From a virus, in the IMG/VR virus record IMGVR_UViG_3300007770_000007, positions 1-64,000 of that record: a stretch of DNA of 64,000 nt; one strand, written 5' to 3'. The translations under genes were made by a program, and so were the position numbers. The notes under the pieces were generated by a model. That model did no database searches. It was not told the origin of the DNA and was given only the letters and a program-made list of their open reading frames with translations. Shown here piece after piece: positions 1 through 64,000 of the stretch (within the stretch, counting starts at the first letter, position 1; each line of letters starts with the position of its first letter).

Positions 1-597
1 GTGGAACTGGCATCCAGTCTGTACAGGCGTAGGGAGAACTTCCAGGTGCTGTCTCCACGGCACGCAGGGTCTGTTGGCGTAACTGCGTTGAACGACCGTA
101 TCCGGTCATCTTTGAATCCTGGTGTTGCTGGGCTGGTCGAGGTTCGGCTGGGGGGTGAGGTGATTCGAGAGGATGACCGTGTGATGGTGGTTCGGAACGA
201 CTATGGGTTGGACGTGTACAACGGGGATGTTGGAAAGGTCGCACGGATTGACCGCAAGGCTCGGGAAATCGAGGTGAAGATCCACGGGATGCCTGGGACC
301 CCTCCGCGTCATGTTCGGTTTGCGTTCAAGGATGCTGTCTCTCGCCTTCGACTGGCCTACGCACAGACGGTCCACAAATCCCAAGGGCAGGAGTACGACG
401 TGATCGTGATGCCGGTTGTCCCCTCTTTCGGTCGGCAGCTTCAGCGCAACCTCTTTTACACCGCGATCACCCGTGCCAAAGAGAAGGTGGTGCTGGTAGG
501 CAAGGCTTCCGCGATTGCTTCGGCTGTTCAAAACGCCAAGGCAGATCAGCGGAACACGATGTTTGCCACCCGAATCTCCCAAGCCTGCGGAGAGTAG
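1..597 (+). CDS. recD: RecD2/TraA-like SF1B helicase, C-terminal part (5' truncated by window)
   Basis: SF1B motifs LAYAQTVHKSQGQEY and RNLFYTAITRAK; NGDVG preceding the SH3-like region. Confidence 0.9.
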   Translation: MELASSLYRRRENFQVLSPRHAGSVGVTALNDRIRSSLNPGVAGLVEVRLGGEVIREDDRVMVVRNDYGLDVYNGDVGKVARIDRKAREIEVKIHGMPGTPPRHVRFAFKDAVSRLRLAYAQTVHKSQGQEYDVIVMPVVPSFGRQLQRNLFYTAITRAKEKVVLVGKASAIASAVQNAKADQRNTMFATRISQACGE

Positions 598-625
598 GGG
601 GGTTCCTTTGTTTGTGGGGGGTGTA
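598..625 (+). promoter_or_regulatory. Putative early/middle promoter GGGGGT-N17-GTGTA
   Basis: Same hexamer and 17-bp spacing as sites at 1892, 8845 and 12583; intergenic, upstream of RBS AGGAG. Confidence 0.45.
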
Positions 626-672
626 GTAGGTCCTACCGCTCCTTTTTGGGGCCGGATAAAAGGAGAGCCGTC

Positions 673-1101
673 ATGAGTACCACCGAAGAGAGCCGTAAGC
701 GCCTTCAGGAAACCGTTGCCCGCGTGAAAGGCAAGATGCGCGTCACCAAGGTTGTTGCAACCCGTGCCGTCAAGACCAAGCGCGGCGACTTCTTTGCCGG
801 TATGTCGGCAGCTTGGGATTCTGTTCAGGACGACGCGGGAGGCAGTGCCGACGTTGACATTTCCGTGGACACCGAGGACAGCGCAGCCAACGGCATGACC
901 TTGGAGGAGGCTCGCGTGGCCCATATCCTCCTCTCTATGGAGTGCCATATTGCTGCGTGGAGAGCCGCCCTCACCGATGGTGCTGTCAGCAAGAGCCAGT
1001 TCGACAACAAGGTTCGCGTGATCAAGCACAACACGGTCGAGCATCTTTCGGAGCTTCAGGGTAAGACTGCTGCTGAAGCCGAAGAAGAAGAAGCGGCATA
1101 G
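673..1101 (+). CDS. Hypothetical protein
   Basis: ORF with AGGAG RBS before ATG 673; acidic C-terminus; co-oriented in operon. Confidence 0.75.
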   Translation: MSTTEESRKRLQETVARVKGKMRVTKVVATRAVKTKRGDFFAGMSAAWDSVQDDAGGSADVDISVDTEDSAANGMTLEEARVAHILLSMECHIAAWRAALTDGAVSKSQFDNKVRVIKHNTVEHLSELQGKTAAEAEEEEAA

Positions 1102-1110
1102 AGGTTGGAA

Positions 1111-1890
1111 ATGGGAGACTTGCCTGACATCACCCAAGAGGTAGTCGAGGGGATCTTCTCTCGTCTGGAGGATATGGAGGTTCACTTGGACCCCAACCCT
1201 CTGGAGTACGGTCCTCGTCGCCTTACGCTGAAGATCGCAGCAGCCCGTAGCCATCTGGCACAGACGGAGCGCGTTTATCTTCAGGTTTCACAGTGGCTTC
1301 AGCAGTATCGTCATGCGAACCGGAGTTCACAGGCTGACTTCGATCTCCAGATGCAAGACCTTATGACCAATGATCCCGAGGTTCGGGCTGGCCGCAACGT
1401 CAAGGATCGGGATGCCATCGCCACGATGAAGCTGCGCTCCGAGAAGGAAGATATTGCTTCCCAGGAACTCACCCTCCAGGACTTGGAGGCTGTGATGACC
1501 GTCATCAAGGCGAAGCGTGCGGACCTCAAAGACACCCAGGCTCGAATCCGGGATCAGATGAAGCTGTGTCAGGAAGAGATTGGGTTGGGGGGCCGTTGGG
1601 GGTCCAAGCCTGCCCCTGGTGTCGAGGCACCGGACCTCGATGCTGCCCCGCACGTTGATGCAACCACTATCCGTGACTTGCAGGCCATGTTTACAGGAGA
1701 GGACGTGGAGGTGGATGCACCCCCACCCATCCCGGAAGCTGTAACGTCGGAACCTTCCCTGGAGGAAGGGTTGCCTACACAGGGCAGCGATAATGAGGTG
1801 GATGAGTTCTTGGCTGCATTGGATGCCGGAAAGTCCCGTTCACCCGACACTTTGGACATTGATGAACTTTTGGGAGATTCCTTCGGGTAG
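1111..1890 (+). CDS. Coiled-coil protein, possibly UvsY-like recombination mediator, with acidic tail
   Basis: Helical heptad pattern; position beside SSB/RecA; tail LDIDELLGDSFG. Function is inference. Confidence 0.5.
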   Translation: MGDLPDITQEVVEGIFSRLEDMEVHLDPNPLEYGPRRLTLKIAAARSHLAQTERVYLQVSQWLQQYRHANRSSQADFDLQMQDLMTNDPEVRAGRNVKDRDAIATMKLRSEKEDIASQELTLQDLEAVMTVIKAKRADLKDTQARIRDQMKLCQEEIGLGGRWGSKPAPGVEAPDLDAAPHVDATTIRDLQAMFTGEDVEVDAPPPIPEAVTSEPSLEEGLPTQGSDNEVDEFLAALDAGKSRSPDTLDIDELLGDSFG

Positions 1891-1891
1891 G

Positions 1892-1919
1892 GGGGGTCTC
1901 TTTCCTTTTTCCGTGGGTA
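1892..1919 (+). promoter_or_regulatory. Putative early/middle promoter GGGGGT-N17-GGGTA
   Basis: Exact motif, intergenic, upstream of SSB gene. Confidence 0.55.
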
Positions 1920-1992
1920 AAGGGTTTCAGGCGCAACCTTTCCTACATCGCTCGTAAGAAGCACTTTCACCCGCGCCTTTTTGGAGAACGAT

Positions 1993-2718
1993 ATGTCCAC
2001 TGGATTCATGGACTTTAGCATCGGTAGCGGCGACGACCGCATCGGTAAGAAAGCAACTCGATTCAAGCCCGAGGCTGGTCGCACCTACCGTGTGAGCCTC
2101 GCGTGGTTCAAGGATGTTGGAGAGGACGGCGTTCCTTCCACTGATCCTTCCAACCTTCGCTTCACGGGCTGCGAACGCATCTACAAGCCCGGTGTCGGCT
2201 ACTTTCTGTACAAGGGGCCTGCCTACGCCGAGTTCGGCCAGCCCAAGCAGAGCGTGGCCACTGTCATGGTGATCTGGCCCACGGACAAGAACGGCGACCT
2301 CGACGCTGCCTCGTTCAAGGCTGGGACTGGCTATCAGGTCATGCCCTGGATCTTCTCGCCTGACAAGTACAAGGACATCGGGCGTATCCACAACAAGTTC
2401 TCGTTGCTGGAGCATGACTTGAGCATGACCTGCACGGACGCCACCTACCACAAGATGACGTTCACTCCCGAGAACAACAACCTGCTGTTCAAGCTGCTTG
2501 GACAGGAAGGCCAGCTTCGGGAAGCTGCTGATCGCATCATGGCCGAGGCCAAGACGATTGCAGACGGCATCCACCGGGAACTCGCTCGTGACCTGACGGT
2601 TGACGAGATCCGCGAGAAGCTCGGTGGGGAGGCTGAAACTCCCGTCAACGGGGGAGGGGCTGTGGCCAACACCTCCAAGGAAGTGGACAACCTCTTGGAC
2701 GGCCTTCTGGACGGATAG
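1993..2718 (+). CDS. Single-stranded DNA-binding protein (T4 gp32-like)
   Basis: GGAG RBS before ATG 1993; aromatic-rich beta core; acidic tail EVDNLLDGLLDG similar to the gp32 C-terminus; replication context. Confidence 0.6.
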   Translation: MSTGFMDFSIGSGDDRIGKKATRFKPEAGRTYRVSLAWFKDVGEDGVPSTDPSNLRFTGCERIYKPGVGYFLYKGPAYAEFGQPKQSVATVMVIWPTDKNGDLDAASFKAGTGYQVMPWIFSPDKYKDIGRIHNKFSLLEHDLSMTCTDATYHKMTFTPENNNLLFKLLGQEGQLREAADRIMAEAKTIADGIHRELARDLTVDEIREKLGGEAETPVNGGGAVANTSKEVDNLLDGLLDG

Positions 2719-2719
2719 G

Positions 2720-3361
2720 ATGCTTGTCCTTGGCTTGGACCCGTCCCTGACAAACTATGGGTGGGCCTTGCACGATACGACGGCCCCTGTCGGAGACCCC
2801 TCACGGTGTCCCGCCAGGGGCCGTTTTCGTACCCCCTCCAAGATGGAGTTCCTTGAACGGTACATGAAGATGCGCTCCTCTTTGCAGGGTGTTGTTCAGG
2901 AGTACCAGCCTGACCGGGTTGGGATCGAGTTCCCCATCTTCAACGACATGTGGAGCGAGGGCATGTACGGCCTCTTCCTCTACTCCTGCGAAGCCCTGAA
3001 ATCCGAGGGCTGTGATGTAGTGTTCTGGTCCCCTATGCAGGTAAAGGCCCACGCCCGTGATTCCATTGTGCGTCCTCCCAAGTGGAAGATGGATAAAACC
3101 GACATGGTTGAAGCCGCTCGGGTGGATTCCGGTGGTGGCCGGTGGAACCATAATGAAGCCGATGCCTACCTTGTGGCTCGACTGGCTTCTCGGTTCTGGC
3201 TTTTTCACCAAGGGGTTGTTTCCGAGGGGGGTCTTTCTGCTACCGAAAACAGGTACTTCACGGAAGTGAAGAAATATGTCCGAGGGAGGAAAGCTGGCCG
3301 TGAAGAACGGCGGGGGATCATCCACCGGGAGAATGATCGCTTTTTCATCTGGTCCCGCTGA
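2720..3361 (+). CDS. RuvC-like Holliday junction resolvase
   Basis: MLVLGLDPSLTNYGWA start, VGIE, K...K, HNEADA acidic motifs of the RNase H/RuvC fold. Confidence 0.85.
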   Translation: MLVLGLDPSLTNYGWALHDTTAPVGDPSRCPARGRFRTPSKMEFLERYMKMRSSLQGVVQEYQPDRVGIEFPIFNDMWSEGMYGLFLYSCEALKSEGCDVVFWSPMQVKAHARDSIVRPPKWKMDKTDMVEAARVDSGGGRWNHNEADAYLVARLASRFWLFHQGVVSEGGLSATENRYFTEVKKYVRGRKAGREERRGIIHRENDRFFIWSR

Positions 3362-3374
3362 TACAGGAGATTCC

Positions 3375-4574
3375 ATGCCCAGAGCCAAGAAGAGTAGTAG
3401 CACTGACAAGAAGGCCCTCAAGGTGTCTGGGAACGCGCTTTCCAAGGCTCGTGAGTTCGTGCAGAAGAAGATGACCAAGTCCTATGAGCAGGCTCATGTT
3501 CCTTTGGATCCAGAAGCCCTCCAAGAGTCAGCACCCCACCTTCCCACGGGGTCTACCGCTATTGACTTCTTGATCGGGGGCGAGGCCAACACCTTTGGGG
3601 TTGCTCCCTGCCCAGGGCTTCCTCGTGGTCGTGTCACCCAGGTCTGGGGGCACGAGAGTGCAGGAAAGACCACACTTGCCCTTACAGCCGCAGCATCAGC
3701 TTGTGCCCAGGGAGGCACTGTCGTCTACATTGATTGGGAGAACGACATTGTTCCCGACTATGCCGCTGCCCTTGGGGTTCCCATCACGGACCCGGATAAG
3801 TTCGAGCTTCTTCAGCCGGATTCCCTGGAAGAAGGCATCAAGTTCGCGATGATCTTTGCGGCGGCGGGGGTGGACCTCATCGTGTTCGACTCTGTTGGTG
3901 CTGCGGTGACTCGTCGTATCGCGGAGCGCGACATGATCGAGGCAGGTGAACAGTCCAAGGTCGGAGAGCTTCAGGCTGTTTGGTCCCAGGAACTCCCCAA
4001 CCTCAAAGGTGTCATCGCCAAGAGCGGAACCGCTGTCTTGGGGATCTCCCAGGTTCGGGCAGACATTGGCAAGACCTACGGCCCCAAGACGAAGCCGCAG
4101 GGTGGCAACGCCTGGAAGTTTTACTCCAGTGTTCGCTTGGAGCTTCGTCGTGTGCAGAATGAGAAGTCTCGACGCCATGACGCACTGACCCACCGCACTG
4201 ATGAGCGTGTCATCGGCGGCATCATCAAGGCCAAGGCGGTCAAGTGCAAGATGTCCAAGTCACAGGGCCGGGAGGTCGTGTTCTACATCCGTTGGGGCGA
4301 GGGCATCGACAACTACCGTTCGATCTTGGAGATCGCTATCGCACACGGACTCATCAAGAAGGGAGGGGCTTGGTTGTCCTGGGATCGGCCTGATGGTCTG
4401 GTGAAGAAGCAGGGCATCGAGAAGCTCCGGGACTACTTGATTGAGGATGCTGATGCCTACAATGACCTGTGCTCGCAGGTCTACCCTCTCCTTGGGTCCG
4501 TTGAGGTGTATGAGGAAGAGGACGTGGAAGAAGAGAGTGACATCGACGCCGCCTTGAGCGAGGTCTTGGGGTAG
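3375..4574 (+). CDS. recA: RecA/UvsX recombinase
   Basis: GLPRGRVTQVWGHESAGKTT Walker A, LIVFDSV Walker B, GGNAWKFYSSVRLE, GAW motifs. Confidence 0.95.
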   Translation: MPRAKKSSSTDKKALKVSGNALSKAREFVQKKMTKSYEQAHVPLDPEALQESAPHLPTGSTAIDFLIGGEANTFGVAPCPGLPRGRVTQVWGHESAGKTTLALTAAASACAQGGTVVYIDWENDIVPDYAAALGVPITDPDKFELLQPDSLEEGIKFAMIFAAAGVDLIVFDSVGAAVTRRIAERDMIEAGEQSKVGELQAVWSQELPNLKGVIAKSGTAVLGISQVRADIGKTYGPKTKPQGGNAWKFYSSVRLELRRVQNEKSRRHDALTHRTDERVIGGIIKAKAVKCKMSKSQGREVVFYIRWGEGIDNYRSILEIAIAHGLIKKGGAWLSWDRPDGLVKKQGIEKLRDYLIEDADAYNDLCSQVYPLLGSVEVYEEEDVEEESDIDAALSEVLG

Positions 4575-4618
4575 GTGGGATGGCTTGTTGACCGGGTAGT
4601 AGGAAGGATGGGGGTGCT

Positions 4619-5740
4619 ATGAGCGTTCTTGTCCGACTTCAGAACTTTCAGTCAATCGAGGATGCTTCGATTGAGATAGACGGCTTCACTGTCGTTACCG
4701 GCCCTAACAACAGCGGCAAGAGTGCGTTGATGCGAGCTATTCGGGGGGTGTTCACCAATGCCCCCGCTGGCTCCCTGGTTCGTCACGGTTGCCCCCACCT
4801 GACGGTTGACATGACCTTTGAGGATGCTGTTGTCCGTTGGGAGAAGGGCAAGAAGATCAACCGCTACACCCTCAACGGGAAGGTGCTTGATAACGTCGGT
4901 CGAGGGGTCCCTCCCGAGGTTGCTGCCATCGGTCTTCAAGAGGTGAAGGCCGCTTCCGATAGGTTGTGGCCTCAAATCGCGGAACAGTTCGGGGGAGTGC
5001 TGTTTCTGGTGGACCGTCCAGGGTCGGTGGTGGCCGAGGCTCTTTCGGATGTAGATCGGGTAGGGAGGCTGTCGGATGCCCTTCGACTCTCTGAATCAGA
5101 CAGGCGCTCGGTCACTTCTGAACTCAAGATACGTCGCAAAGATGCAGTGGCTTTGAAGGAGGAGTTTAGGACTTTTGAGGGGCTGGACGAGGCCGCTCTG
5201 CTCGTGGACAGTGCGGTTACTGCCTACGAGGCCCTCTCATTTCTGGATGTAGAGGTTCAAGAGGTGGCCAACTTGAAGAGGCAGCTTGAAGCCACACAGG
5301 GTGTGGTGAAGGCCCTTGACGGGTTTGACCCCTCACTTGTGCCTCTGGCGCACCGTGAGTGGTTTAGGGATGTACGGGCAGGGGTCCAGGAGGCAAGAAC
5401 CTTTCAGAAGCAGCTTCGCTCCTCCCAGGGCGCTGTGGAGAGGGCTGTTGGAGTGTTGGAGGCGGTGGAGAAGCACCCCCTCCCTTCCAGTGCCGGGGTG
5501 GAGAAGGTGGCAAGCGCCATCAAACAGGTTCAAGAGCTTGGGGGACGGTTGCACACAGCCCGTAAGGCGGTGCGCCTCCTGGAAGTGGAGCTTCGAGAAA
5601 CGGGGGTCCGTCTATCCGAGGCTCAAGAAACTTTCTGGACCATTCTGGGAGACCGGGGGATCTGTCCCACCTGTGAAACCGTATTTGATGAAGATGCTCC
5701 TCTTCACGAATCACGCTTCATGGAGGCTTCTTCCAAATGA
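4619..5740 (+). CDS. SbcC/Rad50-like ATPase, N-terminal half only (Walker A, coiled coil, zinc hook)
   Basis: LQNFQSI, TGPNNSGKS, Q-loop region, coiled coil ending at CPTC; no signature or Walker B motif. Confidence 0.85.
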   Translation: MSVLVRLQNFQSIEDASIEIDGFTVVTGPNNSGKSALMRAIRGVFTNAPAGSLVRHGCPHLTVDMTFEDAVVRWEKGKKINRYTLNGKVLDNVGRGVPPEVAAIGLQEVKAASDRLWPQIAEQFGGVLFLVDRPGSVVAEALSDVDRVGRLSDALRLSESDRRSVTSELKIRRKDAVALKEEFRTFEGLDEAALLVDSAVTAYEALSFLDVEVQEVANLKRQLEATQGVVKALDGFDPSLVPLAHREWFRDVRAGVQEARTFQKQLRSSQGAVERAVGVLEAVEKHPLPSSAGVEKVASAIKQVQELGGRLHTARKAVRLLEVELRETGVRLSEAQETFWTILGDRGICPTCETVFDEDAPLHESRFMEASSK

Positions 5741-6696
5741 TTCAACTTGTCTGGCGCACTGATGTCCACCTTTCTGACAAAGCACCCTCCAGTCGCACCG
5801 ATGATTGGGCTGCTACGGTGTTCGACAAGTTGGATCAGGTTCGCCGTGTAGCAAAGAAGGTCGGTGCAGCAGCGATCCTGGACGGCGGCGACTTCTTCCA
5901 TATCAAGTCACCGGGCCGGAACTCCCATTCCTTGGTCCATCGAACTGCGGAGCACCACGCCGATTATCCGTGCCCCGTCTACTGCACTCCGGGCAACCAC
6001 GATTCGATCTACGGAGACTACTCCTTCCTTCCACAACAGCCTCTTGGAGTCCTGTATGCCAGCGGTGTGTTCCGCAGGCTCTATGACGAACACGAGGCCG
6101 TATTTGAGAAGGATGGGGTGAAGGTCCGTGTGGTGGGGGTGCCCTACCACGGCACTACTTATGCCATGGACCGTTTCCACTACATCGAGCGCAAGGACGA
6201 GGACTACCTCATCTGTGTGGCCCATGTCTTGGCTTCCAAGAAGGGCGGCTCGATGTTTGAGGGGGAGGACATCATCAAGTACGAAGCTCTCCGTGACACA
6301 GCCCCGGATATGTTCCTCTTTGGGCATTGGCATAAAGACCAGGGCATCGTGGAGTTACAGGATAAGACCTTCGTGAATGTCGGAAGCCTGACCCGAGGGA
6401 CGCTGTCCCAGGACGATGTAGGCCGTCGCCCTGCGTGTGTTCTCCTGTCTTTCTCGGAGCAGGAGATGACGGCTAAGGTCGTGAGGCTTCGGGTGAAGCC
6501 TTCCGAGGAGGTGTTCGATATAGAGGGCCGTGCCCGCCAAGTCCAGCGCCAAGTCGAGATGGATTCCTTCGTGTCGGCTATCCGGGACTCACTCCAGAGC
6601 GAGGCGGGGGAAACCTTGGCCGATGTAGTTCAGGGTTTCGCGGATGTTCCTCAAGAGGTCCGGGAGAGGGCGTTGTCTTACCTGGAGCGGGTATAG
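5737..6696 (+). CDS. sbcD: SbcD/Mre11-like metallophosphoesterase nuclease
   Basis: TDVH, GGDFFH, GNHD, AH, GHWH, NVGSL motifs; overlaps the SbcC N-half gene. Confidence 0.9.
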   Translation: MIQLVWRTDVHLSDKAPSSRTDDWAATVFDKLDQVRRVAKKVGAAAILDGGDFFHIKSPGRNSHSLVHRTAEHHADYPCPVYCTPGNHDSIYGDYSFLPQQPLGVLYASGVFRRLYDEHEAVFEKDGVKVRVVGVPYHGTTYAMDRFHYIERKDEDYLICVAHVLASKKGGSMFEGEDIIKYEALRDTAPDMFLFGHWHKDQGIVELQDKTFVNVGSLTRGTLSQDDVGRRPACVLLSFSEQEMTAKVVRLRVKPSEEVFDIEGRARQVQRQVEMDSFVSAIRDSLQSEAGETLADVVQGFADVPQEVRERALSYLERV

Positions 6697-6705
6697 AGGT
6701 AGATT

Positions 6706-7185
6706 ATGGCTAAACAGTTCCCACTCCATGCGTTGTTCCAAGCTCTCCACAAGGCTGTGATCCAGGCCACCAAGGTTGCTCGTGAGACTTCGATCCAGTC
6801 CCTGAAAAAAGACTACTTCAGTCAGGTTCACAACGAGGACGGAACCCCTACGGGGGTGTGGAAGCCGAAAACCTTGTCACTCGTTCTTCCTACCCCTGAA
6901 GGGGAGGAGATAAAGCCTGTACAGTATGACGTTCCTCTGTACTCCTTGGTGAAGCACCAGTCTGTCGCGCTGGATACCCTCAAGATCAACTTCGAGGTCG
7001 AACTTCATGGCCTGGAGGAGTTGGAGTCCGAGGGCGCAGGCAGCGAAAACATGCTTGCCAGTACCCCCGCAGGCGTTTTCAGTAGAAAGACTATGGCGAA
7101 AGTAGAGGTGACCTTCAAGGGGGAAGACCCTTCCGAGGGTATGATGCGGATCAACGATAAAATCCTCAAAACTTTCCCAGCGTAG
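6706..7185 (+). CDS. DUF2589-family protein (short partner)
   Basis: VPLYSLV...LKINFEVEL and KVEVTFKGEDPSEGMMRI, typical of DUF2589 pairs. Confidence 0.7.
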   Translation: MAKQFPLHALFQALHKAVIQATKVARETSIQSLKKDYFSQVHNEDGTPTGVWKPKTLSLVLPTPEGEEIKPVQYDVPLYSLVKHQSVALDTLKINFEVELHGLEELESEGAGSENMLASTPAGVFSRKTMAKVEVTFKGEDPSEGMMRINDKILKTFPA

Positions 7186-7194
7186 GAGTAAGAA

Positions 7195-7842
7195 ATGGCT
7201 GACGGCCTTGTAAATATGTCTTCCCAGTTCAAGGGCTTGCCCATGAAGGACCTGATTGGTGGTCCTTTGCAGGCAGCCTGCGATGCACAAACCCTTCTGG
7301 CGAACGCCAGCGCGTCCTTCATCAAGGATATTGGTCTCCAGGACGACGGGAGTGGCAGCTACTCGGCCCGTACAGTTGACTTTGGCTTCACCCGCCCCAC
7401 ACAACTTCCCGATGGAACCGTCAGCACAGAAAAGGTGGACCTTGAAGTCCCCTTGTTGGCCATCATCAACACCCCTTCACTGTCGGTGAAGGAAGCGGAA
7501 GTGGACTTCACTATGTCGGTGTCTTCAAGCACCAGCAGTGAGTCCAGTTCCGATTCAGAAGCCGATCTGGATGCGACGGCCAAGTTGAACTACGGCATCT
7601 TCAGTATGAAGGTTCATGTCCACGGGCATGTTGCTACCCATAGTTCTAACACCCGTAAGTCGGACAACTCGGCCAAGTACAATGTCAGAGTCGTTGCACG
7701 CGACGACGGGCCGCCTGAAGGCTTGATGAAGGTTCTCGACATGCTCAACTCCGCTATTGCCCCCACGTCAGTTTCTGGCGGCGATGCTGCGGATGATGGT
7801 GACAATCCCCCTGCCGCAAAGAAGAAGAAGGGCGGCACCTGA
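7195..7842 (+). CDS. DUF2589-family protein
   Basis: LPMKDLIGGPLQAACDAQ, VPLLAIINTPSL, Ser-rich stretch, NSAKYNVRVVA...PPEGL. Confidence 0.85.
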   Translation: MADGLVNMSSQFKGLPMKDLIGGPLQAACDAQTLLANASASFIKDIGLQDDGSGSYSARTVDFGFTRPTQLPDGTVSTEKVDLEVPLLAIINTPSLSVKEAEVDFTMSVSSSTSSESSSDSEADLDATAKLNYGIFSMKVHVHGHVATHSSNTRKSDNSAKYNVRVVARDDGPPEGLMKVLDMLNSAIAPTSVSGGDAADDGDNPPAAKKKKGGT

Positions 7843-7860
7843 TAGCCGACCTCCCTGCTG

Positions 7861-7897
7861 AATAGGCCCCCTGGGAGAAGATCACAGGGGGCCTATT
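7861..7897 (+). terminator. Hairpin, probable intrinsic terminator after the DUF2589 pair
   Basis: 13-bp perfect stem AATAGGCCCCCTG/CAGGGGGCCTATT followed by T. Confidence 0.65.
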
Positions 7898-7926
7898 TGT
7901 AGGTACTGTGTGAACTGGAGAACCTC

Positions 7927-8844
7927 TTGAATAACAAGTCCACCCTCTACTGGTCCCACCTCAAAATGTATGAGGAGTGTCCGCAGAAGTTTCTGTGGAC
8001 AAAGGGGTGGGGAACCCTTGATGTCGGAGCAGGCCCAGGGGAAGGAAAGCCCATCCCTGTTCGGCGCACTCGACACCACGCCGTCATGGGGATTGTTACG
8101 CAGTACGCCATCGAGCGGATGTACAACGATGAGTTGTATCGCGAGCCTGCCCTCCTGAAGCAGCGCCTCCTGGAGATTGTTGATTCGGAATGGGATCGGG
8201 AGTCCTCCAAGGAGCGGAACTGGATCGACTACCGGGTTGCCGGATCTTCACGCTCTTTGCGTCAGGTCTGCCGGGATGGGGTGGTGGGATACCTTTCCAC
8301 GATGAAGGCCCACAAGCTGCTTGGGCCTTATGCCAAAGCAGAGGTCAACCTCGTAGGGTGGATTGATAAGTGGAACGGCGTAGGTGGCCGTGCCGATACG
8401 ATTGTCCGTCGAGAGGACACCGGCATCACGATCATTGACGGCAAGAACACCCTTCACAAGATGAAGTACACCGATCCAGACCAGTTGAGGTGGTACGCCA
8501 TGCTTTTCAAGCTGGCTTACAAGGTGATGCCGGATCGACTGGCCTTTGTTTGGTTCAGGTTTCCCTATGGGTCCGAGAACACAGAGGGCGAGCTTGAAGA
8601 GGGGGTGGAGTGGGTTGATTTCACGGAGGACGACCTTCGTGGGTTGGCCCAGCGTGCTGTCGATGCCAAAAAGGGGATGCGCTACGAGAAGTTCAAGCCT
8701 ACCCCCTCCGCGTCCGTTTGCCGGTTCTGCGACTTCGAGAGTGTCTGCGATGCCCGGAAGGAACAGAAGGCGAGCAGAAGCCGTAAGCCCAAGAAGATTG
8801 ATGCCTTGAGCGATTCAGACGGCTTCGTAGACCTTTCCCTGTAG
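7927..8844 (+). CDS. PD-(D/E)XK exonuclease (RecB/AddB/Cas4-like) with Fe-S cysteines
   Basis: GRAD...IIDGK, QLRWY, N-terminal ECP plus C-terminal CRFC...C. Confidence 0.85.
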   Translation: MNNKSTLYWSHLKMYEECPQKFLWTKGWGTLDVGAGPGEGKPIPVRRTRHHAVMGIVTQYAIERMYNDELYREPALLKQRLLEIVDSEWDRESSKERNWIDYRVAGSSRSLRQVCRDGVVGYLSTMKAHKLLGPYAKAEVNLVGWIDKWNGVGGRADTIVRREDTGITIIDGKNTLHKMKYTDPDQLRWYAMLFKLAYKVMPDRLAFVWFRFPYGSENTEGELEEGVEWVDFTEDDLRGLAQRAVDAKKGMRYEKFKPTPSASVCRFCDFESVCDARKEQKASRSRKPKKIDALSDSDGFVDLSL

Positions 8845-8872
8845 GGGGGTCTTTCGTGGGTTCGGGTGGGTA
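8845..8872 (+). promoter_or_regulatory. Putative early/middle promoter GGGGGT-N17-GGGTA
   Basis: Exact motif, intergenic. Confidence 0.55.
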
Positions 8873-8892
8873 CTTCTGTGTGGAGGTATCCG

Positions 8893-9162
8893 ATGGAAGA
8901 ACTGGACCAGCGACTGCAACAAGCAATGCAGACCCGTGACCAACTGGCCGCTGATGTTCAGCGGGTTGAGGGTCGTCTCGATGCTGCTCGCACCACTCTC
9001 TCCGAGGTCGAAGAGGCCATCCGGGATAAAGGGCTTGACCCTGCAAAGCTGGATTCGGTCCTGGAAGACCTGCAAGCTCGTTACGCCGAAGGCGTGCAAA
9101 CCTTTGAGCAGGACCTCGAAAAAGCCCAACTCAACCTTACCCCGTATCTGGAGAACCCCTGA
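8893..9162 (+). CDS. Small coiled-coil hypothetical protein
   Basis: GGAGG RBS before ATG 8893; heptad pattern. Confidence 0.75.
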   Translation: MEELDQRLQQAMQTRDQLAADVQRVEGRLDAARTTLSEVEEAIRDKGLDPAKLDSVLEDLQARYAEGVQTFEQDLEKAQLNLTPYLENP

Positions 9163-10316
9163 TGAAGATCGAAGCCGCCAAAGTTGACCTGGAAACCGCC
9201 TTGCAGGTCGCCCGCCTTGTGGTGGGGACAACGGGGAATGACCTCTCCACTCATTATTTGTTCCGGGCCACGGAGGGCGGGGCCGAGGTTCTCGCCTACT
9301 GCCAACGGGTTTTCGCCCGTGCCCCTCTCAAGTGCAGTGTGGAGGGGGATGAGGGGGATGCTTTCACGGTGGAGGCTTGGCGGCTGGACAAGTGGCTTGG
9401 CGGTGTGTCGGGTACTTCCCTTACGCTTGAATCTGGAGAAGGCGGCAAAGTGTCGGCCTCTGGCGGTCGCAGCAAGATCCGGCTTCGCTCTCTTGACCCC
9501 ACCAAGTTCCCTTATTGGGACAACACCTTCTCGGAAGCTGAGGATGCAGGGTGTGTGTCTTCCGTTCAGCTTGCTGCTGCCTTGGGGTACTCCAAGAGGT
9601 TCGTGGCGGCTGAGGACACCACTCGGCCTGCCATTAGTCAGGTGGAGGTGATTGACGGGGTGCTGTGGTCGTCTGATCGACGGACAGTTTCTTTGGTTGA
9701 GGTGGAGGGGCTGGAAAACAGCAACCTTCGCGTTGCAGGGAAGGATGTGAGCACCCTTGCACGGTTCTTGTCTCAATCTGTGGGTCCGGCAGGGGCCAAG
9801 TCATTGGACACCAGCACGGTTTCCTTGTTTCAGCACGATGCTGCCTTTTTCATTGCCCGAGAGGACGGTTCCCATTTGGGTGTTTCGAGGCCGCAGGCTG
9901 AGTTTCCCCTTCTCAAGGTTGATCGAGAAGCTGATGATGAGGCTTCTTTCACGGTGGCTTGTGAGGATCTCCGGTCGGCAGTGTCGGTCCTCTCCGCTTC
10001 TGCCCCCAAGGACAACACCGGAGTGCGTGTACGCGCCAATGGTGAGGGGGTGATCCTGTCGATGTCTTCTGAAGCGGGGGGAGACGATGAGTACCCGGTC
10101 CCGTGTAGCTCTCTGGAGAACGCAGATGTTTTTTCGGAAGAGGGTTTCGTCGTGGACTATTCTTACTTGCTGGGGATCATCGACCATTTCGGTCTTGGTG
10201 ATCTGAACCTTGGCGTCAACCGTCGCGGAAAGGGCGGCTTCGTGGCCTTCCGTCACGCGGAGACCTTCGGCTCTACCGATAGCAACTATCATACGGTGGT
10301 TGTGTGGAGGCAGTAG
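9162..10316 (+). CDS. dnaN: DNA polymerase III beta-like sliding clamp
   Basis: 384 aa, three-domain length; LDPTKFP and AAEDTTRPAISQV match DnaN inter-domain motifs; DnaX nearby. Confidence 0.75.
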   Translation: MKIEAAKVDLETALQVARLVVGTTGNDLSTHYLFRATEGGAEVLAYCQRVFARAPLKCSVEGDEGDAFTVEAWRLDKWLGGVSGTSLTLESGEGGKVSASGGRSKIRLRSLDPTKFPYWDNTFSEAEDAGCVSSVQLAAALGYSKRFVAAEDTTRPAISQVEVIDGVLWSSDRRTVSLVEVEGLENSNLRVAGKDVSTLARFLSQSVGPAGAKSLDTSTVSLFQHDAAFFIAREDGSHLGVSRPQAEFPLLKVDREADDEASFTVACEDLRSAVSVLSASAPKDNTGVRVRANGEGVILSMSSEAGGDDEYPVPCSSLENADVFSEEGFVVDYSYLLGIIDHFGLGDLNLGVNRRGKGGFVAFRHAETFGSTDSNYHTVVVWRQ

Positions 10317-10951
10317 GCCATAAGCGACGGCTTGCGGAACTACGCGACAACCTCTCCCGTGCCCAAGGCCGTAGGGATTCCGTTCAGGAGCGCATGGCTT
10401 CAGGGGAGGCCGTGGTTGCGTCCTTGGAAGCCGAGGGGCAAATCCTGGATCGTGTGGCCGACCTTCTGCGTCTTCTCATAGACCAGGAGATCGCCGCCAA
10501 TGCCCAGGCTGCTGAATCGTTGTTGACGGAGGGCCTTCGTACCGTTTTCGATGACATGGACCTTTCAGTTCGCAGTGAGATCGACGTTCAGCGAGGTCGT
10601 GTAGCGGTCAACCTGTTCACAGTCCAAAGACAGCCTGATGGAACCATCACCGATGCCCCTTCGACCGAGGGTTACGGGGGTTCCGTTACAGCCGTACAGT
10701 CGGTGCTTTTGCGTGTGGTTGTGGTGTTGCGTCGAGGTATGCGGCCCTTGCTCTTGCTGGATGAGTCTTTGGGGGCGGTAGCGGAACACTATGTCCCCCG
10801 TGTCGGCCAGTTCCTGACACTGCTCGCTGAACGGGTAGGTATGGATATACTCGCGGTCACCCATAATCGTGTCTTGGTGGAAGCTGCCAACAAGGCGTAC
10901 CGCATCAAAAAGGTTGGAAGCTCGGCCAGCTTTGAAGAGGTCCGTACATGA
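10304..10951 (+). CDS. SbcC/Rad50-like ATPase, C-terminal half (signature, Walker B, H-loop)
   Basis: Short coiled coil, then GYGGS, LLLLDESLG, VTH; no Walker A. Confidence 0.85.
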   Translation: MEAVGHKRRLAELRDNLSRAQGRRDSVQERMASGEAVVASLEAEGQILDRVADLLRLLIDQEIAANAQAAESLLTEGLRTVFDDMDLSVRSEIDVQRGRVAVNLFTVQRQPDGTITDAPSTEGYGGSVTAVQSVLLRVVVVLRRGMRPLLLLDESLGAVAEHYVPRVGQFLTLLAERVGMDILAVTHNRVLVEAANKAYRIKKVGSSASFEEVRT

Positions 10952-11358
10952 AAAGTGCCGGGGAAGTCGCACAGAAGCTAAAGCAGGCTCGCTTTCGACA
11001 TATCAAGCGAGTTCTGGCCAAGGCCGTGCGTACCTCACCGGATCTTTCTGACGCTGCGAAGGACAACTTGAAGAAGGAGCTAAAGAAAACCTTTGAGGGC
11101 GCTTCTGTCTCAACGATTGCCCCGCTCTATCCTGATGTCGCTGTCTTGATGTGGGTGCTTTCGGATTCGGTGGACACCGAGGACAGCTTGATGCCGGGAG
11201 CAACCCTGGTTGGCTCCTTGGGAGGCATCCCTCTTTGGGCTGACACTCCAGAGGAAGCTGTCCAGGCCCAACACCACCTTGACCGTCTTGTTGACCGTCT
11301 CCAGGAGATAGAGGGGGAGGTGTCGAAACCCTGGTGGAAGAGGGCGTTCTCATGGTGA
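10948..11358 (+). CDS. Hypothetical protein
   Basis: ATGA-coupled ORF ending KPWWKRAFSW. Confidence 0.7.
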   Translation: MKSAGEVAQKLKQARFRHIKRVLAKAVRTSPDLSDAAKDNLKKELKKTFEGASVSTIAPLYPDVAVLMWVLSDSVDTEDSLMPGATLVGSLGGIPLWADTPEEAVQAQHHLDRLVDRLQEIEGEVSKPWWKRAFSW

Positions 11359-11876
11359 CCCTTACCCAGATGATCCCCTACGACTTGGGCAAGAAGACAC
11401 CTCTTCTTGTAGAGGTTCCGGTGGATCGGGAGTTGGCTCCGTATTTGGTGTCCTCGTCCAAGTCTGCTCTCTGGATTGAACGCCCCCACCCCAACAACTG
11501 TGTTCGGGCTGCGGTGACCAATCACCAAGGTCACGCTAAATCCCTCATCGAGCATATTGCAATCAAAGGGGACGCCGAAGAATGGGGGAACTGCCACCCT
11601 CTGTCAGAGAAGGGGGTTCGGGAGGCCCTGGCCCATCTCCAATACTATGGGTTTGGGGATGTAGAGGTTCTCTTTTCGCCCTCTACCCGCGATGTAGGAA
11701 TCCCCGAGGGTGTCCCGGTTCGAGAAGCTCCTTGGGTTCCTAAAGGGTGGGCGGTTGTGGTTCCTGTTGACCGTTCTTTTGTAGGCACCACCCTCTGCTT
11801 CAAGGAGGGCCTCTTCGCTACGGTGGTTCATAATGCTGCGCGGGGTGTGGCGGTCCTGATTGGCGACCCCGAGTGA
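11352..11876 (+). CDS. Hypothetical protein
   Basis: Coupled ORF in operon. Confidence 0.7.
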   Translation: MVTLTQMIPYDLGKKTPLLVEVPVDRELAPYLVSSSKSALWIERPHPNNCVRAAVTNHQGHAKSLIEHIAIKGDAEEWGNCHPLSEKGVREALAHLQYYGFGDVEVLFSPSTRDVGIPEGVPVREAPWVPKGWAVVVPVDRSFVGTTLCFKEGLFATVVHNAARGVAVLIGDPE

Positions 11877-12571
11877 AAAGGTGGCTTCGAGAAGCATTGT
11901 CATCGTTGAGCTTGTCGGAAGATGCGGAAGCATATGTCCTCGGGCGCGGCCTTCCAGAAGCATTGGTGTCTGACATTGGGATTGGGGTTTGGACCCCTCC
12001 CCCTACCTCTGCCCCTGATTCAGATTTTCGAGGATGGCATGGCTCTCTGGTGGTTCCTACTTGGTCTCCGCGAGACGAGGTGGTTGGCTTGGAGTTTCGG
12101 GCGTGGGGGGATCGACCGAAAGCGGTCAAGAAGTACCACCTTCCTGAAGCACGTTGGATTCCCACGTTTGTTGGACTCACTCCTTCCACTTTTCGCCGGA
12201 TCTGGGATGGCGGGGATGTCTGGATAGTCGAGGGGGTCTTTGATCTTGCCTTGGCCCACGCTGTCCCGGATAAGGACGTGGTGCTTGCCACAGGCGGGGC
12301 TGCACTTCGGAAACGCCACCTCCTTTTTCTACAGCGGTATGTTTCTTCTACCTCTTTCGTCCACCTTGTCTTTGACGAGGATGAGACAGGCCGCCGACAG
12401 GCTACGGGGTTCACTGACGAGCGCACGGGGAAGTGGGTTCCGGGGGTCCCCCGTCGTTTGGAGCGGGTGGGCGTCCGGTGTCGGGATGTTCGTTATCGGG
12501 GAGGGAAAGACCCCGGAGAGGTCTGGGAGCGTTCTGGCACCTCTGGCCTGCGGAAAGCCTTTCGGCTTTGA
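11873..12571 (+). CDS. dnaG: DnaG-type primase catalytic (TOPRIM) domain without zinc-binding domain
   Basis: YVLGRGL, KY, IVEGVFD, VFDEDETG, KDPGE motifs. Confidence 0.8.
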   Translation: MKRWLREALSSLSLSEDAEAYVLGRGLPEALVSDIGIGVWTPPPTSAPDSDFRGWHGSLVVPTWSPRDEVVGLEFRAWGDRPKAVKKYHLPEARWIPTFVGLTPSTFRRIWDGGDVWIVEGVFDLALAHAVPDKDVVLATGGAALRKRHLLFLQRYVSSTSFVHLVFDEDETGRRQATGFTDERTGKWVPGVPRRLERVGVRCRDVRYRGGKDPGEVWERSGTSGLRKAFRL

Positions 12572-12582
12572 GGGTCTTATTG

Positions 12583-12610
12583 GGGGGTCTGACCGTCCTG
12601 CTGGCGGGTA
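12583..12610 (+). promoter_or_regulatory. Putative early/middle promoter GGGGGT-N17-GGGTA
   Basis: Exact motif, intergenic. Confidence 0.55.
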
Positions 12611-12648
12611 AGAGTGTGTGACCCTTTACGGGAGATAGGAGTTTCAAC

Positions 12649-13215
12649 ATGGCTGTTGAGTATTGGAAGGCGAACGACGAGATCCACCAGAAGATCCTGG
12701 ACTTGATTGGGCAGCACCACCCTGACCTTGCTTTGGTGTCGGATGAGGTGGTGTGCGTGTTCCGGGAAAAGGCGGGAAAGACTGGAGGCCAAGTGGTTCT
12801 CGGGTCTTCCAAGAAGGTCGCTCCTCTGGCTAATGCCCTTGCTGGGCAGAGCTTCAAGTTCGTCCTGGAGCTTGCCGCTGATCAGTGGGAGCAGGAGTTG
12901 ACGGGGAAGCAGCGCGAAGCGTTGTTGGACCACCTCCTGACTGCCTGTCGGTGTGAGGAAGATCCCAACAGCGGGGAGTTCAAGTGTTCTGTGGCGAAGC
13001 CTGACATCATGGCTTTCCGTGAGAATGTTGAACGCTACGGAATGTGGTTTCCTCAAGAAGAGGACGAGAGCGCCACACCCGTGATTGAGATGTTCGGAGA
13101 GGCTGACAAAGTGCCGGATCAGCCGACGGACGTGGATGAGATCCTTGATGAACTTCTCGACTCCGATGAAGGAGAGGACCATCTCGGTGAAGCAGACCGT
13201 CTTGGTGACATTTAG
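12649..13215 (+). CDS. Phage metallopeptidase-like protein with degenerate HExxH
   Basis: HPDL, W..L...QREALLDH, PDI..F...VERYG family pattern; HLLTA instead of HExxH. Confidence 0.7.
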   Translation: MAVEYWKANDEIHQKILDLIGQHHPDLALVSDEVVCVFREKAGKTGGQVVLGSSKKVAPLANALAGQSFKFVLELAADQWEQELTGKQREALLDHLLTACRCEEDPNSGEFKCSVAKPDIMAFRENVERYGMWFPQEEDESATPVIEMFGEADKVPDQPTDVDEILDELLDSDEGEDHLGEADRLGDI

Positions 13216-13572
13216 GTGTGGGGTCTTGAGACCATAAAGCAGATCAACAAGGAGGCAGCCGAGGCTGCCAGGAAGCGGGAAGCCGCTCCCCATCTTGTTG
13301 TCGAGGCGTCTTCCCTGAAGGAGTGGCCTCCTTTCCCGTTCCCCCACCTTGGCTATGCCTGTGACGACGTAGACAAAACCCACTCCCGGCTGAAGACTTT
13401 CTTCGTAGATTCTTCTGGGTTGGGGGGTCCGGGGGAGCCAGCACTCACCACAGATGCCTTCAAGAAAGCCCTTGCGGAGCTTTTGGAGGCAGAAGGCCCT
13501 CTTCTCTTGGCTCTCGAAGAGGTAGGACAGTTTCAAGTCTATGTAGCGGTATGGCGGGCCAATGGCGTTTGA
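13216..13572 (+). CDS. Hypothetical protein
   Basis: ORF in operon; FFVDSSGLGGPGEPAL motif. Confidence 0.7.
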   Translation: MWGLETIKQINKEAAEAARKREAAPHLVVEASSLKEWPPFPFPHLGYACDDVDKTHSRLKTFFVDSSGLGGPGEPALTTDAFKKALAELLEAEGPLLLALEEVGQFQVYVAVWRANGV

Positions 13573-14956
13573 TACCAAGTATCGACCTCTCACCTATGAC
13601 GAGGTGCTGGGACAGGACGCCACAGTAGAGGTCTTGCGCCAGTTCGTGCGTGAGGGTCGGGGCTTCCACCAATCCTATGTATTCTGCGGGCAACACGGCT
13701 CTGGCAAGACCACCTTGGGTCGCATCCTGGCCCGCTCACTCCTTTGCGAGAACCCCCAAGAAGGAGGGCCTTGCGACTCTTGCACCTCTTGCATCTCTAT
13801 TCTGGAGAAGGGTGCTTCAGAATGCTTTGTCGAACTCGATGCTGCCACGAAGTCAGGCAAGGCTGACGTAGCCAAGATTGTAGAGGACATCGGATACGCC
13901 ACCTTTAGCGGTAAGCGGTGCATTTACCTCTTTGACGAAGCACACCGGCTTTCCAAGCAGGCGCTCGATGCGCTGTTGAAGCCGATGGAGGATTGTGTCC
14001 AGGGGGTCGAGGACAAACAGTTGGTGTGCATCTTTGCCACCACAGAGCCAGACAAGATGCGCTCTACTATCTTTTCTCGATGCGCCCCGGCCTTCGTCAT
14101 CAGGCAGGTGAGTTCCAAGGCCATTGGGGAGCGATTGGCACAGGTCTGTTCCCAGGAAGGCTTGGAGTATGAGTTGCCTGCCTTGGAGCTTATCGCTGAC
14201 CACAGCGAGAGCCATATTCGTGACGCCCTCAAGATGGTCGAGGGCGTTTCTATGGTGGGGCCTGTAACCACCGCTGCGGTTTCATCGTATCTTCGCCTGG
14301 ACGCTAACCAGTTGGTGTGGGACCTTCTCCAGAGCATCAAGGCTGACTTGCCGATGGCGTTGCTCTCAGCCAAGACCTTGTCCGATGAGGTTTCCCCCTC
14401 CGTAGCCTACGAGCGCATCGCGGCAGCCGCTCTTCTGGCTTATGAGACAACGCTGGGGGTGGGGAAAGTTCCTCGCTACTGGGACGAGGAACAAGTGGCG
14501 GCATTGGGGTCTTCTTTAGGAGAGGGCCTGTTGCCTATCGCAGAGGTTTTCGCGGCCCCTCCCCGTCGCCCCACAAGGCGTTCCCTTGTGCTTGACGTTG
14601 CCCGTTCGCATCACGGGACCGGGGTCTTTGTGGCAGCCCCCGGAATCACGCCTGCCGCACCCTCTACACAACGGGAAGACTTGTCACTGTCAAGGGTGGG
14701 TACTGTTGACAGACGTAAGGAGTCTGCTCGTGCTGCCCACACCACTAAATCAGGGGTTTTCGTTGATCCTCGTGCTGTTGGAAGCGGTACAGGGGTCGGC
14801 AAGCAGCCGGTTTCACGGGACAAACCGCCTACTATCAACGATTCAAGCGCCGCTCTTGAGCCGCATGTTTTCCAGACCATCCTTCAAGTCCGTCTGGCAG
14901 AGTTGAGGCGGCAACGTGGCAGATTCTCGGGACGAAACAACATGGGTGGTTCTTGA
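13562..14956 (+). CDS. dnaX: DNA polymerase III gamma/tau clamp-loader ATPase
   Basis: KYRP, GQHGSGKTT, C4 zinc module, DEAH, SRC. Confidence 0.93.
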   Translation: MAFDTKYRPLTYDEVLGQDATVEVLRQFVREGRGFHQSYVFCGQHGSGKTTLGRILARSLLCENPQEGGPCDSCTSCISILEKGASECFVELDAATKSGKADVAKIVEDIGYATFSGKRCIYLFDEAHRLSKQALDALLKPMEDCVQGVEDKQLVCIFATTEPDKMRSTIFSRCAPAFVIRQVSSKAIGERLAQVCSQEGLEYELPALELIADHSESHIRDALKMVEGVSMVGPVTTAAVSSYLRLDANQLVWDLLQSIKADLPMALLSAKTLSDEVSPSVAYERIAAAALLAYETTLGVGKVPRYWDEEQVAALGSSLGEGLLPIAEVFAAPPRRPTRRSLVLDVARSHHGTGVFVAAPGITPAAPSTQREDLSLSRVGTVDRRKESARAAHTTKSGVFVDPRAVGSGTGVGKQPVSRDKPPTINDSSAALEPHVFQTILQVRLAELRRQRGRFSGRNNMGGS

Positions 14957-15461
14957 ACTGACAAGGCTCGGGGAGCAGAAGGCAGAGGAGGGAGAGCTTC
15001 CTGTGCTGCTGCAAGACGCCCTGAATGTTGGAAACGACTGGCCCGTGTTCGTTCCCTGCGTGGTCTACGAGCGTGACAACACGCGCATTGTCCTCAATAT
15101 GATGGAGGGCTACGTTTTTGTCGCTGCCGGGTTACCAGAGAGTACCTACATCGCTCTCGAACACGATTGCGCCTACATCCGTCAAGTGTTGTGTCACCAC
15201 CAACAGGGTGGTGTGGCCGTTCTATCAACGATTCCTGATTCAAACCTTGACGAGATACGGGCCGGTCTTCGTAAAATGATCGCGGTGGAGATTGAAACGG
15301 GTATGCAGGTCGAGGTGGTGGACGGGCCATACGCGGGGTTGTCTGGAAACGTGGTAGAGCTTGAGGGGGACAATGCTCATGTCTACGTTGAGATGAGGTC
15401 CCTCAAGGCTATACGGTCCATTCCTCGCACCGTACTTCGGCCTAAAACAGCAAACGGGTAG
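14916..15461 (+). CDS. nusG: NusG-family transcription elongation/antitermination factor
   Basis: NGN-like N-domain (WVV, FVP, EGYVFV) and KOW GMQVEVVDGPYAGLSG. Confidence 0.8.
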   Translation: MADSRDETTWVVLELTRLGEQKAEEGELPVLLQDALNVGNDWPVFVPCVVYERDNTRIVLNMMEGYVFVAAGLPESTYIALEHDCAYIRQVLCHHQQGGVAVLSTIPDSNLDEIRAGLRKMIAVEIETGMQVEVVDGPYAGLSGNVVELEGDNAHVYVEMRSLKAIRSIPRTVLRPKTANG

Positions 15462-15468
15462 GTGGCGA

Positions 15469-16083
15469 ATGTCGAGTAGTTATTGGTGCGGACATAAGAT
15501 TTTAGATCCGCAAGACATGGAGCGTCAGTTCTCCACGGAGGACAGTCTGGCTCACCTTGACTGCACCGGCACCGAGTACATGTCGGAGAGCCGCACCTCC
15601 CAGTTGGCCGAGGTTCGCGCCGTTCTCGACTCCATCCCTCCCAGGGAAGCAGATTTCGTTGAACTGTATTTCTTCAAGCGGGTTCGGCAGACGGCTATCG
15701 CAGACATCTTCAATGTCTCACAGCCCACGGTCTGCTATCGGCTCCAGCGTGCAGCGGCCCGAATCAAGTATCTTTTGGGTCTTCCTGAACATGATTTGGG
15801 CGAGATGCGCGTGGAACTCTCGAAGGTTCTCGGTGATCCGGTCGATGTTGACGTCATGATCGGGATGGTCGAGACCACTTGCCAGAGCGAGGTAGCCAAG
15901 AGGATGGGGGTTTCCCAAGGCTTTGTCCGTCATCGCTTCCTCCGCACAATCGCTGCTTTGGAGCAGATGCCGGGGATGGACGGGTACGTTGCTGTGTTCA
16001 AGCATGTGTCGGGGAACTTGAACATTCTTCGCGAGGTACAGCGGGCCAAGTGGTCTGAACCGGTGATTTACTTGGTTACCTGA
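15469..16083 (+). CDS. Sigma-70 region-4-like tandem HTH transcription regulator
   Basis: LDSIPPREADFVELYFF..QTAIADIFNVSQPTV and a second HTH QSEVAKRMGVSQGFV; last gene of the early block. Confidence 0.7.
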   Translation: MSSSYWCGHKILDPQDMERQFSTEDSLAHLDCTGTEYMSESRTSQLAEVRAVLDSIPPREADFVELYFFKRVRQTAIADIFNVSQPTVCYRLQRAAARIKYLLGLPEHDLGEMRVELSKVLGDPVDVDVMIGMVETTCQSEVAKRMGVSQGFVRHRFLRTIAALEQMPGMDGYVAVFKHVSGNLNILREVQRAKWSEPVIYLVT

Positions 16084-16086
16084 TCT

Positions 16087-16101
16087 CGGTGTTCCTCTTA
16101 T
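16087..16101 (+). promoter_or_regulatory. Putative late promoter CGGTG-N7-TAT
   Basis: Matches a motif found at 14 late gene starts. Confidence 0.6.
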
Positions 16102-16144
16102 TGAGCATGTCCCGTGAAGGGCGCGTTCCTTCGGAGGACAAGTT

Positions 16145-16459
16145 ATGCCGAAGTCAAAACCTTCTCACCGCCGCGTGGCTATGGCGAAGCGGCTGGCGCG
16201 AAGATGGATCAAGGCCAACGTGCGCCCCGAGTACCGGATCACCGTGTACATGGGTCCCAAGGGTCTTCGCAATCTTCCGGGACTCCTCCGTTCTTTCCGT
16301 GATGGCAAGATCAAGGTTGGATCTGTAGACCCTGTTCGCGATCTCGGAGTCAAAGCCGGGTTTGATCATGTTGAACTTTGGTCAGCTAACCGTGAAGGGC
16401 TTGTCGAGTTGGACGAGTGGCTTCAGGCGGTGGGCTGTGAAACAACTGGCGTTTGGTAG
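16145..16459 (+). CDS. Hypothetical late protein with basic N-terminal RRVA/KRLARRW tag
   Basis: GGAGG RBS; motif shared with other head-region proteins. Confidence 0.75.
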   Translation: MPKSKPSHRRVAMAKRLARRWIKANVRPEYRITVYMGPKGLRNLPGLLRSFRDGKIKVGSVDPVRDLGVKAGFDHVELWSANREGLVELDEWLQAVGCETTGVW

Positions 16460-16467
16460 GGGGGATC

Positions 16468-16896
16468 ATGGCTGCCGCATTGGTTCTTTCGGAGTTTAGT
16501 TACACGTCTGGGTCTGCTTCGGACCAGTACCTATTCACGGTCGTTTCCGACTCCCAAGGCAACCTTTCAGTGCGCGACATCCAGAATGCTTACGGCATGG
16601 TGGTAAGTCCGTACTCCCGTATCCCCAAATCCGTTGAAGACGACATTCATTCCGCAATCTCACAGGTGGAGGCGCTAATGGCTGCTACATCCGCAGTGAA
16701 CGGCACTCTCACGTTCACTGATTCGCACGAAGAAACCTTCACGTTTGTAGAGGCCATGACGGACGCGCACTACCGCGTCGTGCTTTCCAGTGACGCCTTT
16801 GTTCCGTTGCGGATTAGTGCCCAGACGACCACAACTTTTACTGTCCAAGCCGGTGCCGACTTTTCAGGCACTGTGGGCTTCGACGTGTTCGTGTGA
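16468..16896 (+). CDS. Putative virion structural protein (beta-rich)
   Basis: C-terminal module TFTF...D..YRVV similar to the C-terminus of the next protein. Confidence 0.6.
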   Translation: MAAALVLSEFSYTSGSASDQYLFTVVSDSQGNLSVRDIQNAYGMVVSPYSRIPKSVEDDIHSAISQVEALMAATSAVNGTLTFTDSHEETFTFVEAMTDAHYRVVLSSDAFVPLRISAQTTTTFTVQAGADFSGTVGFDVFV

Positions 16897-16904
16897 GGTA
16901 GAAG

Positions 16905-18476
16905 ATGGCTCAACCCCCTTGGCTTGTAGATGTTCTCCAGATTGAACCTGGGTCTGGAGACACCATCACCATTGACCGTGACTCCACTGACGGAGCCATG
17001 CAGTTTGTCGATGCGGTGGTCACGTCTGGTGTCCTGCTCCCGAATCTTGTTGGAATCCGTAACATCACGGGAGTCTTCGTCGTGGGCCGTGCCGGTGACG
17101 GCGCTGCTTATACAACGGTCCAGTCAGCGTTGGATGCTATCCCTGCCTCTTCCACTGCTTTGGTGCCCTCCCTCGTCCTGGTGATGCCGGGGGTCTACAC
17201 GGAAGATTTGACCCTTACGCGGGACGGCGTTTACATCGTCGGTCTTGGCGGGGCCAAGCTGGTGAATCTTACAGGGACCCACACCCTGACCATCAAGGCT
17301 GAATCAACCTCGACCCCGCAGAACGTGCTGCTCAAGGGCTTGGAGATTGAGAACACCCATGCGGGAGATGCCTGCGTCTATGTTCTCGGGGCTGATACTT
17401 TCGCCTCTGGGACTGTCGATGTAGACAACGCACCGCTTACGGCAGGAGACACCATCACTGTGGGAGGCGTGGTTCTCACAGGAGTTTCTGGAACCCGGAC
17501 CTCCGGTTCCGATGATTTCTCGGTCAACGGCGCTACCACTGACATCATCGCTGCCGAGATTGCTGAAGCGGTCATGGATAGCGCGAACAGCTTCACTGAT
17601 GTTGTGACCGCGACCTCTGCTCTGAACGTGGTGACATTCACCGCTGTAACGGCAGGCGTTACGGGCAACGCGATCACTTTGGCGGTATCCGTAGCAGTGC
17701 CGTTGGACTTGGTTCCCTCTGGCGCAACCCTGGCGGGAGGCGGTTCCTCCGGGAACCTTGTGGCAAACGGTGCTTTGACCATTGAGGATTGTGTCCTGGT
17801 TGCTTCAGGAGCGGGGTGCTTCCAGGTCAACGCAGATACCGCGAACCATATTCGAGTGCGCGGTGGAACCTTCCGAGGTTCGGCTGCTACGTCCGTGTTT
17901 CAGGCATCCAATACGGCCCAGGTTTTGTTGGAAGGTGTCGAGTGGACAAATGATTTCCAACTCGCTTACGACAACACCCTGGATCAACCCAACGACACGA
18001 CCTCCGAGTATCAGATTTTGAACTGTGGCCGTATCCATGACCTCTCTTGCAATCTGGTTGGTCTGGGTTCCCTCACTATTTCCAACTGCCCCGACATCAG
18101 CGTGCTGGCCCAGGATGGTGACCAAACCTTGGCTCTCAACAACTGTGTGGTGGGCGGGGCTACAACTCTTGGGACTACTACAGCAGCTACGTTCCGCAAT
18201 ACGGAACGAGGAACCCTGGCGATTTCTGGGGGGACCCCTACCCTCGCAGAGTCCCGGATCATTGGATCCCAGGCGTTTGTTGCCTCGGCTTCCGAGACAA
18301 TCACTTTCGACATCCCCCAGCCTGACGCGCTCTACACCGTTGTTTCAGAACAGCCAGGGGGAGGCGTCGTGGGGGTTCAGAACAAACTTGCTGCATCATT
18401 TGATTTGGCCGAGGTAGCAGGCCCCGCGACACCGATAACCGCGACCGTCAACTACGTCGTGCTTCGAGATATTTAG
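16905..18476 (+). CDS. Fibre/spike protein with pectin-lyase-like beta-helix
   Basis: YTTVQSALDAI...VMPGVYTEDL beta-helix cap motif; G/T/A-rich. Confidence 0.7.
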   Translation: MAQPPWLVDVLQIEPGSGDTITIDRDSTDGAMQFVDAVVTSGVLLPNLVGIRNITGVFVVGRAGDGAAYTTVQSALDAIPASSTALVPSLVLVMPGVYTEDLTLTRDGVYIVGLGGAKLVNLTGTHTLTIKAESTSTPQNVLLKGLEIENTHAGDACVYVLGADTFASGTVDVDNAPLTAGDTITVGGVVLTGVSGTRTSGSDDFSVNGATTDIIAAEIAEAVMDSANSFTDVVTATSALNVVTFTAVTAGVTGNAITLAVSVAVPLDLVPSGATLAGGGSSGNLVANGALTIEDCVLVASGAGCFQVNADTANHIRVRGGTFRGSAATSVFQASNTAQVLLEGVEWTNDFQLAYDNTLDQPNDTTSEYQILNCGRIHDLSCNLVGLGSLTISNCPDISVLAQDGDQTLALNNCVVGGATTLGTTTAATFRNTERGTLAISGGTPTLAESRIIGSQAFVASASETITFDIPQPDALYTVVSEQPGGGVVGVQNKLAASFDLAEVAGPATPITATVNYVVLRDI

Positions 18477-18485
18477 AGGTAAGCC

Positions 18486-19487
18486 ATGAGCAACTTTTGG
18501 GACAATACAGGCATCTTCACCGGGACAATCCCGAGCGCCATTGACCGACACCTTTCCGAGAAGGTGTCAGGCCAGAGTTTTGATTCGGTGCGGGATCTCA
18601 CGGATGTTTCCAGGGCGGCCAATGCGCTTCCTCTGAGCACTGAAGCAGGAACCAAGGTGTCCTTTACAGGCGGCCTTGGCGCGTACATGACTTACGAAAA
18701 CCCGCCTCCAAAGGGTGCTATCGGTGAAGTTGTGAACGTCAAATCAGCCAACGGTGACATCACCAATCATGACGGCAAAGTCTTCGTGCAGTGGGATGAT
18801 GGTAAGTTTCGGGCCATTCATGCGGAACACTTGCGATTGGCGAAACAGGGCAAGACCGCAAAGGATTTTGCCTCTATGGATACGGGGGAACTGGGCAAGG
18901 CGGTTGCAAAGAAGTTCCCCAAGGCATTCTTCAACAAGAAGCAGCAGATGTGGGATCTCGGGGATGGTCGCATGGTCATGTTTGTCAAACACGGGGACAA
19001 GAACACCATTGATGTTTGGACTTCGGATAAACGCCCCAAGAAAATCAAAATGGACATCAGCATTGGCTCCGTGGGGGATGCTGTATCTGCGCTGAAGAAA
19101 CACAAAGCCGCCTCTGATCTCAAGGCTGACTTCGAGAAGATCAAGGCCCTGGTCAAGAAGAAGCCTGACAGCAAGTTCTTGAAGGGCTTGCTGAAGCAGA
19201 TGGCTGACAAGGGTTTCGCCCCTACTGACAAGCAAATGGCCGTGGTGCAGAAGATCGAGAAAGAGATCGGGCAGATGGCCGAGATGCAGAAGGAACTGAA
19301 GTCGCTCGGCAAGGCGGCCAAGACGATCCGCGTGTCGAACTTGGGCAACCTCACGGATTTCCTCAAAGCTGCGGACGGGCATCTGGTCCACAAGAGCACC
19401 AATGATCTGTGGTCCGTGACCGCCGACGGTGAGGGTTTCCTTATTGAACGCCTCTTCGATGACGAAGGGCAACCCCTCAAGGGATGA
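18486..19487 (+). CDS. Modular putative head protein with KTA/KAA-bounded Lys-rich inserts
   Basis: SH3-like segment (GEVV..VFVQWDDG), GKTA, HKAA and GKAA junctions. Confidence 0.7.
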   Translation: MSNFWDNTGIFTGTIPSAIDRHLSEKVSGQSFDSVRDLTDVSRAANALPLSTEAGTKVSFTGGLGAYMTYENPPPKGAIGEVVNVKSANGDITNHDGKVFVQWDDGKFRAIHAEHLRLAKQGKTAKDFASMDTGELGKAVAKKFPKAFFNKKQQMWDLGDGRMVMFVKHGDKNTIDVWTSDKRPKKIKMDISIGSVGDAVSALKKHKAASDLKADFEKIKALVKKKPDSKFLKGLLKQMADKGFAPTDKQMAVVQKIEKEIGQMAEMQKELKSLGKAAKTIRVSNLGNLTDFLKAADGHLVHKSTNDLWSVTADGEGFLIERLFDDEGQPLKG

Positions 19488-19495
19488 GCCTTGTA

Positions 19496-19510
19496 CGGTA
19501 GAGCGCCTAT
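19496..19510 (+). promoter_or_regulatory. Putative late promoter CGGTA-N7-TAT
   Basis: Consensus match, intergenic. Confidence 0.65.
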
Positions 19511-19533
19511 TCTGTTCTGTTTCGTAGGAGAGT

Positions 19534-20790
19534 GTGCCCATGCGCCCTGACCCAGCACGCATCGCGAAAGCCCATACCCGCAAGCAGCGGCTTGGTGCGT
19601 CTGCTGACGGCCAGAAGACGGCTTCCATGTCCCGCACTGCTGGTGAGGTTCGCTTCATCAAGGACCGTGGCGGTGACAAGAACGAGTGGGGTTGGGGAAG
19701 CCCTGGTCCCAGCGAGCGCCAAATCACGTCCGACTTCGTGTTTGATCCCAAGTACCTGAAGCCCCTGGCAACGACGATGCGCTCTGCGCTTATGGCTCTG
19801 GGCCATGTTTCGTCTGCTCACGACCGCTTTCTCAAGATCAAGAGCCGCGACGTTAGCCCTGACGGCAGCCTTGGCGGTAAGGGGTACATCCAGAAAGTTT
19901 CCGAGATGCGTCGGCAGTTGATGAACTGTTCCGAGGCCCTGTCTGCTTTCACCGACACCATCTATGACGAGATGGCAGCCCCTCACTGGGATCCTGCCGA
20001 GGACACTCTTGATCCGCGTGATCGGGATGAGGTTCGGGAGATCGTTGAGGAAGCCGAAGAAATCCGAGAGGACCCCACCGGCTGGGCCGACGAGGAAGAG
20101 GAAGACGAGTTCGGCAAGACCGCTGGTACTTTGTCCTATCGGGGGGACACCCCGCTCGATAAAGCGTATGCGATGACGGATCTTCTCATTGAGCTTGGAA
20201 AAGACCTCCCCACCGGATCTTCCCGAAGCCGGGAGTTCAAAGCAGTCAAGACTGCCCTCCGAAGCCTGGAGGGGTTTGTGAAGGGCATTGGTTCGGACAC
20301 TCCAAGGCCACGCGCAGCCCAGACGGTTCGCCGCAAGACGGCTGCATGGGCAGGCATCGACTACATGCGCGGAGATGACCGCTGGACTCTTGGCAAGGCG
20401 GTTGAGAGCCGTCGTGTTCGAGTCCCTTCTGGTTACGAGTTGGTTTCAGAGCCGGGAAAGGTCGTGCTTTTCAACTGGGGCGTCTTGGACGAGGGGGCCA
20501 CCGCAGAGTTTCGATTCATGCCCGATGGCACGAACATTCAGTTCATTATCGACGGGTATAACGACAAGCGTTCGCCCGGTTTGGTTCGGCACAGGTGGGT
20601 CGGCAACCCTGTCGATGACGCGGTCCTTATTGAAAAGCATATCAAGAAGTACATGCCTGCACTTGTGAAAGCAGTCTCGGACGACGAGGAGGACCTTCTT
20701 CGAGAAATCGAGAGGCGTCAGCGCATGGCAGGAATCCCCGGAAGCACCGCCCGTGTGCTTGCACGGTTTATGGAGGTGAACGGTGAGTAG
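19534..20790 (+). CDS. Modular putative head protein with PDPARIA tag and several KTA/RTA junctions
   Basis: AGGAG RBS; QKTAS, SRTAG, GKTAG, RKTAA; C-terminal TARVLARF. Confidence 0.75.
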   Translation: MPMRPDPARIAKAHTRKQRLGASADGQKTASMSRTAGEVRFIKDRGGDKNEWGWGSPGPSERQITSDFVFDPKYLKPLATTMRSALMALGHVSSAHDRFLKIKSRDVSPDGSLGGKGYIQKVSEMRRQLMNCSEALSAFTDTIYDEMAAPHWDPAEDTLDPRDRDEVREIVEEAEEIREDPTGWADEEEEDEFGKTAGTLSYRGDTPLDKAYAMTDLLIELGKDLPTGSSRSREFKAVKTALRSLEGFVKGIGSDTPRPRAAQTVRRKTAAWAGIDYMRGDDRWTLGKAVESRRVRVPSGYELVSEPGKVVLFNWGVLDEGATAEFRFMPDGTNIQFIIDGYNDKRSPGLVRHRWVGNPVDDAVLIEKHIKKYMPALVKAVSDDEEDLLREIERRQRMAGIPGSTARVLARFMEVNGE

Positions 20791-22945
20791 CGACAAGCCC
20801 CTCGATGTTTTGGGGGAGAGTCACCTTCCGGCTGACCTCCTCACCCCTACCCTTGGCTCCAACTACGGTATGCCTGGGTTTGAGGACATGCACTACAACC
20901 AAGGCGTCCTTGAAGGCGTCCTGGATCCCGAGTTGATGCCTCCTCCCGCGTTGCCTACTGGGCTGGAGCGCGTTGCTGAATCAGACATGGGCGTCCAGGA
21001 GATGATGAAGGAGGCCGAGTTGGCCGACCTGTCTTGGCTTGCCGATGCAGAACAAGACCCCGAGCGTCTCCCCCAGAACCCGGTTGATTTGGGAATCCCG
21101 GAACTTGAGGAAGCCTGGGGCGTTGATCGCCGCACTAACGGTATCCAGGTGTTCTCTACGGATCTTGCCCACGCCAAGGCGTCGGCCCCTGACACGCGCC
21201 TCCCCATGAATGAACGCGACTTGTCGGACATTCTGGTTACGGCCATGCGGCGCTCTGCGGCTGGTGAGGACATCAGCCTGATCATCGAACAGTCCCGAAT
21301 CGCCGCTGGCGTGGATGCAGATCGAATCGAGAAGGGGCTTTCCATTATCCGCAGCGAGCATGGTCTTGCAGGAAAGGTCTTTGTTCGTGCCGCCGCATAC
21401 CCCTCTTATGAAAAGGGGAAGTACCGCGACGAGATTCTGAAGGCCGCCAAGGGAGCCGAGTACATCCTTGTCTCGGGCCAGGACTTTGGTTCTACTCATA
21501 TCCAGAACGGTCGCTGCACTGTAACGGGCAAGAAGGCCGTCCTTGAGGTTCCTTGGAGCAAGGCCCTGTCTCACTACAAGCCTTTGTTGCTTGCTACGGG
21601 GCATCGGGTAGCTACGGACGTTCCAGCAAAGGATGCCCTCCGGGCCGCCTTTCTTGCACCGACCTCGTTGCCGGTTGCACGCGGTGAGCGTCTTCCTCGT
21701 TACAAGGCTGTATGCGATACGGTTTCTTCTGAAGAGGCTGCGGCAAGCCTGAAGGCCGCCGACAACACTCCCACGGAAGTCCAGGTGACAGACGCCGTGT
21801 TGAATCGACGGCTTCAACTCTGGAAGCAGAGCAATATGATTGACTCTGACTTGGTTGAGCAGATTCAGGCTGCCGATCTGACGCCGAACCAGAAGTTGGC
21901 CCGTGCTCTCGATGCGGTGAACGCTCGTCGTAACGGGACCTCTGGTTTCACGGGTGCCCCTAACACCGCCGTTGAGGCGGCCCAGAAGCGCCAGCATCTC
22001 CGTCTTGTCCGTAAGGACCACGCCAAAGAGGCTTCTGAAGCACGGCTCCGAGAAATCGTCGCTTTCCGAAACTCCGATGATCTGGACCAGCGCATCGCAA
22101 AGGTCATTGAGAAGATCGAGCAGGGCGCACGCGGTTCTTACCTCAAGTCCTTTATCAACAAGGTGATTCCGCAGAAGTTTGCTGCTGAAGCAGTGCGTCG
22201 GCTGCGTCCAACATTGGAAAAGACCGGTGCCCTCGAAGAAGAGAGCAAGGCCGCTTCCTATGATGGTCATGTTTACGAACGTGCCCCCGAGGTGCGGGAG
22301 GCTGTGGAGCTTTCTGATAAGGACGCGGCGCTCGCCAAGGCTGCTTCTGATGGTGATGTTTCTGTTTCGGAGATCAAGGGTGTCCTCAAGTGGGCCTCTC
22401 GTCATATGTCCCAAGGGTCTGCCGGAAGTGAGCTTACTGAACTGCTTCGTCATCGTTTCTCGAACCGGATCCTCAAGTCTGCTTCGGGATTGATTCAGAG
22501 TATTCGCGACACCCACGAGGGCGCTGCTGGATTTCTCTACGTTGACTCCGAAGCCTACATGGCTCCCACAGGGGTGAAAGGTTGCGAGACAGGTGCCCTT
22601 CGTCATCGATCCAACCAGCTACCTGCTGTCCTGGCCAGTTCCCGGTGCCAAGGGTGTACCCGAGTTTGCACACTTTCCTGCGGCACGCGGAAGTGCAGCA
22701 CCTACAACAAGGTGCTTCTGGAGCGTTCGGACCTTCCCGGAGACATCAAGTCCATCAAGAAGGCCAACATCACCGGGGCAGACCAGACGGATGCGGAAGG
22801 TATTGCTTCCCTGTTCGGCGCTACCTATGACCCGGATGAATACAACCTTCGCAGTGCGGATTTCGAGGACGAGGTAGAACTGGCCCCGCTCCCCGAAAAC
22901 GAGAAGATTGGTGAAATCGTCTTGGGTGGCTTCCTGTGGGAGTGA
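20783..22945 (+). CDS. Large hypothetical head-region protein with Cys-rich C-terminal region
   Basis: 720-aa ORF, coupled; C-terminal CQGC..VC..C..KC cluster; RVA/KAAS/KSAS motifs. Confidence 0.75.
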   Translation: MSSDKPLDVLGESHLPADLLTPTLGSNYGMPGFEDMHYNQGVLEGVLDPELMPPPALPTGLERVAESDMGVQEMMKEAELADLSWLADAEQDPERLPQNPVDLGIPELEEAWGVDRRTNGIQVFSTDLAHAKASAPDTRLPMNERDLSDILVTAMRRSAAGEDISLIIEQSRIAAGVDADRIEKGLSIIRSEHGLAGKVFVRAAAYPSYEKGKYRDEILKAAKGAEYILVSGQDFGSTHIQNGRCTVTGKKAVLEVPWSKALSHYKPLLLATGHRVATDVPAKDALRAAFLAPTSLPVARGERLPRYKAVCDTVSSEEAAASLKAADNTPTEVQVTDAVLNRRLQLWKQSNMIDSDLVEQIQAADLTPNQKLARALDAVNARRNGTSGFTGAPNTAVEAAQKRQHLRLVRKDHAKEASEARLREIVAFRNSDDLDQRIAKVIEKIEQGARGSYLKSFINKVIPQKFAAEAVRRLRPTLEKTGALEEESKAASYDGHVYERAPEVREAVELSDKDAALAKAASDGDVSVSEIKGVLKWASRHMSQGSAGSELTELLRHRFSNRILKSASGLIQSIRDTHEGAAGFLYVDSEAYMAPTGVKGCETGALRHRSNQLPAVLASSRCQGCTRVCTLSCGTRKCSTYNKVLLERSDLPGDIKSIKKANITGADQTDAEGIASLFGATYDPDEYNLRSADFEDEVELAPLPENEKIGEIVLGGFLWE

Positions 22946-22948
22946 CCT

Positions 22949-25900
22949 GTGGCTCCTCGTCACCCAAATCCTGAAGCGGTAGCGACACTGAAGCAGGCCG
23001 AGATGTCCACAGAGGCATCGGTGGCCTTGATGAAGTGGCTCTCCCGAGTCACCCGAAAGGCCGGGGTAGCGCAGCACGTCTACGTCGTCGGCGGTGCCGT
23101 CAGGAACTTCCTGCTTGAGAAGCCCATCAAGGACATAGACATGGTGGTGGATTCTCTCGCACTGCGCGGGAATCGTGACGCCGCTTGGGTGGCGCAGCAG
23201 GTAGCCCGTGCAATCCCCGCCCCTACCAAGGTGTGGACCGATAGCCTGATGGTTTCTCATATCACTGTGGAGGGTCCTTGGAGCCTTGACGGCCATCAGA
23301 TGGAGGGGGAGGAGATCGAGATCGTCAACGCTCGCTTGGAGGAGTACGCGGTTGACCCCCAGACAGGTGAGTACACCGGACACAAGCCGGAACGGGTCGA
23401 ACCCACCACGATGGAGATCGACATTTCTCGCCGCGAGTTCACGTTCAATACATTGATGTGGACGCTGCTGTCGCTCGCCAATGGCCCTGACAAGGCCGAA
23501 ATCATTGACCTCACGGGGTGTGGTCTAAAGGATCTAAAAAACCGCGAGATGCGCTGCCCTGGCGACCCCGACGAGACATTCGCGCAGGACCCCACCCGGA
23601 TCATCCGCACCATCAAGTTCGCCTTCAAGTACGGCATGAAGCTGCCGCCCGACGTGAAGGCAGCAGCTATCCGGCAGGCCAAGGGACTCAAACGCATCCC
23701 TTCCAAGACCCAGAGCATTCTTCAGAAGATTGTGTTGGATAACCCCCAATACAAGAAAGCCCTTGATGTCATGGATCGCCTTGGCGTGAACGCAGTCATC
23801 AAGGAGATAATGCTGGAGAACAAGCCCTTTCGGTCCTTTATGGAGAGCCACGCCAGAAAGAAGGGTGTTGCTTACATGCTTGATCTGATGGACGTGGGCA
23901 TCCCTGTAGGCGCTCCAATCTCTTTCCTTGATGCAGCGCAGCAGAAGCGTTTTCGGGAAGTAACGTCTGTTATGGATCGTGACGCCGCTTTGGATTTTTT
24001 GGGTATGTTGCGCCAGACGGGCAGTGCCTTGGGAGGGGCTACCCTGGCTTTGGCGCAAGAGCACGGCTATCGACAAAACGAAATGCGGGATTTTTCACCC
24101 GTCTTGAATAGGGTTGTGCGGGACCTTCTCCTCGAAGATCCTTCTTTGGCGGCTTCTTCATCGAGGCTCGTTCAGCGGGTTCGTCGGGAACTGCCTCGTC
24201 AACTGCCCCGACGGGCAAGCTCTGCTTTGGTTTACGGCACCCCTTCGGATGCCGACCGCGCAACTATGGAAGCCCCCACTCCCATATTTCCCCTCGCGTT
24301 CGAGGATTTTCACCTGATCCCGCCCCCCGACCAGGAGGAAACCCTTGAGGAGCTTCAAGACCTACGCGAACTCGCTGAAGAACAGCGCCCGGAAGCTGAA
24401 GAGTTCATCAAGGAGTCTGATGGGGAGATTCTCCATCTCTTTGATCGTCTGTGGCGCGATCATGGTGTCCGAGTCGATAAGAGGTGGATGCGAGAGATGG
24501 TCAAACAGGCGAAAACCCACGTCGCCAAGCTGAAGTGGCACTTCAATCGCCCACGTCCATATCAGGTAGGGGACGCTATCGGACAGCCCTTCGAGGCACT
24601 TGCTTCAGAAACGGCCCACTCCCCTTCGTACCCAAGCGGTCATGCCATCCAAGCGTTCCTCTTGGGAGAGGCATCAAGCCGCCTGGACCCCGAACATGCG
24701 GCTGAATACTTTGATTTGGTTGACCAGATTGCGTGGGGTCGGGCGCAAGCAGGCTACCACTGGCCCAGTGACATCCTCTACGGCGTTGAAGTTGCTGACC
24801 ATATGGCTGACTTCATGGATGTTCCCGAGGCTTGGAGTCCTCGCGTGGCGCGGATCATGGAGAGGAGGGCTTCACACGCCCTACAGAGGCATCGCTGGGC
24901 CAAGACGTTCACCGTCAACAAGGGCGATCCTATCTGGTACGGGAAGTATAAGAACAAGCGGGGGATCATTGATGGGTTCAGCACCAACGAGAAGGGTGAC
25001 GTGATCATCACCGTCGAACAGGTGCCTAATCCAACTGGCCGCAAGCAGCCCAAAGAGTTGAAGCTGTTCCGGGTGCGCCCCCGAGAGGTGGAGGAGGGCA
25101 AGGAGGCAAGCCCCCGTCGCGTCGTAGCCAAGTACAAGAGCAAGAAAGAGGTGCCCAAAGCAGACGGCAGCGGGACCACCACTGTTTACGAGTACGGCCC
25201 TCGGCAGGTAGCCCAACGCCATAAAGAAAAGGCCAAGAGATTGGAGGGGTTGAAGGCATCCCTTTCTGATTTGAGGGGTCAGGTTTCGGAGGACATGGTG
25301 TCAGACGACCCGGAGACGAGGCTTACGGCTTTGGCGGTGGCGTTGCTCGACAAGACTTATGAGCGCGTGGGTAACGAGAAATCCGCTGATGATCGTGGCC
25401 ATTTTGGAATCACGACCTTGCGGGTCAGCCACCTGGACCTGAAGGACAAGAAAGCCACCTTTGAGTACGTTGGCAAGAGCGGGGTGAAGCAGAAGAAGGT
25501 TGTGACGGACCCTCAAATCATTGAGGTTCTCAAAGCGGCAGTGGACGGAAAAGAGGGTGACGAGCGCATTCTGTGCGACGGCGATGATTGTCAGATTCGA
25601 GCGCGGCACGTCAACGGTTACCTCAAGCCGTTTGACATCACGGCCAAGGATCTTCGGGGGCTACATGCCAATGAGGAGATGCGTGTTCGGTTGAAGGATG
25701 TTCGCAAGAAGGGCGAGAGCCTTCCCCGAGGTCGAAAAGACCGAGACAAGATCCTAAAGGCAGAGTTCAAGGAAGCATTGGAGGCGGTTGCAGAGGCGGT
25801 GGGGCATCAGGCATCCACGCTCCGGTCCCAGTACCTCGTGCCAGGGCTGGAGGACTTCTACATGAAGGACGGGACTGTTATTGATGATTTGGCCAAGGCT

Positions 25901-28090
25901 GCCTCTCTGGGTCGGGATGCAGGCTTTCGTTCGTGGCTCATGGGGATCGTCAGTAAGTCCACGGTGGTCAAGGCGATCTTTGAGTGGGGTGAGCAAAAGC
26001 TGGACGGCCCAGCGGATCTTCCAGGAGGGTTGGTTCCCGAGGGCTACATCTGGAAGATGGGCGGTAGTTGGTACGCCAGCATTGGAGATGGTTTCCGGGT
26101 CCAGAAATACAGGAGCGAGCGCGAAGCTACCCGAGGGGTTCGGTTCTCGCGTGTGGCTCATACGCTTCTCCTGAAGCAAGCCACGAAGTCTGAAGCAGAG
26201 CGTGAAGAGGAAGAGGCCCAGCGACTTGTGCGTAAGTCCCCCAAGAAAAAGCCGCCTCGGGTGGACCTGGAACGCCGTCATGTCGAGGATTCGGATTCCG
26301 AAAGGGATCCCGATAAAGAGCAAGATCGGAAGGATACGTCCCACAACTTCAAGGACATCGCCGCCTCGATGGCCGCTCGGCGTGTAGCTTTTCGGTACAG
26401 GAAGGCCGAGGAGTTTACGGAGCAAGAGTGGAAGACGTATAAATCCAAGCACCCAGGGGCCAATAAGGACGACCACACGATCCGGTCAATAGGTGAGGAC
26501 GACGAGGATGGGGGTGCGTCCGAGGATACCTGGGAAGAACTTTCCTCTGATGAGCAAATGGATCTCTTGGCAGAGGGCGCAGGGACCGAGTTTGGGAAGA
26601 TTCAGGACGAATACCCCAACACCACGATCACTGAAGAAGACGTCCAGGACATGATGATGGAGCAAGCTGCGGAAGGGGTGGACCCTTTCAGCCCAGCAGC
26701 GGCCAAGGAACGCAAGGACCAGATCAAGAGCCAAGCGGCGATGGATTCGGCGTCCAACAACCTCGTCCTCCTTACCCAGTCTTTTGGAGGTGACGGGTCC
26801 GAGAAGGTTGAATCAGCCCTTCAAGGCTTGAAGGGTGATGACCGGGCAACATTCCTTGAATCATATGAGAAGGCGCAGGAAACCGCCAAGGCGCGGGACT
26901 CTGCGGTTCGAGGCGACCCTGCCGCCCGTAAAGAGTTGCTCACCCTTGCCGAAAGCCTTGATGCGGTTCTGGCCTCCATCAAGGACGGAAACCCAGGCGT
27001 GATGGGAGAGGTGCTGGCGCTATTCGAGTATGCCTCGAAGGTTCTGTTCAATCCTTCCCTCATAGACCCCGCCAACCCAGTCTCCGATAGCCAGGGTGTC
27101 GTGACGGGCGACGACCTCGCGAAGTCGAAAAAGCGCAGCGCAACTCATGCTGCGAATGCCTTTGAACGCTTCAAGGAGGCAAGCCCCGAGGAACGCGCCC
27201 ATTCCCGTGAAGCACTCGCCCAGCAGTTGGAGGGTCTTCCTGACGGGTCTGCCGCGAAGGTGGAGCTTCAAGGTGTTGTTTCAGGACTGCTTGCCGCGTC
27301 AGCTTTGCATGACGGGGAAGAGGCTACTGGCGTCGGACCTACGATGCAGCTTCTCGTCAAAGCACTCGATAAGGCTGGGGCAGCAGGTCCCGATGGGGCC
27401 TTGTTTGCACCGGTTGGGGGCGACCTTTCCACTCCAGAGGCGCAGGAGGGCATCCGGGCCGCCCTCACTGACGTGCTTGACGAAGACTGGGGAAGTTTGG
27501 TCGAGGAGGATGACCCCATCTTCCCTATCGCGGAGTTGTTGAGTGATGAATCCGCTGATTTGGGGATGGAGGATAAGCAGTTTCTTCGCACAATCATTGC
27601 TGATTATTTGACGGATGAAATCACGGTGGTGGAAGAGGCGACTCGCGAGGATCATCAAAAGGATGAGCCTACTACGGGCGACGTGAAGCAGAGCTTGAAG
27701 GAGCGCCGGAAGAAGGACAAGTCTCGGATGACGTCTGCCCTTCGGGATGCGAAAGGTCAGTTCTTGGACCAATCCGCTATTGACGAGGCGCAGGGTTCTG
27801 GGGCGAAGCAGGATGACGAAGACGCCGATACTTCTGCCGAGTCCGAGGGTGCAGGGTCGGAAGACACAGAAGAAAAGAAGGAGGAGGGTGCAGAGCGGAA
27901 GAAGGGATTCTTCGCCGCCCTTCTTGATGCCATCTTCCCTGATTCGAGAAAGGATAAATGGCAAGCCATCGTTGAAGGCGACGAGCCTGAATCTTCGACG
28001 GAAAAGACAGCCCTTGATCGTTATGATTTGCAGCCGTGGGACACTTCCAAACTTCCAACGGGAAACTCTGTCCCGTTAGATGCGCGGTAA
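22949..28090 (+). CDS. 1713-aa polyprotein: CCA/poly(A)-polymerase-type nucleotidyltransferase + PAP2 phosphatase + SH3-like domain + DNA topoisomerase IB + unknown helical domains
   Basis: VVGGAVRN..DID, RREFTFN, DPTRIIR; KWHFNRPRP, SYPSGH, R...GYHWPSD; RVGNE, GKSG, AKDLR, GH..TLRSQY. Confidence 0.88.
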   Translation: MAPRHPNPEAVATLKQAEMSTEASVALMKWLSRVTRKAGVAQHVYVVGGAVRNFLLEKPIKDIDMVVDSLALRGNRDAAWVAQQVARAIPAPTKVWTDSLMVSHITVEGPWSLDGHQMEGEEIEIVNARLEEYAVDPQTGEYTGHKPERVEPTTMEIDISRREFTFNTLMWTLLSLANGPDKAEIIDLTGCGLKDLKNREMRCPGDPDETFAQDPTRIIRTIKFAFKYGMKLPPDVKAAAIRQAKGLKRIPSKTQSILQKIVLDNPQYKKALDVMDRLGVNAVIKEIMLENKPFRSFMESHARKKGVAYMLDLMDVGIPVGAPISFLDAAQQKRFREVTSVMDRDAALDFLGMLRQTGSALGGATLALAQEHGYRQNEMRDFSPVLNRVVRDLLLEDPSLAASSSRLVQRVRRELPRQLPRRASSALVYGTPSDADRATMEAPTPIFPLAFEDFHLIPPPDQEETLEELQDLRELAEEQRPEAEEFIKESDGEILHLFDRLWRDHGVRVDKRWMREMVKQAKTHVAKLKWHFNRPRPYQVGDAIGQPFEALASETAHSPSYPSGHAIQAFLLGEASSRLDPEHAAEYFDLVDQIAWGRAQAGYHWPSDILYGVEVADHMADFMDVPEAWSPRVARIMERRASHALQRHRWAKTFTVNKGDPIWYGKYKNKRGIIDGFSTNEKGDVIITVEQVPNPTGRKQPKELKLFRVRPREVEEGKEASPRRVVAKYKSKKEVPKADGSGTTTVYEYGPRQVAQRHKEKAKRLEGLKASLSDLRGQVSEDMVSDDPETRLTALAVALLDKTYERVGNEKSADDRGHFGITTLRVSHLDLKDKKATFEYVGKSGVKQKKVVTDPQIIEVLKAAVDGKEGDERILCDGDDCQIRARHVNGYLKPFDITAKDLRGLHANEEMRVRLKDVRKKGESLPRGRKDRDKILKAEFKEALEAVAEAVGHQASTLRSQYLVPGLEDFYMKDGTVIDDLAKAASLGRDAGFRSWLMGIVSKSTVVKAIFEWGEQKLDGPADLPGGLVPEGYIWKMGGSWYASIGDGFRVQKYRSEREATRGVRFSRVAHTLLLKQATKSEAEREEEEAQRLVRKSPKKKPPRVDLERRHVEDSDSERDPDKEQDRKDTSHNFKDIAASMAARRVAFRYRKAEEFTEQEWKTYKSKHPGANKDDHTIRSIGEDDEDGGASEDTWEELSSDEQMDLLAEGAGTEFGKIQDEYPNTTITEEDVQDMMMEQAAEGVDPFSPAAAKERKDQIKSQAAMDSASNNLVLLTQSFGGDGSEKVESALQGLKGDDRATFLESYEKAQETAKARDSAVRGDPAARKELLTLAESLDAVLASIKDGNPGVMGEVLALFEYASKVLFNPSLIDPANPVSDSQGVVTGDDLAKSKKRSATHAANAFERFKEASPEERAHSREALAQQLEGLPDGSAAKVELQGVVSGLLAASALHDGEEATGVGPTMQLLVKALDKAGAAGPDGALFAPVGGDLSTPEAQEGIRAALTDVLDEDWGSLVEEDDPIFPIAELLSDESADLGMEDKQFLRTIIADYLTDEITVVEEATREDHQKDEPTTGDVKQSLKERRKKDKSRMTSALRDAKGQFLDQSAIDEAQGSGAKQDDEDADTSAESEGAGSEDTEEKKEEGAERKKGFFAALLDAIFPDSRKDKWQAIVEGDEPESSTEKTALDRYDLQPWDTSKLPTGNSVPLDAR

Positions 28091-28099
28091 CGTTCCTAT
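28085..28099 (+). promoter_or_regulatory. Putative late promoter CGGTA-N7-TAT
   Basis: Consensus match overlapping the polyprotein stop codon. Confidence 0.65.
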
Positions 28100-28142
28100 A
28101 CCTTCACCCTATGAGCGAGACTTGTGCTCGTGGAATCCCTGT

Positions 28143-28178
28143 CCTTACAGGACCCCCTTACAGGACCCCCTTACTGGA
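28143..28178 (+). repeat. 13-bp tandem repeat CCTTACAGGACCC x2 plus partial third copy
   Basis: Directly visible; third copy supplies the GGAG RBS. Confidence 0.85.
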
Positions 28179-28186
28179 GAATCGTC

Positions 28187-29248
28187 ATGGCCGACAACCT
28201 TACCCGGAGCGGGGCACGGGCCTTCACCGAGACCCTTGACCGTATCGCTACCGCCGTTCAACACAATGCAGCCCTTTTGGGCCTCCCCTCGAACATTGCC
28301 ACCGACTTCGCCTTCCGCTGCGATTTGGTTAGCGATGCGGTGGAGAAGCAAGCGGCGGCCAACTTCCCTTTGAAGCAAGCTGACTTCAACGCCGATGAGA
28401 TTGGCGAAGAGGTTCCGGGTCCTTTGGTTGATGATCCTCCCAATGCACAGATCGATGAACACTTCACCCAAGAGAAGTTCCACGAGCTTACCGAGATGGC
28501 AGACGCCGAAGAAGCCGCCGACAAGCTGGCTTCTCTGATGGAAGAGGCAGACCGCGTGATGGAAGCCGCGATGCCCACCATCAACGTCCAAGGATTCCGG
28601 GGCTTTACGGATCAGGTTCGCCGTTTAGACGAACTCTCCACCGAAATCGAGATGCTTGAAGCAGAGCTTGAGGCCGCCACCAGCGGCCTTTTGTCGCGCA
28701 AGAAGGATCTCGACAAGGAGATGAAGGCCGCCGTTGAGGTTCTCAAGAAAGACTACAAGGAGAATCTTTCGGCACAGGGCAACGTCATCATCGAGCGCAA
28801 GACCGCTCTGGTGGACGCCCAGGCAAGGTTGGCAGTCGTTGCTCGCAGGCGCACTCCGCAGAAGGTCCGGGATGAACTCCTGGCCGCTCTTGCCGAGGAG
28901 TACGGTGAGAGTATTCGTCAGCGCCTTCCTGAACTGGAGAACGCACTGCGCGAAGAAAAGAAGACTATGGCTGTCGCCTTCAAGGGATTCGAGCTTGAGA
29001 TGCGTACCGCGTCCGTTGCTGACAAGAACGCTGGTGTCCTCGACAAGCTGGTTCGCTTCCGCGAATGGCTCGTTGGTGGCCTGAAGCGCATTGTCGGTAT
29101 GGCAGAGCAGGCCACTCGTCTTTTCAAGGGCGTGGGCCGCAAGATGGAGAAGGACACCTCCATGTTCCTGCGGGAACTCGACCAGTTCGAGTCCGAGATG
29201 GGCAAGGCTGCCACCGAAGTCCACGGTTTCGATTTCTTTTCCGAGTAG
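28187..29248 (+). CDS. Coiled-coil putative head/internal protein
   Basis: GGAG RBS before ATG 28187; KQA, KLAS, RTAS, KNAG, KAAT motifs. Confidence 0.75.
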   Translation: MADNLTRSGARAFTETLDRIATAVQHNAALLGLPSNIATDFAFRCDLVSDAVEKQAAANFPLKQADFNADEIGEEVPGPLVDDPPNAQIDEHFTQEKFHELTEMADAEEAADKLASLMEEADRVMEAAMPTINVQGFRGFTDQVRRLDELSTEIEMLEAELEAATSGLLSRKKDLDKEMKAAVEVLKKDYKENLSAQGNVIIERKTALVDAQARLAVVARRRTPQKVRDELLAALAEEYGESIRQRLPELENALREEKKTMAVAFKGFELEMRTASVADKNAGVLDKLVRFREWLVGGLKRIVGMAEQATRLFKGVGRKMEKDTSMFLRELDQFESEMGKAATEVHGFDFFSE

Positions 29249-29257
29249 GAGTCTCCG

Positions 29258-29824
29258 TTGAAGACCGGCACTAACAACGTCAACTGGCAAGAGAGAGCCA
29301 CAGAGTTCTCTGTCGGTGATCTCGTGGGAATCTTCGGAGCCTACGAGTCTCAAGCAGGCCGCGTAACAGCGGTCTGGCCTGCTATTGGCATGATTGATGT
29401 TGAAATGCCTAACGGCAACAAGCGGTTCCCTGCGGAAGACCTCCAGCGTTACGACGGCAACGGTAACGCAGCCCCGCCTACCACAGACTCTGCTCCGGGA
29501 GGCCAGCCTACGGTTTCGGTTCCAGGAGGCCCTTACGGTAAGAGCGCGTCTGCTGAAAGAGTTGCTGAAGCAGCCGTGCGTAGAGCTTTGTACTGGGCAT
29601 CCACGGATCGTAAGTACAAGTTGACCCGCTCTGAAAAAGACGGTGGGGCTATCGGTTGTCCCAAGTGCAAGGAAGGCTCCCTCAAGCGAGCAATCTACAA
29701 GCGTAGGGACGGTGCCAGCGAGCGCCTGATGGGATGTCCTGGGTGCATGTTTCTCATCAAGGAACTCGATATTGTGAACTTCCTTGGGGATAACGCTGAA
29801 CTTGAAGTCGGAGAGGAGGGTTAG
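29258..29824 (+). CDS. SH3-like plus zinc-ribbon hypothetical protein
   Basis: FSVGDLV..GRVTAVW; CPKC...CPGC; KSASAERVA linker. Confidence 0.75.
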   Translation: MKTGTNNVNWQERATEFSVGDLVGIFGAYESQAGRVTAVWPAIGMIDVEMPNGNKRFPAEDLQRYDGNGNAAPPTTDSAPGGQPTVSVPGGPYGKSASAERVAEAAVRRALYWASTDRKYKLTRSEKDGGAIGCPKCKEGSLKRAIYKRRDGASERLMGCPGCMFLIKELDIVNFLGDNAELEVGEEG

Positions 29825-29826
29825 AC

Positions 29827-31239
29827 ATGGCTTTTGCCAAGTACGCCAAGGCGATGGTCCTCCATCCTCGTGTCAATGCTGCCTCTTGGGGCGGTATGCA
29901 GCGTACTGCGTCTTCTACCCCCACCCGCGACCTCTCCGCGCAAGCCACCACGATTCTCGGCACTCCTTTTAGCCCGGACCAGTACCTCCTTACCCACTGC
30001 ACTATTGTGGGATCGGTTGAGGTAGAGAAGGTAGCGGGCGCGAAACTCGGGAACGTCAAGATCGGCAGCCGTACCATCAACCGTAAGTACGCCGACTACT
30101 ACATCTCCCCTGAATCATCCGCGATGGTGAACAACAACGGGGATTCCTGGAGCCGGGATGTCTTGCTGAAGTCTTACCGGACTTTCATCGGCTCCCACAA
30201 CTTCCAGGAGCATGTCCAGATTGAGGAGCAGTCGAAGGGCCGCATCATTGATGCCGTAGCCCGTGACGTTGGCTCTTCGGTTTATATCGACATCCTCGTT
30301 GCCACTGACCGAAAGCACGCAGCACTTGTCCAGGACATTGAATCCGGCAAGATTGCAACGCTCTCTATGGGCTGCACCACGGATTTCACCATCTGCACGA
30401 AGTGCGGTCATGTTGCCGCTGATGAGACTGAACTTTGCGACCATATTCGGTATGCGAAGCTCAACACTTTCATGGATGGCGGCGGCAAGAAGCGCGTGAT
30501 TGCAGAGCTTTGCGGCCATCCCGACTACGATGAGACGGGTGGCGTGACGTTTATCGAGGCGTCTTGGGTAGCGACCCCGGCCTTTTCCGGCGCTGTCATG
30601 CGGAACATTTTGAGTCCTGCGGAGGCCACCTCCCAGACCCAGAAGTTGGAACAGGTCCTCTCCGCGCCCCCAGAGGCATGGTCGCAGGACGCGATTGCGA
30701 AGGCAGCCTCTACGGTACGCGCCTTTGGTTTTGGCGAGGATGATGAAAAGCCCGCCGAAGAGGCACCCGCTGATTCAGGGAAGCCTTTCACTGACATCGA
30801 AGACCAAATCTACGACATGGTGAAGAAGCGCGTTCAAGAGCGCCTTCAGAAAGACATGGCTGATTCCAACGTGGAAGAGCAACTGGATAACCCAGGTCCT
30901 CCGTCCACTTGGCCCAACGACACCCTTCAAAAAGAGGGCAAGCTCCACCAGTACAAGACTGCTATTCAGACGGTTGTGCGGGTGGCGTCCTCTGACGTAG
31001 CCCTCGTTGACGGGGTTGCTGCGGTCAATGATTCCTACGGAGTCAAAGTTGCACGGGACATTTACCGTGCGGTTTTGGCTGCGGGAACCCCTTCGAGCCA
31101 TCCTGACTTGAAGTCCTTTCTTGCTGCTCTTGGCTCCGCTACGGGTCGCAAGATGTCCTCTGCCGAAGTTCGGGTAGCAATCCGAGTCGGCTATCTGCTT
31201 TCCCGCCGGGCGAGCAAAACCACTCAATCCGTTACCTGA
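29827..31239 (+). CDS. Prohead maturation protease (assemblin/HK97-type serine protease fold)
   Basis: NNNGDSW, EH..SKGRIIDA, LSMGC..CTKCG, FIEASWVATPAF; directly upstream of scaffold and capsid genes. Confidence 0.8.
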   Translation: MAFAKYAKAMVLHPRVNAASWGGMQRTASSTPTRDLSAQATTILGTPFSPDQYLLTHCTIVGSVEVEKVAGAKLGNVKIGSRTINRKYADYYISPESSAMVNNNGDSWSRDVLLKSYRTFIGSHNFQEHVQIEEQSKGRIIDAVARDVGSSVYIDILVATDRKHAALVQDIESGKIATLSMGCTTDFTICTKCGHVAADETELCDHIRYAKLNTFMDGGGKKRVIAELCGHPDYDETGGVTFIEASWVATPAFSGAVMRNILSPAEATSQTQKLEQVLSAPPEAWSQDAIAKAASTVRAFGFGEDDEKPAEEAPADSGKPFTDIEDQIYDMVKKRVQERLQKDMADSNVEEQLDNPGPPSTWPNDTLQKEGKLHQYKTAIQTVVRVASSDVALVDGVAAVNDSYGVKVARDIYRAVLAAGTPSSHPDLKSFLAALGSATGRKMSSAEVRVAIRVGYLLSRRASKTTQSVT

Positions 31240-31258
31240 ATACACAAGGAGAATAGTC

Positions 31259-32581
31259 ATGAGTCGCGAACGAATGACCTGGACCGATGACAAGCAGGCT
31301 TCTGAAGCCCCTGCAACCCCGTCCGACAGCGAGGGAGCCGCAAGCCCCGCCGCCAAGGAAGACCCCGCACCAGAGGCTTATGCCAAGGGCGACACTGAAG
31401 AGTGGGCCGAAGGCAAGGACGAGTCTCCTGTGGTGGAAAGCGAAGCACCTGCTGTGCCCAGCGAGAGGCAGGCTGCTGCCATGCTTGAGCGCAAGGCTGC
31501 CAAGTGCATCCGTCTTGCAACTGCCATGCTTGGTGATGGCGCTTCTGTAGAGGCCATCGAAGACCAAGCTCTCGCCTTTATGGATATGGACGACCGTGCC
31601 CTCCATTCTTCCCTTTCTCGCCTTGGCGAAGATGCAGAGAAGAAGAAAGAGGACGAGGAAGGCGCAGAGGCAGAGGCAGCAAAGACCATCCAAGAGGACA
31701 AGGAGCACGCTGCTGAAGCCAAGAAGGCCGATGATTCTGCTGACGAGGCCATCGACAAGGATGATGCCAAGGCTGCTGAAGAGGATCTCGCCAAGGAAGC
31801 TACCGACAAGGAAGCTGTCGAGAACCGTCTTGCCAAGATCGAGGAAGCCTTGAGCATCCTTGTGGGAAAGAAGGCCGAGGATGACAGCGGCGACGAGGCT
31901 ATGGACGACGACAAGAAGGCTTCGGGCCACTTGGACGAAGACGAAGCCATGCTCGAAGCCATGCTTGCCGAGGAAGGCATGATGGAGAAGCCCGAGGCTA
32001 TGGAAGACCCCGAGGCGATGCTTGAGGAGATGCTTGCTGAAGCAGAAGCCGAGGCTATGGCCGAGGAAGTTGCCGAGGCCATGTCCGCAGACCCCGGTGT
32101 TCCCGGTGAGGAAGCCCTCTACGAAGATGGCGAGTCGCATGATCCGGGCGACCATGATCCCGACGGCTTCGAGGAGTCGATGGTGGTGGACGAGGCTGTC
32201 ATGATGGCAGATCCGGTTGTCGATGATCCGATGGGCGTCATGGCTCGCGACCTGGACGAAAAGGATAGCGAGATGCTCGCAGTTCTCTTCGGCAAGCAGG
32301 CTGACGACGATGACGACGAGGACAAGGACGAAAAGGAAGACCACGACGAGGGTGCCATCAAGGATGATGAGGACCACATCGAGTCCCTTGAGGAAGACAA
32401 GGACGAGGAAGAAAAGGACCTCAAGAAAGAGGAAAAGAAGGCGGCCCGTAAGCCCCAGCCTAAGAAGGCCAGCAAGGGCGCGAAGCGTCTTGGCGGTGTC
32501 TCCAAGTCGGCAGGCAACGAGGTCGGCAACCTTTCCCAGCTTTGGGAGTCTGCTCCCGACGTGAGCCGGTTCTTCAACTAA
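31259..32581 (+). CDS. Acidic capsid scaffolding protein
   Basis: Extremely D/E/A/K-rich, between protease and capsid genes; many K-x-A motifs. Confidence 0.75.
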   Translation: MSRERMTWTDDKQASEAPATPSDSEGAASPAAKEDPAPEAYAKGDTEEWAEGKDESPVVESEAPAVPSERQAAAMLERKAAKCIRLATAMLGDGASVEAIEDQALAFMDMDDRALHSSLSRLGEDAEKKKEDEEGAEAEAAKTIQEDKEHAAEAKKADDSADEAIDKDDAKAAEEDLAKEATDKEAVENRLAKIEEALSILVGKKAEDDSGDEAMDDDKKASGHLDEDEAMLEAMLAEEGMMEKPEAMEDPEAMLEEMLAEAEAEAMAEEVAEAMSADPGVPGEEALYEDGESHDPGDHDPDGFEESMVVDEAVMMADPVVDDPMGVMARDLDEKDSEMLAVLFGKQADDDDDEDKDEKEDHDEGAIKDDEDHIESLEEDKDEEEKDLKKEEKKAARKPQPKKASKGAKRLGGVSKSAGNEVGNLSQLWESAPDVSRFFN

Positions 32582-32593
32582 TCCCAACCCTTT

Positions 32594-32629
32594 CCCCCAG
32601 GCGTGGAGGGCAACTTTCACGCCTGGGGG
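32594..32629 (+). terminator. Strong hairpin after scaffold gene (terminator or mRNA stabiliser)
   Basis: CCCCCAGGCGTG/CACGCCTGGGGG stem; no clean U-tract. Confidence 0.5.
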
Positions 32630-32793
32630 GTCCAAGGTTTCTCCCTAACGGGACAAAAGGGACCTTCGGTTCAATAGATACTTGATACACCGTCTTATAG
32701 TTAGACGGTTTGCGTCTGGACTTGAAGGCATACGGCCCGAGAGTCTTTCATCACACCCCTTCCTGTAAACAGGGAGCACAGTCAGGAGAAATC

Positions 32794-33459
32794 ATGCCTT
32801 TGCTTGGACAGGCCAGCGGTGGGTGGACAGAGTCATCTTCGGCACTTCGTATTCTCAACTTGGGAATCCGAAACTCCGTGGGCGTTCTTACGAACGACTC
32901 CTTCACCCAGACCAACCCGCCAGTAGTTACGGCCACTTCAACTATCAGTACCAATGTTGACACCAGTGTTCTTGGTGCCCTCTCTGGTAGTATCGCGTAC
33001 ACTCGACCCGATCAGGGCGTCAACTTCATCGGCCCCAACGCCGAAGGTGTTGGTGCTGCGAACGAACTGTTCGTCTTGCCCCTCGGACTCTTCATCAACG
33101 ACGCCGTAGGTAACGCCTATGAGAACACTCCCGGTCCTGCATCGGGCAAGGGTCCTTACGTCAGCGGTCAGGGAACTTATGCTTCCTCGCTGTTCGAGAC
33201 CCAGTTCTTGGCCGCCTCTGGTGGTGGTGGTGCTGCTGGTGATGCAATCACCTGGACTACTGGAATGCGTATGATCGCTTCCCGTAACGGCTACCTCATG
33301 CCTCTCTGGGACATTGTCAACGGTGGCACCTTCGCCAACGCTGGTAACAGTTCCGATGTCGAGCATGGCCACGCCGCTGGAACCGAAACGATGATGGGTG
33401 TCCTCAAGATGCCTGCTGATGCAACCCAACCAGAGATCGTTTTCGATCTCCGCGTCTGA
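32794..33459 (+). CDS. Head decoration/cement protein
   Basis: AGGAG RBS; G/T-rich beta protein immediately before the major capsid gene; PLGLFINDA..SGKG motif. Confidence 0.6.
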   Translation: MPLLGQASGGWTESSSALRILNLGIRNSVGVLTNDSFTQTNPPVVTATSTISTNVDTSVLGALSGSIAYTRPDQGVNFIGPNAEGVGAANELFVLPLGLFINDAVGNAYENTPGPASGKGPYVSGQGTYASSLFETQFLAASGGGGAAGDAITWTTGMRMIASRNGYLMPLWDIVNGGTFANAGNSSDVEHGHAAGTETMMGVLKMPADATQPEIVFDLRV

Positions 33460-33474
33460 TAAGGAGTACACACA

Positions 33475-34347
33475 ATGTCAGTTGCAAACTCTGTGAAGCA
33501 GAAGCTGATCAGCGACTACATCGGTACTCCCCAGGGACGTGCCAAGCTCGCTGCATCAATGACTCAACCCCTGCGGCTTCGTCGCGACTACATGGCAGTG
33601 GGTCGTAAGACCTTCCTTGTCGAGCAGTTGCCCGACGGTGCCCTGCCGATTTACGACAAAGATCCTGATGTTACGGCATATGTGGTCGGTGAAGAAGGTG
33701 AGAACATTCTTGCCATCACCAAGCCTCGCCGCGTCATCTTTCCTTTGTTCGAGATCGCGTCCAACCCGGAGATCCCCCTGACCCAGATCAAGGAGCGTCG
33801 TTTCGACCTCATTGAGCGGGCACAGGATCTCGCCCGTGCCCAGATTCAGGCTGCTGAAGATGAGCGCGTGTTCGCCGTCCTTGACGCTATCGCAACCACT
33901 GGTTTCGACAGCATCGCTGGTGGTACGAACCCCGACACCCCCGTTGTTGCACCGATTAGCGGAGCCGTCCTTGCTGACGCCTTCTCGCTCATCGAGCGCC
34001 ACGACCTCCGGGTTGCTCGCGTGTTCATGAACGCTCGCGACTACGCTGACCTGCGTAAGTTTGGCCGGGACATCTTGGACATCGAAACGCAGCGCGAACT
34101 GCTGAAGACCGGCCTTATGGGCACCCTCTGGGGCGCACAGGTCATCGTCAGCCGCCTTGTCCCCGTGGGCACGGTGTATGTTTGCTGCGAGCCAGAGATG
34201 TTTGGACGTATCCCCGTCCGTACCGAACTGACCGTTCTTTCCGCAGACGATCCGAAGGCTCGCACCATCGGCTTCTCCTGCTTCGAGAACCTGGGTCTTG
34301 GTGCCTACAACCCCCGTGGTTTGGCCCGACTGACCATCACTCGGTAG
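33475..34347 (+). CDS. Major capsid protein (compact HK97 fold)
   Basis: Position after protease/scaffold/decoration; GRAKLAASMTQPLR..DY..GRK..LPDGALP.YDKD, AAEDERVF, GTLWGAQVIVS; strong RBS; terminator behind. Confidence 0.85.
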   Translation: MSVANSVKQKLISDYIGTPQGRAKLAASMTQPLRLRRDYMAVGRKTFLVEQLPDGALPIYDKDPDVTAYVVGEEGENILAITKPRRVIFPLFEIASNPEIPLTQIKERRFDLIERAQDLARAQIQAAEDERVFAVLDAIATTGFDSIAGGTNPDTPVVAPISGAVLADAFSLIERHDLRVARVFMNARDYADLRKFGRDILDIETQRELLKTGLMGTLWGAQVIVSRLVPVGTVYVCCEPEMFGRIPVRTELTVLSADDPKARTIGFSCFENLGLGAYNPRGLARLTITR

Positions 34348-34369
34348 CATTTAGCCGGTGACGGCTTCT

Positions 34370-34405
34370 GAAACCCCCGGTTGGTTCGCCAATCGGGGGT
34401 TTCTT
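34370..34405 (+). terminator. Intrinsic terminator after the major capsid gene
   Basis: 15-bp stem GAAACCCCCGGTTGG / CCAATCGGGGGTTTC with TTCG loop followed by TT. Confidence 0.8.
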
Positions 34406-34470
34406 GCGTTTGGGGGGTTCCCGTTCTGACTGGCTGCCGTAAAGAGTTCAAGAGGAGGGATGGGACACCC

Positions 34471-34610
34471 AGACTGATTCGACAAAGGTGGAGGGCGATC
34501 AAGACCCGTTGACCACTGCGCTACCCACAAGACCGAGCAGCGGCGAAACCTTGTCAGTCTAAACGCCATACGAGTACCGAGAGGTCCGGGACGAAAGTCT
34601 CGGGCCTCGT
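34471..34610 (+). ncRNA. Candidate structured non-coding RNA
   Basis: No plausible ORF; nested stems AGACT/AGTCT, GACAA/TTGTC, ACGAG/CTCGT enclosing GAGA and GAAA tetraloop hairpins. Confidence 0.4.
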
Positions 34611-34624
34611 TTGCTTTGGGGTGC

Positions 34625-34639
34625 CGGTAGAGTGTCGAT
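34625..34639 (+). promoter_or_regulatory. Putative late promoter CGGTA-N7-GAT
   Basis: Consensus match, intergenic. Confidence 0.65.
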
Positions 34640-34672
34640 ACTCAATGGGAAGTAACCCTTCTGGAGACAGTC

Positions 34673-35278
34673 ATGTCTGATACCCCCGCCCGTCACCGCT
34701 TGATTCGCCTCGCCTCTACGTTGCCCAAGGGCAGCACGGAGCGTGGAGAGATCCTCTCCATTCTTGCCGCTGACGCTGACCACCTGAAGAAGCACCAGTT
34801 CGACAGCGAGAACAACCCCAATCCCAAGGGGAATGACAAGGACGGTGACGGCGAGACTAACGAGCCGAGTCCCGTGAAGGACAAGAAGGCTGCCCCTTGT
34901 GATGACGCCCCCGCTCCCTTCAAAGAGCAGTGCTTGAAGAAGGTTGAAGAAGGGAAGAAGAATGAGGACAAGAAGGAAGCCGGTGGTGGCTGCGACTCTC
35001 CCAAACTTCCCGACGCCCTGAAGGCACAGTGCAAGGAGAAGGAGAAGGAAGGCGACAAAGAGGCCAAGGAAAAGTACCCCTGGGATGATTGTATTGCCGA
35101 TCAGATGAAGGAATACGGCAGCAAGGAAGTTGCTGAAAAGGTTTGCGGTAAGATCCGGGCCGAGAGCCAGGGCCTCAAGTCCGCTGCTGATTTCCGCAGA
35201 AGCCTGATTCGGATGGCTGCCGAGATGCCCAAGGGCGATGCTTCCCGTAAGAAGCTCCTCACACTTCTCAAGTCCTAA
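34673..35278 (+). CDS. Charged modular protein with terminal LIR(L/M)A repeats and Cys-pair mini-modules; putative internal head protein
   Basis: LIRLASTLPKG..R.EIL at the N-terminus and LIRMAAEMPKG..RKKLL at the C-terminus; KKAA/KKEA/DKEA/LKSA junctions. Confidence 0.75.
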   Translation: MSDTPARHRLIRLASTLPKGSTERGEILSILAADADHLKKHQFDSENNPNPKGNDKDGDGETNEPSPVKDKKAAPCDDAPAPFKEQCLKKVEEGKKNEDKKEAGGGCDSPKLPDALKAQCKEKEKEGDKEAKEKYPWDDCIADQMKEYGSKEVAEKVCGKIRAESQGLKSAADFRRSLIRMAAEMPKGDASRKKLLTLLKS

Positions 35279-35907
35279 TGATTCAGCCATCGCCTTCAAG
35301 AGTAGCTGCCCGTTATGCGGCATCCCCTCCCACGCTTCGGCAAGTGAAAGCCCTTTTGAGGCGCACGGGAATCGAAGGTGAGTTGTCAGGGCGTGGGCGC
35401 GATTGGTCCGTGGAGTTGCCTGATAGCCGCACTTCTGACGCCTTCCAGAAAGCCTACCAAAAGGCTTTTCGTGCTGGGGTTGGGGGTTACCGTACTGGCT
35501 ACGGTGCCTGGGTTATGCGCCCAGGCTATGGCGCAGACCCCCATGACTTCAACGACCCTGCTTCCCGGCACCACTACGCCGCGCTCCCAGAGGAGCCTGT
35601 GGTCGGAGACATTCTCTATTCCAACTGGGGATATGACCAGACCAACATCGACTACTACCAGATCATCAAGGCGACCCCAAAGCAGGTCGTCATAAAGCAG
35701 CTTCTCAAGAAGGTTGTGAGCACGGGCCGCACTGATGAGAAGGTCATCCCCCTCAAGGGGAAGTTCGATCCAAGAGGGAAGGCTCTCCGTAGAAAGTGGC
35801 GTCCCGGCTACAGCGACGGCATTGCTGTGAGCATCAACTCCTACTCCAGCGCGTATAGTTGGGATGGTCGTCCTAAAAGCCAAACAATGGCCGGGTTCGG
35901 CCACTGA
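35278..35907 (+). CDS. Two-module protein with N-terminal PSPSRVAARY tag
   Basis: Coupled start; second module GDILYSNWGYDQTNIDYYQ. Confidence 0.75.
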   Translation: MIQPSPSRVAARYAASPPTLRQVKALLRRTGIEGELSGRGRDWSVELPDSRTSDAFQKAYQKAFRAGVGGYRTGYGAWVMRPGYGADPHDFNDPASRHHYAALPEEPVVGDILYSNWGYDQTNIDYYQIIKATPKQVVIKQLLKKVVSTGRTDEKVIPLKGKFDPRGKALRRKWRPGYSDGIAVSINSYSSAYSWDGRPKSQTMAGFGH

Positions 35908-35928
35908 AGACGATCTTCGCTGGGTAGT

Positions 35929-36564
35929 GTGAGCACACTGGAGGGTGAGGTGCTCATAGCAGTTTCAGGGACTATCGGTGTCGGCAAATCCACTCTCTGC
36001 GCGAGGCTTGCTGGCGAGACCGGTTTTACCCTGATTCCAGAGCCGGTGTCCACGAACCCCTACCTCGCTGACTTCTACATAGATCCGACGAGATGGGCCT
36101 TTACAGCCCAGATATTCATGATCACGGATCGCTTCCGTCGGCAGCAGGAGATCACTGATAGCAGTGAGGGCTATCTTTTGGATCGGTGTCTTCACGAGGA
36201 TTGGGTATTTGCCCAAGTTCTCTACGAAATGGAACACCTGTCTGAACGAGAGTGGGAGACGTACAAAGGTCTTCACCGCTCTCTTATTGAGGTGGTCCCG
36301 GTTCCAGATGCCGTTGTCTACTTGCGGGTTCCCCCCGAGGAGGCTCTCCAGCGCATCGGTTCCAGAGGCAGAGCTTCCGAGATGGCGATTTCCTTGGACT
36401 ACCTCTCCCATCTTCATCGCGTGTATGAGGAGTGGGCTACCCGTATGTCTACCATCACAAGGGTGGTCGCTATGGATTGGCGTTCCTACGGGGATGTAGC
36501 CGAGGTTGTTGGTCGTCTGCCTACACCAAAGAGGGCGGTATCCTCAAATCAGACGTTTTCATGA
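35929..36564 (+). CDS. Deoxynucleoside kinase (dNK family)
   Basis: IAVSGTIGVGKST P-loop, EPV, DR..ED, YLRVPPE, RGR. Confidence 0.9.
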   Translation: MSTLEGEVLIAVSGTIGVGKSTLCARLAGETGFTLIPEPVSTNPYLADFYIDPTRWAFTAQIFMITDRFRRQQEITDSSEGYLLDRCLHEDWVFAQVLYEMEHLSEREWETYKGLHRSLIEVVPVPDAVVYLRVPPEEALQRIGSRGRASEMAISLDYLSHLHRVYEEWATRMSTITRVVAMDWRSYGDVAEVVGRLPTPKRAVSSNQTFS

Positions 36565-37282
36565 CTGTCCATTCCGGGTCCATGAACGGCTCGTACCCAA
36601 ACATCTGAATCAGAGGTGCGTCGGCCTTCGCCACCCATTCTTTCATCTCATCGTCGTAGAGGGATTCCGGGTCTTTGATCCACGACGCGGGCCGGTGTGA
36701 CGCACGGTTTTGGGGTGTCACACTCTGTACTTTCTCCAGGTCCTCGTTCAACACTTCCGCAAGCCCTTCGTAGAGGGTGGAGGTGTTGATGAAAAGGTCT
36801 GGGCGTGGAGGCTTGCCGTAACAGAACCGGAATGTCCAACTACACAGGCCCAGGCCAGCACCGAGGTAGTCTATCTCGGCTCCATAATGGCCGAGCGGGT
36901 CCGGGTCCCAGATAAGCGGGAAGGGGCGCGGGAGTTCTTCCAGGTCCAGGGGGTGGGTTGCCCCGAAGAGGAAGTCCTTGAACTCCGAGGATCCATTGCC
37001 CATTCTCCTGACGTTCTCTTGCTGCTGTTCCGACGGGTAGGCACTGGAGATGGCCATGTTGTAGAGGGAGGCGTACCAGGACCAGGGGTCTCGCACGCTC
37101 CCGACCAAAGCTCTTTTCGCCAGTGCCGAGGTAGGGATGTCAGAGGCCCTTCCGTGACGCCGCAAGCTGTTGATAACCCCAAGCCCTGGGGGTTGGAGTT
37201 GCTTCAACACACGGTAGACGGACATGCCCCCTGTCTTGGGCATATGCCAGTAAGCGATCTTGTCCGTGTAGAAGAGGGACAT
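36521..37282 (-). CDS. Sulfotransferase-family protein
   Basis: 5'-PSB motif HMPKTGGMSV and 3'-PB motif VRDPWSWYASLY; C-terminal D..LIQMFGY. Confidence 0.8.
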   Translation of the reverse strand: MSLFYTDKIAYWHMPKTGGMSVYRVLKQLQPPGLGVINSLRRHGRASDIPTSALAKRALVGSVRDPWSWYASLYNMAISSAYPSEQQQENVRRMGNGSSEFKDFLFGATHPLDLEELPRPFPLIWDPDPLGHYGAEIDYLGAGLGLCSWTFRFCYGKPPRPDLFINTSTLYEGLAEVLNEDLEKVQSVTPQNRASHRPASWIKDPESLYDDEMKEWVAKADAPLIQMFGYEPFMDPEWTVMKTSDLRIPPSLV

Positions 37283-37971
37283 CAGGAAGTGGGCCTGTCG
37301 GATCGATACCGTTCAACCAGAGCTTCTACTGGAGATCCCTCTTCCCCTTCATCCCCGAAGAAATCATCCACGTCGAACTCGTCAGGTTCGTCGTTCTCTT
37401 CGTCTGATTCAGGAGCTACCCGGACACCATCCAGGATGGCGTCTACCTCATCCATCTGGTCGAGCAGGTCTTCCCCTTCGTCGTCCCATTCCCCTTCGTC
37501 GTCCTTCTCTTCTTCTCCGTCCTGAAGTCCCTTGAGAATGGCGATGGTTTCCGGGTTGCCTGCAAGCACCTGCATCCTTGTCGCGAGGTCCAGACGGCTC
37601 ACGTCGATCCCGTGGATGATTTCCGGCTCTGCTTCACCGTCCTCTTCCTCTTCCTCATCTTCTGGTTCAGGAGCGGAAGCAACGTCATTGGCGACTTCAT
37701 TTTCCTCCGCTACGAGTGCTGCTGCCACCTCCGTCCATGCCTGAAGTTGGCCTTGGAGTTGATCAGCACTGGATTGCAGTTGCTTGAAGTAGTCCTCCAT
37801 CTGGCTGTCGAGGTTTTCCACAGCTTCCAGGATTCCCGCCTCCTTCATCAAGGCATCCCTCTTCTCTTTATGCTGTGCTTGCATAGCCTTCAGGGATTTG
37901 GGAAGCTCCTTCAGCTTCTCTTGCAGGGACACGATGTTTTGAGAGGCGGTTTCCCGCAGGTTTGTGTTCAC
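37282..37971 (-). CDS. Coiled-coil protein with very acidic C-terminal half
   Basis: Coupled ORF in the minus-strand operon. Confidence 0.7.
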   Translation of the reverse strand: MNTNLRETASQNIVSLQEKLKELPKSLKAMQAQHKEKRDALMKEAGILEAVENLDSQMEDYFKQLQSSADQLQGQLQAWTEVAAALVAEENEVANDVASAPEPEDEEEEEDGEAEPEIIHGIDVSRLDLATRMQVLAGNPETIAILKGLQDGEEEKDDEGEWDDEGEDLLDQMDEVDAILDGVRVAPESDEENDEPDEFDVDDFFGDEGEEGSPVEALVERYRSDRPTS

Positions 37972-37972
37972 G

Positions 37973-39007
37973 TCAGCACCTTCCGGTTTTGATGAACGAT
38001 ACCCGCAAGCCAGTGCTTGCGGTTCCTTCAGTTGCCTCTGTTATTCGTCCTTGGTCGTCAATGGTGACGACGGGGTTGGTGTAAGTCCCCGCCGTGACGC
38101 CTGTGTTTGCGAGGTCAAAGGTCTTTGTCCCCACCCCGTCTGTGATGTTGATGCCGGTCCCGCCCGTTAGCACGTTTGAAGCAGCCGACGTGATTCGGCC
38201 TTGGGCGTCTACCGTGACATCAGGGTTTTCGTAGGATCCGGGAGTTACGGCAGTGTTTTCCAGGGAGACGGTGACGTTTGTACCGTCGTCCGTGATGTCG
38301 ATGCCTGTGCCTTCTGCAAGCACACGGGCATTAGGAAGGTCAGCGTCAGCGGCCAGGGTGACGTACTGGGCATCGTCGGGTGCCCCCGCATCGCCCGCTG
38401 TCTTCCCGACATACCGGAATCCCACAATCCAGGGATCAAACGTCGCAGCGACAATCCCTGTTAGAGCGAAGAAGTCTGCCGAGAAGAGGAGAAGCCCGTT
38501 GGCATAGTTGAAAGTCCACCCTACGGTCTTGTTGGCCCCAACTCCTGTGGTCCCTTCCGTGGTGGTGATGAGAACACCGCCAGCGTTTGGATCACCGTTG
38601 TACAACTGCATGGCGTATCCGTTGCTCGGAGCGCCAGACGCTTGGGGGACTAACTGTGGAAGCAGCCAGTTTCGGAGTTGTGCGGAGGAAGTATCCCCCG
38701 GCGTTTCGTAGGCTGCGTAGGTGGAGAAGTTGGTTCCCGGAACCAGGGTCATTTGGGTAGCGGACGCAGGGTCAGACAGGTCCTGAATCAGATCCGGGTT
38801 GGCCGCCGCGTTGGTTTGTGCCGTTGCGAGGTTCCCGGCCACCAACCCCTGGAGCCGAGGCATCTCCGTCCATACCTGTTCTGCGGCGAGAACAAAGGTG
38901 AAGGGGAAGAAGACCTCGTACCAAACACTATTGGGGTTGGCGTCAATAACCCCGGCCTGGAGAGCCTTGGCCGCGATGTTGATTCTTTCAAGTTGGCTGA
39001 ATCCCAC
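37973..39007 (-). CDS. Virion fibre-like protein with two tail-fibre repeats
   Basis: LENTAVTPGSY..VTVDAQGRIT and LANTGVTAGTY..VTIDDQGRIT repeats. Confidence 0.75.
   Translation of the reverse strand: MGFSQLERINIAAKALQAGVIDANPNSVWYEVFFPFTFVLAAEQVWTEMPRLQGLVAGNLATAQTNAAANPDLIQDLSDPASATQMTLVPGTNFSTYAAYETPGDTSSAQLRNWLLPQLVPQASGAPSNGYAMQLYNGDPNAGGVLITTTEGTTGVGANKTVGWTFNYANGLLLFSADFFALTGIVAATFDPWIVGFRYVGKTAGDAGAPDDAQYVTLAADADLPNARVLAEGTGIDITDDGTNVTVSLENTAVTPGSYENPDVTVDAQGRITSAASNVLTGGTGINITDGVGTKTFDLANTGVTAGTYTNPVVTIDDQGRITEATEGTASTGLRVSFIKTGRC
38025..38325 (-). repeat. Two about 50-codon internal fibre repeats
   Basis: VL..GTGI.ITD....T..L.NT.VT.G.Y.NP.VT.D.QGRIT.A present twice. Confidence 0.75.
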
Positions 39008-39333
39008 TACTCACCTCCTGTTTGGGCCATGTACTGCCCCAGGACAGGCATCACGTCGTTTTCTTCGAGCCGGTATACGGTTCGGGTGTGGATCCCGGTT
39101 TGCACAGACAAGGAGAAGTACCCCTCCTTGTACTTGGCTCTTACCGTTTGGGTTCCGACATAGAACACGGCGCGATCCCATAAGGCACGAGCTACATCAC
39201 GGAAATCTCTGTCGGTAAGGGTTACCTCGTCTACACGCCCTTCAGAAGTGGCGATGGACACCCTCACAGTGTTGACTTCATGGTCTCTGGTGATGTGGAA
39301 GGGTTGGGTGAATCGGGGCATTTTGGACCTCAA
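39007..39333 (-). CDS. Hypothetical protein
   Basis: Coupled on both sides in the minus-strand operon. Confidence 0.65.
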   Translation of the reverse strand: MRSKMPRFTQPFHITRDHEVNTVRVSIATSEGRVDEVTLTDRDFRDVARALWDRAVFYVGTQTVRAKYKEGYFSLSVQTGIHTRTVYRLEENDVMPVLGQYMAQTGGE

Positions 39334-41378
39334 ACGAAAGATACGACCAGGGAATCGACCATGATTCCAGGGTTGGCGATCTCGATCTCAATGTAGATGC
39401 CGTTCTCGCAAGAGAAGCCGCCGAAGGTGATGTTGACTGTGTTTCCGCTGGAGGTCCCTTCTCGTATGTAGGAGCCGAGAACGGTAGCTCCGTCATCGAA
39501 GCTGGCGAAGTTGTACAAACCCCCATGTACACGGAGGGGGTTGGCTGTCGGTCCCGCACCCCCTCCTGTGGCAGAGGCTACACGCCTGACGTAGACCCGG
39601 AGATCCTCCGCAGCAAGGTCTGTGGTCGCATCCCCGAGGAAGGTTCCAGAGAAGTTCAGGGTCATCGAGGAGCGGTTTGTTCCTGCGGTGTCCACGAAGG
39701 TCCGGTAGTAGGAGACAGTTCCTCCCAAGGCGGTGTAGTCGGGGCCTCCCGTGGGGTTGTACACAGACCAATCCAGAATGGGGGCTTGGTTAGGGACTGA
39801 CAGATTCCCATCACAAACTATCCCCTCTCCCCCCACCAAAGTCGTGGTGCTGTTCCAGTTCCCGGCTGTCGCTCCCCCGTTGTAAGTGGAGTCCTGTCTC
39901 CGGTTCTCGTCATTGAAATACTCTGCGGTATCGGAACTGGCAGTAGTGTGTGTGTCCACAACAAGAGCAAGAGAAGCACTCGCAGCAGCAGCCCCACTTC
40001 CCCAGGAGTCCGCTGCCACTGCCGAAGCAGCAACCGAGGAGCCGAGATAGCGGTATCCAGTTCCGCTGAACGCCCAGTCGGTCTTGGAGTAGGACACACC
40101 ATCGGTGTTTTCATCATTGTTCCAACCAGCGAAACTGGCAGCCCCATCCCCAAAAGGCGATTGACTCAATGTGGGCAACGTGCCCCCAACATTCGATGAC
40201 GAGATGGTCAGGTTTCCCGTGGCGCGAGAGGTGTTGCGATTCAGTTGATCAATGCCCGTCACCTCCACAGTGAACTGGGAACTCGTGTCGTAATAAAGCA
40301 CCCCGGACAAGTACCGGGTGGCCACCATCCCAGGAGTCTCACTCAGGGTACAAACCCCGCTGATGGAGGGGGTAGTGGGGTTGGCGTCAAGGAACACAGC
40401 AGCTTGAGTATAAGTATAAGGACCACTCCCATCCGTTGCCGAGTCTGGGGTCATCACCACCTCGACATGGTAGCGACCTCCCTCTAATCCTGCATTGGTG
40501 AGGATGGTTGAAGTGTCCACCCCCACTGACATGTTTGCCTTTTGGCGGGCAGGGTGGAAGGCGTCATCCACGCCATAGCCAGAAATTACTACAAAGAGGT
40601 TTCCCGAGCCAGAGGTGTGGGTGGCGTCACCTGTCAGAGAAGGGGTGGTGTAGGTTTCTAAGACTGAAACCCCATCCGCGTCATACATCGTCACCACAGC
40701 AGTCGCGTCTCCCCCAAATCCGGTGGTGTCCCCTGGCGTGGTGAATGTAATGTCATCTTGAAGTGTGGCTGGCTGGTCGGTCCCGGCCCAGCCTCCGGTT
40801 TTGAAGGGGGTCCCCTCTCCCCCATGTGGGGTGGATATGTGGGCGGTGGTACGCGAGAGGCTTTCGGTGACCGACTGATTACCGTTATTACCGTCGGACG
40901 TGTCCCAGTGGCTACTGTATGAAGGGGGCGGGAGTGGCGGGATATAGACGGTAGCCACACCGCCCACGTCAAGAACTTCTACGTCCGCGCCTACAAAGTT
41001 GATGGTGGTGAAGGTTCCAAGAGAGACTCCTTCATCCTCAATATCAACTCCAGCCCCCCCACCCCCCGACTCAAAACAGTCAACTCCTTCTTCTACGACC
41101 GCTAAAACCCCGGTGGCGGGGTCTTCTCCTTCCATCACTCCGTAGAGCATGATCGAGGGGGTCAGTATCGCCGGGATGGTGACGGTGTATTTGTATCTTC
41201 CTGTGACCCCGGTGACGGCAGACATGGCTGTGCCTGCCACAACCACCCCTTGCCGGTTCCCTGAAGCATCGAAGTAGAAGACCTCAATGGAGGGGTTTAG
41301 GGGCGTGATCGGGTTCCCACTGCTGTCCAGGAACAGTGCGGTAAAGGTGAAGGGTTCCCCGATGATCCCTTTAGCCAT
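39330..41378 (-). CDS. Large G/T/S-rich virion structural protein
   Basis: 682 aa, beta-rich; VDIEDEGVSLGTFTTINFVG linker typical of phage fibre proteins; AGGAG RBS. Confidence 0.7.
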   Translation of the reverse strand: MAKGIIGEPFTFTALFLDSSGNPITPLNPSIEVFYFDASGNRQGVVVAGTAMSAVTGVTGRYKYTVTIPAILTPSIMLYGVMEGEDPATGVLAVVEEGVDCFESGGGGAGVDIEDEGVSLGTFTTINFVGADVEVLDVGGVATVYIPPLPPPSYSSHWDTSDGNNGNQSVTESLSRTTAHISTPHGGEGTPFKTGGWAGTDQPATLQDDITFTTPGDTTGFGGDATAVVTMYDADGVSVLETYTTPSLTGDATHTSGSGNLFVVISGYGVDDAFHPARQKANMSVGVDTSTILTNAGLEGGRYHVEVVMTPDSATDGSGPYTYTQAAVFLDANPTTPSISGVCTLSETPGMVATRYLSGVLYYDTSSQFTVEVTGIDQLNRNTSRATGNLTISSSNVGGTLPTLSQSPFGDGAASFAGWNNDENTDGVSYSKTDWAFSGTGYRYLGSSVAASAVAADSWGSGAAAASASLALVVDTHTTASSDTAEYFNDENRRQDSTYNGGATAGNWNSTTTLVGGEGIVCDGNLSVPNQAPILDWSVYNPTGGPDYTALGGTVSYYRTFVDTAGTNRSSMTLNFSGTFLGDATTDLAAEDLRVYVRRVASATGGGAGPTANPLRVHGGLYNFASFDDGATVLGSYIREGTSSGNTVNITFGGFSCENGIYIEIEIANPGIMVDSLVVSFV

Positions 41379-41381
41379 CGG

Positions 41382-41555
41382 TTACTCCTTTGGGAGTTCT
41401 CGGAGAAGCCACTCCCTCTTTTCAATCCACTCTTTTCCGTCCCACACCATTCCGTTCATTTCTTCACCGACCTTCGGTTCTGGAAGGTCCATAGGAAGAG
41501 GAAGCTGCACAACTCGCGGTGCGGCTACTGCTATGCCCGTTTTCGTGAACGCCAT
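41382..41555 (-). CDS. 57-aa small protein not in the ORF track
   Basis: MAFTKTGIAVAAPRVVQLPLPMDLPEPKVGEEMNGMVWDGKEWIEKREWLLRELPKE; AGGAG RBS; lies between the late motif and the 41378 gene. Confidence 0.65.
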   Translation of the reverse strand: MAFTKTGIAVAAPRVVQLPLPMDLPEPKVGEEMNGMVWDGKEWIEKREWLLRELPKE

Positions 41556-41580
41556 TCGGAACTCCTAAAACTTCTCGCTC

Positions 41581-41595
41581 ATAGACTACCAACCG
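41581..41595 (-). promoter_or_regulatory. Putative late promoter CGGTT-N7-TAT driving the minus-strand operon
   Basis: Near-consensus match on the reverse strand. Confidence 0.6.
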
Positions 41596-41613
41596 GAGGG
41601 AAGTTCTGATTCT

Positions 41614-41628
41614 CGGTAGGGTCTTTAT
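41614..41628 (+). promoter_or_regulatory. Putative late promoter CGGTA-N7-TAT
   Basis: Consensus match, divergent from the 41581-41595 site. Confidence 0.65.
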
Positions 41629-41761
41629 TCCTGACCCTATGGGTGAGAGGGATGCCCGTGTGTGGCAACCACCTCGGGTTCGCGTTGTGCTTTTTTTGGG
41701 CTACTCCTTTTTGCGCTTTTCCCTCTGAACTGACCCCTTTTCCAACTTTTGGAGTTTCCCA

Positions 41762-43984
41762 ATGGCTGATTCCGTCAACTCACTTATCCGGCTCGAACAA
41801 GGTCTTACCAAGACCATCGGCGCTACCGACAATGTTCAAATCGGCGGTAACTTTCAATCTGCTAACCTCACCGCTACCGGTGGCCTCGATGTAACCGGCA
41901 ACGCCCTCATCCAAGCCAACCTTACTGTCCTGGGTGACACCATTAGTGGTGGTCAACGCGACTTCATCGTTGAGGACAACTTCATTGACCTCAATAATGG
42001 CCAGCAGGGTGCCGATCAGTCGGGTGGTTTCACCTGCAACATCCGGGCAGCGCAGAGCGTAGACATCAATGCTGCCGGAACTGGCGCGACGTTCGTGGCT
42101 GCTGGTGCTGGTGGCGCTACCGTGAGCATCAACGGCTTCAACCCCAATGTTCTTGCTGCCGACGACATCATCGAGTTTTCCGGCTTCACGGGAGCCGCAG
42201 CAGGTAACAACGGCCTTTTCGCCGTCAAGTCAGTGGTAGACGCTTCTGCTGGTTTGATCACGATCTACACCGCTGCTGAAGTTGCTGCCGCAGTCAACAT
42301 CCCCTTCTGCCAGACCGACTTCGTGGCAGGCACTGAAGACGCTGGCAGTCTTGGGTACGAACTCAAGCTGGCAGTCGCCGCTTTCACTGACGGCACCCTC
42401 ACGGATGCAGCCGGTAACCCGATCACCCCCGCTGGTGCATTCGTTACCGCCTACTCTACTGACGCCAACGCCAAGGCCCCCGGTAACGCTGGTGCGATGG
42501 AGTACGAGGCGGCCCAGAACGTGTCCCTGCAGGAGGCATACCAAGCAGGCGCTGGAATCACCCTGGCCGACGCCGCTGGTGGTGGCGCGGGTGACATGAT
42601 CATCAAGACTGATGACACCAACCCCAACCCGGCTGACTTCAAGCTGAACAACGCCTCGAATCAGAACTACCTCTCAACGGGCACCCAAGGCACCCTTCTT
42701 ACAGTCGGTTCTGGCACGAACGTCAAGACGGTCCTTGATGGTCAAATCGCAAGTGACATCACTTTCGCCACGGGAGCGGCTCGCAGCATCGGAGTCACGA
42801 GCGCAGCATTGACGATGTCCACGACCACTGCGGGCAAGCTCACTGTCAGTGGTGGTGCGGACATGCTCATCGACTCGGACGATGAGATGGCCATCAAGAT
42901 GGAAGCCAGTGACAACAATGACAAGTCGTTGTTGCTGTCGGCCACGAACGCTGGAGCCGGTAACGGCTTCATCCAGATGGATGCCGACAAGCTCGGTGCA
43001 ACCATCCTTGGCTCAGGCATTGCCGTTACTTCGACTGGGAAGGTTTCTGTCTCTGGCTCCAACGGAGCCGCCGATGCCATGAAGCTCGAAGCAGCCAACG
43101 TCGGGAACAATGCGGGGATGCAGCTTCGCAGTGCGCTTGACATTGATGCCCAGTCCACCCACGGTGGTATTTCACTCGATGGTGTGACAGCAAGCAACCT
43201 CACCATCGCGGCAATCTCCGGGGTCGACCAGGACCTGACGCTTCGTGGAACCAATGGTGGCGCGGGTGACTCCAAGCTGGACGTTGATTTCACCCACGTC
43301 GCTATCGACTCCTCGGTGGGTGCCGTAGCCGTCACAGGTGCCGTTGATGCTTCCGTCACTGCAACCACTGGCGCAGCCTCCGTGGTAGCCACGGCGGGCG
43401 CGGTAACGCTGACCGGGAAGGCCGACAGTGTCTGGGGCCTCTCCGGTGATTGTGGGGCAGCCGACAAGACGCTCACCATCCAGTCGGTCAACTCCAATGC
43501 CGGTGGCGCTAACTCGATGCTGCTGGAGTCAGACGTTGACGTCGTACTGCGGGCGGCATCGGGTGCTGTGATTGTTCAGCAGGGCCAGTACACCAACCAG
43601 ACGGGTGCCCAGATCACCATCAACACGTTGGTCACGGTGGACGCTTCTGGTGACCAACGTGTCAAGCCCGCAGACGCAGCCTCTATCGCTGGCGCTTCGG
43701 TGTTCGGCGCAGTGGTTGCCAACGCCAACAACACGAACCCTGTCCTCATCAGGACTTGTCCTGGAACCCCCTCCGCGATGATCGCCGGTTCCGGGGGCAC
43801 TACCCGAGGCGAGGTTGTGTATCTGGGCAAGGGTGCCGATGCTGGAAAGGTTGTCATGCAAGGAAACCTCGGTACGGCATCCGGTGATGCTGTCCACCGG
43901 GTCGGCATCGCGATGGAGACCCAGGCCGCTGCCGCCGCTGTCGTCGTTCACTTCCTGCCGCAGTTCGTCGCTACCATTCCGTAG
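41762..43984 (+). CDS. Head/tail fibre-like protein
   Basis: 740 aa A/G/T-rich; VEDNFIDLN and SLQEAYQAG fibre motifs; C-terminal cement-like domain (GEVVYL..G.V...VHRVG). Confidence 0.7.
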   Translation: MADSVNSLIRLEQGLTKTIGATDNVQIGGNFQSANLTATGGLDVTGNALIQANLTVLGDTISGGQRDFIVEDNFIDLNNGQQGADQSGGFTCNIRAAQSVDINAAGTGATFVAAGAGGATVSINGFNPNVLAADDIIEFSGFTGAAAGNNGLFAVKSVVDASAGLITIYTAAEVAAAVNIPFCQTDFVAGTEDAGSLGYELKLAVAAFTDGTLTDAAGNPITPAGAFVTAYSTDANAKAPGNAGAMEYEAAQNVSLQEAYQAGAGITLADAAGGGAGDMIIKTDDTNPNPADFKLNNASNQNYLSTGTQGTLLTVGSGTNVKTVLDGQIASDITFATGAARSIGVTSAALTMSTTTAGKLTVSGGADMLIDSDDEMAIKMEASDNNDKSLLLSATNAGAGNGFIQMDADKLGATILGSGIAVTSTGKVSVSGSNGAADAMKLEAANVGNNAGMQLRSALDIDAQSTHGGISLDGVTASNLTIAAISGVDQDLTLRGTNGGAGDSKLDVDFTHVAIDSSVGAVAVTGAVDASVTATTGAASVVATAGAVTLTGKADSVWGLSGDCGAADKTLTIQSVNSNAGGANSMLLESDVDVVLRAASGAVIVQQGQYTNQTGAQITINTLVTVDASGDQRVKPADAASIAGASVFGAVVANANNTNPVLIRTCPGTPSAMIAGSGGTTRGEVVYLGKGADAGKVVMQGNLGTASGDAVHRVGIAMETQAAAAAVVVHFLPQFVATIP

Positions 43985-44004
43985 CGATAGGCTTTAGCCT
44001 GATT

Positions 44005-44042
44005 CAAGGCCCGTTCGTCCTTCAAGGGGCGGGCGGGCCTTG
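44005..44042 (+). terminator. Hairpin terminator after fibre gene
   Basis: CAAGGCCCGTTCGTCC / GGGCGGGCGGGCCTTG stem with G-U pairs. Confidence 0.6.
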
Positions 44043-44078
44043 TCATTCATGGTGGGTATGATGCAACGAGGAAATGCT

Positions 44079-44441
44079 ATGGCCAAGAATGCCAAGAACT
44101 TTGAAACTCGGGTTCAGATGGGTCTGGGAGAGGCTATCGAACGCCTCATCCGGGTAGATGCAGGAGCAGCGCAGGGGTACGGAGGTTCCCGAGCGGATCT
44201 CATGGAGGAGCGCAGGTTGATTGTCGAAGCCCTCAACCAACAGTACAAGCTGGACCTCGGGTTTGACTGCAACATGGACGGGGTTCCCGACACCGTGGAA
44301 ATCTTCATGCAGTCTGCCCAGACTTCGTGTTGCCGCATCCTCCCTATGGACGGCAAGAAAGTATCATCAGGACGCAAGTCAACACGCAAGAAGCCGCAGG
44401 CGGCTAAAAAGACCGCTCGTGGTACGCGGAAAAGGAAGTGA
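44079..44441 (+). CDS. Hypothetical protein with basic C-terminal tail
   Basis: GAGG RBS; DCNMDGVPD motif; K/R-rich end. Confidence 0.7.
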   Translation: MAKNAKNFETRVQMGLGEAIERLIRVDAGAAQGYGGSRADLMEERRLIVEALNQQYKLDLGFDCNMDGVPDTVEIFMQSAQTSCCRILPMDGKKVSSGRKSTRKKPQAAKKTARGTRKRK

Positions 44442-44794
44442 TTATGTCGATTGAACAAGTGATTTTGGGACTCTTGGCTTCGTATGCGGTCTGCTTTGGG
44501 CTGGTGAACGATAAGGCTGCTCTGATCACCAACCCCTTGAAGAAGCTGCCTCTGTTTCGGGCCGAGGACGGGGAGAACACCTTCGGGCGTATGCTCCGTT
44601 GCCCTTACTGCACGGGGTTTCATGCGGGCTGGATCACTTATCTTGTGGTTTCTGCTCCCGTTCTTCTCGGGGAGGGGGATCTGGACGCTCTCTCGTTGGT
44701 TTCCGAGGGTATCGTGTTCGCCTTCGCGTCTTGCGCCTTCTGCTACATCGCAGATGTCACCGCACAGTGGCTTGAAGAAACCGCGTCGTCTTGA
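44438..44794 (+). CDS. DUF1360-like membrane protein
   Basis: Hydrophobic helices and MLRCPYCTGFH motif. Confidence 0.65.
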   Translation: MIMSIEQVILGLLASYAVCFGLVNDKAALITNPLKKLPLFRAEDGENTFGRMLRCPYCTGFHAGWITYLVVSAPVLLGEGDLDALSLVSEGIVFAFASCAFCYIADVTAQWLEETASS

Positions 44795-44806
44795 CCAGGA
44801 GCTTTC

Positions 44807-45091
44807 ATGTCCTCTTCCAAGAACATCCAATGCCCGGTTGAGGTGTCGGATGGGGATTCTTTTGGGGAATACGCTAACGCTATTCGCATCATCCCTGACA
44901 GCGGGGATGATGTCCTTTTGGATTTCTGCGTGTATTCGGCACAGGACAACAAGGCGCGGGTAGTTAGCCGAGTTCGGTTGGCGGCCTCCATGCTCCAGGT
45001 GATTCGAGACAGGATCTCCCAAGACTTGACAGATACGGTGCCCTCGTCCGAGGGGGTTTTCTTGATGCCTGCTTTGGGCGGCACGAACTAA
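44807..45091 (+). CDS. DUF3467-like protein
   Basis: GEYANAIRI...VLLDF...VVSRVRL pattern. Confidence 0.6.
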   Translation: MSSSKNIQCPVEVSDGDSFGEYANAIRIIPDSGDDVLLDFCVYSAQDNKARVVSRVRLAASMLQVIRDRISQDLTDTVPSSEGVFLMPALGGTN

Positions 45092-45516
45092 TGCCGATTG
45101 GAAGGGTTCCGTCAGCGAGTACCTCGGCTGGGTCTTTTGTGATCCCAGGTACGACTGCTAACGGGGCCATCCGGGCGGGCGCTGCGGTAGCGGTAGTCCT
45201 CGACGGCGTTGATGCAGTGGTCGAGGAGTGTTCAGCAACCTCGAACGGCAACACCTTTGCAGGTTTCGCCGCTAAAGCGGTGGCTGATGGAGAGGTTGTT
45301 GCGGTGGTCACGTTTCGAGGGTCCACCGTCACCCCCATTGTGGAAGGTGGCGGTTCTCTCACCACAGGTGATCTGGTTTTTCTTTCGGACACTTTGGGGG
45401 AGGTGGTTCACACCGCTCCTTCGGGTGCCGGTAGTGTGGTAGTTCCACTTGGGGTGGCGGTTTCTGCCACAGAGTTATTCATCAGTACCGATGCTCGGTA
45501 CGGTATTAGTGTCTGA
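45091..45516 (+). CDS. Capsid-cement/DUF2190-like small structural protein
   Basis: LTTGDLVFLSDTLGEV...P.G.G..VVPLGVA pattern, similar to the C-terminus of 41762..43984. Confidence 0.55.
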   Translation: MPIGRVPSASTSAGSFVIPGTTANGAIRAGAAVAVVLDGVDAVVEECSATSNGNTFAGFAAKAVADGEVVAVVTFRGSTVTPIVEGGGSLTTGDLVFLSDTLGEVVHTAPSGAGSVVVPLGVAVSATELFISTDARYGISV

Positions 45517-45535
45517 TATTTACGGAGGGCATGGC

Positions 45536-46492
45536 ATGATGGCAGCAGGTACGTTTGAGAAAGGGGATTTCAGGTCTTACAGGGCGATCACAAAGATTCA
45601 CCTGGGAGCACTTGAGTTCGACATTCAGGAAGGCGAGACCGTTCTCTTCGACGGGACCACACTCAAACGTGGCGACGGGGAGGATGAAATCCACACTCTG
45701 CGTGCAGCTATCAAGGTGGGATGGCTTGTTCCTGAAGACTCCGAGGAAACCTCGTACACCCCCAAACCCGCTGACATCAAGATCCACGAAGCGGCCCCTA
45801 CCAGTTCGGAAAGTCGAGAGGCTCGCGCCCCCCTCACAATCCAGGATGAGGAGCGAGATGTAGGCACTGTTGCCAGTCGCGTCAGCACTGGCGCTCCCAC
45901 AGGCGCGGTCGAGAAGGATGCAGACGACGCAGCCGTTGTGGGCCGTATGAAGAGGAGTGCCAAGTCCGGTCCCATTCGCATTGACGGGGAAGACCGCAAG
46001 GTGGTCAAGACCCTCGACAACGACTCTCGGGACATTGTTGAGCCTGCCCGTGTGGCTACAGGGGACGTGGACGAAGCGATGGCAGGGGATGAGCTTGTGG
46101 ACATCCTTCCTGATGCTGCGAACGCGGACGTTCCCCCCAAGGGCGTCTCCGGGGAAGGTCGGGGTGATGAGTCTGAACTACGCGCCAAGGCCGTTACTGC
46201 CAAGGGTTCCACTACTGTCGGCACTGCTGATGACGGTGAGGTGGTCGCCTCCATCGCCTCGAAGAAGGCACTTTCCGCAGACGGGCTTTCCCCTGAAATC
46301 ATCGAAGCAAAACTTGAGGTAGTCCGTCAGTTTGTTCCGGGGTTCCAGTGGGACATGAACATGCAGTGGGCCAAGCGAGCCAAGCTGGCCGTGTCCAAGT
46401 ACGGGGACAACCTTCCCGTCATCAACGCCATCCTCTCGATTGAGACAGAAGCGGTGCGGAAGGACATTATGAAGCGGCTCTACAAGGATTAG
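45536..46492 (+). CDS. Hypothetical protein with low-complexity acidic middle
   Basis: GGAGG RBS before ATG 45536. Confidence 0.75.
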   Translation: MMAAGTFEKGDFRSYRAITKIHLGALEFDIQEGETVLFDGTTLKRGDGEDEIHTLRAAIKVGWLVPEDSEETSYTPKPADIKIHEAAPTSSESREARAPLTIQDEERDVGTVASRVSTGAPTGAVEKDADDAAVVGRMKRSAKSGPIRIDGEDRKVVKTLDNDSRDIVEPARVATGDVDEAMAGDELVDILPDAANADVPPKGVSGEGRGDESELRAKAVTAKGSTTVGTADDGEVVASIASKKALSADGLSPEIIEAKLEVVRQFVPGFQWDMNMQWAKRAKLAVSKYGDNLPVINAILSIETEAVRKDIMKRLYKD

Positions 46493-46496
46493 GCTG

Positions 46497-46511
46497 CGGT
46501 ACATTCCCGAT
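46497..46511 (+). promoter_or_regulatory. Putative late promoter CGGTA-N7-GAT
   Basis: Consensus match, intergenic. Confidence 0.65.
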
Positions 46512-46562
46512 AAAGCCCGGATGGTTGAGTGCCGTCTGGGCTTTATTGCTTCTGGAGGCTTT

Positions 46563-48371
46563 GTGCCGCGTCCATCCCCTGCTCGTGTAGCTGCCCGATA
46601 TGCGGATTTGAACCCGCCGTTGGGCTATCCGGGCGGCCCGTGCCACGTCATGCAGCGCATCCGAGATGAGGTGAGGAACCCCAAACTCCAGGAGAAGCTC
46701 GTTGATTCAGTGGAAGACGGCGACAAGCTGTCTAACCCTGAAGCAGCGGCCATCTATGATCTGGAAGTGGACCGTGGGGCTGGCAGGTTCAAGAAACTCC
46801 GCATCACTCCCCATGCCCAGTACCGGATGGACCAACGGGGAATCATCGTCAACGAACTCCGCATCGCCCTCAAGTCTTTCCAGAAAGCATGGAACGATGA
46901 CAAGTCTCGTCAGGGGTATCGCTGGCGTAACTGGGAAGAGGACATGGCAAGAGGCCAGCCGATTCGTTGGGAAGATCCCCAAATCAAGCTGGCGGTGGTG
47001 TTTACCGCCAACCGTGATGTCGCTACGCTTGTTACCGCTTATTGGGAAGGGCAGCCTGACCCTCGTCCAGAGGATGAGGACTCCTGTTCGGTTCGGGTTG
47101 GCTTGAAGATTGCCCCTACGCCGGGGGTTCAGACTTATGTCACCGAAGACTCTGCGAAGGGGATTCCTCCCAGTAACGATAGCAGGGAGCCTGATTCAGC
47201 AGCCCCTCTTCCTGGAAGCGCCGTTCCTGGAGGGGCTGGTCGAGAAATCGGCAAGTTCGAGTACAACACTCCCGATTCGAGTTCGGACATAAAGCCTCGC
47301 ACGTTGTCGGAGCCGGGAGAGCAGCGAGGCCATCCCACTAATGTCCTCGACAACTACATCACCCGACGCACCTTTACCTCTGCTCTTGTAGAGGCGTGGG
47401 AGGCAGGGCCTCCGGGTCCGAGGCGGCAACATCGCCAGAAGCCTGCGGAGCGCAGGCGGCAGAACCGGGAGGAGTACCGCCCCAACCGCATGATAAAGAG
47501 GCGCATGGCGCTGAAGCGGTATCACCAGTTCTGTAAGCGAAACCGTCAGTGCAAGATGAAAAGAGAGTTGTATAGGAAACACCCGCAGCGGTACAAGCGC
47601 AGAGCGCCGCGCTCGGTGAAGAAACTCCCCAGGCTTCTCAAAGAGGGCGGGGACATCATCCTTTACGATCAGTGGAACCCTGCCAACAACGAAATCAAAC
47701 AGCCCGGTCCCGACGTGAACTATCGCGCAGAGGGTCCGACGACTTACGAGTTCAGGCCGGATGAGCGAGAGGGAGTTCCTCCAGGACACGCTCCTCCAAG
47801 TAACCAGACCGAAGATGTTCCTCCTGCTTCAAGCAGGGTCATTCCCGATGAGATGAAGGAAAACCTCCGGGACAACCTGACTTATGTGCAGGCGGCACCC
47901 AACTTGAGAGTGGCAGCTACCATAGGTCAAGTCCTCTCGAAGTGTGATTCCACGATCTTGAATCGCGCCAAAGCAGTCCGAATCAGCCCTTACCGGTTCA
48001 ATCCGGCGAAGGGTTTTTGGAGCTTCAAGGCTGCCGGGAGCCAGGGCACCTACATTGTGCGTGTCAAGGGAGTCCGTCGAGGCAACGTGAAGAACTTGGA
48101 CAAAGCCCAGATCAAAGTGTCTTGCTCTTGTCCTTTCTTTCGGTGGCAAGGACCAGAACACTGGGCCAAGCAAGGACAGTATCTTTACGGTCGTCCTGTA
48201 GGTACTGCCTCCAATCCCAAGGTCATGGACCCGAAAGGCCACCACGGAGCGTGCAAGCATGTAGTTGCTGCTTTGAGCAAGGCGAGGGGCTGGCGGTTCA
48301 GTTCTGAAGGCACCCTCTGGGACCAAGATGCAGTGGTTATCTTGGACGAGGATGCCCTGTTGAGTGGGTAA
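46563..48371 (+). CDS. Modular protein: PSPARVAARY tag, DUF4258-like domain, Arg-rich segment, C-terminal SWIM zinc finger
   Basis: GGAGG RBS before GTG 46563; ITPHAQYRMDQRGI..LVTAYW; VSCSCP...ACKHVVA. Confidence 0.75.
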   Translation: MPRPSPARVAARYADLNPPLGYPGGPCHVMQRIRDEVRNPKLQEKLVDSVEDGDKLSNPEAAAIYDLEVDRGAGRFKKLRITPHAQYRMDQRGIIVNELRIALKSFQKAWNDDKSRQGYRWRNWEEDMARGQPIRWEDPQIKLAVVFTANRDVATLVTAYWEGQPDPRPEDEDSCSVRVGLKIAPTPGVQTYVTEDSAKGIPPSNDSREPDSAAPLPGSAVPGGAGREIGKFEYNTPDSSSDIKPRTLSEPGEQRGHPTNVLDNYITRRTFTSALVEAWEAGPPGPRRQHRQKPAERRRQNREEYRPNRMIKRRMALKRYHQFCKRNRQCKMKRELYRKHPQRYKRRAPRSVKKLPRLLKEGGDIILYDQWNPANNEIKQPGPDVNYRAEGPTTYEFRPDEREGVPPGHAPPSNQTEDVPPASSRVIPDEMKENLRDNLTYVQAAPNLRVAATIGQVLSKCDSTILNRAKAVRISPYRFNPAKGFWSFKAAGSQGTYIVRVKGVRRGNVKNLDKAQIKVSCSCPFFRWQGPEHWAKQGQYLYGRPVGTASNPKVMDPKGHHGACKHVVAALSKARGWRFSSEGTLWDQDAVVILDEDALLSG

Positions 48372-48393
48372 CGTAGGCATCAGGAGATGCTGG

Positions 48394-48780
48394 ATGCCTA
48401 TTTACTCTTATCGGTGCGAGTCTGATCCCTGCCAGTGGGAGGGGGACGTGATGCGTCCTATCTCGCAGTGCAGCGATCCTTACCCCTGTCCCGATTGCAC
48501 TGGGGAGACGAAAAAGCTCGTCACGCAGGTTGGGGTTATCTTCAAGGGTGATGGTTGGGCTACCAAGAATGGAAGAGTTGCCAAGCAGATGCGGGAGAAG
48601 AACCGCCGACTTGCCGGTAAAGAGAATGAGATGAAAAGAGATGCTCCGGGCATGACGCTTGCGCCCAATGTCGGAGGAGAGCGGGTGGATTCATGGTCGG
48701 ACGCGACGAAGTTGGCGAAATCGAAGGGAAAGGACACCAGCGGCTACGAAAAGCTCGCCCGAAAGGAAAAGCAGAAGTAG
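48394..48780 (+). CDS. FmdB-family zinc-ribbon protein
   Basis: MPIYSYRC..C...CPDC...IFKGDGWA. Confidence 0.85.
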   Translation: MPIYSYRCESDPCQWEGDVMRPISQCSDPYPCPDCTGETKKLVTQVGVIFKGDGWATKNGRVAKQMREKNRRLAGKENEMKRDAPGMTLAPNVGGERVDSWSDATKLAKSKGKDTSGYEKLARKEKQK

Positions 48781-48827
48781 CGGCACACACAGCCCTCAAG
48801 GTGACGGCTGGGGTTTCCCTTTTCGTC

Positions 48828-48989
48828 ATGATCTTGGGAGCCATCCTCGGGATCGTGGTGACCCGCTCGGCCAACCGAATCATGCGGAAGTTGGCAGGAC
48901 AGTATGTACCTCCTGTCCCAGACCCCACCGTGGGGAAGCCTTCAGGTGACGTTATAGACGTTGATTTCGAGGAGAGCGTGCCCCGGTAG
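48828..48989 (+). CDS. Small membrane-anchored protein (start uncertain)
   Basis: Hydrophobic N-terminus, DVIDVDFEE tail; fills the gap before a late motif; no clear RBS. Confidence 0.4.
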   Translation: MILGAILGIVVTRSANRIMRKLAGQYVPPVPDPTVGKPSGDVIDVDFEESVPR

Positions 48990-48998
48990 TTCGGCTAT
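48984..48998 (+). promoter_or_regulatory. Putative late promoter CGGTA-N7-TAT
   Basis: Consensus match. Confidence 0.65.
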
Positions 48999-49022
48999 CA
49001 CTTCACTTTGAGTGGAGGCTCA

Positions 49023-49742
49023 ATGGCTATCGCACCCCGTCTTGTTGGTCGTCACGAAGGGATTGTAGACCTTGCTATTTCTAATCGTGCGTCGGCCTCT
49101 TCTTATCGTGTAAGTTCGGCAACAAGCCTCAATAATGCCTATTTGACTACCGCGACTGCTCTGATGCAGGTCCCCAAGGGAGATAGTTGGCGTTCGCCTC
49201 GACTGGTCCGTAACGGCAAGAATCGTTGTGATGAGTCCAACATGGGGCTGACTCGAATCATGTATGACCCCAGCGATTATTCTGCGGCAGGCGGTGCGCC
49301 TCCTGGAGACGGGGTTACCCAGTACCTCATCACGGAAGAGTTTTACCCTGATGGGACCTCGACGTGGCTCGGAGGTGTTCTGGGAGCGGCTTCGGCTCCG
49401 GGCATCCTGGTCGTGCCCCCGCCTGATTTCTTCGCTACGGGCCGTGCTTCCTTGGTGTTGACGGGAACGGCCCCTGCTGTGGCTGCCCTGGCTTCAGGGT
49501 TCCCGCCCCCCACAGCGATGAAGATCGCCCTTCCTCGCTATGCCGATGCTGTTCAGATCCAGATCAGTACGGATGATGCTTTTGTTTCTTTCGGTCCTGG
49601 TCGCCAGGAAATCACTATCACCGCAGGAACTACTTGGGAGTTTGCAGAGCCGGGTGCGTCGGAGATTTATATTCGATGTGCTGCTGGTGACGCCGCAACT
49701 TTCCAGATGGTCTGCACCCTTGTCAACGGCCTCGAATCGTAG
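49023..49742 (+). CDS. Putative virion structural protein
   Basis: GGAGG RBS; beta-rich; preceded by late motif. Confidence 0.65.
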   Translation: MAIAPRLVGRHEGIVDLAISNRASASSYRVSSATSLNNAYLTTATALMQVPKGDSWRSPRLVRNGKNRCDESNMGLTRIMYDPSDYSAAGGAPPGDGVTQYLITEEFYPDGTSTWLGGVLGAASAPGILVVPPPDFFATGRASLVLTGTAPAVAALASGFPPPTAMKIALPRYADAVQIQISTDDAFVSFGPGRQEITITAGTTWEFAEPGASEIYIRCAAGDAATFQMVCTLVNGLES

Positions 49743-49749
49743 AGGGCCT

Positions 49750-49764
49750 CGGTAGAGAGTCGAT
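49750..49764 (+). promoter_or_regulatory. Putative late promoter CGGTA-N7-GAT
   Basis: Nearly identical to 34625 site (CGGTAGAG.GTCGATAC). Confidence 0.7.
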
Positions 49765-49813
49765 ACCCCAATCTTATTGAAGGTCCAACCCTCTTCCTTC
49801 TGGAGAAAACACA

Positions 49814-50506
49814 ATGCCCTATATCTGTAAGATCCGTACCGACTTCTCGGACGGCACCCTCCAGGTCCTCGACCTGTGGCCCAATGCTTCCCAGCGAAGC
49901 GCAATCTACGACCCTATCGCCCAGACCAAGTATCTGAAGCGTGGTGAGTTCACCGGCACTGGTCAGAATGCTGACAATGGCCGTCCCACGACCATCACCG
50001 CAACGGCTCACGCTACGGGGTACGACACCTACGGCCTCGCAGCCTACCTTTGCGATACTGTTGTGGATAGCGTGTCGGGTGTTGGAATCACGGCTGCTAT
50101 CGCCAACATCGCGGCGGCAGGTGTTCGGGATAACGTCCTTGATGCGGGCGGTGTCATCAGTGATGCTTCGGTATCCACAGAACTCATCACAGCAGGCGCT
50201 GGGGTGGGCACCACCCTTCTCGGTGGCGGTCTGGCTACGGTAGCTGGTGTCCTCCAGATTTGTGCTGGCGGCTCCTACCTGCTTCCTGCTGGTTCGACAG
50301 AGACCCAAGCGGTCACCCTGATGGGTGACGGCGCGTTCCAGGCTGGAACCTACCGCTGGACCTACGACACGGGTGCCCTGAAGATCAGCTTTGGTGAGGG
50401 AGACCTCTCCGAGATGCTGGATGCAACTTTCGATCCGGTCGGTGATGGCACCACTGGTGCCGCTGTCGTCGTCTATGCAGACGACGGAACCGTTTACACT
50501 GGTTGA
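49814..50506 (+). CDS. Virion structural protein, paralogue 1
   Basis: Colinear with next gene: MPY.C.IRTD...GTLQ.LDLWPN, YDTYGLAAY, LQICAGGSYLLPAGS. Confidence 0.75.
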   Translation: MPYICKIRTDFSDGTLQVLDLWPNASQRSAIYDPIAQTKYLKRGEFTGTGQNADNGRPTTITATAHATGYDTYGLAAYLCDTVVDSVSGVGITAAIANIAAAGVRDNVLDAGGVISDASVSTELITAGAGVGTTLLGGGLATVAGVLQICAGGSYLLPAGSTETQAVTLMGDGAFQAGTYRWTYDTGALKISFGEGDLSEMLDATFDPVGDGTTGAAVVVYADDGTVYTG

Positions 50507-50515
50507 GGAGAAACA

Positions 50516-51211
50516 ATGCCTTACGTTTGCATGATTCGTACTGACATCGACAACGGGACGCTTCAGCTTCTCGACCTGTGGCCTAATACGTCGCAAGCTC
50601 ATCCAGTGGGTCCTCACGGCCAGACGAAGTACGTCAACCGTGGTGAGTTCACTGGTGCTGGTCGGAACGCGGCTAATGGTCGTCCTACCACCCTGGCTGC
50701 TGCCGGAAACGTCACGCTCTATGACACCTACGGCCTCGCTGCGTACATCGCGGATAACGTGGGGTCCACCATCTCGGGCCTTACGGTTCCTGCGGCTATC
50801 GCCAACCTGATGGCAACAGCCATCATGAACCTGATGGACACGGGCGCTGCTTTGGCTCTCGCTACCATCAACACCACTATGCAGGGTGTTGCAGGGGCGC
50901 AGGGAGATGAAACCCTTACCTCCGCAGGTGGAACGGGTTCCGTCGGCTCCCTTGCGGATGTTCTCCAGATTTGTGCGGGTGGGTCTTACCTGCTTCCCGC
51001 AGGATCCCCGGAGAACGTCACCACGGTAGGCTATGCCGCTGCGGGTGCGATGACGCCAAACTATTTCCGTCACTCTTATGATACGGGTGCTTTTGCTATC
51101 AGCTTTGCTGGTGGGGAACTCAATGAGTTGCTCGACGCTACCTACTCTTACGAGGGAACAGCCGGGGCTGCTGTCTCTGTCCTTGCGGACGACGGAAGCG
51201 TTTACGCCTGA
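50516..51211 (+). CDS. Virion structural protein, paralogue 2
   Basis: Tandem paralogue of 49814..50506. Confidence 0.75.
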   Translation: MPYVCMIRTDIDNGTLQLLDLWPNTSQAHPVGPHGQTKYVNRGEFTGAGRNAANGRPTTLAAAGNVTLYDTYGLAAYIADNVGSTISGLTVPAAIANLMATAIMNLMDTGAALALATINTTMQGVAGAQGDETLTSAGGTGSVGSLADVLQICAGGSYLLPAGSPENVTTVGYAAAGAMTPNYFRHSYDTGAFAISFAGGELNELLDATYSYEGTAGAAVSVLADDGSVYA

Positions 51212-51270
51212 TTTCTCCGGGTAGAGTGCAGAGGGTTGGACCTTCTCTGCATCGCCCCCGATGCTTTAGG

Positions 51271-51301
51271 ACTCCGGGCAGGCCCTCCTGCCCGGAGTTT
51301 T
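51271..51301 (+). terminator. Intrinsic terminator
   Basis: 12-bp stem ACTCCGGGCAGG/CCTGCCCGGAGT followed by TTT. Confidence 0.7.
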
Positions 51302-51315
51302 CATTTGAGGATCGG

Positions 51316-51564
51316 ATGACAGAGCCGCAGACGCACTACCGCACAAGCGACTTGTACTTTGCTGCGTATCTGAAAGTGGCTGCGGTCCCCTTTGTGGACA
51401 CCTTTCGCGATGGCGGGCGCGTCTATTTCTTGTTCGAGGACCAGGGGTCTTCGATCATGCGGGAGTTGAAGCGTCAGTATTTCGCTGACGTGGCGAAGGT
51501 TCCCGCCATGTCTTTTGTGCAGGCGATTCGGCTGATGAAGTCCATGACTTATGCCGACCGTTAG
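51316..51564 (+). CDS. DUF5659-like small protein
   Basis: YRTSDLYFAAYL...RVYFLF pattern; GAGG RBS. Confidence 0.65.
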   Translation: MTEPQTHYRTSDLYFAAYLKVAAVPFVDTFRDGGRVYFLFEDQGSSIMRELKRQYFADVAKVPAMSFVQAIRLMKSMTYADR

Positions 51565-51573
51565 TTCCCTTAT
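51559..51573 (+). promoter_or_regulatory. Putative late promoter variant CGTTA-N7-TAT
   Basis: One mismatch to consensus; correct position before 51599. Confidence 0.5.
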
Positions 51574-51598
51574 GGTTTGAGAATAGCGGAGGTTCGAC

Positions 51599-52492
51599 AT
51601 GGGCGTTGTATTCACACCAGGAGAAACCCTTGGTAGGAATGACCTCGACATCTTCTTGTCGAACTCTGCGGGCAATCCTACCAACGCCTTCGCTATCTCC
51701 TACGCCCTCTACTATGTAGACCCGGCCACTTGCGCCGAGGTTCTCATCGGAAGTGCAGGGCGAACCCCTGTGAACCCCGCAGTGGGCGAATACTACGCAA
51801 GCCTCCAGATCCCCCCGAATGCCACGCCCGGAGACTACCGTATCCGCTGGCTTTTCAGGGAAACGGCGGCGTCTCCTGAAGAGGGCGCGGTCCAAGAGTT
51901 TGGTGTGGTGGATGCCGCTGTGACCACTGCTTCGATTTACACGGACTGCATCCAGGACCTCATCACCAAGATGCGGTTCATGACGAGGGATAACGACCCG
52001 GATCGCAACTACCGTTTCATGCCACCAGAGGGAGAGGGCACCGTTGGTTGCTACAATCAGGTGTTCGGGTACATCTGGACTGACGAGGAGTTCGTTCAGT
52101 ACCTGGAAATCGCCCTCTGGAAGTGGAACATGCACCCCCCAGAGACGGAAGAGCTTTCCACTCTGGATAAGCTGTGCGCCAACAAAGCGGTGTGGAAAGC
52201 GGCGATCCTTTGGGGAGCGTTGGTGAACGCTGCCCAAGCCTTGGCATACAACTGGGTCGCCAACGAGTTTGACTACTCGATTGGGGGAATCTCTCTGTCT
52301 ATTGAGAAATCCTCCAAGTACGAGTCCCTGAAGCAGAACGCCGAAGAGCAGTGGGACAAACTCACTGAAGCAAAGGTGAGGACCACAAAGTACATGCGTG
52401 GCTTGGCGCAACCCCGGTTTGGGCGCGGCGTCCGTTCTGCTTTTGGCCCCTACGTTGGGAGAGGGGTTCTGTCTCCCCGGAACTTCATTTAG
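51599..52492 (+). CDS. Head-tail connector/neck protein
   Basis: N-terminal Ig-like domain, helical C-domain with WTDEEF, YSIGGISLSI.KS.KY as in adaptor proteins. Confidence 0.6.
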   Translation: MGVVFTPGETLGRNDLDIFLSNSAGNPTNAFAISYALYYVDPATCAEVLIGSAGRTPVNPAVGEYYASLQIPPNATPGDYRIRWLFRETAASPEEGAVQEFGVVDAAVTTASIYTDCIQDLITKMRFMTRDNDPDRNYRFMPPEGEGTVGCYNQVFGYIWTDEEFVQYLEIALWKWNMHPPETEELSTLDKLCANKAVWKAAILWGALVNAAQALAYNWVANEFDYSIGGISLSIEKSSKYESLKQNAEEQWDKLTEAKVRTTKYMRGLAQPRFGRGVRSAFGPYVGRGVLSPRNFI

Positions 52493-52499
52493 GACCTTC

Positions 52500-52751
52500 A
52501 TGGCAGACGAACCCACCAACTCCAAACCCATCGACCTCATTCTTCAAATCAAGGGCCTCTTGCCCGTTCTTGCTGCGGTAGCCGCCATTGTGGGGTTCTA
52601 CTACACCACGGAACATCGTCTGACGCGCCTTGAAGATGACCTATCGGAGATGAGGGAGCGCGTCACCGAGCTTCAGGGTGAAGTCTCCACTGTCCGATCA
52701 GACATCAACAAGGTTGAGAAGCGGTATCGCCGCAACCGGGACGAGGATTAG
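52500..52751 (+). CDS. Single-TM coiled-coil protein (lysis-related candidate)
   Basis: LLPVLAAVAAIVGFYY TM followed by heptads. Confidence 0.6.
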   Translation: MADEPTNSKPIDLILQIKGLLPVLAAVAAIVGFYYTTEHRLTRLEDDLSEMRERVTELQGEVSTVRSDINKVEKRYRRNRDED

Positions 52752-53158
52752 TCCTCTTTGGCCGCCTCTTTGGCCAGCTTCTTGGCTTCCTTGGCGATTT
52801 CCATGTCCCTGTAGTGGTCACGCATCTCGGATAGCCCCGTCCGTACATCCTCTGCCACCTGTTCCAGCTTGGCGTTTGATTCCTGCATCTGGGTGGCTAT
52901 GGCGTGTTTGCAGTCAGCCATCATGTCGTGGCATTCCTTGGCCTCTTTGCGGTAAGCCTCGATGACTGAATCATAACGAAGCCGCATCTTCTCGATACGC
53001 CCTTCGTGGCCGCCTTCAATCTCTTTTAGCTGGCTCTGGAAACCTTCAATCAACTTGTCGAGACGGCCCTGCATCTTCATATGCTGCCATATGAGAAACC
53101 CGGCGAAGATGCCTAACGCCCCGAAGTCGAGAAGTTGGCTGATGAAGGAGTCGGTCAT
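52748..53158 (-). CDS. BhlA/UviB-like holin candidate
   Basis: N-terminal TM FGALGIFAGFLIW followed by coiled coil. Confidence 0.5.
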   Translation of the reverse strand: MTDSFISQLLDFGALGIFAGFLIWQHMKMQGRLDKLIEGFQSQLKEIEGGHEGRIEKMRLRYDSVIEAYRKEAKECHDMMADCKHAIATQMQESNAKLEQVAEDVRTGLSEMRDHYRDMEIAKEAKKLAKEAAKED

Positions 53159-53253
53159 TAGGGTCTCGCTAAACGTAGTGTCTCACTAAACTGGGAGACA
53201 CTATTGACACTCCATTGGCCTACCTCCTGCCCTCCCTCCTGGAAGGGTGATTC

Positions 53254-53616
53254 CTATGTAGGGGAGGGGGGAGAATCCCCCTTTTTGGGGTCATCCGGGG
53301 GCTTCATCAGCTTTGACGCCGTGCCTTCAGGGGGAAGTCTGGAGGCTATGAGTTCGGGCAGTGTCAGGGAGCCAAGTGCGCTGGTCACTTCATTGAAAGC
53401 CCTTTTGTAGTCTGGCTCGAACCGTAGTTCTGTTTTCCCCTCGTGTCCGTGGATGGATTGGATGTCTCCGATACTGTCGTATAGGTTCACAGAGGGGTGT
53501 TCGGACGACCAGAACAAGGCCACTCGACCGTTGTCGGCCACGAAGCCTTGCGCGATTCGGCCTGTACCGCTCACCCCCGACTCGTCCTCCAAGCGGTGTA
53601 GATAAAAAACCTTCAA
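53254..53616 (-). CDS. Hypothetical phage protein
   Basis: F.L.R.ED.SGVSGTG.IAQG...W...IHGHEG motif recurrent in phage proteins; GGAGG RBS. Confidence 0.7.
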   Translation of the reverse strand: MKVFYLHRLEDESGVSGTGRIAQGFVADNGRVALFWSSEHPSVNLYDSIGDIQSIHGHEGKTELRFEPDYKRAFNEVTSALGSLTLPELIASRLPPEGTASKLMKPPDDPKKGDSPPSPT

Positions 53617-53654
53617 GGGAATCCTCCCGATTCATCGTTCGTAAAGCATTGTAG

Positions 53655-53669
53655 ATAGGGAGGTCACCG
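53655..53669 (-). promoter_or_regulatory. Putative late promoter CGGTG-N7-TAT
   Basis: Reverse-strand match upstream of 53616. Confidence 0.55.
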
Positions 53670-53894
53670 TTTCAGGAAGCTCGCTGCGGTAGCCCATCCT
53701 TTGGAGGTCAGCCGCCTGGGTTCCCGCTTGGTCACCCAGCCCTTGTTTATGGCGTGTTGCGTGTAGGGTTCGTCGGCACCCCCGATAACCGGGTGCATTG
53801 CGGGCGTCGTGCTTCTGATAAGAGCGTCCCCCCACTTCACCAAAAGGGACCTTGTGTACTGGTCAATGAAGTTTTCTTCTGCCTTGGTACGCAT
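53664..53894 (-). CDS. Small hypothetical protein
   Basis: AGGAG RBS; 76 aa. Confidence 0.65.
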   Translation of the reverse strand: MRTKAEENFIDQYTRSLLVKWGDALIRSTTPAMHPVIGGADEPYTQHAINKGWVTKREPRRLTSKGWATAASFLKR

Positions 53895-53910
53895 CGTCTC
53901 TCCTTGTGCG

Positions 53911-53925
53911 CGGTAACGTCCTTAT
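53911..53925 (+). promoter_or_regulatory. Putative late promoter CGGTA-N7-TAT
   Basis: Consensus match, similar to 28085 site (CGCGGTAACGT). Confidence 0.7.
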
Positions 53926-53977
53926 CCCCGCTGAATGATGTTAGGCGGGAAGCATCTCATGCAGGAGGATTCACAGC

Positions 53978-54277
53978 ATGGCAAAGCAGAGTACCCGCAA
54001 GAAGACCACGAAGACCGAGGCTCCCGAGGAGGGGGTTCTGGGAGATGTCTCTCCCCAGGTTCTTCATGGAGTTACAGCCCTTCGAGGCCAAACCAACAAC
54101 CTCCTTACGGAAGTCGGACGTGTTGAAGTCCACAAGGACCGGCTTCTCAAGGAGATTTACCGCCTTGATGATGAGGCAACCCGTCTGCTCCAGCAAGAGG
54201 CAAAGCGGTTGGAGATCCCCGACGGGACTCCTTGGCGCATGACTCCTGAAGGAAAGGCTATGGTTGTAAAGGAGTAA
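53978..54277 (+). CDS. Small coiled-coil protein
   Basis: AGGAGG RBS. Confidence 0.75.
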   Translation: MAKQSTRKKTTKTEAPEEGVLGDVSPQVLHGVTALRGQTNNLLTEVGRVEVHKDRLLKEIYRLDDEATRLLQQEAKRLEIPDGTPWRMTPEGKAMVVKE

Positions 54278-54280
54278 GGT

Positions 54281-56419
54281 ATGGCGGCTGGCTGGGATCC
54301 AGCATCGGGTGAGTTTCCGTGGCCTCCCATGAACGGTACGGCGATGTCGGCCTTCACGGGTACGGATACCGATCTCCGTTGGGACGACCCTTCGGAGATC
54401 AGCACCGGCCCAGCCACGCCTACTACACGGGCTACCGTGTCCGTTGCAGTCACAGGAACCCCCGCTGTCCTGACGGCAGCTACGGGTTCCATTGTGGTGT
54501 CTGGCTCCGTCACAGCGGGTGCGACCTTCTCTATTGCGGGGTACGTCGTCACGTCGGTGGCGGGTGCGCCCACAGCAGCCGATGAGTTCGACGGGTCTTC
54601 TGCGGACCCTGCCGTGGTTGCTGCCAACATCGCAACAGCCATCAACACCGGAACGATAGGCGGCTGGGGCATTGTTGATGCTGTGGCTACCGGAGGGACC
54701 GTGGATCTGACTGCGGTGACTCCGGGTTCCGCAGGCAACGCAATCGACCTCTGGACTGGATCAAGCCTGTTCGGGATTTCTGGAGCCGCCCTCTGCGGAG
54801 GGGCTGAAGCAGCCACACTCACTATCGGGGATCAAGTTCTCACGGCTTCCTCTGATTCCAGGACGGTGGGAGGCATGGATTTCCAGGTCGGACCCAGCAA
54901 CTTCGACACTGCCACTTCTATTGCCGATGCCATCAATGATTCAGCCAACAACCTGGGGTTTGTGACGGCTTCTTTGGAGGGCAGCACTGATGAACTGCAC
55001 CACCATTTCGGGGCCAGCGTAACCATCTCTGCTTTCCAGGACGGTTATCTGGGCGACGGCATCCAGATCGCCACGACCTCCAGTGCGTTTACCCTCTCTG
55101 ATTCACAGACTACGGGAGGAAGCGGCACGCCGTGTCCTGGTAAGTCCAACACTATGTGGACCATTATCGGAGTGAACGTGTATCGCTCTGATACTGGGGA
55201 GAGAGGTCCTTACTTTAGAGTCAACCGAGTCCCGGTAGGCACTAACTTTTTTCGGGACCGTGCTGACCGCGTTGAAGTTTCCAATGAGGTTGTGTCGTGG
55301 GACGCCTCCTGGATTTACAAAGGGGACGCCCCAAACGGGGTTCTCTGGCGTCTGACTACGAGGCAGACACCTATCGTGAAGGGTTCCGGTCCCTACCTTC
55401 CCGCAGACTCCCCCACCGACGTGACCGTTTATGTAGATGGCCGTCTGGCTCCGGTCGGACAGGTCTTTGGGCCTACCGGAGAGATTGACCTCGTTACAGC
55501 CAGCACTTGGGATGTCACCACTGAATCATGGGTGAGGCCCCCATTGCCCAAAGCAGATGGAACCTCTTCGGTGGTGGTGTCGTACACCTGGGGTCGCCGT
55601 GATTTGGTGGGGGACCTCGACAAGAAGGCCAAGGTTTTTTACCGGGTCACCACGGTCGCGGTGGACCCTTCAGGGGAAAGCCCTTCGGGTCTTGTAGAAA
55701 CCCCTTTGGGGTACTCCGAACCCATCTCCCCTATGAACAGCGAGAAGCTGGACTACATCTGGAAAGAGGCGATTCGGAGGAATCGTTGGATTCTGGAGCA
55801 GGGCGGCGAGCGCGTGAAGCTGTTTATTCGCCGTGTAAGTGGGACAGCCTGCCGATGTTCGTGGGACCCTCGGTTGTTGGAGTACACAGAACAACCCCTG
55901 AACACTTGTGAAACCTGCTTCGGCACTGGCTACGAGGGAGGGTACGAGGGGCCGATTGATCTCATCATCGGGCCTGATGATGCGGAGCGTAGAGTGACCC
56001 AGACCGCTAATGGGCGCAGGCTTGAGCACAACTATGAGGTTTGGACAGGCCCCAGCCCGATGATGTCGCAGCGGGATTTCATCGTGAAGCAGAACGGGGA
56101 GCGGTACTCAATCGGTCCAGTTCGTAGAACTGGAGTGCGGGGTGTCATTCTTCAACAGGCTTTTCAGATCGGATACCTGGATACCGGAGATATTCGATAC
56201 AAGGTTCCTCTTGTCGGGCTGGAGGAGCTTACATGGCCCGAGACTCGCTACACGCGGCCAGAAGAAGCCCCTTGCGAGGACGCTCAACCGTACCCTGTCG
56301 GATTTGACTACCAAGCCACTCCAATGGGAACCGAAGTCCCGAAGATTGAGGATGGCCGTGAGCAACGAGGCCGCACCCCCGTGTGGGCCAACATCACCTA
56401 CGGCGGTAAAGGATCCTGA
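54281..56419 (+). CDS. Head-closure/neck protein with N-terminal beta modules
   Basis: C-terminal LEQGGERVKLFIRR..G..C.C...C.TCFGTGYEGGY; two repeated beta modules at the N-terminus. Confidence 0.6.
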   Translation: MAAGWDPASGEFPWPPMNGTAMSAFTGTDTDLRWDDPSEISTGPATPTTRATVSVAVTGTPAVLTAATGSIVVSGSVTAGATFSIAGYVVTSVAGAPTAADEFDGSSADPAVVAANIATAINTGTIGGWGIVDAVATGGTVDLTAVTPGSAGNAIDLWTGSSLFGISGAALCGGAEAATLTIGDQVLTASSDSRTVGGMDFQVGPSNFDTATSIADAINDSANNLGFVTASLEGSTDELHHHFGASVTISAFQDGYLGDGIQIATTSSAFTLSDSQTTGGSGTPCPGKSNTMWTIIGVNVYRSDTGERGPYFRVNRVPVGTNFFRDRADRVEVSNEVVSWDASWIYKGDAPNGVLWRLTTRQTPIVKGSGPYLPADSPTDVTVYVDGRLAPVGQVFGPTGEIDLVTASTWDVTTESWVRPPLPKADGTSSVVVSYTWGRRDLVGDLDKKAKVFYRVTTVAVDPSGESPSGLVETPLGYSEPISPMNSEKLDYIWKEAIRRNRWILEQGGERVKLFIRRVSGTACRCSWDPRLLEYTEQPLNTCETCFGTGYEGGYEGPIDLIIGPDDAERRVTQTANGRRLEHNYEVWTGPSPMMSQRDFIVKQNGERYSIGPVRRTGVRGVILQQAFQIGYLDTGDIRYKVPLVGLEELTWPETRYTRPEEAPCEDAQPYPVGFDYQATPMGTEVPKIEDGREQRGRTPVWANITYGGKGS

Positions 56420-56736
56420 TGGCCCGTTGTGGACGATGCGGGCTATGGAATAAGTACCCGGACAGCCACCCGGAGAAGAAGTACGCTGGGGTCTGTATGT
56501 GGTATCAGATTCGCCTTGCCGACCATGATGTTTGGGAAGAACGGGAGTGTAAGGATTTCTTCGAGCGGATTCCGGGCCTGCACCCTTTCGACCATTTCAA
56601 GTACAAGATTCAGCGCGACAACCTGGGCGAAGCCTATGAGCACGCACGACGAGCAAAGGCTATCTCATACGTCAGCATTTTCCTTTCCATCTCTGGGTTT
56701 GCTTTGGGCCTCTACAAAGCCTTTTGGGGGTCTTGA
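56419..56736 (+). CDS. Small Cys-rich protein with C-terminal TM helix
   Basis: CGRC..GVC..EC.DF; hydrophobic C-terminus; coupled. Confidence 0.65.
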   Translation: MARCGRCGLWNKYPDSHPEKKYAGVCMWYQIRLADHDVWEERECKDFFERIPGLHPFDHFKYKIQRDNLGEAYEHARRAKAISYVSIFLSISGFALGLYKAFWGS

Positions 56737-57317
56737 TGGCAAGGTTGAAGGGCGTGTATGGAAAGCCTTGGAGCAAGCTGGTCGGGGAGAAGGTTGACCT
56801 CACCCCGGAGGTGATGAATCAGGTCGGTGTCATCATCCTGGATAGCGTGAAGTCCGAGATCATCAAAGCAGCGGCTATGGCCCGAGGCGTTCGAGGGCGT
56901 GGGGAGCCGGTGCCCATCCCCAACACCAACGAGTTCAAGGATTCTTTCGAGTATTCCTTACGCGGCGCTCGCACCATCGAGATTTCGTCTGACTGGCCTT
57001 ACGCGGAGGTGTGGGAGGAAGGAAAAGATCCCTACCCTATGACATGGCTTACTGGCCGTGCTGCTGGAGCGGAACCGTTCCCCCAGCGTCCGGGTAAGGT
57101 GCAGTCGAGTAAGTACGCGGTGCCCATTGTCACCGCTACAGGAAAGGTGATTATTCGGTACGCCCCATTCACTACCCAAGATGCTTGGATCCATCCCGGT
57201 TTCGCCCGGTATGGGTTCCTCCAGAAAGGAATCAAGAAGGGAAGGTTGAAGGCAGCCGAGTACATCATCAAAGCAGCCGTTATCCCCCTTTTAGAACAAT
57301 CGGACCCGTTGCTATGA
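56736..57317 (+). CDS. Putative neck/tail-completion protein
   Basis: Coupled; PYAEVWEEG and WIHPG motifs as in virion morphogenesis proteins. Confidence 0.55.
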   Translation: MARLKGVYGKPWSKLVGEKVDLTPEVMNQVGVIILDSVKSEIIKAAAMARGVRGRGEPVPIPNTNEFKDSFEYSLRGARTIEISSDWPYAEVWEEGKDPYPMTWLTGRAAGAEPFPQRPGKVQSSKYAVPIVTATGKVIIRYAPFTTQDAWIHPGFARYGFLQKGIKKGRLKAAEYIIKAAVIPLLEQSDPLL

Positions 57318-58003
57318 CTTTGGAAGCCCGGATTGAGTCCCCACAGCCTGTCTATATTCAAGACTTGGGTGTGTGGGTTCGTCCAGGAACCCACACCTGG
57401 GTTCCCAAAGAGAAGGCCGATTCTTCCGCTTGCTTGGCTCAACTCATCCGTCTTGGGAAGGTGAGGGTATCGTTCAGAAAGAGGTGTAAGGTGTCCAAGG
57501 ATCCCCCCAGACGACCACCAGCCATAGCTGGTGCGTTGAGCAGGCCCCGAAAGGCAGGGCTTCAGAAGCCTTTCGGCAAGCAGCAGCAAATCCAACAAGC
57601 TGCAAAAGAGGCGGGCATGACACCAGAACAGGTGGCAGACCTCGTCCAACAAGCCGCAGCAGCAGCCGCACAACAAGCCGCAGCAGCCGTTGTCGGGCAA
57701 CTGAACACGGCTCCTGGAATCGCAGAGGTAGAGGAACGCCTCCAGAGGACTATCGAAAACGCTCTCCAAAGCAGACCGGCTTCGCAAGGAGGCGGCTCGA
57801 ACGCTGCTGGCCCACGCTCCGCTGGTCCTGATGAACCCGTTTACATTCCCACGGGTATCGTTAGGGACGATTTGGACTCTGAAGTCCAAGTGCAGGCGTC
57901 AGAGTCCCAGTCCGGTGGATTGGATGCTGCTAACGAAGCCCTCCGGGCTTTGAGGCGTCGAAAAACACAAGAAGCGATGCGCGGCATCAAGAGTGAAGAT
58001 TAG
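57314..58003 (+). CDS. Hypothetical protein upstream of actin-like gene
   Basis: Coupled start; Q/A-rich helix; basic C-terminal ALRALRRRK. Confidence 0.7.
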   Translation: MTLEARIESPQPVYIQDLGVWVRPGTHTWVPKEKADSSACLAQLIRLGKVRVSFRKRCKVSKDPPRRPPAIAGALSRPRKAGLQKPFGKQQQIQQAAKEAGMTPEQVADLVQQAAAAAAQQAAAAVVGQLNTAPGIAEVEERLQRTIENALQSRPASQGGGSNAAGPRSAGPDEPVYIPTGIVRDDLDSEVQVQASESQSGGLDAANEALRALRRRKTQEAMRGIKSED

Positions 58004-58011
58004 GAGCTTTC

Positions 58012-59022
58012 ATGGCAACGAAGAAAACATTGGGTGTTGGTCTTGATGTCGGGACGATGAATCTGGTTTCTGCACGGCGAAAAGGCGGGGACAAGGTTGA
58101 GACTTCTCGGATGCGCGATGCTTTCCTGGACCTGGAATCAGGGGCCAAGAAGATGCTCAAACTTTCCGGTGTGAACTTCATCGACCGTGGGGAGGACGAA
58201 GGCATCATCGTTGTAGGTGACGCCGCCCTCGATATGGCCAACGTGTTCGGGCGGGAAGCACGCCGCCCTCTTTCGCAAGGACTGATTGCAGCCGGGGAGA
58301 ACGAGGCCCTCGATGTTTTGGGTGTCTTGGTCAAGAATGTCTTGGGCGAGCCTGCTGAAAAGAACGAGGTGTGTTTCTTCTCGGTCCCGGCAGCCCCCGT
58401 AGACGAGCAGCGTGATGTAGTTTATCACCGGGGTGTGTTTGAGCGCATTGTGACCGAGTGTGGGTTCGAGGCCGTTGCAAGCAACGAGGCTATGGCTATC
58501 ATCTTCGCGGAGACTGCAAAGGAAGGCTTCTCGGGCCTCGGAATCAGCTTCGGTTCGGGAATGTGCAACCTTGCTTTGGCGATCAACGGTATCGAGGGGC
58601 TGTCTTTTTCCGTAGCCCGAGGCGGGGATTGGATTGATGAGGGAGCGGCCCGCGCAGTGGGTTCTACAAGGTCCCGCATCTGCGCTCTCAAGGAGAAGGG
58701 TATTGACCTGCTGAACCCGGAAGGCCGGGAGCAAGAAGCCATCGCTCTCTACTACAAGAGCCTGATTGAGTATTGCATCGACCAGACGGCCCGCGAGTTT
58801 GCCCGGATCAAGGATCGGTTCTCGCTGCCTTCAGCAATCCCTATCGTTGTCTCTGGCGGCACAAGCCTTGCCGAGAACTTCCTCCCTTTCTTCGAGAAGG
58901 TCTTCGAGCGGAAGCGTAAGCGTTTCCCAATCGAAGTCAGTGAGATTCGCCAAGCTGCGGATCCTCTCAACGCCGTTGCCCGTGGGCTTCTGATTCAGGC
59001 AATGCAGGAATACGAAGAGTGA
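58012..59022 (+). CDS. Actin-fold ATPase (MreB/ParM/FtsA superfamily)
   Basis: Phosphate-1 VGLDVGT, connect NEA, phosphate-2 ISFGSG, adenosine VVSGGTS, connect-2 PLNAVARG. Confidence 0.88.
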   Translation: MATKKTLGVGLDVGTMNLVSARRKGGDKVETSRMRDAFLDLESGAKKMLKLSGVNFIDRGEDEGIIVVGDAALDMANVFGREARRPLSQGLIAAGENEALDVLGVLVKNVLGEPAEKNEVCFFSVPAAPVDEQRDVVYHRGVFERIVTECGFEAVASNEAMAIIFAETAKEGFSGLGISFGSGMCNLALAINGIEGLSFSVARGGDWIDEGAARAVGSTRSRICALKEKGIDLLNPEGREQEAIALYYKSLIEYCIDQTAREFARIKDRFSLPSAIPIVVSGGTSLAENFLPFFEKVFERKRKRFPIEVSEIRQAADPLNAVARGLLIQAMQEYEE

Positions 59023-59303
59023 AACCACCCTGTGGTGTATCTGACATCAGAGCGAGCAGAGTCCGGGAAGGGGATCTTGTGCTCGTTGAGCTTTATGAGT
59101 GCTGCGATCTTGAAGAGATGGACGAGTTGCGCGACTCGTTTGATGACCTCGCCCATGAAACGGGGGCAGCTTTTCTGGTTGTTCCCGAAAACTTGATCAA
59201 GAACATCAAGTCGATGAGCCTTTCGGAGATGGTCACTCTCCAGACAGCCCTCGAAGAGCAGATAGAATCACAGGTACAGAGGGATACTATCGGAGAGGGG
59301 TAG
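59019..59303 (+). CDS. Hypothetical protein
   Basis: GTGA-coupled to the actin-like gene. Confidence 0.6.
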   Translation: MKPPCGVSDIRASRVREGDLVLVELYECCDLEEMDELRDSFDDLAHETGAAFLVVPENLIKNIKSMSLSEMVTLQTALEEQIESQVQRDTIGEG

Positions 59304-59349
59304 ACGACCTGCACCAAAGGCGCAGGCCGACTACCGGAGGGTAAGAACC

Positions 59350-59556
59350 CTACTCTTCGCCAGAGTCGCCGCTCTCACCGGAGTCGCCGCTCTCGCCAGA
59401 GTCTCCAGACTCACCAGAGTCGCCGGAATCTCCAGCTTCCCCAGAATCTTCGGAACCAGAGTCAGAGTCGAGGCTACCGGAGTCGCCGGTATCCTCGTCC
59501 TTCCCACCACAAGCGATGAGGAAGGACACGAACAGGAAGTACATAAGGTTTTTCAT
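59350..59556 (-). CDS. Small lipoprotein with (D/E)SG repeats
   Basis: MKNLMYFLFVSFLIA-C lipobox; GDSGES repeats; GAGGAG RBS; own late motif. Confidence 0.75.
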   Translation of the reverse strand: MKNLMYFLFVSFLIACGGKDEDTGDSGSLDSDSGSEDSGEAGDSGDSGESGDSGESGDSGESGDSGEE

Positions 59557-59594
59557 TTGGTCTCCTCGGGCATTGCCCATAGACACGACCCGCT

Positions 59595-59609
59595 ATCAGC
59601 GGTCTACCG
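59595..59609 (-). promoter_or_regulatory. Putative late promoter CGGTA-N7-GAT
   Basis: Reverse-strand consensus match. Confidence 0.6.
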
Positions 59610-59617
59610 AAGATGGT

Positions 59618-59632
59618 TGGTAGGGTGCCTAT
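59618..59632 (+). promoter_or_regulatory. Putative late promoter variant TGGTA-N7-TAT
   Basis: One mismatch; divergent partner of the 59595 site. Confidence 0.55.
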
Positions 59633-59656
59633 CCATCACGGAAGGTTGGAGGTCCC

Positions 59657-60886
59657 TTGTTTGTCAATCTCACAGAAGGAATCAGACGCAGGCTTCTCCA
59701 GGAGTTGCGTGAGTTCTGGTCCTACAATGCCAAGTACAGAGACTCCCTGGTTCCCAACATCCAGGGGAAGTTCTCTTTCAAGGAAAGGCCACAGCAAGCA
59801 ATCATCCTCAAGAATGCGTCGGCCAACCCGATGCAGCTTTCGGCTGACAACTACCAAGGCACGGTAGTCTCCTATTGCCATCTGACAGGGGTTTTCGACC
59901 AACCCGGATTGGCTATCGAGTGGGTTCGTGAAGACGGCAGGGCCATCCGGGATAACGACGGGGTGTTTCCCTCTCCCCCCGGCATTTACTTCATCGAGAT
60001 CCGAAAAGAAGAGGCCACTTTCCGTGGGGTGGTTGGCGAACATTTCGTGTTCTATGTAGACCCTCTCCTGGAAGTCTACGATGAAACACCCTCACCATTA
60101 GGCCCTCGGTTGTATGAGGTGTCGTCCCAAGCCTTCCATGCTGGCTCCCTGCGCGTGTTTGAGATGCCGGGAAGCCTTCCCCTGTATGAAGGCATCAACT
60201 ACACCGCAGACGCAGCCACAGGCCAAATCACGCTCGCGGCTCCCTTGCGGAGAGGAACCTACCTCTCTGTGGATTATCGGTACGCGGGGACCACCGCAGG
60301 ACCGTTTATCGCCCCCAGCAACATGTCAGACAATCAAGCGATTCCTGGAGTGGTGTTGGCGTTTGGCCGTAGCATCCAGGAGAACGACATTATGGCTGTG
60401 GTTGTCTCCTCACAGCGGGAAGATGCTGCCCTTGAGTATGGCGGCAGGTGGGAGATGAACCTTGATTTGGACATCATGGCAAGGGATGTCCACTCCCAAG
60501 CTGAAATCACTGACCGCACGGTGATGTATTTGCACGGCATCCTTCGTAACCGCCTGTCTTCTGAAGGCATTGAAATCCAGACTGTCTCGATGGGCGGGGA
60601 AGCGGAGGAGGTCTACGATGAAACAGGTGATGACTATTTCTATACGGCAAGCGTATCAGTGTCCCTGCTGACTGATTGGGCAATCCACGTTCCATTGGAC
60701 CGTGCCCTGAGTAGGGTGATTCAGACCAGCGTGGATAACGCTCAAGCCATGTCCGGGGTTTCCGACGACGACCTTGCTGAAGCAGGTTCGCCCAATGATT
60801 TGAAGTTGGTGCAGGACCTTCAGTTGGTGTCGTTGAGGGATCCCTGGTTCAAGGACCGGACGCGGGACTACGCTCTGATTCGGTAG
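59657..60886 (+). CDS. Putative tail-completion/structural protein
   Basis: GGAGG RBS; internal EGINYTAD..TGQITL..PL..G..LSVDYRY module typical of virion proteins. Confidence 0.6.
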   Translation: MFVNLTEGIRRRLLQELREFWSYNAKYRDSLVPNIQGKFSFKERPQQAIILKNASANPMQLSADNYQGTVVSYCHLTGVFDQPGLAIEWVREDGRAIRDNDGVFPSPPGIYFIEIRKEEATFRGVVGEHFVFYVDPLLEVYDETPSPLGPRLYEVSSQAFHAGSLRVFEMPGSLPLYEGINYTADAATGQITLAAPLRRGTYLSVDYRYAGTTAGPFIAPSNMSDNQAIPGVVLAFGRSIQENDIMAVVVSSQREDAALEYGGRWEMNLDLDIMARDVHSQAEITDRTVMYLHGILRNRLSSEGIEIQTVSMGGEAEEVYDETGDDYFYTASVSVSLLTDWAIHVPLDRALSRVIQTSVDNAQAMSGVSDDDLAEAGSPNDLKLVQDLQLVSLRDPWFKDRTRDYALIR

Positions 60887-60923
60887 GTTCGCCTGCCACC
60901 AACTAAAAAGATCGGGAGAAACG

Positions 60924-61739
60924 ATGCCGTCTACTATTCGTAAAGGGGACAAGGGGAGTGACGTGAAGTTGTGTCAGCAACTTCTTACGGAACATGGATA
61001 CGCCACAGGGGCCGATGGAATCTTTGGTTCCGGCACCGAGGCCAAGGTGATGCAGTTCCAGCGCGACAAGGGCTTGGGGGCTGACGGGATCGTTGGCAAG
61101 AACACCTGGAAAGCTCTTCAGGCAGATGTTGAAGCAGAAGCCAAGAAGGATCCTCCGGGACCGCTGCCTCCTGTGCTCGTACACCTCAAATCACTGGGCC
61201 ACGAAATCATGTGGGAGGGGGACTTCCACTTGAACCTGTTCGGTATTCGTTCGCCCAACCCCAAGAGCAACTCCTTCGATGATGCGATGGGGGTTGCGTA
61301 CACCGAAAAGGGCCTTTGGAAAGTCCATTATTGGCCTGCGACTTGCGACCCAGGCACTTATTGGTTGGAGAACCCGAGCAACGTCAGGGGGACGGCCATT
61401 CTTGTTCCAGGCCAGTACCACGCCTGGAAGATTGACTTGCACAATGGGAAGTACGAGGCGCTCTGTCAGCGAGCCGCGAAGGTCAAGGTGTACCGTGATT
61501 CAAACAAGGACGACATCCTGGATCACGACGTGGACTCTGAAGCGACAGGCTACTTCGGGATAAACCTGCATAGATCCTCGACTTCCGGCGAATCGACCCA
61601 GGTAAATAAGTGGAGCGCCGGGTGCCAAGTTCATGCCCGCCTGGATGGATTCAACGAGATGATGTCTTTGGCCCACAAGCAGCGAGACTTGCTGGGGATC
61701 GACGTGTTCAGCTACACCTTGATGGATCAGTGGTGGTAG
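60924..61739 (+). CDS. Endolysin candidate: PG_binding_1 domain plus Cys-type catalytic domain
   Basis: GDKGSDVKLCQQLL...DGIFG..TE..V..FQ...GL.ADGIVG..TW; GINLH...WSAGCQV. Confidence 0.8.
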   Translation: MPSTIRKGDKGSDVKLCQQLLTEHGYATGADGIFGSGTEAKVMQFQRDKGLGADGIVGKNTWKALQADVEAEAKKDPPGPLPPVLVHLKSLGHEIMWEGDFHLNLFGIRSPNPKSNSFDDAMGVAYTEKGLWKVHYWPATCDPGTYWLENPSNVRGTAILVPGQYHAWKIDLHNGKYEALCQRAAKVKVYRDSNKDDILDHDVDSEATGYFGINLHRSSTSGESTQVNKWSAGCQVHARLDGFNEMMSLAHKQRDLLGIDVFSYTLMDQWW

Positions 61740-61773
61740 CCCTGCTTGGAGGCTTCGTGGGTAGGGTTTATCC

Positions 61774-62013
61774 ATGAAGCCTCCATCCAAAAAAGGTCAT
61801 TGGGACAAAGACGACCTCGTTCGGGTACGGGTGAACCTTCCTCGTCGTGAGTATGAGGAGTTGGAAGCCTTGGCTCGGGAAGAGGGCATCACCGTCACCG
61901 ACGCTATTCGACGCGCCATCAAGATGGACGTGTACCTCACCCACAAGACGCACGAAGGCTGCACGCTTCTGTTCGAGGATCGCAAGGGCCAGATGTACCG
62001 TGTGAAGCGGTAG
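61774..62013 (+). CDS. Ribbon-helix-helix (CopG-like) DNA-binding protein
   Basis: RVRVNLP..EYEELEALAREEGITVTDAIRRAI. Confidence 0.8.
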   Translation: MKPPSKKGHWDKDDLVRVRVNLPRREYEELEALAREEGITVTDAIRRAIKMDVYLTHKTHEGCTLLFEDRKGQMYRVKR

Positions 62014-62021
62014 GTCGGCTT

Positions 62022-62363
62022 GTGTCTGATGTTCCCGAAACCCCTGCGGAGATACCTTCCCCTCAAGAGGAGCCGTATGCGGGGGCTGAAGTGGACCTCA
62101 CCAGGGAAGGGCCGCAGTTAGAGTTTGCCGCACTCCAGGCTGACACCTATGACCCCAACCCCAAGAGGGAACAGGTACGGGGGACGATTGCGTGGTTCCT
62201 GTTGGGAATCCTGGCCTTCACCATCTTGTTCGCGTTCATGGCTGTTGCCCGTCAATGGACTGACTACGACAACATCAAGGACATGCTTGGCATCCTCCTG
62301 CCGCCCATCACGGGGTTGGTGGGTTCCGCTATCGGCTTCTACTTTGGCAGGGGCACCGACTAA
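62022..62363 (+). CDS. Two-TM membrane protein
   Basis: Two hydrophobic helices; GLVGSAIGFYFG. Confidence 0.7.
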   Translation: MSDVPETPAEIPSPQEEPYAGAEVDLTREGPQLEFAALQADTYDPNPKREQVRGTIAWFLLGILAFTILFAFMAVARQWTDYDNIKDMLGILLPPITGLVGSAIGFYFGRGTD

Positions 62364-64000
62364 TCAGGACGGCCTCCCAGCAGTTCCCAGATGTCATCCA
62401 CCCCCACCACCTTCACACCGTACTGGCGTGCCTTCTGGGCCTTGCCAGAGGTGCTGTTGGGGTCCTTGCAGACAAGGAAGGCCAAGGACTTGCTGACACT
62501 GCTCTTCACGGACCCTCCCTGCTCCTCGATGGCTGCGGTGAGGCTTGGGTCACGGAAGCCTGTCATACAGACGCTCTTGCCTGTCAGAGCACCTGCGGCT
62601 TGCTTCTTGATGGTGACACCTGCCTTGAACAACTTCTCGATGAGAGGGGCCTTCTCACGGATGCCGACGTGGAACGCTGTTGCCTTGGTGTCCCCCATTC
62701 CGGGGATGCGGGCAAGAGCGTGTTCCGTGGCATGGAACATCATGTTGATGTTGTCCAGCCCCGCATCCACCAGCTTCTTCACCATTGACCGCCCCATAAG
62801 GTCGATCCCGAGGCTTCCTACGAAGACGTGGAGCGGCATGTCCTTCTTTGCATGGAGGTCATCGAGGAAGGGGCGTGCGTTCCCGCCGATACGTCGCCCG
62901 TCGATCTCCATCAGGGCTACATCAGCGAACCCCAGCGTGTAGAGGTCAGCAGGGTCCTTGATGACTCCTTGGTCGCACAGCCCTTCGATGGTGGTGTCTC
63001 CCCATCCGAGGACGCCTACCTTCTTTACCCATCGCTTCACGGCTCCTGCGGTCTGTGCAGCACAGCCGCCCTTGTTGGGGCACACAAGGTACTCTCCCAC
63101 TGTGGCTGCTCCGCACCCACACACGGGGCAGGCAGTGGGCACGTCGAAGCACACCACCGAAGGGGGAGCAGCCTTTACCAGAGCTTCTACATACGGGATC
63201 ACGTCATTCCGACGAGACACAAGGATGCGGTCGCCCATCGCCAAGGTTCGCGGGGCTGCGGTAGTCCCAAGGCGCTTGATATTGGCCACGTTGTGAAGGC
63301 TTGCCTGCTTTACCTGCGCCCCTGCGAGACTCACGGGGTCAAACTCTGCGACGGGAGTGATCCGGCCAGTGTTCCCCACCTGCCAACGGATGTTGTTCAG
63401 GGTGGTTTCCTGTGCCTCGTGGGGGAACTTGTAGGCGATGGAGCCTGCGGGCCTGTGGTTCTTCTCGCCCAGGCTCTCCCATTCATGCTTGTCGTTCATG
63501 ATGAGGACGAGACCATCAATCTCATAATCCACCGAAGCACGGCTGGGGATGAGGTTCCCCGCTACTTGGGTCTGGAAACCAGTTGGGCTGATGTACTGCT
63601 GGTAGTAGTTCTCGATGTCATCGGCCCGGATACCGACATTCTGCCAGTGGGGAGTCTCGAATCCGAGGGTCTTCAGTTCATCGAGTTCTTGGTCCTTGCG
63701 CTCGAAGGCAGCGTACCCTTGCTGGCACCAACCGTTGTCAGGGAAGCAGTCAAAGGCGATGATGGTCAGATGCTTGCACTTGCTGGGGTCAGACTGCCTC
63801 TTGGCGGTCCCTGAAGCAGTGTTCCGAGGGTTGGATTCTCCGGGGAAGTGGGCTGCGAAGTCCGACTTCTTGCAGATAATCTCTCCACGCACGAACCCGC
63901 TCCAATCACTGGTGAGCGTGTTGGGGACCTTCATCAACTTGACGTTGCGGGTGATGTCTTCCCCGATGAGGCCATCCCCGCGAGTCACAGCTTGCTTCAG
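62360..64000 (-). CDS. ligA: NAD-dependent DNA ligase (5' end beyond window)
   Basis: TRGDG..GEDIT, RGE, NPRN..SG, IDGLV, AYKF, VG.TGRITPVA, C4 zinc finger, HhH repeats, BRCT. Confidence 0.95.
   Translation of the reverse strand: MKQAVTRGDGLIGEDITRNVKLMKVPNTLTSDWSGFVRGEIICKKSDFAAHFPGESNPRNTASGTAKRQSDPSKCKHLTIIAFDCFPDNGWCQQGYAAFERKDQELDELKTLGFETPHWQNVGIRADDIENYYQQYISPTGFQTQVAGNLIPSRASVDYEIDGLVLIMNDKHEWESLGEKNHRPAGSIAYKFPHEAQETTLNNIRWQVGNTGRITPVAEFDPVSLAGAQVKQASLHNVANIKRLGTTAAPRTLAMGDRILVSRRNDVIPYVEALVKAAPPSVVCFDVPTACPVCGCGAATVGEYLVCPNKGGCAAQTAGAVKRWVKKVGVLGWGDTTIEGLCDQGVIKDPADLYTLGFADVALMEIDGRRIGGNARPFLDDLHAKKDMPLHVFVGSLGIDLMGRSMVKKLVDAGLDNINMMFHATEHALARIPGMGDTKATAFHVGIREKAPLIEKLFKAGVTIKKQAAGALTGKSVCMTGFRDPSLTAAIEEQGGSVKSSVSKSLAFLVCKDPNSTSGKAQKARQYGVKVVGVDDIWELLGGRPD

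Follow-up and report, generated by a model that had tools for sequence, protein, structure and literature searches.

How do otherwise unrelated phage proteins come to carry the same short end-peptides, and the same three-residue motif at their joints? The question is raised by a 64,000-nucleotide stretch of DNA (the window), which is a fragment of a huge uncultured phage of the phage G/LR745208 lineage, relatives of Bacillus phage G. In a first-pass annotation of this DNA, it was proposed that a basic tag of the R-V-A-x-R-Y type loads diverse late proteins into the prohead and that the protease 29827 (Table 1) then frees them by cutting at (K/R)-x-A. We compared the window with ten related loci (GC 0.37–0.64), Tunturi 5, phage G and the complete 485-kb LR745208. 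Much of the proposal stood, namely the motif, the protease fold, the modularity and the shared tag, while a second leader peptide and a link to polyvalent proteins had been missed. On balance, we consider it probable, if by some way not certain, that 29827 cuts (K/R)-x-A sites and that end-tags load unrelated proteins into the prohead.

A head-specific, probable cleavage motif and its protease

In the head proteins of the window (5,272 residues), (K/R)-x-A-[SAGTDE] occurs 77 times vs 36 ± 5.5 expected (z 7.1–7.7, from shuffles of whole proteins and local shuffles of 20 residues), with no excess in the window's non-head proteins (60 vs 57 expected). Six control motifs (reversed, shifted, with an acidic P3, with G/S/L at P1 or with a non-small P1') are flat, staying within ±1.6 SD. 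Among 1,600 gapped residue pairs, K-x-A ranks top in the window's head proteins, and an unbiased scan of 92 head proteins from 11 loci placed K-x-A-S first among 8,000 patterns (86 vs 19.4, z 15.9). Since the codons at the motif sites are diverse, the signal lies at the protein level.

The excess extends through the lineage. With the window set aside, the relatives hold 387 sites in head proteins, where 209.5 are expected, and 94 in their other proteins (91.9 expected), and each of the ten loci is enriched by itself (z 2.2–6.2). In LR745208, the excess is limited to the head module (63 sites vs 37.5; remainder 468 vs 520), and the two highest z-scores of the whole genome belong to head proteins. 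Tunturi 5 gp328 and gp332 as well as phage G gp4, gp7, gp19 and gp56 are likewise enriched; the candidate scaffold of phage G, gp21, has zero sites, and the decoration protein, portal, TerL and tail proteins show no enrichment.

Conserved single sites are found in the capsid protein, at the N-terminus of the protease and behind its core, and at both ends of the scaffold. In the capsid protein, the only site is K24-L-A26|A27 (nt 33544–33555), which is conserved in all relatives and from which a 26-residue propeptide is predicted. Phage G gp27 loses 27 residues (N-terminal sequencing, Table 1 in PMC5646251), and this cut, the only measured one behind the motif, aligns exactly with the K-L-A|A site of the window. 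Because P3 of the gp27 cut is Ala instead of Lys/Arg and P1' is Gln, the real cutting rule is looser than our regular expression. The claim that (K/R)-x-A is the motif of the head protease, and with it the cleavage step of the mechanism, is thus well supported: the motif is head-specific and lineage-wide, its sites in propeptide position are conserved, and the one mapped cut agrees.

The model of 29827 (pLDDT 91) has the expected assemblin fold, matching the VZV protease (Z 11.2), the PRV protease (Z 10.5) and T4 gp21 (Z 10.2). The enzyme would cut after Ala in (K/R)-x-A|(S/A), more rarely before G/T/D/E, often with Leu/Met at P5. Besides removing the 26-residue propeptide of the capsid protein, it would process itself near residue 28 and right behind its catalytic core; within its family, the N-terminal site is present in 55 of 68 representatives and the post-core site in 49 of 59. 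In the scaffold, which had been credited with at least a dozen sites and has 13, a conserved site lies at either end (K12-Q-A|S15 and K416-S-A|G419). Cleavage at the latter would cut off a conserved 22-residue tail, and the remaining scaffold would be shredded. The 720-residue 20783 protein is the most site-rich on the contig, its homologues are enriched as well (L001, 11 vs 3.8; L005, 13 vs 4.9), and it is likely an internal head protein, which 29827 would degrade. An assignment of 20783 as portal was rejected because portal and TerL are separate genes in L001. For the 28124-family gene, a ribosome-binding site marks ATG 28187 as the likely true start.

Table 1. Features of the window; sites are predicted (K/R)-x-A cleavage sites, and expected counts follow 'vs'
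Feature	Coordinates	Strand	Details
104-aa protein	16145..16459	+	loose tag resemblance, no sites
418-aa head-module protein (19534)	19534..20790	+	N-terminal tag-like peptide, residues 5–14
720-aa protein (20783)	20783..22945	+	no family assigned; 16 sites vs 4.8–5.0
1,713-aa polyvalent polyprotein (22949)	22949..28090	+	Pfam PolyA_pol, PAP2, Topoisom_I; 17 predicted sites, P1 residues 17, 38, 78, 239, 346, 423, 641, 720, 813, 836, 985, 991, 1060, 1078, 1153, 1398, 1411
Module 1, class II nucleotidyltransferase (CCA-adding/poly(A) polymerase type)	23000..24217	+	residues 18–423
Module 2, PAP2 phosphatase	24218..24871	+	residues 424–641; ends in tag-like peptide, then R-R-A|S
Module 3, small domain	24872..25108	+	residues 642–720; K-E-A|S at its end
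Module 4, topoisomerase IB catalytic core	25109..25903	+	residues 721–985
Module 5, insertion	25904..26182	+	residues 986–1078; contains tag-like peptide
Module 6, conserved post-topoisomerase tail	26183..26407	+	residues 1079–1153; ends R-V-A-F-R-Y, then R-K-A|E
C-terminal acidic low-complexity region	26408..28090	+	residues 1154–1713; sites at 1398, 1411
28124-family head-module protein	28187..29248	+	7 sites vs 3.0
188-aa zinc-ribbon protein (29258)	29258..29824	+	conserved beside protease; internal conserved R-V-A motif; 2 sites
Prohead maturation protease (29827)	29827..31239	+	phrog_18299; assemblin-fold core ~residues 45–275; predicted self-cleavage at R26-T-A|S29, K292-A-A|S295 (right behind core), R460-R-A|S463
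Acidic scaffold protein	31259..32581	+	13 sites vs 5.3
Major capsid protein, HK97-fold	33475..34347	+	phrog_2522; single site
201-aa protein (34673)	34673..35278	+	second-leader variant at both ends; 5 sites vs 2.0
209-aa protein (35278)	35278..35907	+	N-terminal tag, residues 4–15; C-terminal domain phrog_37844
602-aa protein outside head module (46563)	46563..48371	+	N-terminal tag, then DUF4258-like domain, basic region, SWIM-like zinc finger

Portable end-peptides

All strings quoted in the first-pass annotation (ten tag-like peptides, six scaffold and four protease tetrapeptides) are present in the genes to which they had been assigned. Across all six frames, the 77-kb contig has just three matches to [SD]-P-x-R-[VI]-A, one at the very N-terminus of each of the real genes 19534, 35278 and 46563. 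Ribosome-binding sites point to GTG 46563 as the true start, so that the tag occupies residues 4–14 and is in register with that of 35278. The R-V-A-x-R-Y peptide is common to non-homologous proteins, as claimed. In the relatives' head proteins, a strict tag expression matches 8 times vs 0.27 expected (controls 0–1); in an unbiased search of protein termini the tag ranked first and did not beat the null (4 families vs 3–4).

In 19534, sites at residues 28–31 and 34–37 lie immediately ahead of the conserved core, and a C-terminal tail of 19 residues carries a tag-like peptide behind an R-M-A|G site; homologues in L001, L005 and L022 retain tag-like termini. An ART-PolyVal ADP-ribosyltransferase and a 2H phosphoesterase are among the tag-bearing proteins of LR745208. 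Not every proposed copy held. The 16145 string falls outside the pattern and, with a loose resemblance in a protein without sites, is a doubtful member. The strings in 29258 and ahead of the topoisomerase do exist, but they are, respectively, a conserved internal motif of the 29258 family and the conserved N-terminal edge of the topoisomerase module.

The second leader, with the core L-I-R-L-A, is much clearer than the tag. It heads nine unrelated, scattered proteins in LR745208, and a K/R-x-A|G/A site forms the end of eight of these nine copies. A variant, L-I-R-[LM]-A ... P-K-G, is found at residues 10–31 and 178–199 of the 34673 protein, and the leader resembles the C-terminal helix of the protease, which has the motif V-R-V-A-I-R-V-G-Y-L-L. 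Members of the 35278 domain family carry the tag, the L-I-R-L-A leader or neither.

We infer loading, cutting of the cargo and injection as follows. Two portable end-peptides, the R-V-A-x-R-(Y/F/H/W) tag and the leader of ~28 residues, would carry otherwise unrelated proteins into the prohead, the site of the active protease, where the tagged proteins would be trimmed, and from which they would then probably exit with the DNA.

Alternatively, the tag may be no address but a sequence context favoured for cleavage or in propeptides, or else a protease exosite; the cut motif would still be real, and entry into the prohead would depend, for example, on the scaffold, the second leader or trapping independent of size. 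We regard this as rather unlikely, although several points speak for it: the tag includes the cut motif once or twice (twice in 35278, R-V-A|A and R-Y-A|A), R-[VI]-A is enriched by itself in head proteins (14 vs 4.2), several tags lie 3–4 residues from another site, one polyprotein bears more tags than an address would need, and L-I-R-L-A is the lineage's clearer leader. However, many copies with R, H, F or K at P1', outside the enriched classes, still keep R-(Y/F/W), the tag stands at C-termini as well as N-termini, and within one domain family it takes the place of the L-I-R-L-A leader. As the tag itself holds the cut motif, targeting and cleavage-site context are inseparable from sequence alone.

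A multi-enzyme protein with sites at its joints

A giant candidate cargo is the polyvalent protein 22949, which 29827 would split into a nucleotidyltransferase, a PAP2 phosphatase, a small domain, topoisomerase IB and others. As its overall site number is not in significant excess (17 vs 11–12 expected), only the placement of the sites is informative; some fall inside conserved enzyme domains. The proposed modularity is borne out by the relatives, which encode the modules separately or fuse them differently, and whose module boundaries and protein ends coincide with conserved sites. The nucleotidyltransferase is bracketed by sites conserved at both ends in all three genomes (the window, L005 and L014), and in L014 its protein ends ~10 residues past the site. 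Likewise, the topoisomerase protein of L022 begins at most two residues from the upstream cut, and the C-terminal edge of this module carries a K-x-A site in seven of eight lineages, L010 substituting R-V-A|E. Module 5, common to the window and its close relative L005 (perhaps also L013), is inserted exactly between a K-A-A|S and a K-Q-A|T site; it is absent in L001, L015 and L022, and relatives without it join both flanks directly at the site. Several relatives' proteins stop right behind the end of module 6. For 24 of the 34 HSP ends, the nearest site is no more than 10 residues away (~19% expected), but these come down to only ~7 of ~13 distinct breakpoints (p about 0.005, a binomial estimate).

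It is improbable that the 22949 protein and the enzymes with tags act late in the cytoplasm rather than as capsid cargo, their junctions being cut by free protease or left uncut and their location in the head module reflecting operon organization. The giant protein's lack of an overall site excess fits such a role, as does the ordinary tRNA nucleotidyltransferase that Tunturi 5 encodes elsewhere in its genome. Yet the modules are bracketed by conserved sites whatever the fusion order, and prohead proteases of the assemblin fold, such as those of T4, HK97 and herpesviruses, work inside proheads. Furthermore, InPase, ART-PolyVal, 2H and HAD_SAK domains, which are typical of virion-packaged polyvalent proteins (PMC5512222), occur in the same genes or with the same tags.

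That the motif excess merely reflects composition or structure (Lys/Ala/Ser-rich helices, linkers), a DNA signal or cutting by a host protease, rather than the specificity of 29827, is highly improbable: scaffold-like proteins are indeed rich in Lys/Ala/Glu and the motif was picked after the sequence had been read, but local shuffles and order-reversed or shifted controls eliminate composition, the unbiased scan recovered the motif, the excess holds from GC 0.37 to 0.64 with diverse codons, the generic motif [LI]-x-E is only ~1.2-fold enriched everywhere, the specificity of signal peptidase I is incompatible with a basic P3, and the protease family itself carries conserved sites.

Relation to known head systems

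A close parallel to the proposed cargo loading by end-tags lies in T4, with gp21 and the capsid targeting sequence of IPI–III and Alt. Both systems have an assemblin-fold protease, a three-position motif dotting scaffold and internal proteins, and a short N-terminal leader common to unrelated proteins that ends in the cut motif; both also have an ADP-ribosyltransferase as cargo (here a candidate, in a relative). T4 cuts at (L/I)-x-E|, whereas the window's motif is (K/R)-x-A|, with two unrelated leader classes, tags at C-termini and internal junctions too, multi-enzyme polyproteins among the candidate cargo and an HK97-type capsid protein with a 26-residue propeptide, in a system known from computation only.

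Herpesvirus assemblin (UL26/VP24) processes its scaffold at the R and M sites, (V/L/I)-x-A|S. It shares with 29827 the fold, P1 Ala and P1' Ser, a cut right behind the protease core, beyond which the C-terminal part is scaffold-like, and a cut ~22–25 residues before the scaffold C-terminus that would free a shell-binding tail. P3 is basic here and aliphatic there, protease and scaffold are separate genes here, the scaffold has many more sites, and cargo enzymes are proposed to be processed too. With only ~10% identity, the similar specificity may be convergent.

Among other giant phages, the prohead proteases phiKZ gp175 and SPN3US gp245 strip propeptides from many head proteins, likewise at a short motif with several copies within propeptides. 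These phages differ in belonging to another lineage with a T4-like capsid protein, in a motif ending in Glu, in cleavages mapped by mass spectrometry, and in that no shared portable tag has been defined. The C-terminal targeting segment of HK97 gp4 and the cargo-loading peptides of encapsulins illustrate that a short terminal peptide is enough for entry into an HK97-fold shell; the resemblance of the protease's C-terminal helix to the second leader makes this a possible analogy.

Polyvalent proteins of phages and conjugative elements, for which packaging and delivery have been predicted (Iyer et al., 2017; PMC5512222), include Dar of phage P1 and resemble the 22949 protein in combining many unrelated enzyme domains per polypeptide beside head genes and in shuffling them among relatives, whose genomes or tagged proteins also hold the hallmark domains InPase, ART-PolyVal, 2H and HAD_SAK_1. 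Topoisomerase IB, CCA-type nucleotidyltransferase and PAP2 were not found as polyvalent content in a term search of that paper, which has one mention of 'topoisomerase' (PMC5512222). Classical polyvalent proteins usually have their own zincin-like peptidase, whereas no peptidase domain is present in the 22949 protein, which instead carries prohead-protease motifs at its joints; gp321 of Tunturi 5 contains a SprT-like domain, and its sites are not in excess. The (K/R)-x-A and tag system would belong to the theme of the T4 targeting sequence and the polyvalent proteins, and, as far as the sequences indicate, shared end-tags and cut sites would most likely serve this lineage to load enzymes into the capsid and then free them.

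The cut motif in head proteins

The first-pass annotation had proposed that the late proteins of this phage share protease junctions of the form (K/R)-x-A followed by a small or acidic residue, and a count against shuffled sequences confirms an excess of this motif in head proteins. The 11 head-module proteins of the window (19534 to 35278, named by the start coordinates of their reading frames; 5,272 residues) contain 77 copies of (K/R)-x-A-[SAGTDE], where within-protein or 20-residue-block shuffles lead us to expect 36 +/- 5.5 (z 7.1-7.7), whereas the remaining window proteins contain 60, with 57 expected. All control motifs (the reversed motif, two shifted versions, acidic P3, Gly, Ser or Leu at P1, and non-small P1') stay within +/-1.6 SD. 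In an unbiased scan of the window head set, K-x-A ranks top among all 1,600 gapped residue pairs. Likewise, when 92 head proteins of eleven non-redundant loci were scanned for 8,000 a-x-b-c patterns, K-x-A-S came out first (86 copies against 19.4 expected), with R-x-A-S at 54 against 17.3 and K-x-A-A at 83 against 35. At the sites, Ser is preferred 4.5-fold and Ala 2.7-fold at P1', Lys is commoner than Arg at P3, and P5 tends to be Leu or Met.

Composition was rejected as the cause of this excess, and so was a signal in the DNA. At the sites, Ala is encoded by each of its four codons, Ser by both of its codon families and Arg by six codons, so that the signal resides at the protein level. The generic motif [LI]-x-E is about 1.2-fold enriched in every protein set, and its excess in non-head proteins was dropped as this general effect. 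In our searches of the literature, we came across no previous account of a (K/R)-x-A cut motif, and the excerpted passages of the phage G particle-proteomics paper do not discuss cleavage motifs.

The window forms the first 64 kb of a contig of 77,335 bp (GC 0.57). Its major capsid protein is 88% identical to that of LR745208, a 485-kb uncultured phage, 49% to that of Tunturiibacter phage Tunturi 5 and 40% to that of Bacillus phage G. Around the capsid gene, synteny with these three phages is kept across unknown head proteins, a giant multi-domain protein, the 28124 and 29258 head-protein families, the protease, an acidic scaffold, a decoration protein and the capsid protein. Gene calls came from a codon model for which the window served as training set, and the same procedure was reused for the relatives. 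Longest-ORF calling placed two starts too early (28124-28187 and 46521-46563), where ribosome-binding sites favour ATG 28187 and GTG 46563, the latter preceded by GGAGG; the start of 35278 overlaps the stop of the upstream gene (TAATG). In LR745208, TerL and the portal lie between the homologue of head protein 20783 and the topoisomerase protein, an order that differs from that of the window, and mobile genes intrude into the head module (Table). The identification of 20783 itself as the portal was rejected.

A search with the protease retrieved 19 IMG/VR loci (42-100% identity, GC 0.37 to 0.64). With the window left aside, the head proteins of the relatives' ten loci contain 387 sites against 209.5 expected (z 11.6) and their other proteins 94 against 91.9, with a positive excess in each locus. 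The scaffold homologue is enriched in 9/9 non-redundant loci (z 2.6-7.0), as the homologues of 28124, 20783 and the protease often are too; tail and other genes are not; the decoration protein has zero sites in every lineage. For LR745208, we assembled the whole genome from ten stretches and called 564 genes. Its head module holds 63 sites against 37.5, and its other 529 proteins hold 468 against 520, a slight deficit that could reflect avoidance or noise. Genome-wide, the 20783 homologue and the scaffold take the top two places by site z-score; a few mildly site-rich non-head proteins occur at 35-50 kb of the record. In Tunturi 5, gp328 has 20 sites against 6.5 and gp332 12 against 3.9. The enriched proteins of phage G are gp4, gp7 (13 against 3.6), the protease gp19 and gp56; its gp21, at the place expected for the scaffold, has no sites. 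A further protein of 386 residues and no known family, encoded on the window's contig beyond the window, contains 7 sites against 3.3 (5 against 1.6 for K/R-x-A-[SA]) and may be another head-internal substrate.

The protease and its predicted cleavage positions

The predicted prohead protease, 29827, matches the 'head maturation protease' family phrog_18299 (1.2e-14) and has no match in Pfam, NCBIfam or PDB sequences, either by scans or by a PDB profile search; only PHROGs and the fold search succeeded. A profile search of 1.84 billion proteins yielded 2,077 representatives. With nine aligned sequences the model could not be used (pLDDT 48), and an alignment of 70 sequences gave an AlphaFold model of residues 45-285 with a pLDDT of 91.1. 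The top 36 entries found for it with VIA-align are herpesvirus proteases or T4 gp21, among them the varicella-zoster virus (VZV) protease (Z 11.2, rmsd 2.4, 112 aligned), the pseudorabies protease (Z 10.5) and gp21 (Z 10.2, 126/165 aligned), and unrelated folds start below Z 7. The best Foldseek matches are gp21 and the KSHV protease (probability 0.98). The catalytic domain is thus modelled as an assemblin fold, the class of herpesvirus S21, T4 gp21 (S77) and HK97-type proteases. His57, His129, Ser63, Ser180 and Ser246, candidates for the catalytic His and Ser residues, are invariant in the 70 sequences, and the gene order protease-scaffold-decoration-capsid protein is found in the window and all relatives. 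One relative's protease gene carries an insertion of about 470 residues near the invariant Cys204 with weak Hint and LAGLIDADG matches, likely an intein. Split matches in dozens of representatives of 850-1,850 aa suggest that inteins or fusions are frequent in the family.

The sites also occupy positions at which maturation cuts would be expected. The window capsid protein has a single one, K24-L-A26↓A27 (the arrow marks the bond), which is kept in every relative and in Tunturi 5. In phage G, N-terminal sequencing showed that the capsid protein is shortened from 282 to 255 residues (Hua et al., 2017; PMC5646251, Table 1), and it is therefore cut after Ala27. In a BLASTP alignment this bond coincides with the window's A26↓A27; it is the sole experimental point, and it shows that Ala at P3 and Gln at P1' are tolerated in phage G. 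The scaffold retains one site about 14 residues from the N-terminus and a second about 22 residues from the C-terminus, before a conserved tail. Among protease representatives of at most 50% mutual identity, 55/68 have a site of the form W-x-x-[IV]-R-x-A↓S near residue 28 and 49/59 have one at most 60 residues after the core, and the representatives hold 384 sites against 162 expected. Taken together, we regard the cut rule as well supported, as is the view that the assemblin-fold protease is the enzyme behind it, and we hold both with high confidence.

Probable joints in the giant protein

The giant protein encoded upstream of 28124 combines PolyA_pol (2.7e-14), PAP2 (1e-8) and Topoisom_I (4.2e-29) domains, the expected catalytic motifs of its PolyA_pol, PAP2 and topoisomerase IB domains being intact by eye. 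Its counterparts in seven relatives' loci (L001, L010, L013, L014, L015, L021 and L022) differ in architecture, with the modules separate or in other fusions with HAD_SAK_1, 2H phosphoesterase and InPase, the last in L010. The breaks between modules tend to fall near sites, a test that the first-pass annotation had suggested: 24/34 HSP ends lie at most 10 residues from a site (about 19% expected), and the 34 ends reduce to about 13 distinct breakpoints, 7 of them within that distance (estimated p about 0.005). In alignments, the NTase module has a conserved site at both ends in 3/3 genomes that possess it; in L014, where it is C-terminal, the protein ends about 10 residues beyond the site. At its C-terminal edge, the topoisomerase bears a K-x-A site in 7/8 lineages, for which L010 substitutes R-V-A↓E, and the stand-alone topoisomerase of one relative begins at most 2 residues from the K-E-A↓S cut of the window. 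Residues 986-1078, an insertion relative to L001, L015 and L022 that is common to the close relative L005, are exactly bounded by two sites. Overall, the giant protein is not rich in sites (17 against 11-12), which fits folded enzymes joined by cleavable linkers, yet weakens the case. On balance, it is likely that the polyprotein is processed at its joints, and gene context and cleavage motifs suggest that it may be carried inside the virion and injected into the host with the DNA.

In the relatives, four cargo-type proteins (Table) combine HAD_SAK_1, 2H, CCA-type NTase, InPase and topoisomerase IB domains; the 2H phosphoesterase belongs to the 2'-5' RNA ligase superfamily, with a weak match to Acb1, and the set looks like an RNA-repair or counter-defence theme. 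For the 20783 protein, the ESM Atlas returned nothing.

Coordinates of the features discussed, with the record to which they refer
Feature	Record	Coordinates	Remark
Major capsid protein	window	33475-34347	matches phrog_2522
Giant protein	window	22949-28090	1,713 aa
386-aa protein	window's contig	75306-76466	L023:11306-12466
Second-leader carrier	LR745208	14562-15269	
Second-leader carrier	LR745208	30891-31487	
Second-leader carrier	LR745208	226068-226730	
Second-leader carrier	LR745208	274678-275832	
Second-leader carrier	LR745208	351465-352536	
Second-leader carrier	LR745208	389893-390948	
Second-leader carrier	LR745208	398171-398575	
Second-leader carrier	LR745208	431502-433268	
Second-leader carrier	window	34673-35278	variant, both ends
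Second-leader carrier	L013	4556-4894	
Intruding genes	LR745208 head module (L001)	4136-5437, 7605-8888 (-), 14314-15174	two TnpB/IS605 OrfB genes, one GIY-YIG/NUMOD3 homing endonuclease
Cargo-type protein	L010	2-8091	
Cargo-type protein	L014	5208-8975	
Cargo-type protein	L001	11561-13087	
Cargo-type protein	LR745208	347195-348688	
46563 homologue	L014	19081-21009	duplicated N-terminal region
Protease gene with insertion	L021	9968-12877	

End peptides and a possible payload system

The shared basic peptide of the first-pass annotation, R-V-A-x-R-Y, does head three otherwise unrelated window proteins, at residues 4-14 of 35278 and 46563, with a looser version opening 19534. A strict regular expression fixed from the window alone finds 8 copies against 0.27 expected in the relatives' head proteins (controls 0-1), and outside their head modules it matches only the 46563 family. 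A looser form of the expression matches 14 times across the LR745208 genome against 3.7 expected, mostly near N-termini; an ART-PolyVal ADP-ribosyltransferase and a 2H phosphoesterase are among the carriers there. The tag lies at N-termini, at C-termini (stand-alone topoisomerase proteins and the 19534 family) and beside junction sites, and itself contains R-V-A↓A and R-Y-A↓A motifs. When protein termini were searched for seeds without bias, it came first but did not exceed the shuffled null, and the 40-residue tag region, used as a query in a word search, matched the orthologue alone. A complex prediction for the capsid protein and residues 1-40 of 35278 scored 0.00, which gives no verdict and carries no weight either way. 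In phage G, the N-terminus of gp13 (K-T-A↓A-R-Y-A↓A-S) is nearly identical to the window tag, and gp9 has a similar peptide. In a relative's 46563 homologue, a tag-like peptide precedes each copy of a duplicated N-terminal region.

A second leader, near-identical over about 28 residues, heads nine unrelated proteins scattered across LR745208 (11 regular-expression matches against 0.5), none of the carriers having a clear Pfam domain. It comprises an L-(L/I)-R-L-A core (L-I-R-L-A-H), a Pro-x-Gly turn and a Leu-rich helix, with L-L-P-L-L-K-E-A↓G as its end; 8/9 leaders finish in a K/R-x-A↓G/A motif, a predicted cut about 28-30 residues from the Met. Similar sequences occur at both ends of the 34673 protein and in the protease's conserved C-terminal helix. 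The C-terminal domain of 35278 occurs behind the R-V-A tag, behind the second leader or, in distant phages, leaderless.

Portability, terminal position and the attached cut site, together with analogies to T4 and to the protease tail of HK97, argue for an address role. For the R-V-A tag, we consider this plausible but slightly short of an even chance; the second leader is the likelier address peptide. The T4 targeting sequence has the same layout as the second leader of LR745208, a shared leader ending at a cut site, which here is predicted from the motif.

Three known classes come closest: the targeting-sequence system of T4, assemblin processing in herpesviruses and the polyvalent proteins described by Iyer et al. 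(2017). Like the last, the giant protein joins at least two unrelated enzyme domains in one polypeptide, in a head context and with domain shuffling; the hallmark InPase, ART and MPTase domains are absent from the window's version, and it is the relatives that supply hallmark domains. Tunturi 5 gp321, a classical polyvalent protein, carries a SprT-like peptidase of its own and shows no excess of sites, and its difference from the giant protein suggests that polyvalent proteins are processed in two ways.

More tentatively, and with some doubt, the whole huge-phage lineage (about 2,000 protease representatives, with phage G and Tunturi 5 cultivable) might run a programmable capsid payload system, in which two portable address peptides would load enzymes, single or as shuffled polyproteins, and a protease of the assemblin fold, its Ala↓Ser specificity resembling that of herpesviruses, would separate them at standard joints. 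The payload would then consist of enzymes that act in counter-defence or on nucleic acids (topoisomerase IB, an RNA-repair-type NTase/HAD/2H/PAP2 kit and an ADP-ribosyltransferase). If so, the combination of address and joint might serve to fill very large capsids with proteins of choice, and the two leaders, if they are addresses, would be simple handles for doing so.

The largest cultivated phage lineage gains a concrete cleavage rule, which predicts exact neo-N-termini for proteins of phage G (gp4, gp7, gp13 and gp56) and Tunturi 5 (gp334 after K-L-A, gp331 after K-T-A, and fragments of gp328). Candidate first-minute effectors are a topoisomerase IB, if packaged, and an enzyme set reminiscent of RNA repair. 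Furthermore, polyvalent proteins become linked to in-trans processing by a prohead protease at standard joints, which would explain how enzyme modules can be freely fused, split and inserted. Lastly, the Ala↓Ser core agrees with that of herpesvirus assemblin, including the scaffold-tail and post-core cuts, and bears on the shared ancestry of capsid maturation in phages and herpesviruses.

Follow-up and report, generated by a model that had tools for sequence, protein, structure and literature searches.

In phage T4, the internal proteins and Alt carry an N-terminal capsid-targeting sequence that ends in a site of the form L/I-x-E and is cut by the prohead protease gp21; enzymes of this group enter the host along with the DNA. 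In giant phages, head and inner-body proteins are reportedly matured at S/A/G-x-E by a protease of the phiKZ gp175 type, as Thomas et al. are said to have described in 2012. The cargo-loading peptides of encapsulins, usually C-terminal, bind the shell protein directly, and poxviruses carry a topoisomerase IB in the virion. Polyvalent proteins are multi-enzyme proteins that have been proposed to be injected with phage DNA and split into units (Iyer, Burroughs, Anand, de Souza and Aravind 2017, PMC5512222). The parts of that article considered here also cite Alt, and state that 2H domains are never seen with RNA ligases and that pol-beta nucleotidyltransferases occur only in conjugative-element proteins.

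Here we analyse a viral protein that resembles polyvalent proteins in combining many unrelated enzymatic domains and in being encoded next to virion genes: three enzymes of different superfamilies and four non-enzymatic modules are joined in one viral polypeptide. An earlier, sequence-only reading of this DNA had called such a strategy rarely described for tailed phages, which does not hold, given that polyvalent proteins are a described class. Set against the part of the article considered here, multi-enzyme cargo is an idea already known, and the new content is the topoisomerase IB, the RNA-repair modules and a recurring peptide tag. The window, that is, the whole 64-kb stretch analysed, comes from an IMG/VR virus record, a metagenome-derived linear contig about 17% complete. 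Positions 22949 to 28090 on the plus strand form a single open frame, uninterrupted as had been read from the sequence, of 1713 amino acids plus stop. Its GTG start lies 3 nt past the upstream stop and is preceded by GGGAG at a distance of 6 nt; M19 is the alternative start in some gene callers. The predicted mass of the whole chain is 190 kDa. The modules are as follows, a slash marking a module border.

22949 to 22999, plus strand: leader (amino acids 1-17), ending in ..EAVATLKQA/E
23000 to 24199, plus strand: class II nucleotidyltransferase of the CCA-adding or poly(A) polymerase type (amino acids 18-417)
24227 to 24823, plus strand: soluble PAP2 or class-A acid phosphatase (amino acids 427-625)
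24911 to 25069, plus strand: small beta domain, 'SH3-like' (amino acids 655-707), with predicted strands at 661-663, 671-679, 685-691 and 703-705
25136 to 25906, plus strand: type IB topoisomerase (amino acids 730-986), ending in ..LAKAA/S
25925 to 26143, plus strand: small beta domain U1 (amino acids 993-1065), five strands and one helix predicted
26177 to 26371, plus strand: charged segment CHG, of the pattern TKSxxExEEEE..RLVRxSPKKKPPRxDLER..DPD..KD.S.N.KD
26402 to 28087, plus strand: C-terminal region, with an all-alpha core (about amino acids 1195-1610), an acidic disordered tail and a terminal YDLQPW (28022-28039)

The three enzymes that had been named from the sequence, and placed to within a few tens of bases, are borne out by Pfam matches and by catalytic residues that align with those of known enzymes. 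The nucleotidyltransferase matches PolyA_pol (PF01743, amino acids 44-202, E = 2.7e-14), phrog_2244 and, at the sequence level, the PDB entries 1miv and 4wby; Foldseek aligned it over 340-468 columns to the full-length CCA-adding enzymes 6qy6, 3h38 and 1miv, and the predicted structure has their full head-neck-body-tail architecture. Motif A (GGxVR[DN], then DxD) is present as GGAVRN ... DID at amino acids 48-64. Motifs B (RRDxxxN) and D (EDxxR) of class II enzymes form the nucleotide-selecting template; the corresponding RREFTFN and QDPTR are each one residue off the canonical form, so that CCA-adding, A-adding or another specificity cannot be called from them. The phosphatase matches PF01569 (amino acids 527-613, E = 1e-8) and aligns near full length with the soluble acid phosphatase 7f18, all three motifs being kept (K-x6-RP, PSGH and SR-x5-H-x3-D, here KWHFNRPRP, YPSGH and GRAQAGYHWPSD) and invariant in the alignment of P0001, P0003 and P0010. 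The topoisomerase matches Topoisom_I (PF01028, amino acids 756-957, E = 4e-29), and its pentad, R806, K843, R903, H953 and Y962, aligned to Deinococcus radiodurans TopIB (2f4q), is conserved to at least 90% at each residue in the family. Foldseek matches to 3m4a, 2h7f and 2f4q (E about 1e-9, TMt 0.54-0.61, 256-277 columns) assign the model to the two-domain small TopIB fold. Judged by these alignments, the catalytic residues of all three active sites are intact.

The poxvirus enzyme (2h7f, 3igc) has the same small type IB fold and the pentad including the histidine. Unlike the module described here, it is a free-standing protein of 314 amino acids from a eukaryotic virus, with neither tag nor polyprotein, and the identity is about 19%.

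The modules were counted over 119 relatives, and the fusion, fission and tag statistics come from 80 IMG/VR loci. The topoisomerase is present in 114 of the 119, the nucleotidyltransferase in 55 and the phosphatase in 28. Among the other modules, the leader (pLDDT below 50, short helix at 8-16) has a K-x-A-E-M motif that is kept in P0003 and P0010. For the segment that the sequence-only reading had termed SH3/KOW-like, a small five-strand beta domain at about amino acids 655-707 is indeed predicted, and the fold label is still that of the earlier reading; the domain is mobile, occurring in 69 relatives and, in P0010, elsewhere along the chain. U1 occurs in only 22 relatives. CHG, mostly disordered in the AlphaFold model, is found in 103, with invariant P, K, P, P, R and D, and the C-terminal region (AlphaFold pLDDT 78.5, pTM 0.65) in 60-76, with a Y/F-D-x-P-W-like end in 28. 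No usable match to the C-terminal fold was found in ESM Atlas, Foldseek PDB, BFVD or VIA-align wide; its best VIA-align match, a designed helical bundle (Z 6.8), was set aside as being at noise level for helical proteins. CHG and the C-terminal domain may form an invariant non-enzymatic chassis, perhaps an anchor to capsid, scaffold or DNA, around which the enzyme modules vary between relatives.

The borders between modules fall at a set of short recurring strings, all of which were found: LKQA, RRAS (twice), SPRRVVAKY, KAAS, SRVAHTLLLKQA, AARRVAFRYRKA and EKTA. Five of the junctions were delimited.

24158 to 24226, plus strand: junction 1, a helix (amino acids 404-414) and then the coil PRQLPRRAS/S, with pLDDT below 50 at 421-426
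24836 to 24910, plus strand: junction 2, the tag SPRVARIMERRAS (helix 632-646) with disorder on both sides, kept in P0003
25070 to 25135, plus strand: junction 3, a disordered linker and the tag SPRRVVAKY, with pLDDT below 50 at 708-729
26144 to 26176, plus strand: junction 4, the tag FSRVAHTLLLKQA/T
26372 to 26401, plus strand: junction 5, the tag AARRVAFRYRKA/E

In the AlphaFold model of the whole chain, confident domains (pTM 0.43) are separated by low-confidence linkers at the junctions, in which the tags are helical; pLDDT is below 50 at amino acids 1-17, 421-426, 626-630, 643-654, 708-729, 988-992, 1072-1081 and 1146-1154. Homology coverage among the 119 relatives steps at amino acids 415-425, 620-650, 715-725, 985-990, 1070-1076 and 1145-1151; at junction 1 it falls from 56 to 27 relatives. 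The coincidence of the junction motifs with three independent kinds of boundary, namely module borders, low-confidence linkers and the natural gene ends of relatives, exceeds chance, and agrees with the original description of the enzymes as bracketed by such motifs; in the model, packing between domains leaves the junctions unburied. The modules are self-contained and strung like beads on flexible linkers; every linker bears a short amphipathic basic tag helix, after which there is usually a small residue and then S, T or E.

Apparent chains of this kind could arise artefactually, through chimeric assembly, through read-through of several genes or, for the tag, through a repeat at the DNA level, and the metagenomic, linear and largely incomplete source contig would fit such an origin. 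However, the full-length architecture recurs in independent samples (P0003, 69% identity; L004, 1708 amino acids), the gene is covered without indels or joints, and with a single SNP, in Logan contigs of two studies (one of them, of 47 kb, covers 22000-29000), and the tag copies differ in synonymous codons, which points to selection on the peptide. We therefore reject an artefact as highly improbable.

The family comprises at least 172 proteins and at least 143 IMG/VR loci, on contigs of up to 512 kb, and is a large, barely described set of shuffled enzyme cassettes. One identical protein is on record (P0002), and LR745208.1, a published genome of 485 kb, has a member with its topoisomerase IB. 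When the phage collection was searched for near-identical sequences and by protein, nothing closely related over the full length was detected, and no cultured phage with the polyprotein came to light; the matches were limited to separate enzyme domains and the topoisomerase of LR745208.1. Our literature searches found no paper describing the family and nothing relevant on topoisomerase IB in huge, jumbo or mega phages; a paper on a 'moraphage' was discarded as dealing with another lineage.

Related phages have the same modules in the same order, either fused or divided at these very joints into separate genes, whose products have the tag at their termini. Stand-alone topoisomerase genes (349-356 amino acids) begin with M..LRVAARYKSKK, and nearly all topoisomerase modules open with RVAA[KR][YF][KQ]xKK. 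Separate CHG genes begin with M[DE]V[LIT][AGS]TK[ST], i.e. 3-5 residues before TK[ST], and in relatives CHG ends in ..NYKD-AA-RVAxR[YFW]L. L003 has its gene divided precisely at junction 5, between two copies of the tag. The residue before T[KL][ST] is A or G in all 66 relatives detected by regular expression.

The tag also occurs outside the chain. Over the 80 related loci, its consensus L-x-x-R-V-A-A-R-[FY]-L-x-A is about 60-fold enriched; the pattern R[VIL][AV][AS][RK][YFW] has 110 matches in 490,737 residues, compared with a mean of 1.7 and a maximum of 4 after shuffling. Most copies lie at N-termini or module joints, and among proteins under 900 amino acids 39 of the 59 matches fall within the first 40 residues. 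In the window, an N-terminal tag is common to unrelated late proteins; the genes at 19534 and 16145 carry the tag, as do two further ones.

35278 to 35907, plus strand: separate late protein with an N-terminal tag, MIQPSPSRVAARY..
46521 to 48371, plus strand: separate late protein with a tag near its N-terminus, PSPARVAARY at amino acids 20-29

The C-terminus of the prohead protease (..AEVRVAIRVGYLLSRRAS..) resembles the tag but was not counted, since its counterparts in orthologues form a conserved helix with another pattern. Like the targeting peptides of the T4 internal proteins and Alt, the tag is a short peptide shared by otherwise unrelated proteins of a head module. It has no sequence similarity to the T4 sequence, and the candidate site in the present family is x-x-(A/G), followed by S, T or E. 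Furthermore, the T4 peptides are N-terminal, whereas the tags, which are known from sequence alone, are also internal and C-terminal and join the modules of a polyprotein. In phiKZ, too, many head-internal proteins of a huge phage share a short protease motif; the capsid lineage and the motif differ from those of the phage G-like phage studied here, and the processed phiKZ proteins, the virion RNA polymerase excepted, are mostly non-enzymatic. With encapsulins the system shares a short conserved peptide on diverse enzymes and an HK97-fold shell, loading by the tag being putative here. No tag was found in the part of PMC5512222 covered by the terms searched. A predicted complex of the major capsid protein with the tag-CHG-tag segment scored 0.00 in a run without controls, and speaks neither for nor against binding.

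These observations bear on whether the chain is cut at all. The whole 190-kDa protein could instead be packaged and injected uncut, in the manner of the N4 virion RNA polymerase, with the tags acting as docking or spacer helices. The window protein contains no peptidase module, fusions persist across divergent lineages, and the topoisomerase tag passes directly into conserved sequence of the enzyme; as a conserved site with a small residue is missing there, this copy is probably not removed. Iyer et al., in the part of their article considered here, also cite polyvalent proteins that travel unprocessed (PMC5512222). Against this, the A or G ahead of T[KL][ST] does not vary, stand-alone CHG genes with their leader of 3-5 residues included, the modules are separate genes in many relatives, so that linkage is not needed for function, and the disordered linkers would be exposed to a co-encoded prohead protease. 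We consider an uncut chain unlikely.

That protease belongs to the neighbourhood of the gene, which includes the following.

19496 to 19510, plus strand: promoter-like motif CGGTA-N7-TAT at the head of the unit formed by g19534, g20783 and the polyprotein
28085 to 28099, plus strand: next copy of the motif, which overlaps the stop codon of the polyprotein and stands at the head of g28124
28124 to 29248, plus strand: g28124, the next module in the series, joined to the polyprotein C-terminus in some relatives
29827 to 31239, plus strand: prohead (head maturation) protease (phrog_18299, E = 1.2e-14)
31259 to 32581, plus strand: scaffold-like protein, so termed from composition and position, its translation being very acidic, helical and of low complexity with a basic C-terminus
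33475 to 34347, plus strand: major capsid protein of the HK97 type (phrog_2522, E = 1.8e-52)

The motif CGGTA-N7-TAT has nine copies in the window (0.95 expected) and is common to the polyprotein unit and other late units; one copy, at 46497, lies by the tagged gene at 46521. Fused forms of topoisomerase, CHG, C-terminal region and g28124 occur in L055, L064 and L007/L008. The protease starts 1.7 kb downstream of the polyprotein and matches gp19 of phage G with an hhalign probability of 99.3%; a sequence profile search found no solved relative. The major capsid protein (290 amino acids) is 88-98% identical in related loci, 39.7% identical to phage G gp27 and 49% to its counterpart in Tunturi_5. 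The carrier is a marine huge phage whose clade and capsid genes are related to phage G. Phage G and Tunturi_5, the cultured relatives, share the capsid protein and the protease and have none of the cargo modules, and the particle proteome of phage G (PMC12484599) is without the polyprotein, which is absent from that phage. Downstream synteny in related loci extends to the protease in 65, g29258 in 66 and the major capsid protein in at least 42. The place of the gene upstream of protease, scaffold-like protein and capsid protein, where the earlier reading had put it among head genes, is thus fixed. For the 720-amino-acid protein encoded upstream, Pfam, PHROG, PDB and ESM Atlas gave no match, and comparison with the phage G portal showed no relation, so that the label 'portal' was dropped; what supports an analogy with portal-adjacent cargo is hence only where the gene lies with respect to protease, scaffold and capsid protein.

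Such a position could reflect timing rather than location, and the protein might be a late cytoplasmic enzyme set that is co-expressed with the head genes and never enters the virion. The topoisomerase would then relieve torsion during the packaging of a very long genome by terminase, the nucleotidyltransferase would mature phage tRNAs, and the tag would gather proteins at a place of assembly or around one another instead of directing them into the capsid. In favour of this reading, CCA-adding enzymes that serve the phage's own tRNA pool are common in jumbo phages. In the 64-kb window, however, where only about 17% of the genome is sampled, no tRNA gene was found; among the sequencing runs listed for the locus, there was no RNA dataset. 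Housekeeping enzymes would hardly be expected in an invariant order and fused, between head genes, to a chassis without enzymatic function, and the chains of relatives carry domains typical of injected effectors: ART-PolyVal in P0110, InPase in P0065 and zincin-like HExxH modules in 28 of the 119. We regard a non-virion role as improbable.

These signature domains of polyvalent proteins are absent from the window protein, in which we found no MPTase/zincin, ART-PolyVal, InPase or LPDs. In the relatives, HAD_SAK_1 is a further link to that class. In polyvalent proteins, according to the part of PMC5512222 considered here, processing depends on an internal MPTase; the window protein has instead tag-bearing linkers and a neighbouring prohead protease, and, lacking a peptidase module such as those of the 28 relatives, would depend on another protease for cutting. 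Topoisomerase IB was not found among the domains in the covered text of that article, and, in contrast to the combinations stated there, a class II nucleotidyltransferase, RNA ligase, HAD_SAK_1 and 2H co-occur in the phage relatives studied here. The partners of the nucleotidyltransferase in these relatives are RNA ligase, HAD_SAK_1, 2H and tRNA-ligase-CPD phosphoesterases, which overturns the earlier statement that the enzymes share no pathway. By sequence, the nucleotidyltransferase and these partners constitute an RNA-end repair set, and PAP2 appears in the slot of the end-healing enzymes. P0011, a chain of RNA_ligase, PolyA_pol, HAD_SAK_1 and 2H, resembles the 'Swiss-army-knife' RNA repair proteins (Burroughs & Aravind 2016, through PMC5512222). 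The window protein differs from them in having no ligase (Pfam detects no RNA ligase domain) and only the nucleotidyltransferase and PAP2, welded to a topoisomerase and a head-module chassis.

On balance, we consider it somewhat probable that the protein is a polyvalent cargo protein of a huge phage, tagged, loaded into the capsid, matured by protease and ejected with the DNA. The chain is modular and is encoded within the head module; gene position, tags and analogy suggest that it is probably present in the virion, and from the same lines of evidence we infer that it would be cut by the protease. Under this model, the tag would send each module inside the assembling prohead, similarly to the T4 capsid-targeting sequence, the prohead protease would trim or separate the modules at x-x-(A/G)/(S/T/E), and the enzymes would leave the capsid together with the DNA. 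After entry, the nucleotidyltransferase and the phosphatase would heal RNA or tRNA 3' ends cut by host defence nucleases, a role proposed because relatives carry a whole RNA-repair kit in the same slots. That PAP2 takes part in end healing is guessed from the shared slot, and the general lack of specificity of class-A acid phosphatases counts against it. The topoisomerase, independent of ATP and Mg, would relax a genome of 400-500 kb as it is ejected or first transcribed.

A broader proposal, that the tag is a general, portable capsid-loading address and maturation site across the phage G-related clade of huge phages, we put forward tentatively, as a possibility short of an even chance. If it were true, any tagged protein or module would be loaded into the prohead and freed by the prohead protease, genes would be free to fuse and split at tags, and the capsid would amount to a container whose contents can be programmed, bringing in an RNA-repair kit, a topoisomerase and further effectors before gene expression.

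If the cargo model is right, huge phages import a ready-made set for RNA and tRNA end repair along with an energy-independent DNA swivel, which would explain both their survival, in the first minutes, of abortive defences such as the cutting of tRNA and their handling of a half-megabase genome on entry. The tag would then be the first sequence-level addressing code for the capsids of huge phages, would allow the cargo of uncultured phages to be listed from sequence, and would offer a handle for loading foreign proteins into their capsids.

The open reading frame at 22949-28090 on the plus strand has 1713 open codons and begins with GTG; this start codon lies 3 bases past the preceding gene's stop and has GGGAG 6 bases upstream. 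The window covers the first 64 kb of an IMG/VR virus record of 77,335 bp, which is about 17% complete by CheckV and hence represents only part of a phage genome of several hundred kb; this DNA was also found in metagenome runs, marine and seawater, from two studies. The architecture of the encoded polyprotein is identical in an orthologue, P0003 (1704 aa, 69% identity), and recurs in a 1708-aa relative from another sample (IMG/VR locus L004), and a 47-kb Logan contig covers 22000-29000 in one piece, with no indels, joints or loose ends. These independent matches, together with the joint-free contig, rule out an assembly artefact, including the chimeric junctions against which the sequence-only reading had cautioned. 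The sole polymorphism in that contig across 22000-29000 is A>G at 26502, which shows up in each of the four metagenome runs whose contigs were compared and breaks the assembly there in two of them.

BLAST coverage of the polyprotein by 119 relatives defines the following blocks:

Residues 20-415, nucleotidyltransferase (55 of 119 relatives)
Residues 425-620, PAP2, a soluble acid-phosphatase module (28 of 119)
Residues 650-715, small domain (69 of 119)
Residues 725-985, type IB topoisomerase, Topo IB (114 of 119)
Residues 990-1070, U1, a second small domain (22 of 119)
Residues 1076-1145, charged segment, CHG, at 26177-26371 on the plus strand, with a tag (a recurring short basic helix) on either side (103 of 119)
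Residues 1150-1600, C-terminal region (60-76 of 119)

In the AlphaFold model of residues 1-1200 the domains are confident (mean pLDDT 79) but pTM is 0.43, and the tag peptides form short helices. The stretches with pLDDT below 50 are 1-17, 421-426, 626-630, 643-654, 708-729, 988-992, 1072-1081, 1093-1141 and 1146-1154; all are proposed joints except 1093-1141, which is the disordered middle of the charged segment. Tight packing that would bury the joints, an outcome that the sequence-only reading had named as refuting it, is not seen. Comparison of 80 related loci provides a third measure. The order of the modules (nucleotidyltransferase, PAP2, small domain, Topo IB, U1, CHG, C-terminal region and the next gene, g28124) is constant, whereas the pattern of fusion and splitting differs between phages. 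Separate Topo IB genes encode 349-356 aa with the N-terminus M..LRVAARYKSKK, and separate CHG genes start 3-5 residues ahead of TK[ST], which coincides with ..LKQA|TKS in the window protein. At locus L003 the gene is split between two tag copies, and at L055, L064 and L007/L008 the chain runs on into the homologue of g28124. Topo IB modules terminate in L-x-K-x-(A/G) ahead of the following module, and in each of the 66 relatives matched by the pattern T[KL][ST] follows either Ala (57) or Gly (9), regardless of the upstream sequence. Homology coverage, predicted structure and fusion/fission, as three independent measures, all agree with the junctions originally parsed from the sequence, which are true module boundaries.

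Judged by alignments, motifs and fold, the three enzymes look active. Pfam places the PolyA_pol head domain at aa 44-202, PAP2 at 527-613 and Topoisom_I at 756-957. Aligned to Deinococcus TopIB, the topoisomerase has R806, K843, R903, H953 and Y962 at the catalytic positions, each at least 90% conserved among 49 aligned family members, and its AlphaFold model aligns with TopIB structures from bacteria and variola across 256-277 columns. The PAP2 module aligns nearly end to end with 7f18, a soluble acid phosphatase of 217 aa, and retains each of the three signature motifs. The nucleotidyltransferase, labelled tRNA nucleotidyltransferase in PHROGs, carries GGAVRN..DID and matches full-length CCA-adding enzymes by sequence and by fold. 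In place of the canonical RRD (motif B) and EDxxR (motif D) it has RRE and QDxxR, and it may accordingly be CCA-adding, A-adding or of another specificity.

The best-conserved non-enzymatic part of the family is the charged segment, about 70 aa of predicted disorder with the sequence TKSxxExEEEE..RLVRxSPKKKPPRxDLER..DPD..KD.S.N.KD, in which P-K-x-K-P-P-R-x-D is invariant. The C-terminal domain has a confident predicted fold (pLDDT 78.5, pTM 0.65), for which no fold match was found (Foldseek PDB, BFVD, VIA-align wide).

The tag is not confined to the polyprotein. The pattern R[VIL][AV][AS][RK][YFW] has 110 matches in 490,737 residues of ORFs of the related loci, whereas 20 shuffles averaged 1.7 and never exceeded 4, and 39 of the 59 matches in proteins shorter than 900 aa lie within the first 40 residues. 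The copies outside Topo IB give the consensus L-x-x-R-V-A-A-R-[F/Y/W]-L-x-A. The copies differ in synonymous codons, and therefore it is the peptide that is conserved, not a DNA repeat. The copy heading Topo IB runs directly into conserved enzyme sequence and is probably not removed. The tag also heads two otherwise unrelated late proteins, at 35278-35907 (PSPSRVAARY) and 46521-48371 (PSPARVAARY), both of which are further cargo or effector candidates; looser forms occur at window genes 19534 and 16145. The former protein has a weak ribosome-modulation-factor-like match (E 0.0036), and the latter weak DUF4258 (toxin-like) and SWIM matches. Phage G gp13 (L085 11937-12203) starts MKRLISKTAARYAAS, similar to the window tag ..SRVAARYAAS, and several more small head-module proteins of phage G have K/R-R-L-I/K-K-like N-termini; these may represent a diverged counterpart, in a cultured phage, of this addressing peptide.

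The polyprotein gene occupies a fixed place among head genes, followed by g28124, g29258, the head maturation protease (phrog_18299; hhalign probability 99.3% to phage G gp19), an acidic scaffold-like protein, g32710 and the HK97-type major capsid protein (33475-34347), an order repeated in 42-66 of the 80 related loci. Further features of this region are:

20783-22945, gene of a 720-aa protein directly upstream of the polyprotein; conserved, and always upstream of the cargo genes
31259-32581, gene of a 440-aa, very strongly acidic helical protein between the protease and capsid genes; Ala/Glu/Asp-rich, with a basic C-terminal tail
19496, 28085, 34625, 41614, 46497, 48984, 49750 and 53911, plus strand, copies of CGGTA-N7-KAT
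59595-59609, minus strand, a further copy of CGGTA-N7-KAT

In the 720-aa protein a cluster of Cys and His residues (C601, H608, C622, C625, C638) is invariant; no family, structure match or relation to the phage G portal was found for it. The 440-aa protein looks like a scaffolding protein, and the longer minus-strand ORF that overlaps its gene (31232-32635) is probably spurious. The promoter-like motif has nine copies in the window against 0.95 expected, a number reached in none of 100 shuffles, and, as every copy closely precedes the start of a gene, is a candidate late promoter; those at 19496 and 28085 bracket the unit containing the polyprotein gene. Between the related loci, identity of the capsid protein is 88-98%, against only 35-78% for the protease and other head proteins, which points to unusually strong constraint. 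Its identity is 88% with the counterpart in the published genome LR745208.1 (485 kb), which has a 508-aa Topo IB and CHG protein at the corresponding place, 49% with the one in Tunturiibacter phage Tunturi_5 and 39.7% with gp27 of phage G. The structural region also contains an actin-family protein (58012-59022; Pfam Volactin, E 1.1e-74) and, right after a tagged protein, a deoxynucleoside kinase (35929-36564; Pfam dNK, E 1.9e-49). Some protease orthologues have 900-1474 aa instead of the usual ~480 (L014 14103-18527, L019 14725-18786 and L057 15059-19174, among others), suggesting large insertions, and several cargo polyproteins contain intein and LAGLIDADG domains (examples of enlarged proteases or inteins are P0018, P0030, P0043 and P0055).

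The family comprises at least 172 proteins by protein search, on contigs of up to 438 kb, and at least 143 confirmed loci by the IMG/VR scan. Its constant core is Topo IB and CHG, usually also the all-alpha C-terminal region; the variable slots of relatives hold RNA ligase, HAD_SAK_1, 2H and tRNA-ligase-CPD phosphoesterases, as well as NUDIX, ChaC, GNAT, carbonic anhydrase, InPase, ART-PolyVal and inteins, and 28 of 119 relatives have zincin-like HExxH modules. Another recurrent module, right after Topo IB, (R)VAIIHI(N/D)NATDG ... GL.SSLTLYE, occurs in P0097, P0093, P0113, P0022, P0111 and others. These are polyvalent proteins, for which Iyer et al. 2017 (PMC5512222) propose packing into the capsid, injection alongside the DNA and separation into units by a metallopeptidase within the chain. 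According to that paper, its 2H domains never accompany RNA ligases and pol-beta nucleotidyltransferases belong to conjugative-element proteins only; the present family differs on both points, and the window protein itself lacks a peptidase module. Neither Topo IB, among the polyvalent domains, nor the tag was found in the text of that paper by the terms searched, and a literature search yielded no paper connecting Topo IB with huge-phage head proteins.

An intact-active-site modular chain, flexible tag-bearing joints with fusion and fission at them, the fixed head-module position and the tag on other late proteins form the observed base for a model in which the polyprotein is, very probably, a modular cargo protein of polyvalent type that belongs to the head module. 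Encapsidation is somewhat favoured: the tag would direct each module into the prohead interior. Cutting at the joints is a more tentative proposal, at somewhat below even odds, under which the prohead protease would cleave at x-x-(A/G) ahead of S, T or E; alternatively, the chain might be packaged yet remain uncut. The modules could also be a set of enzymes acting late in the cytoplasm, in packaging and tRNA maturation. Under the cargo model, the products would exit the capsid together with the DNA. After entry, the cofactor-independent Topo IB would relax the very long genome, at entry or at first transcription, and the nucleotidyltransferase and phosphatase would plausibly repair the 3' ends of RNA or tRNA after attack by host nucleases, a role suggested because relatives hold a full repair kit in those slots.
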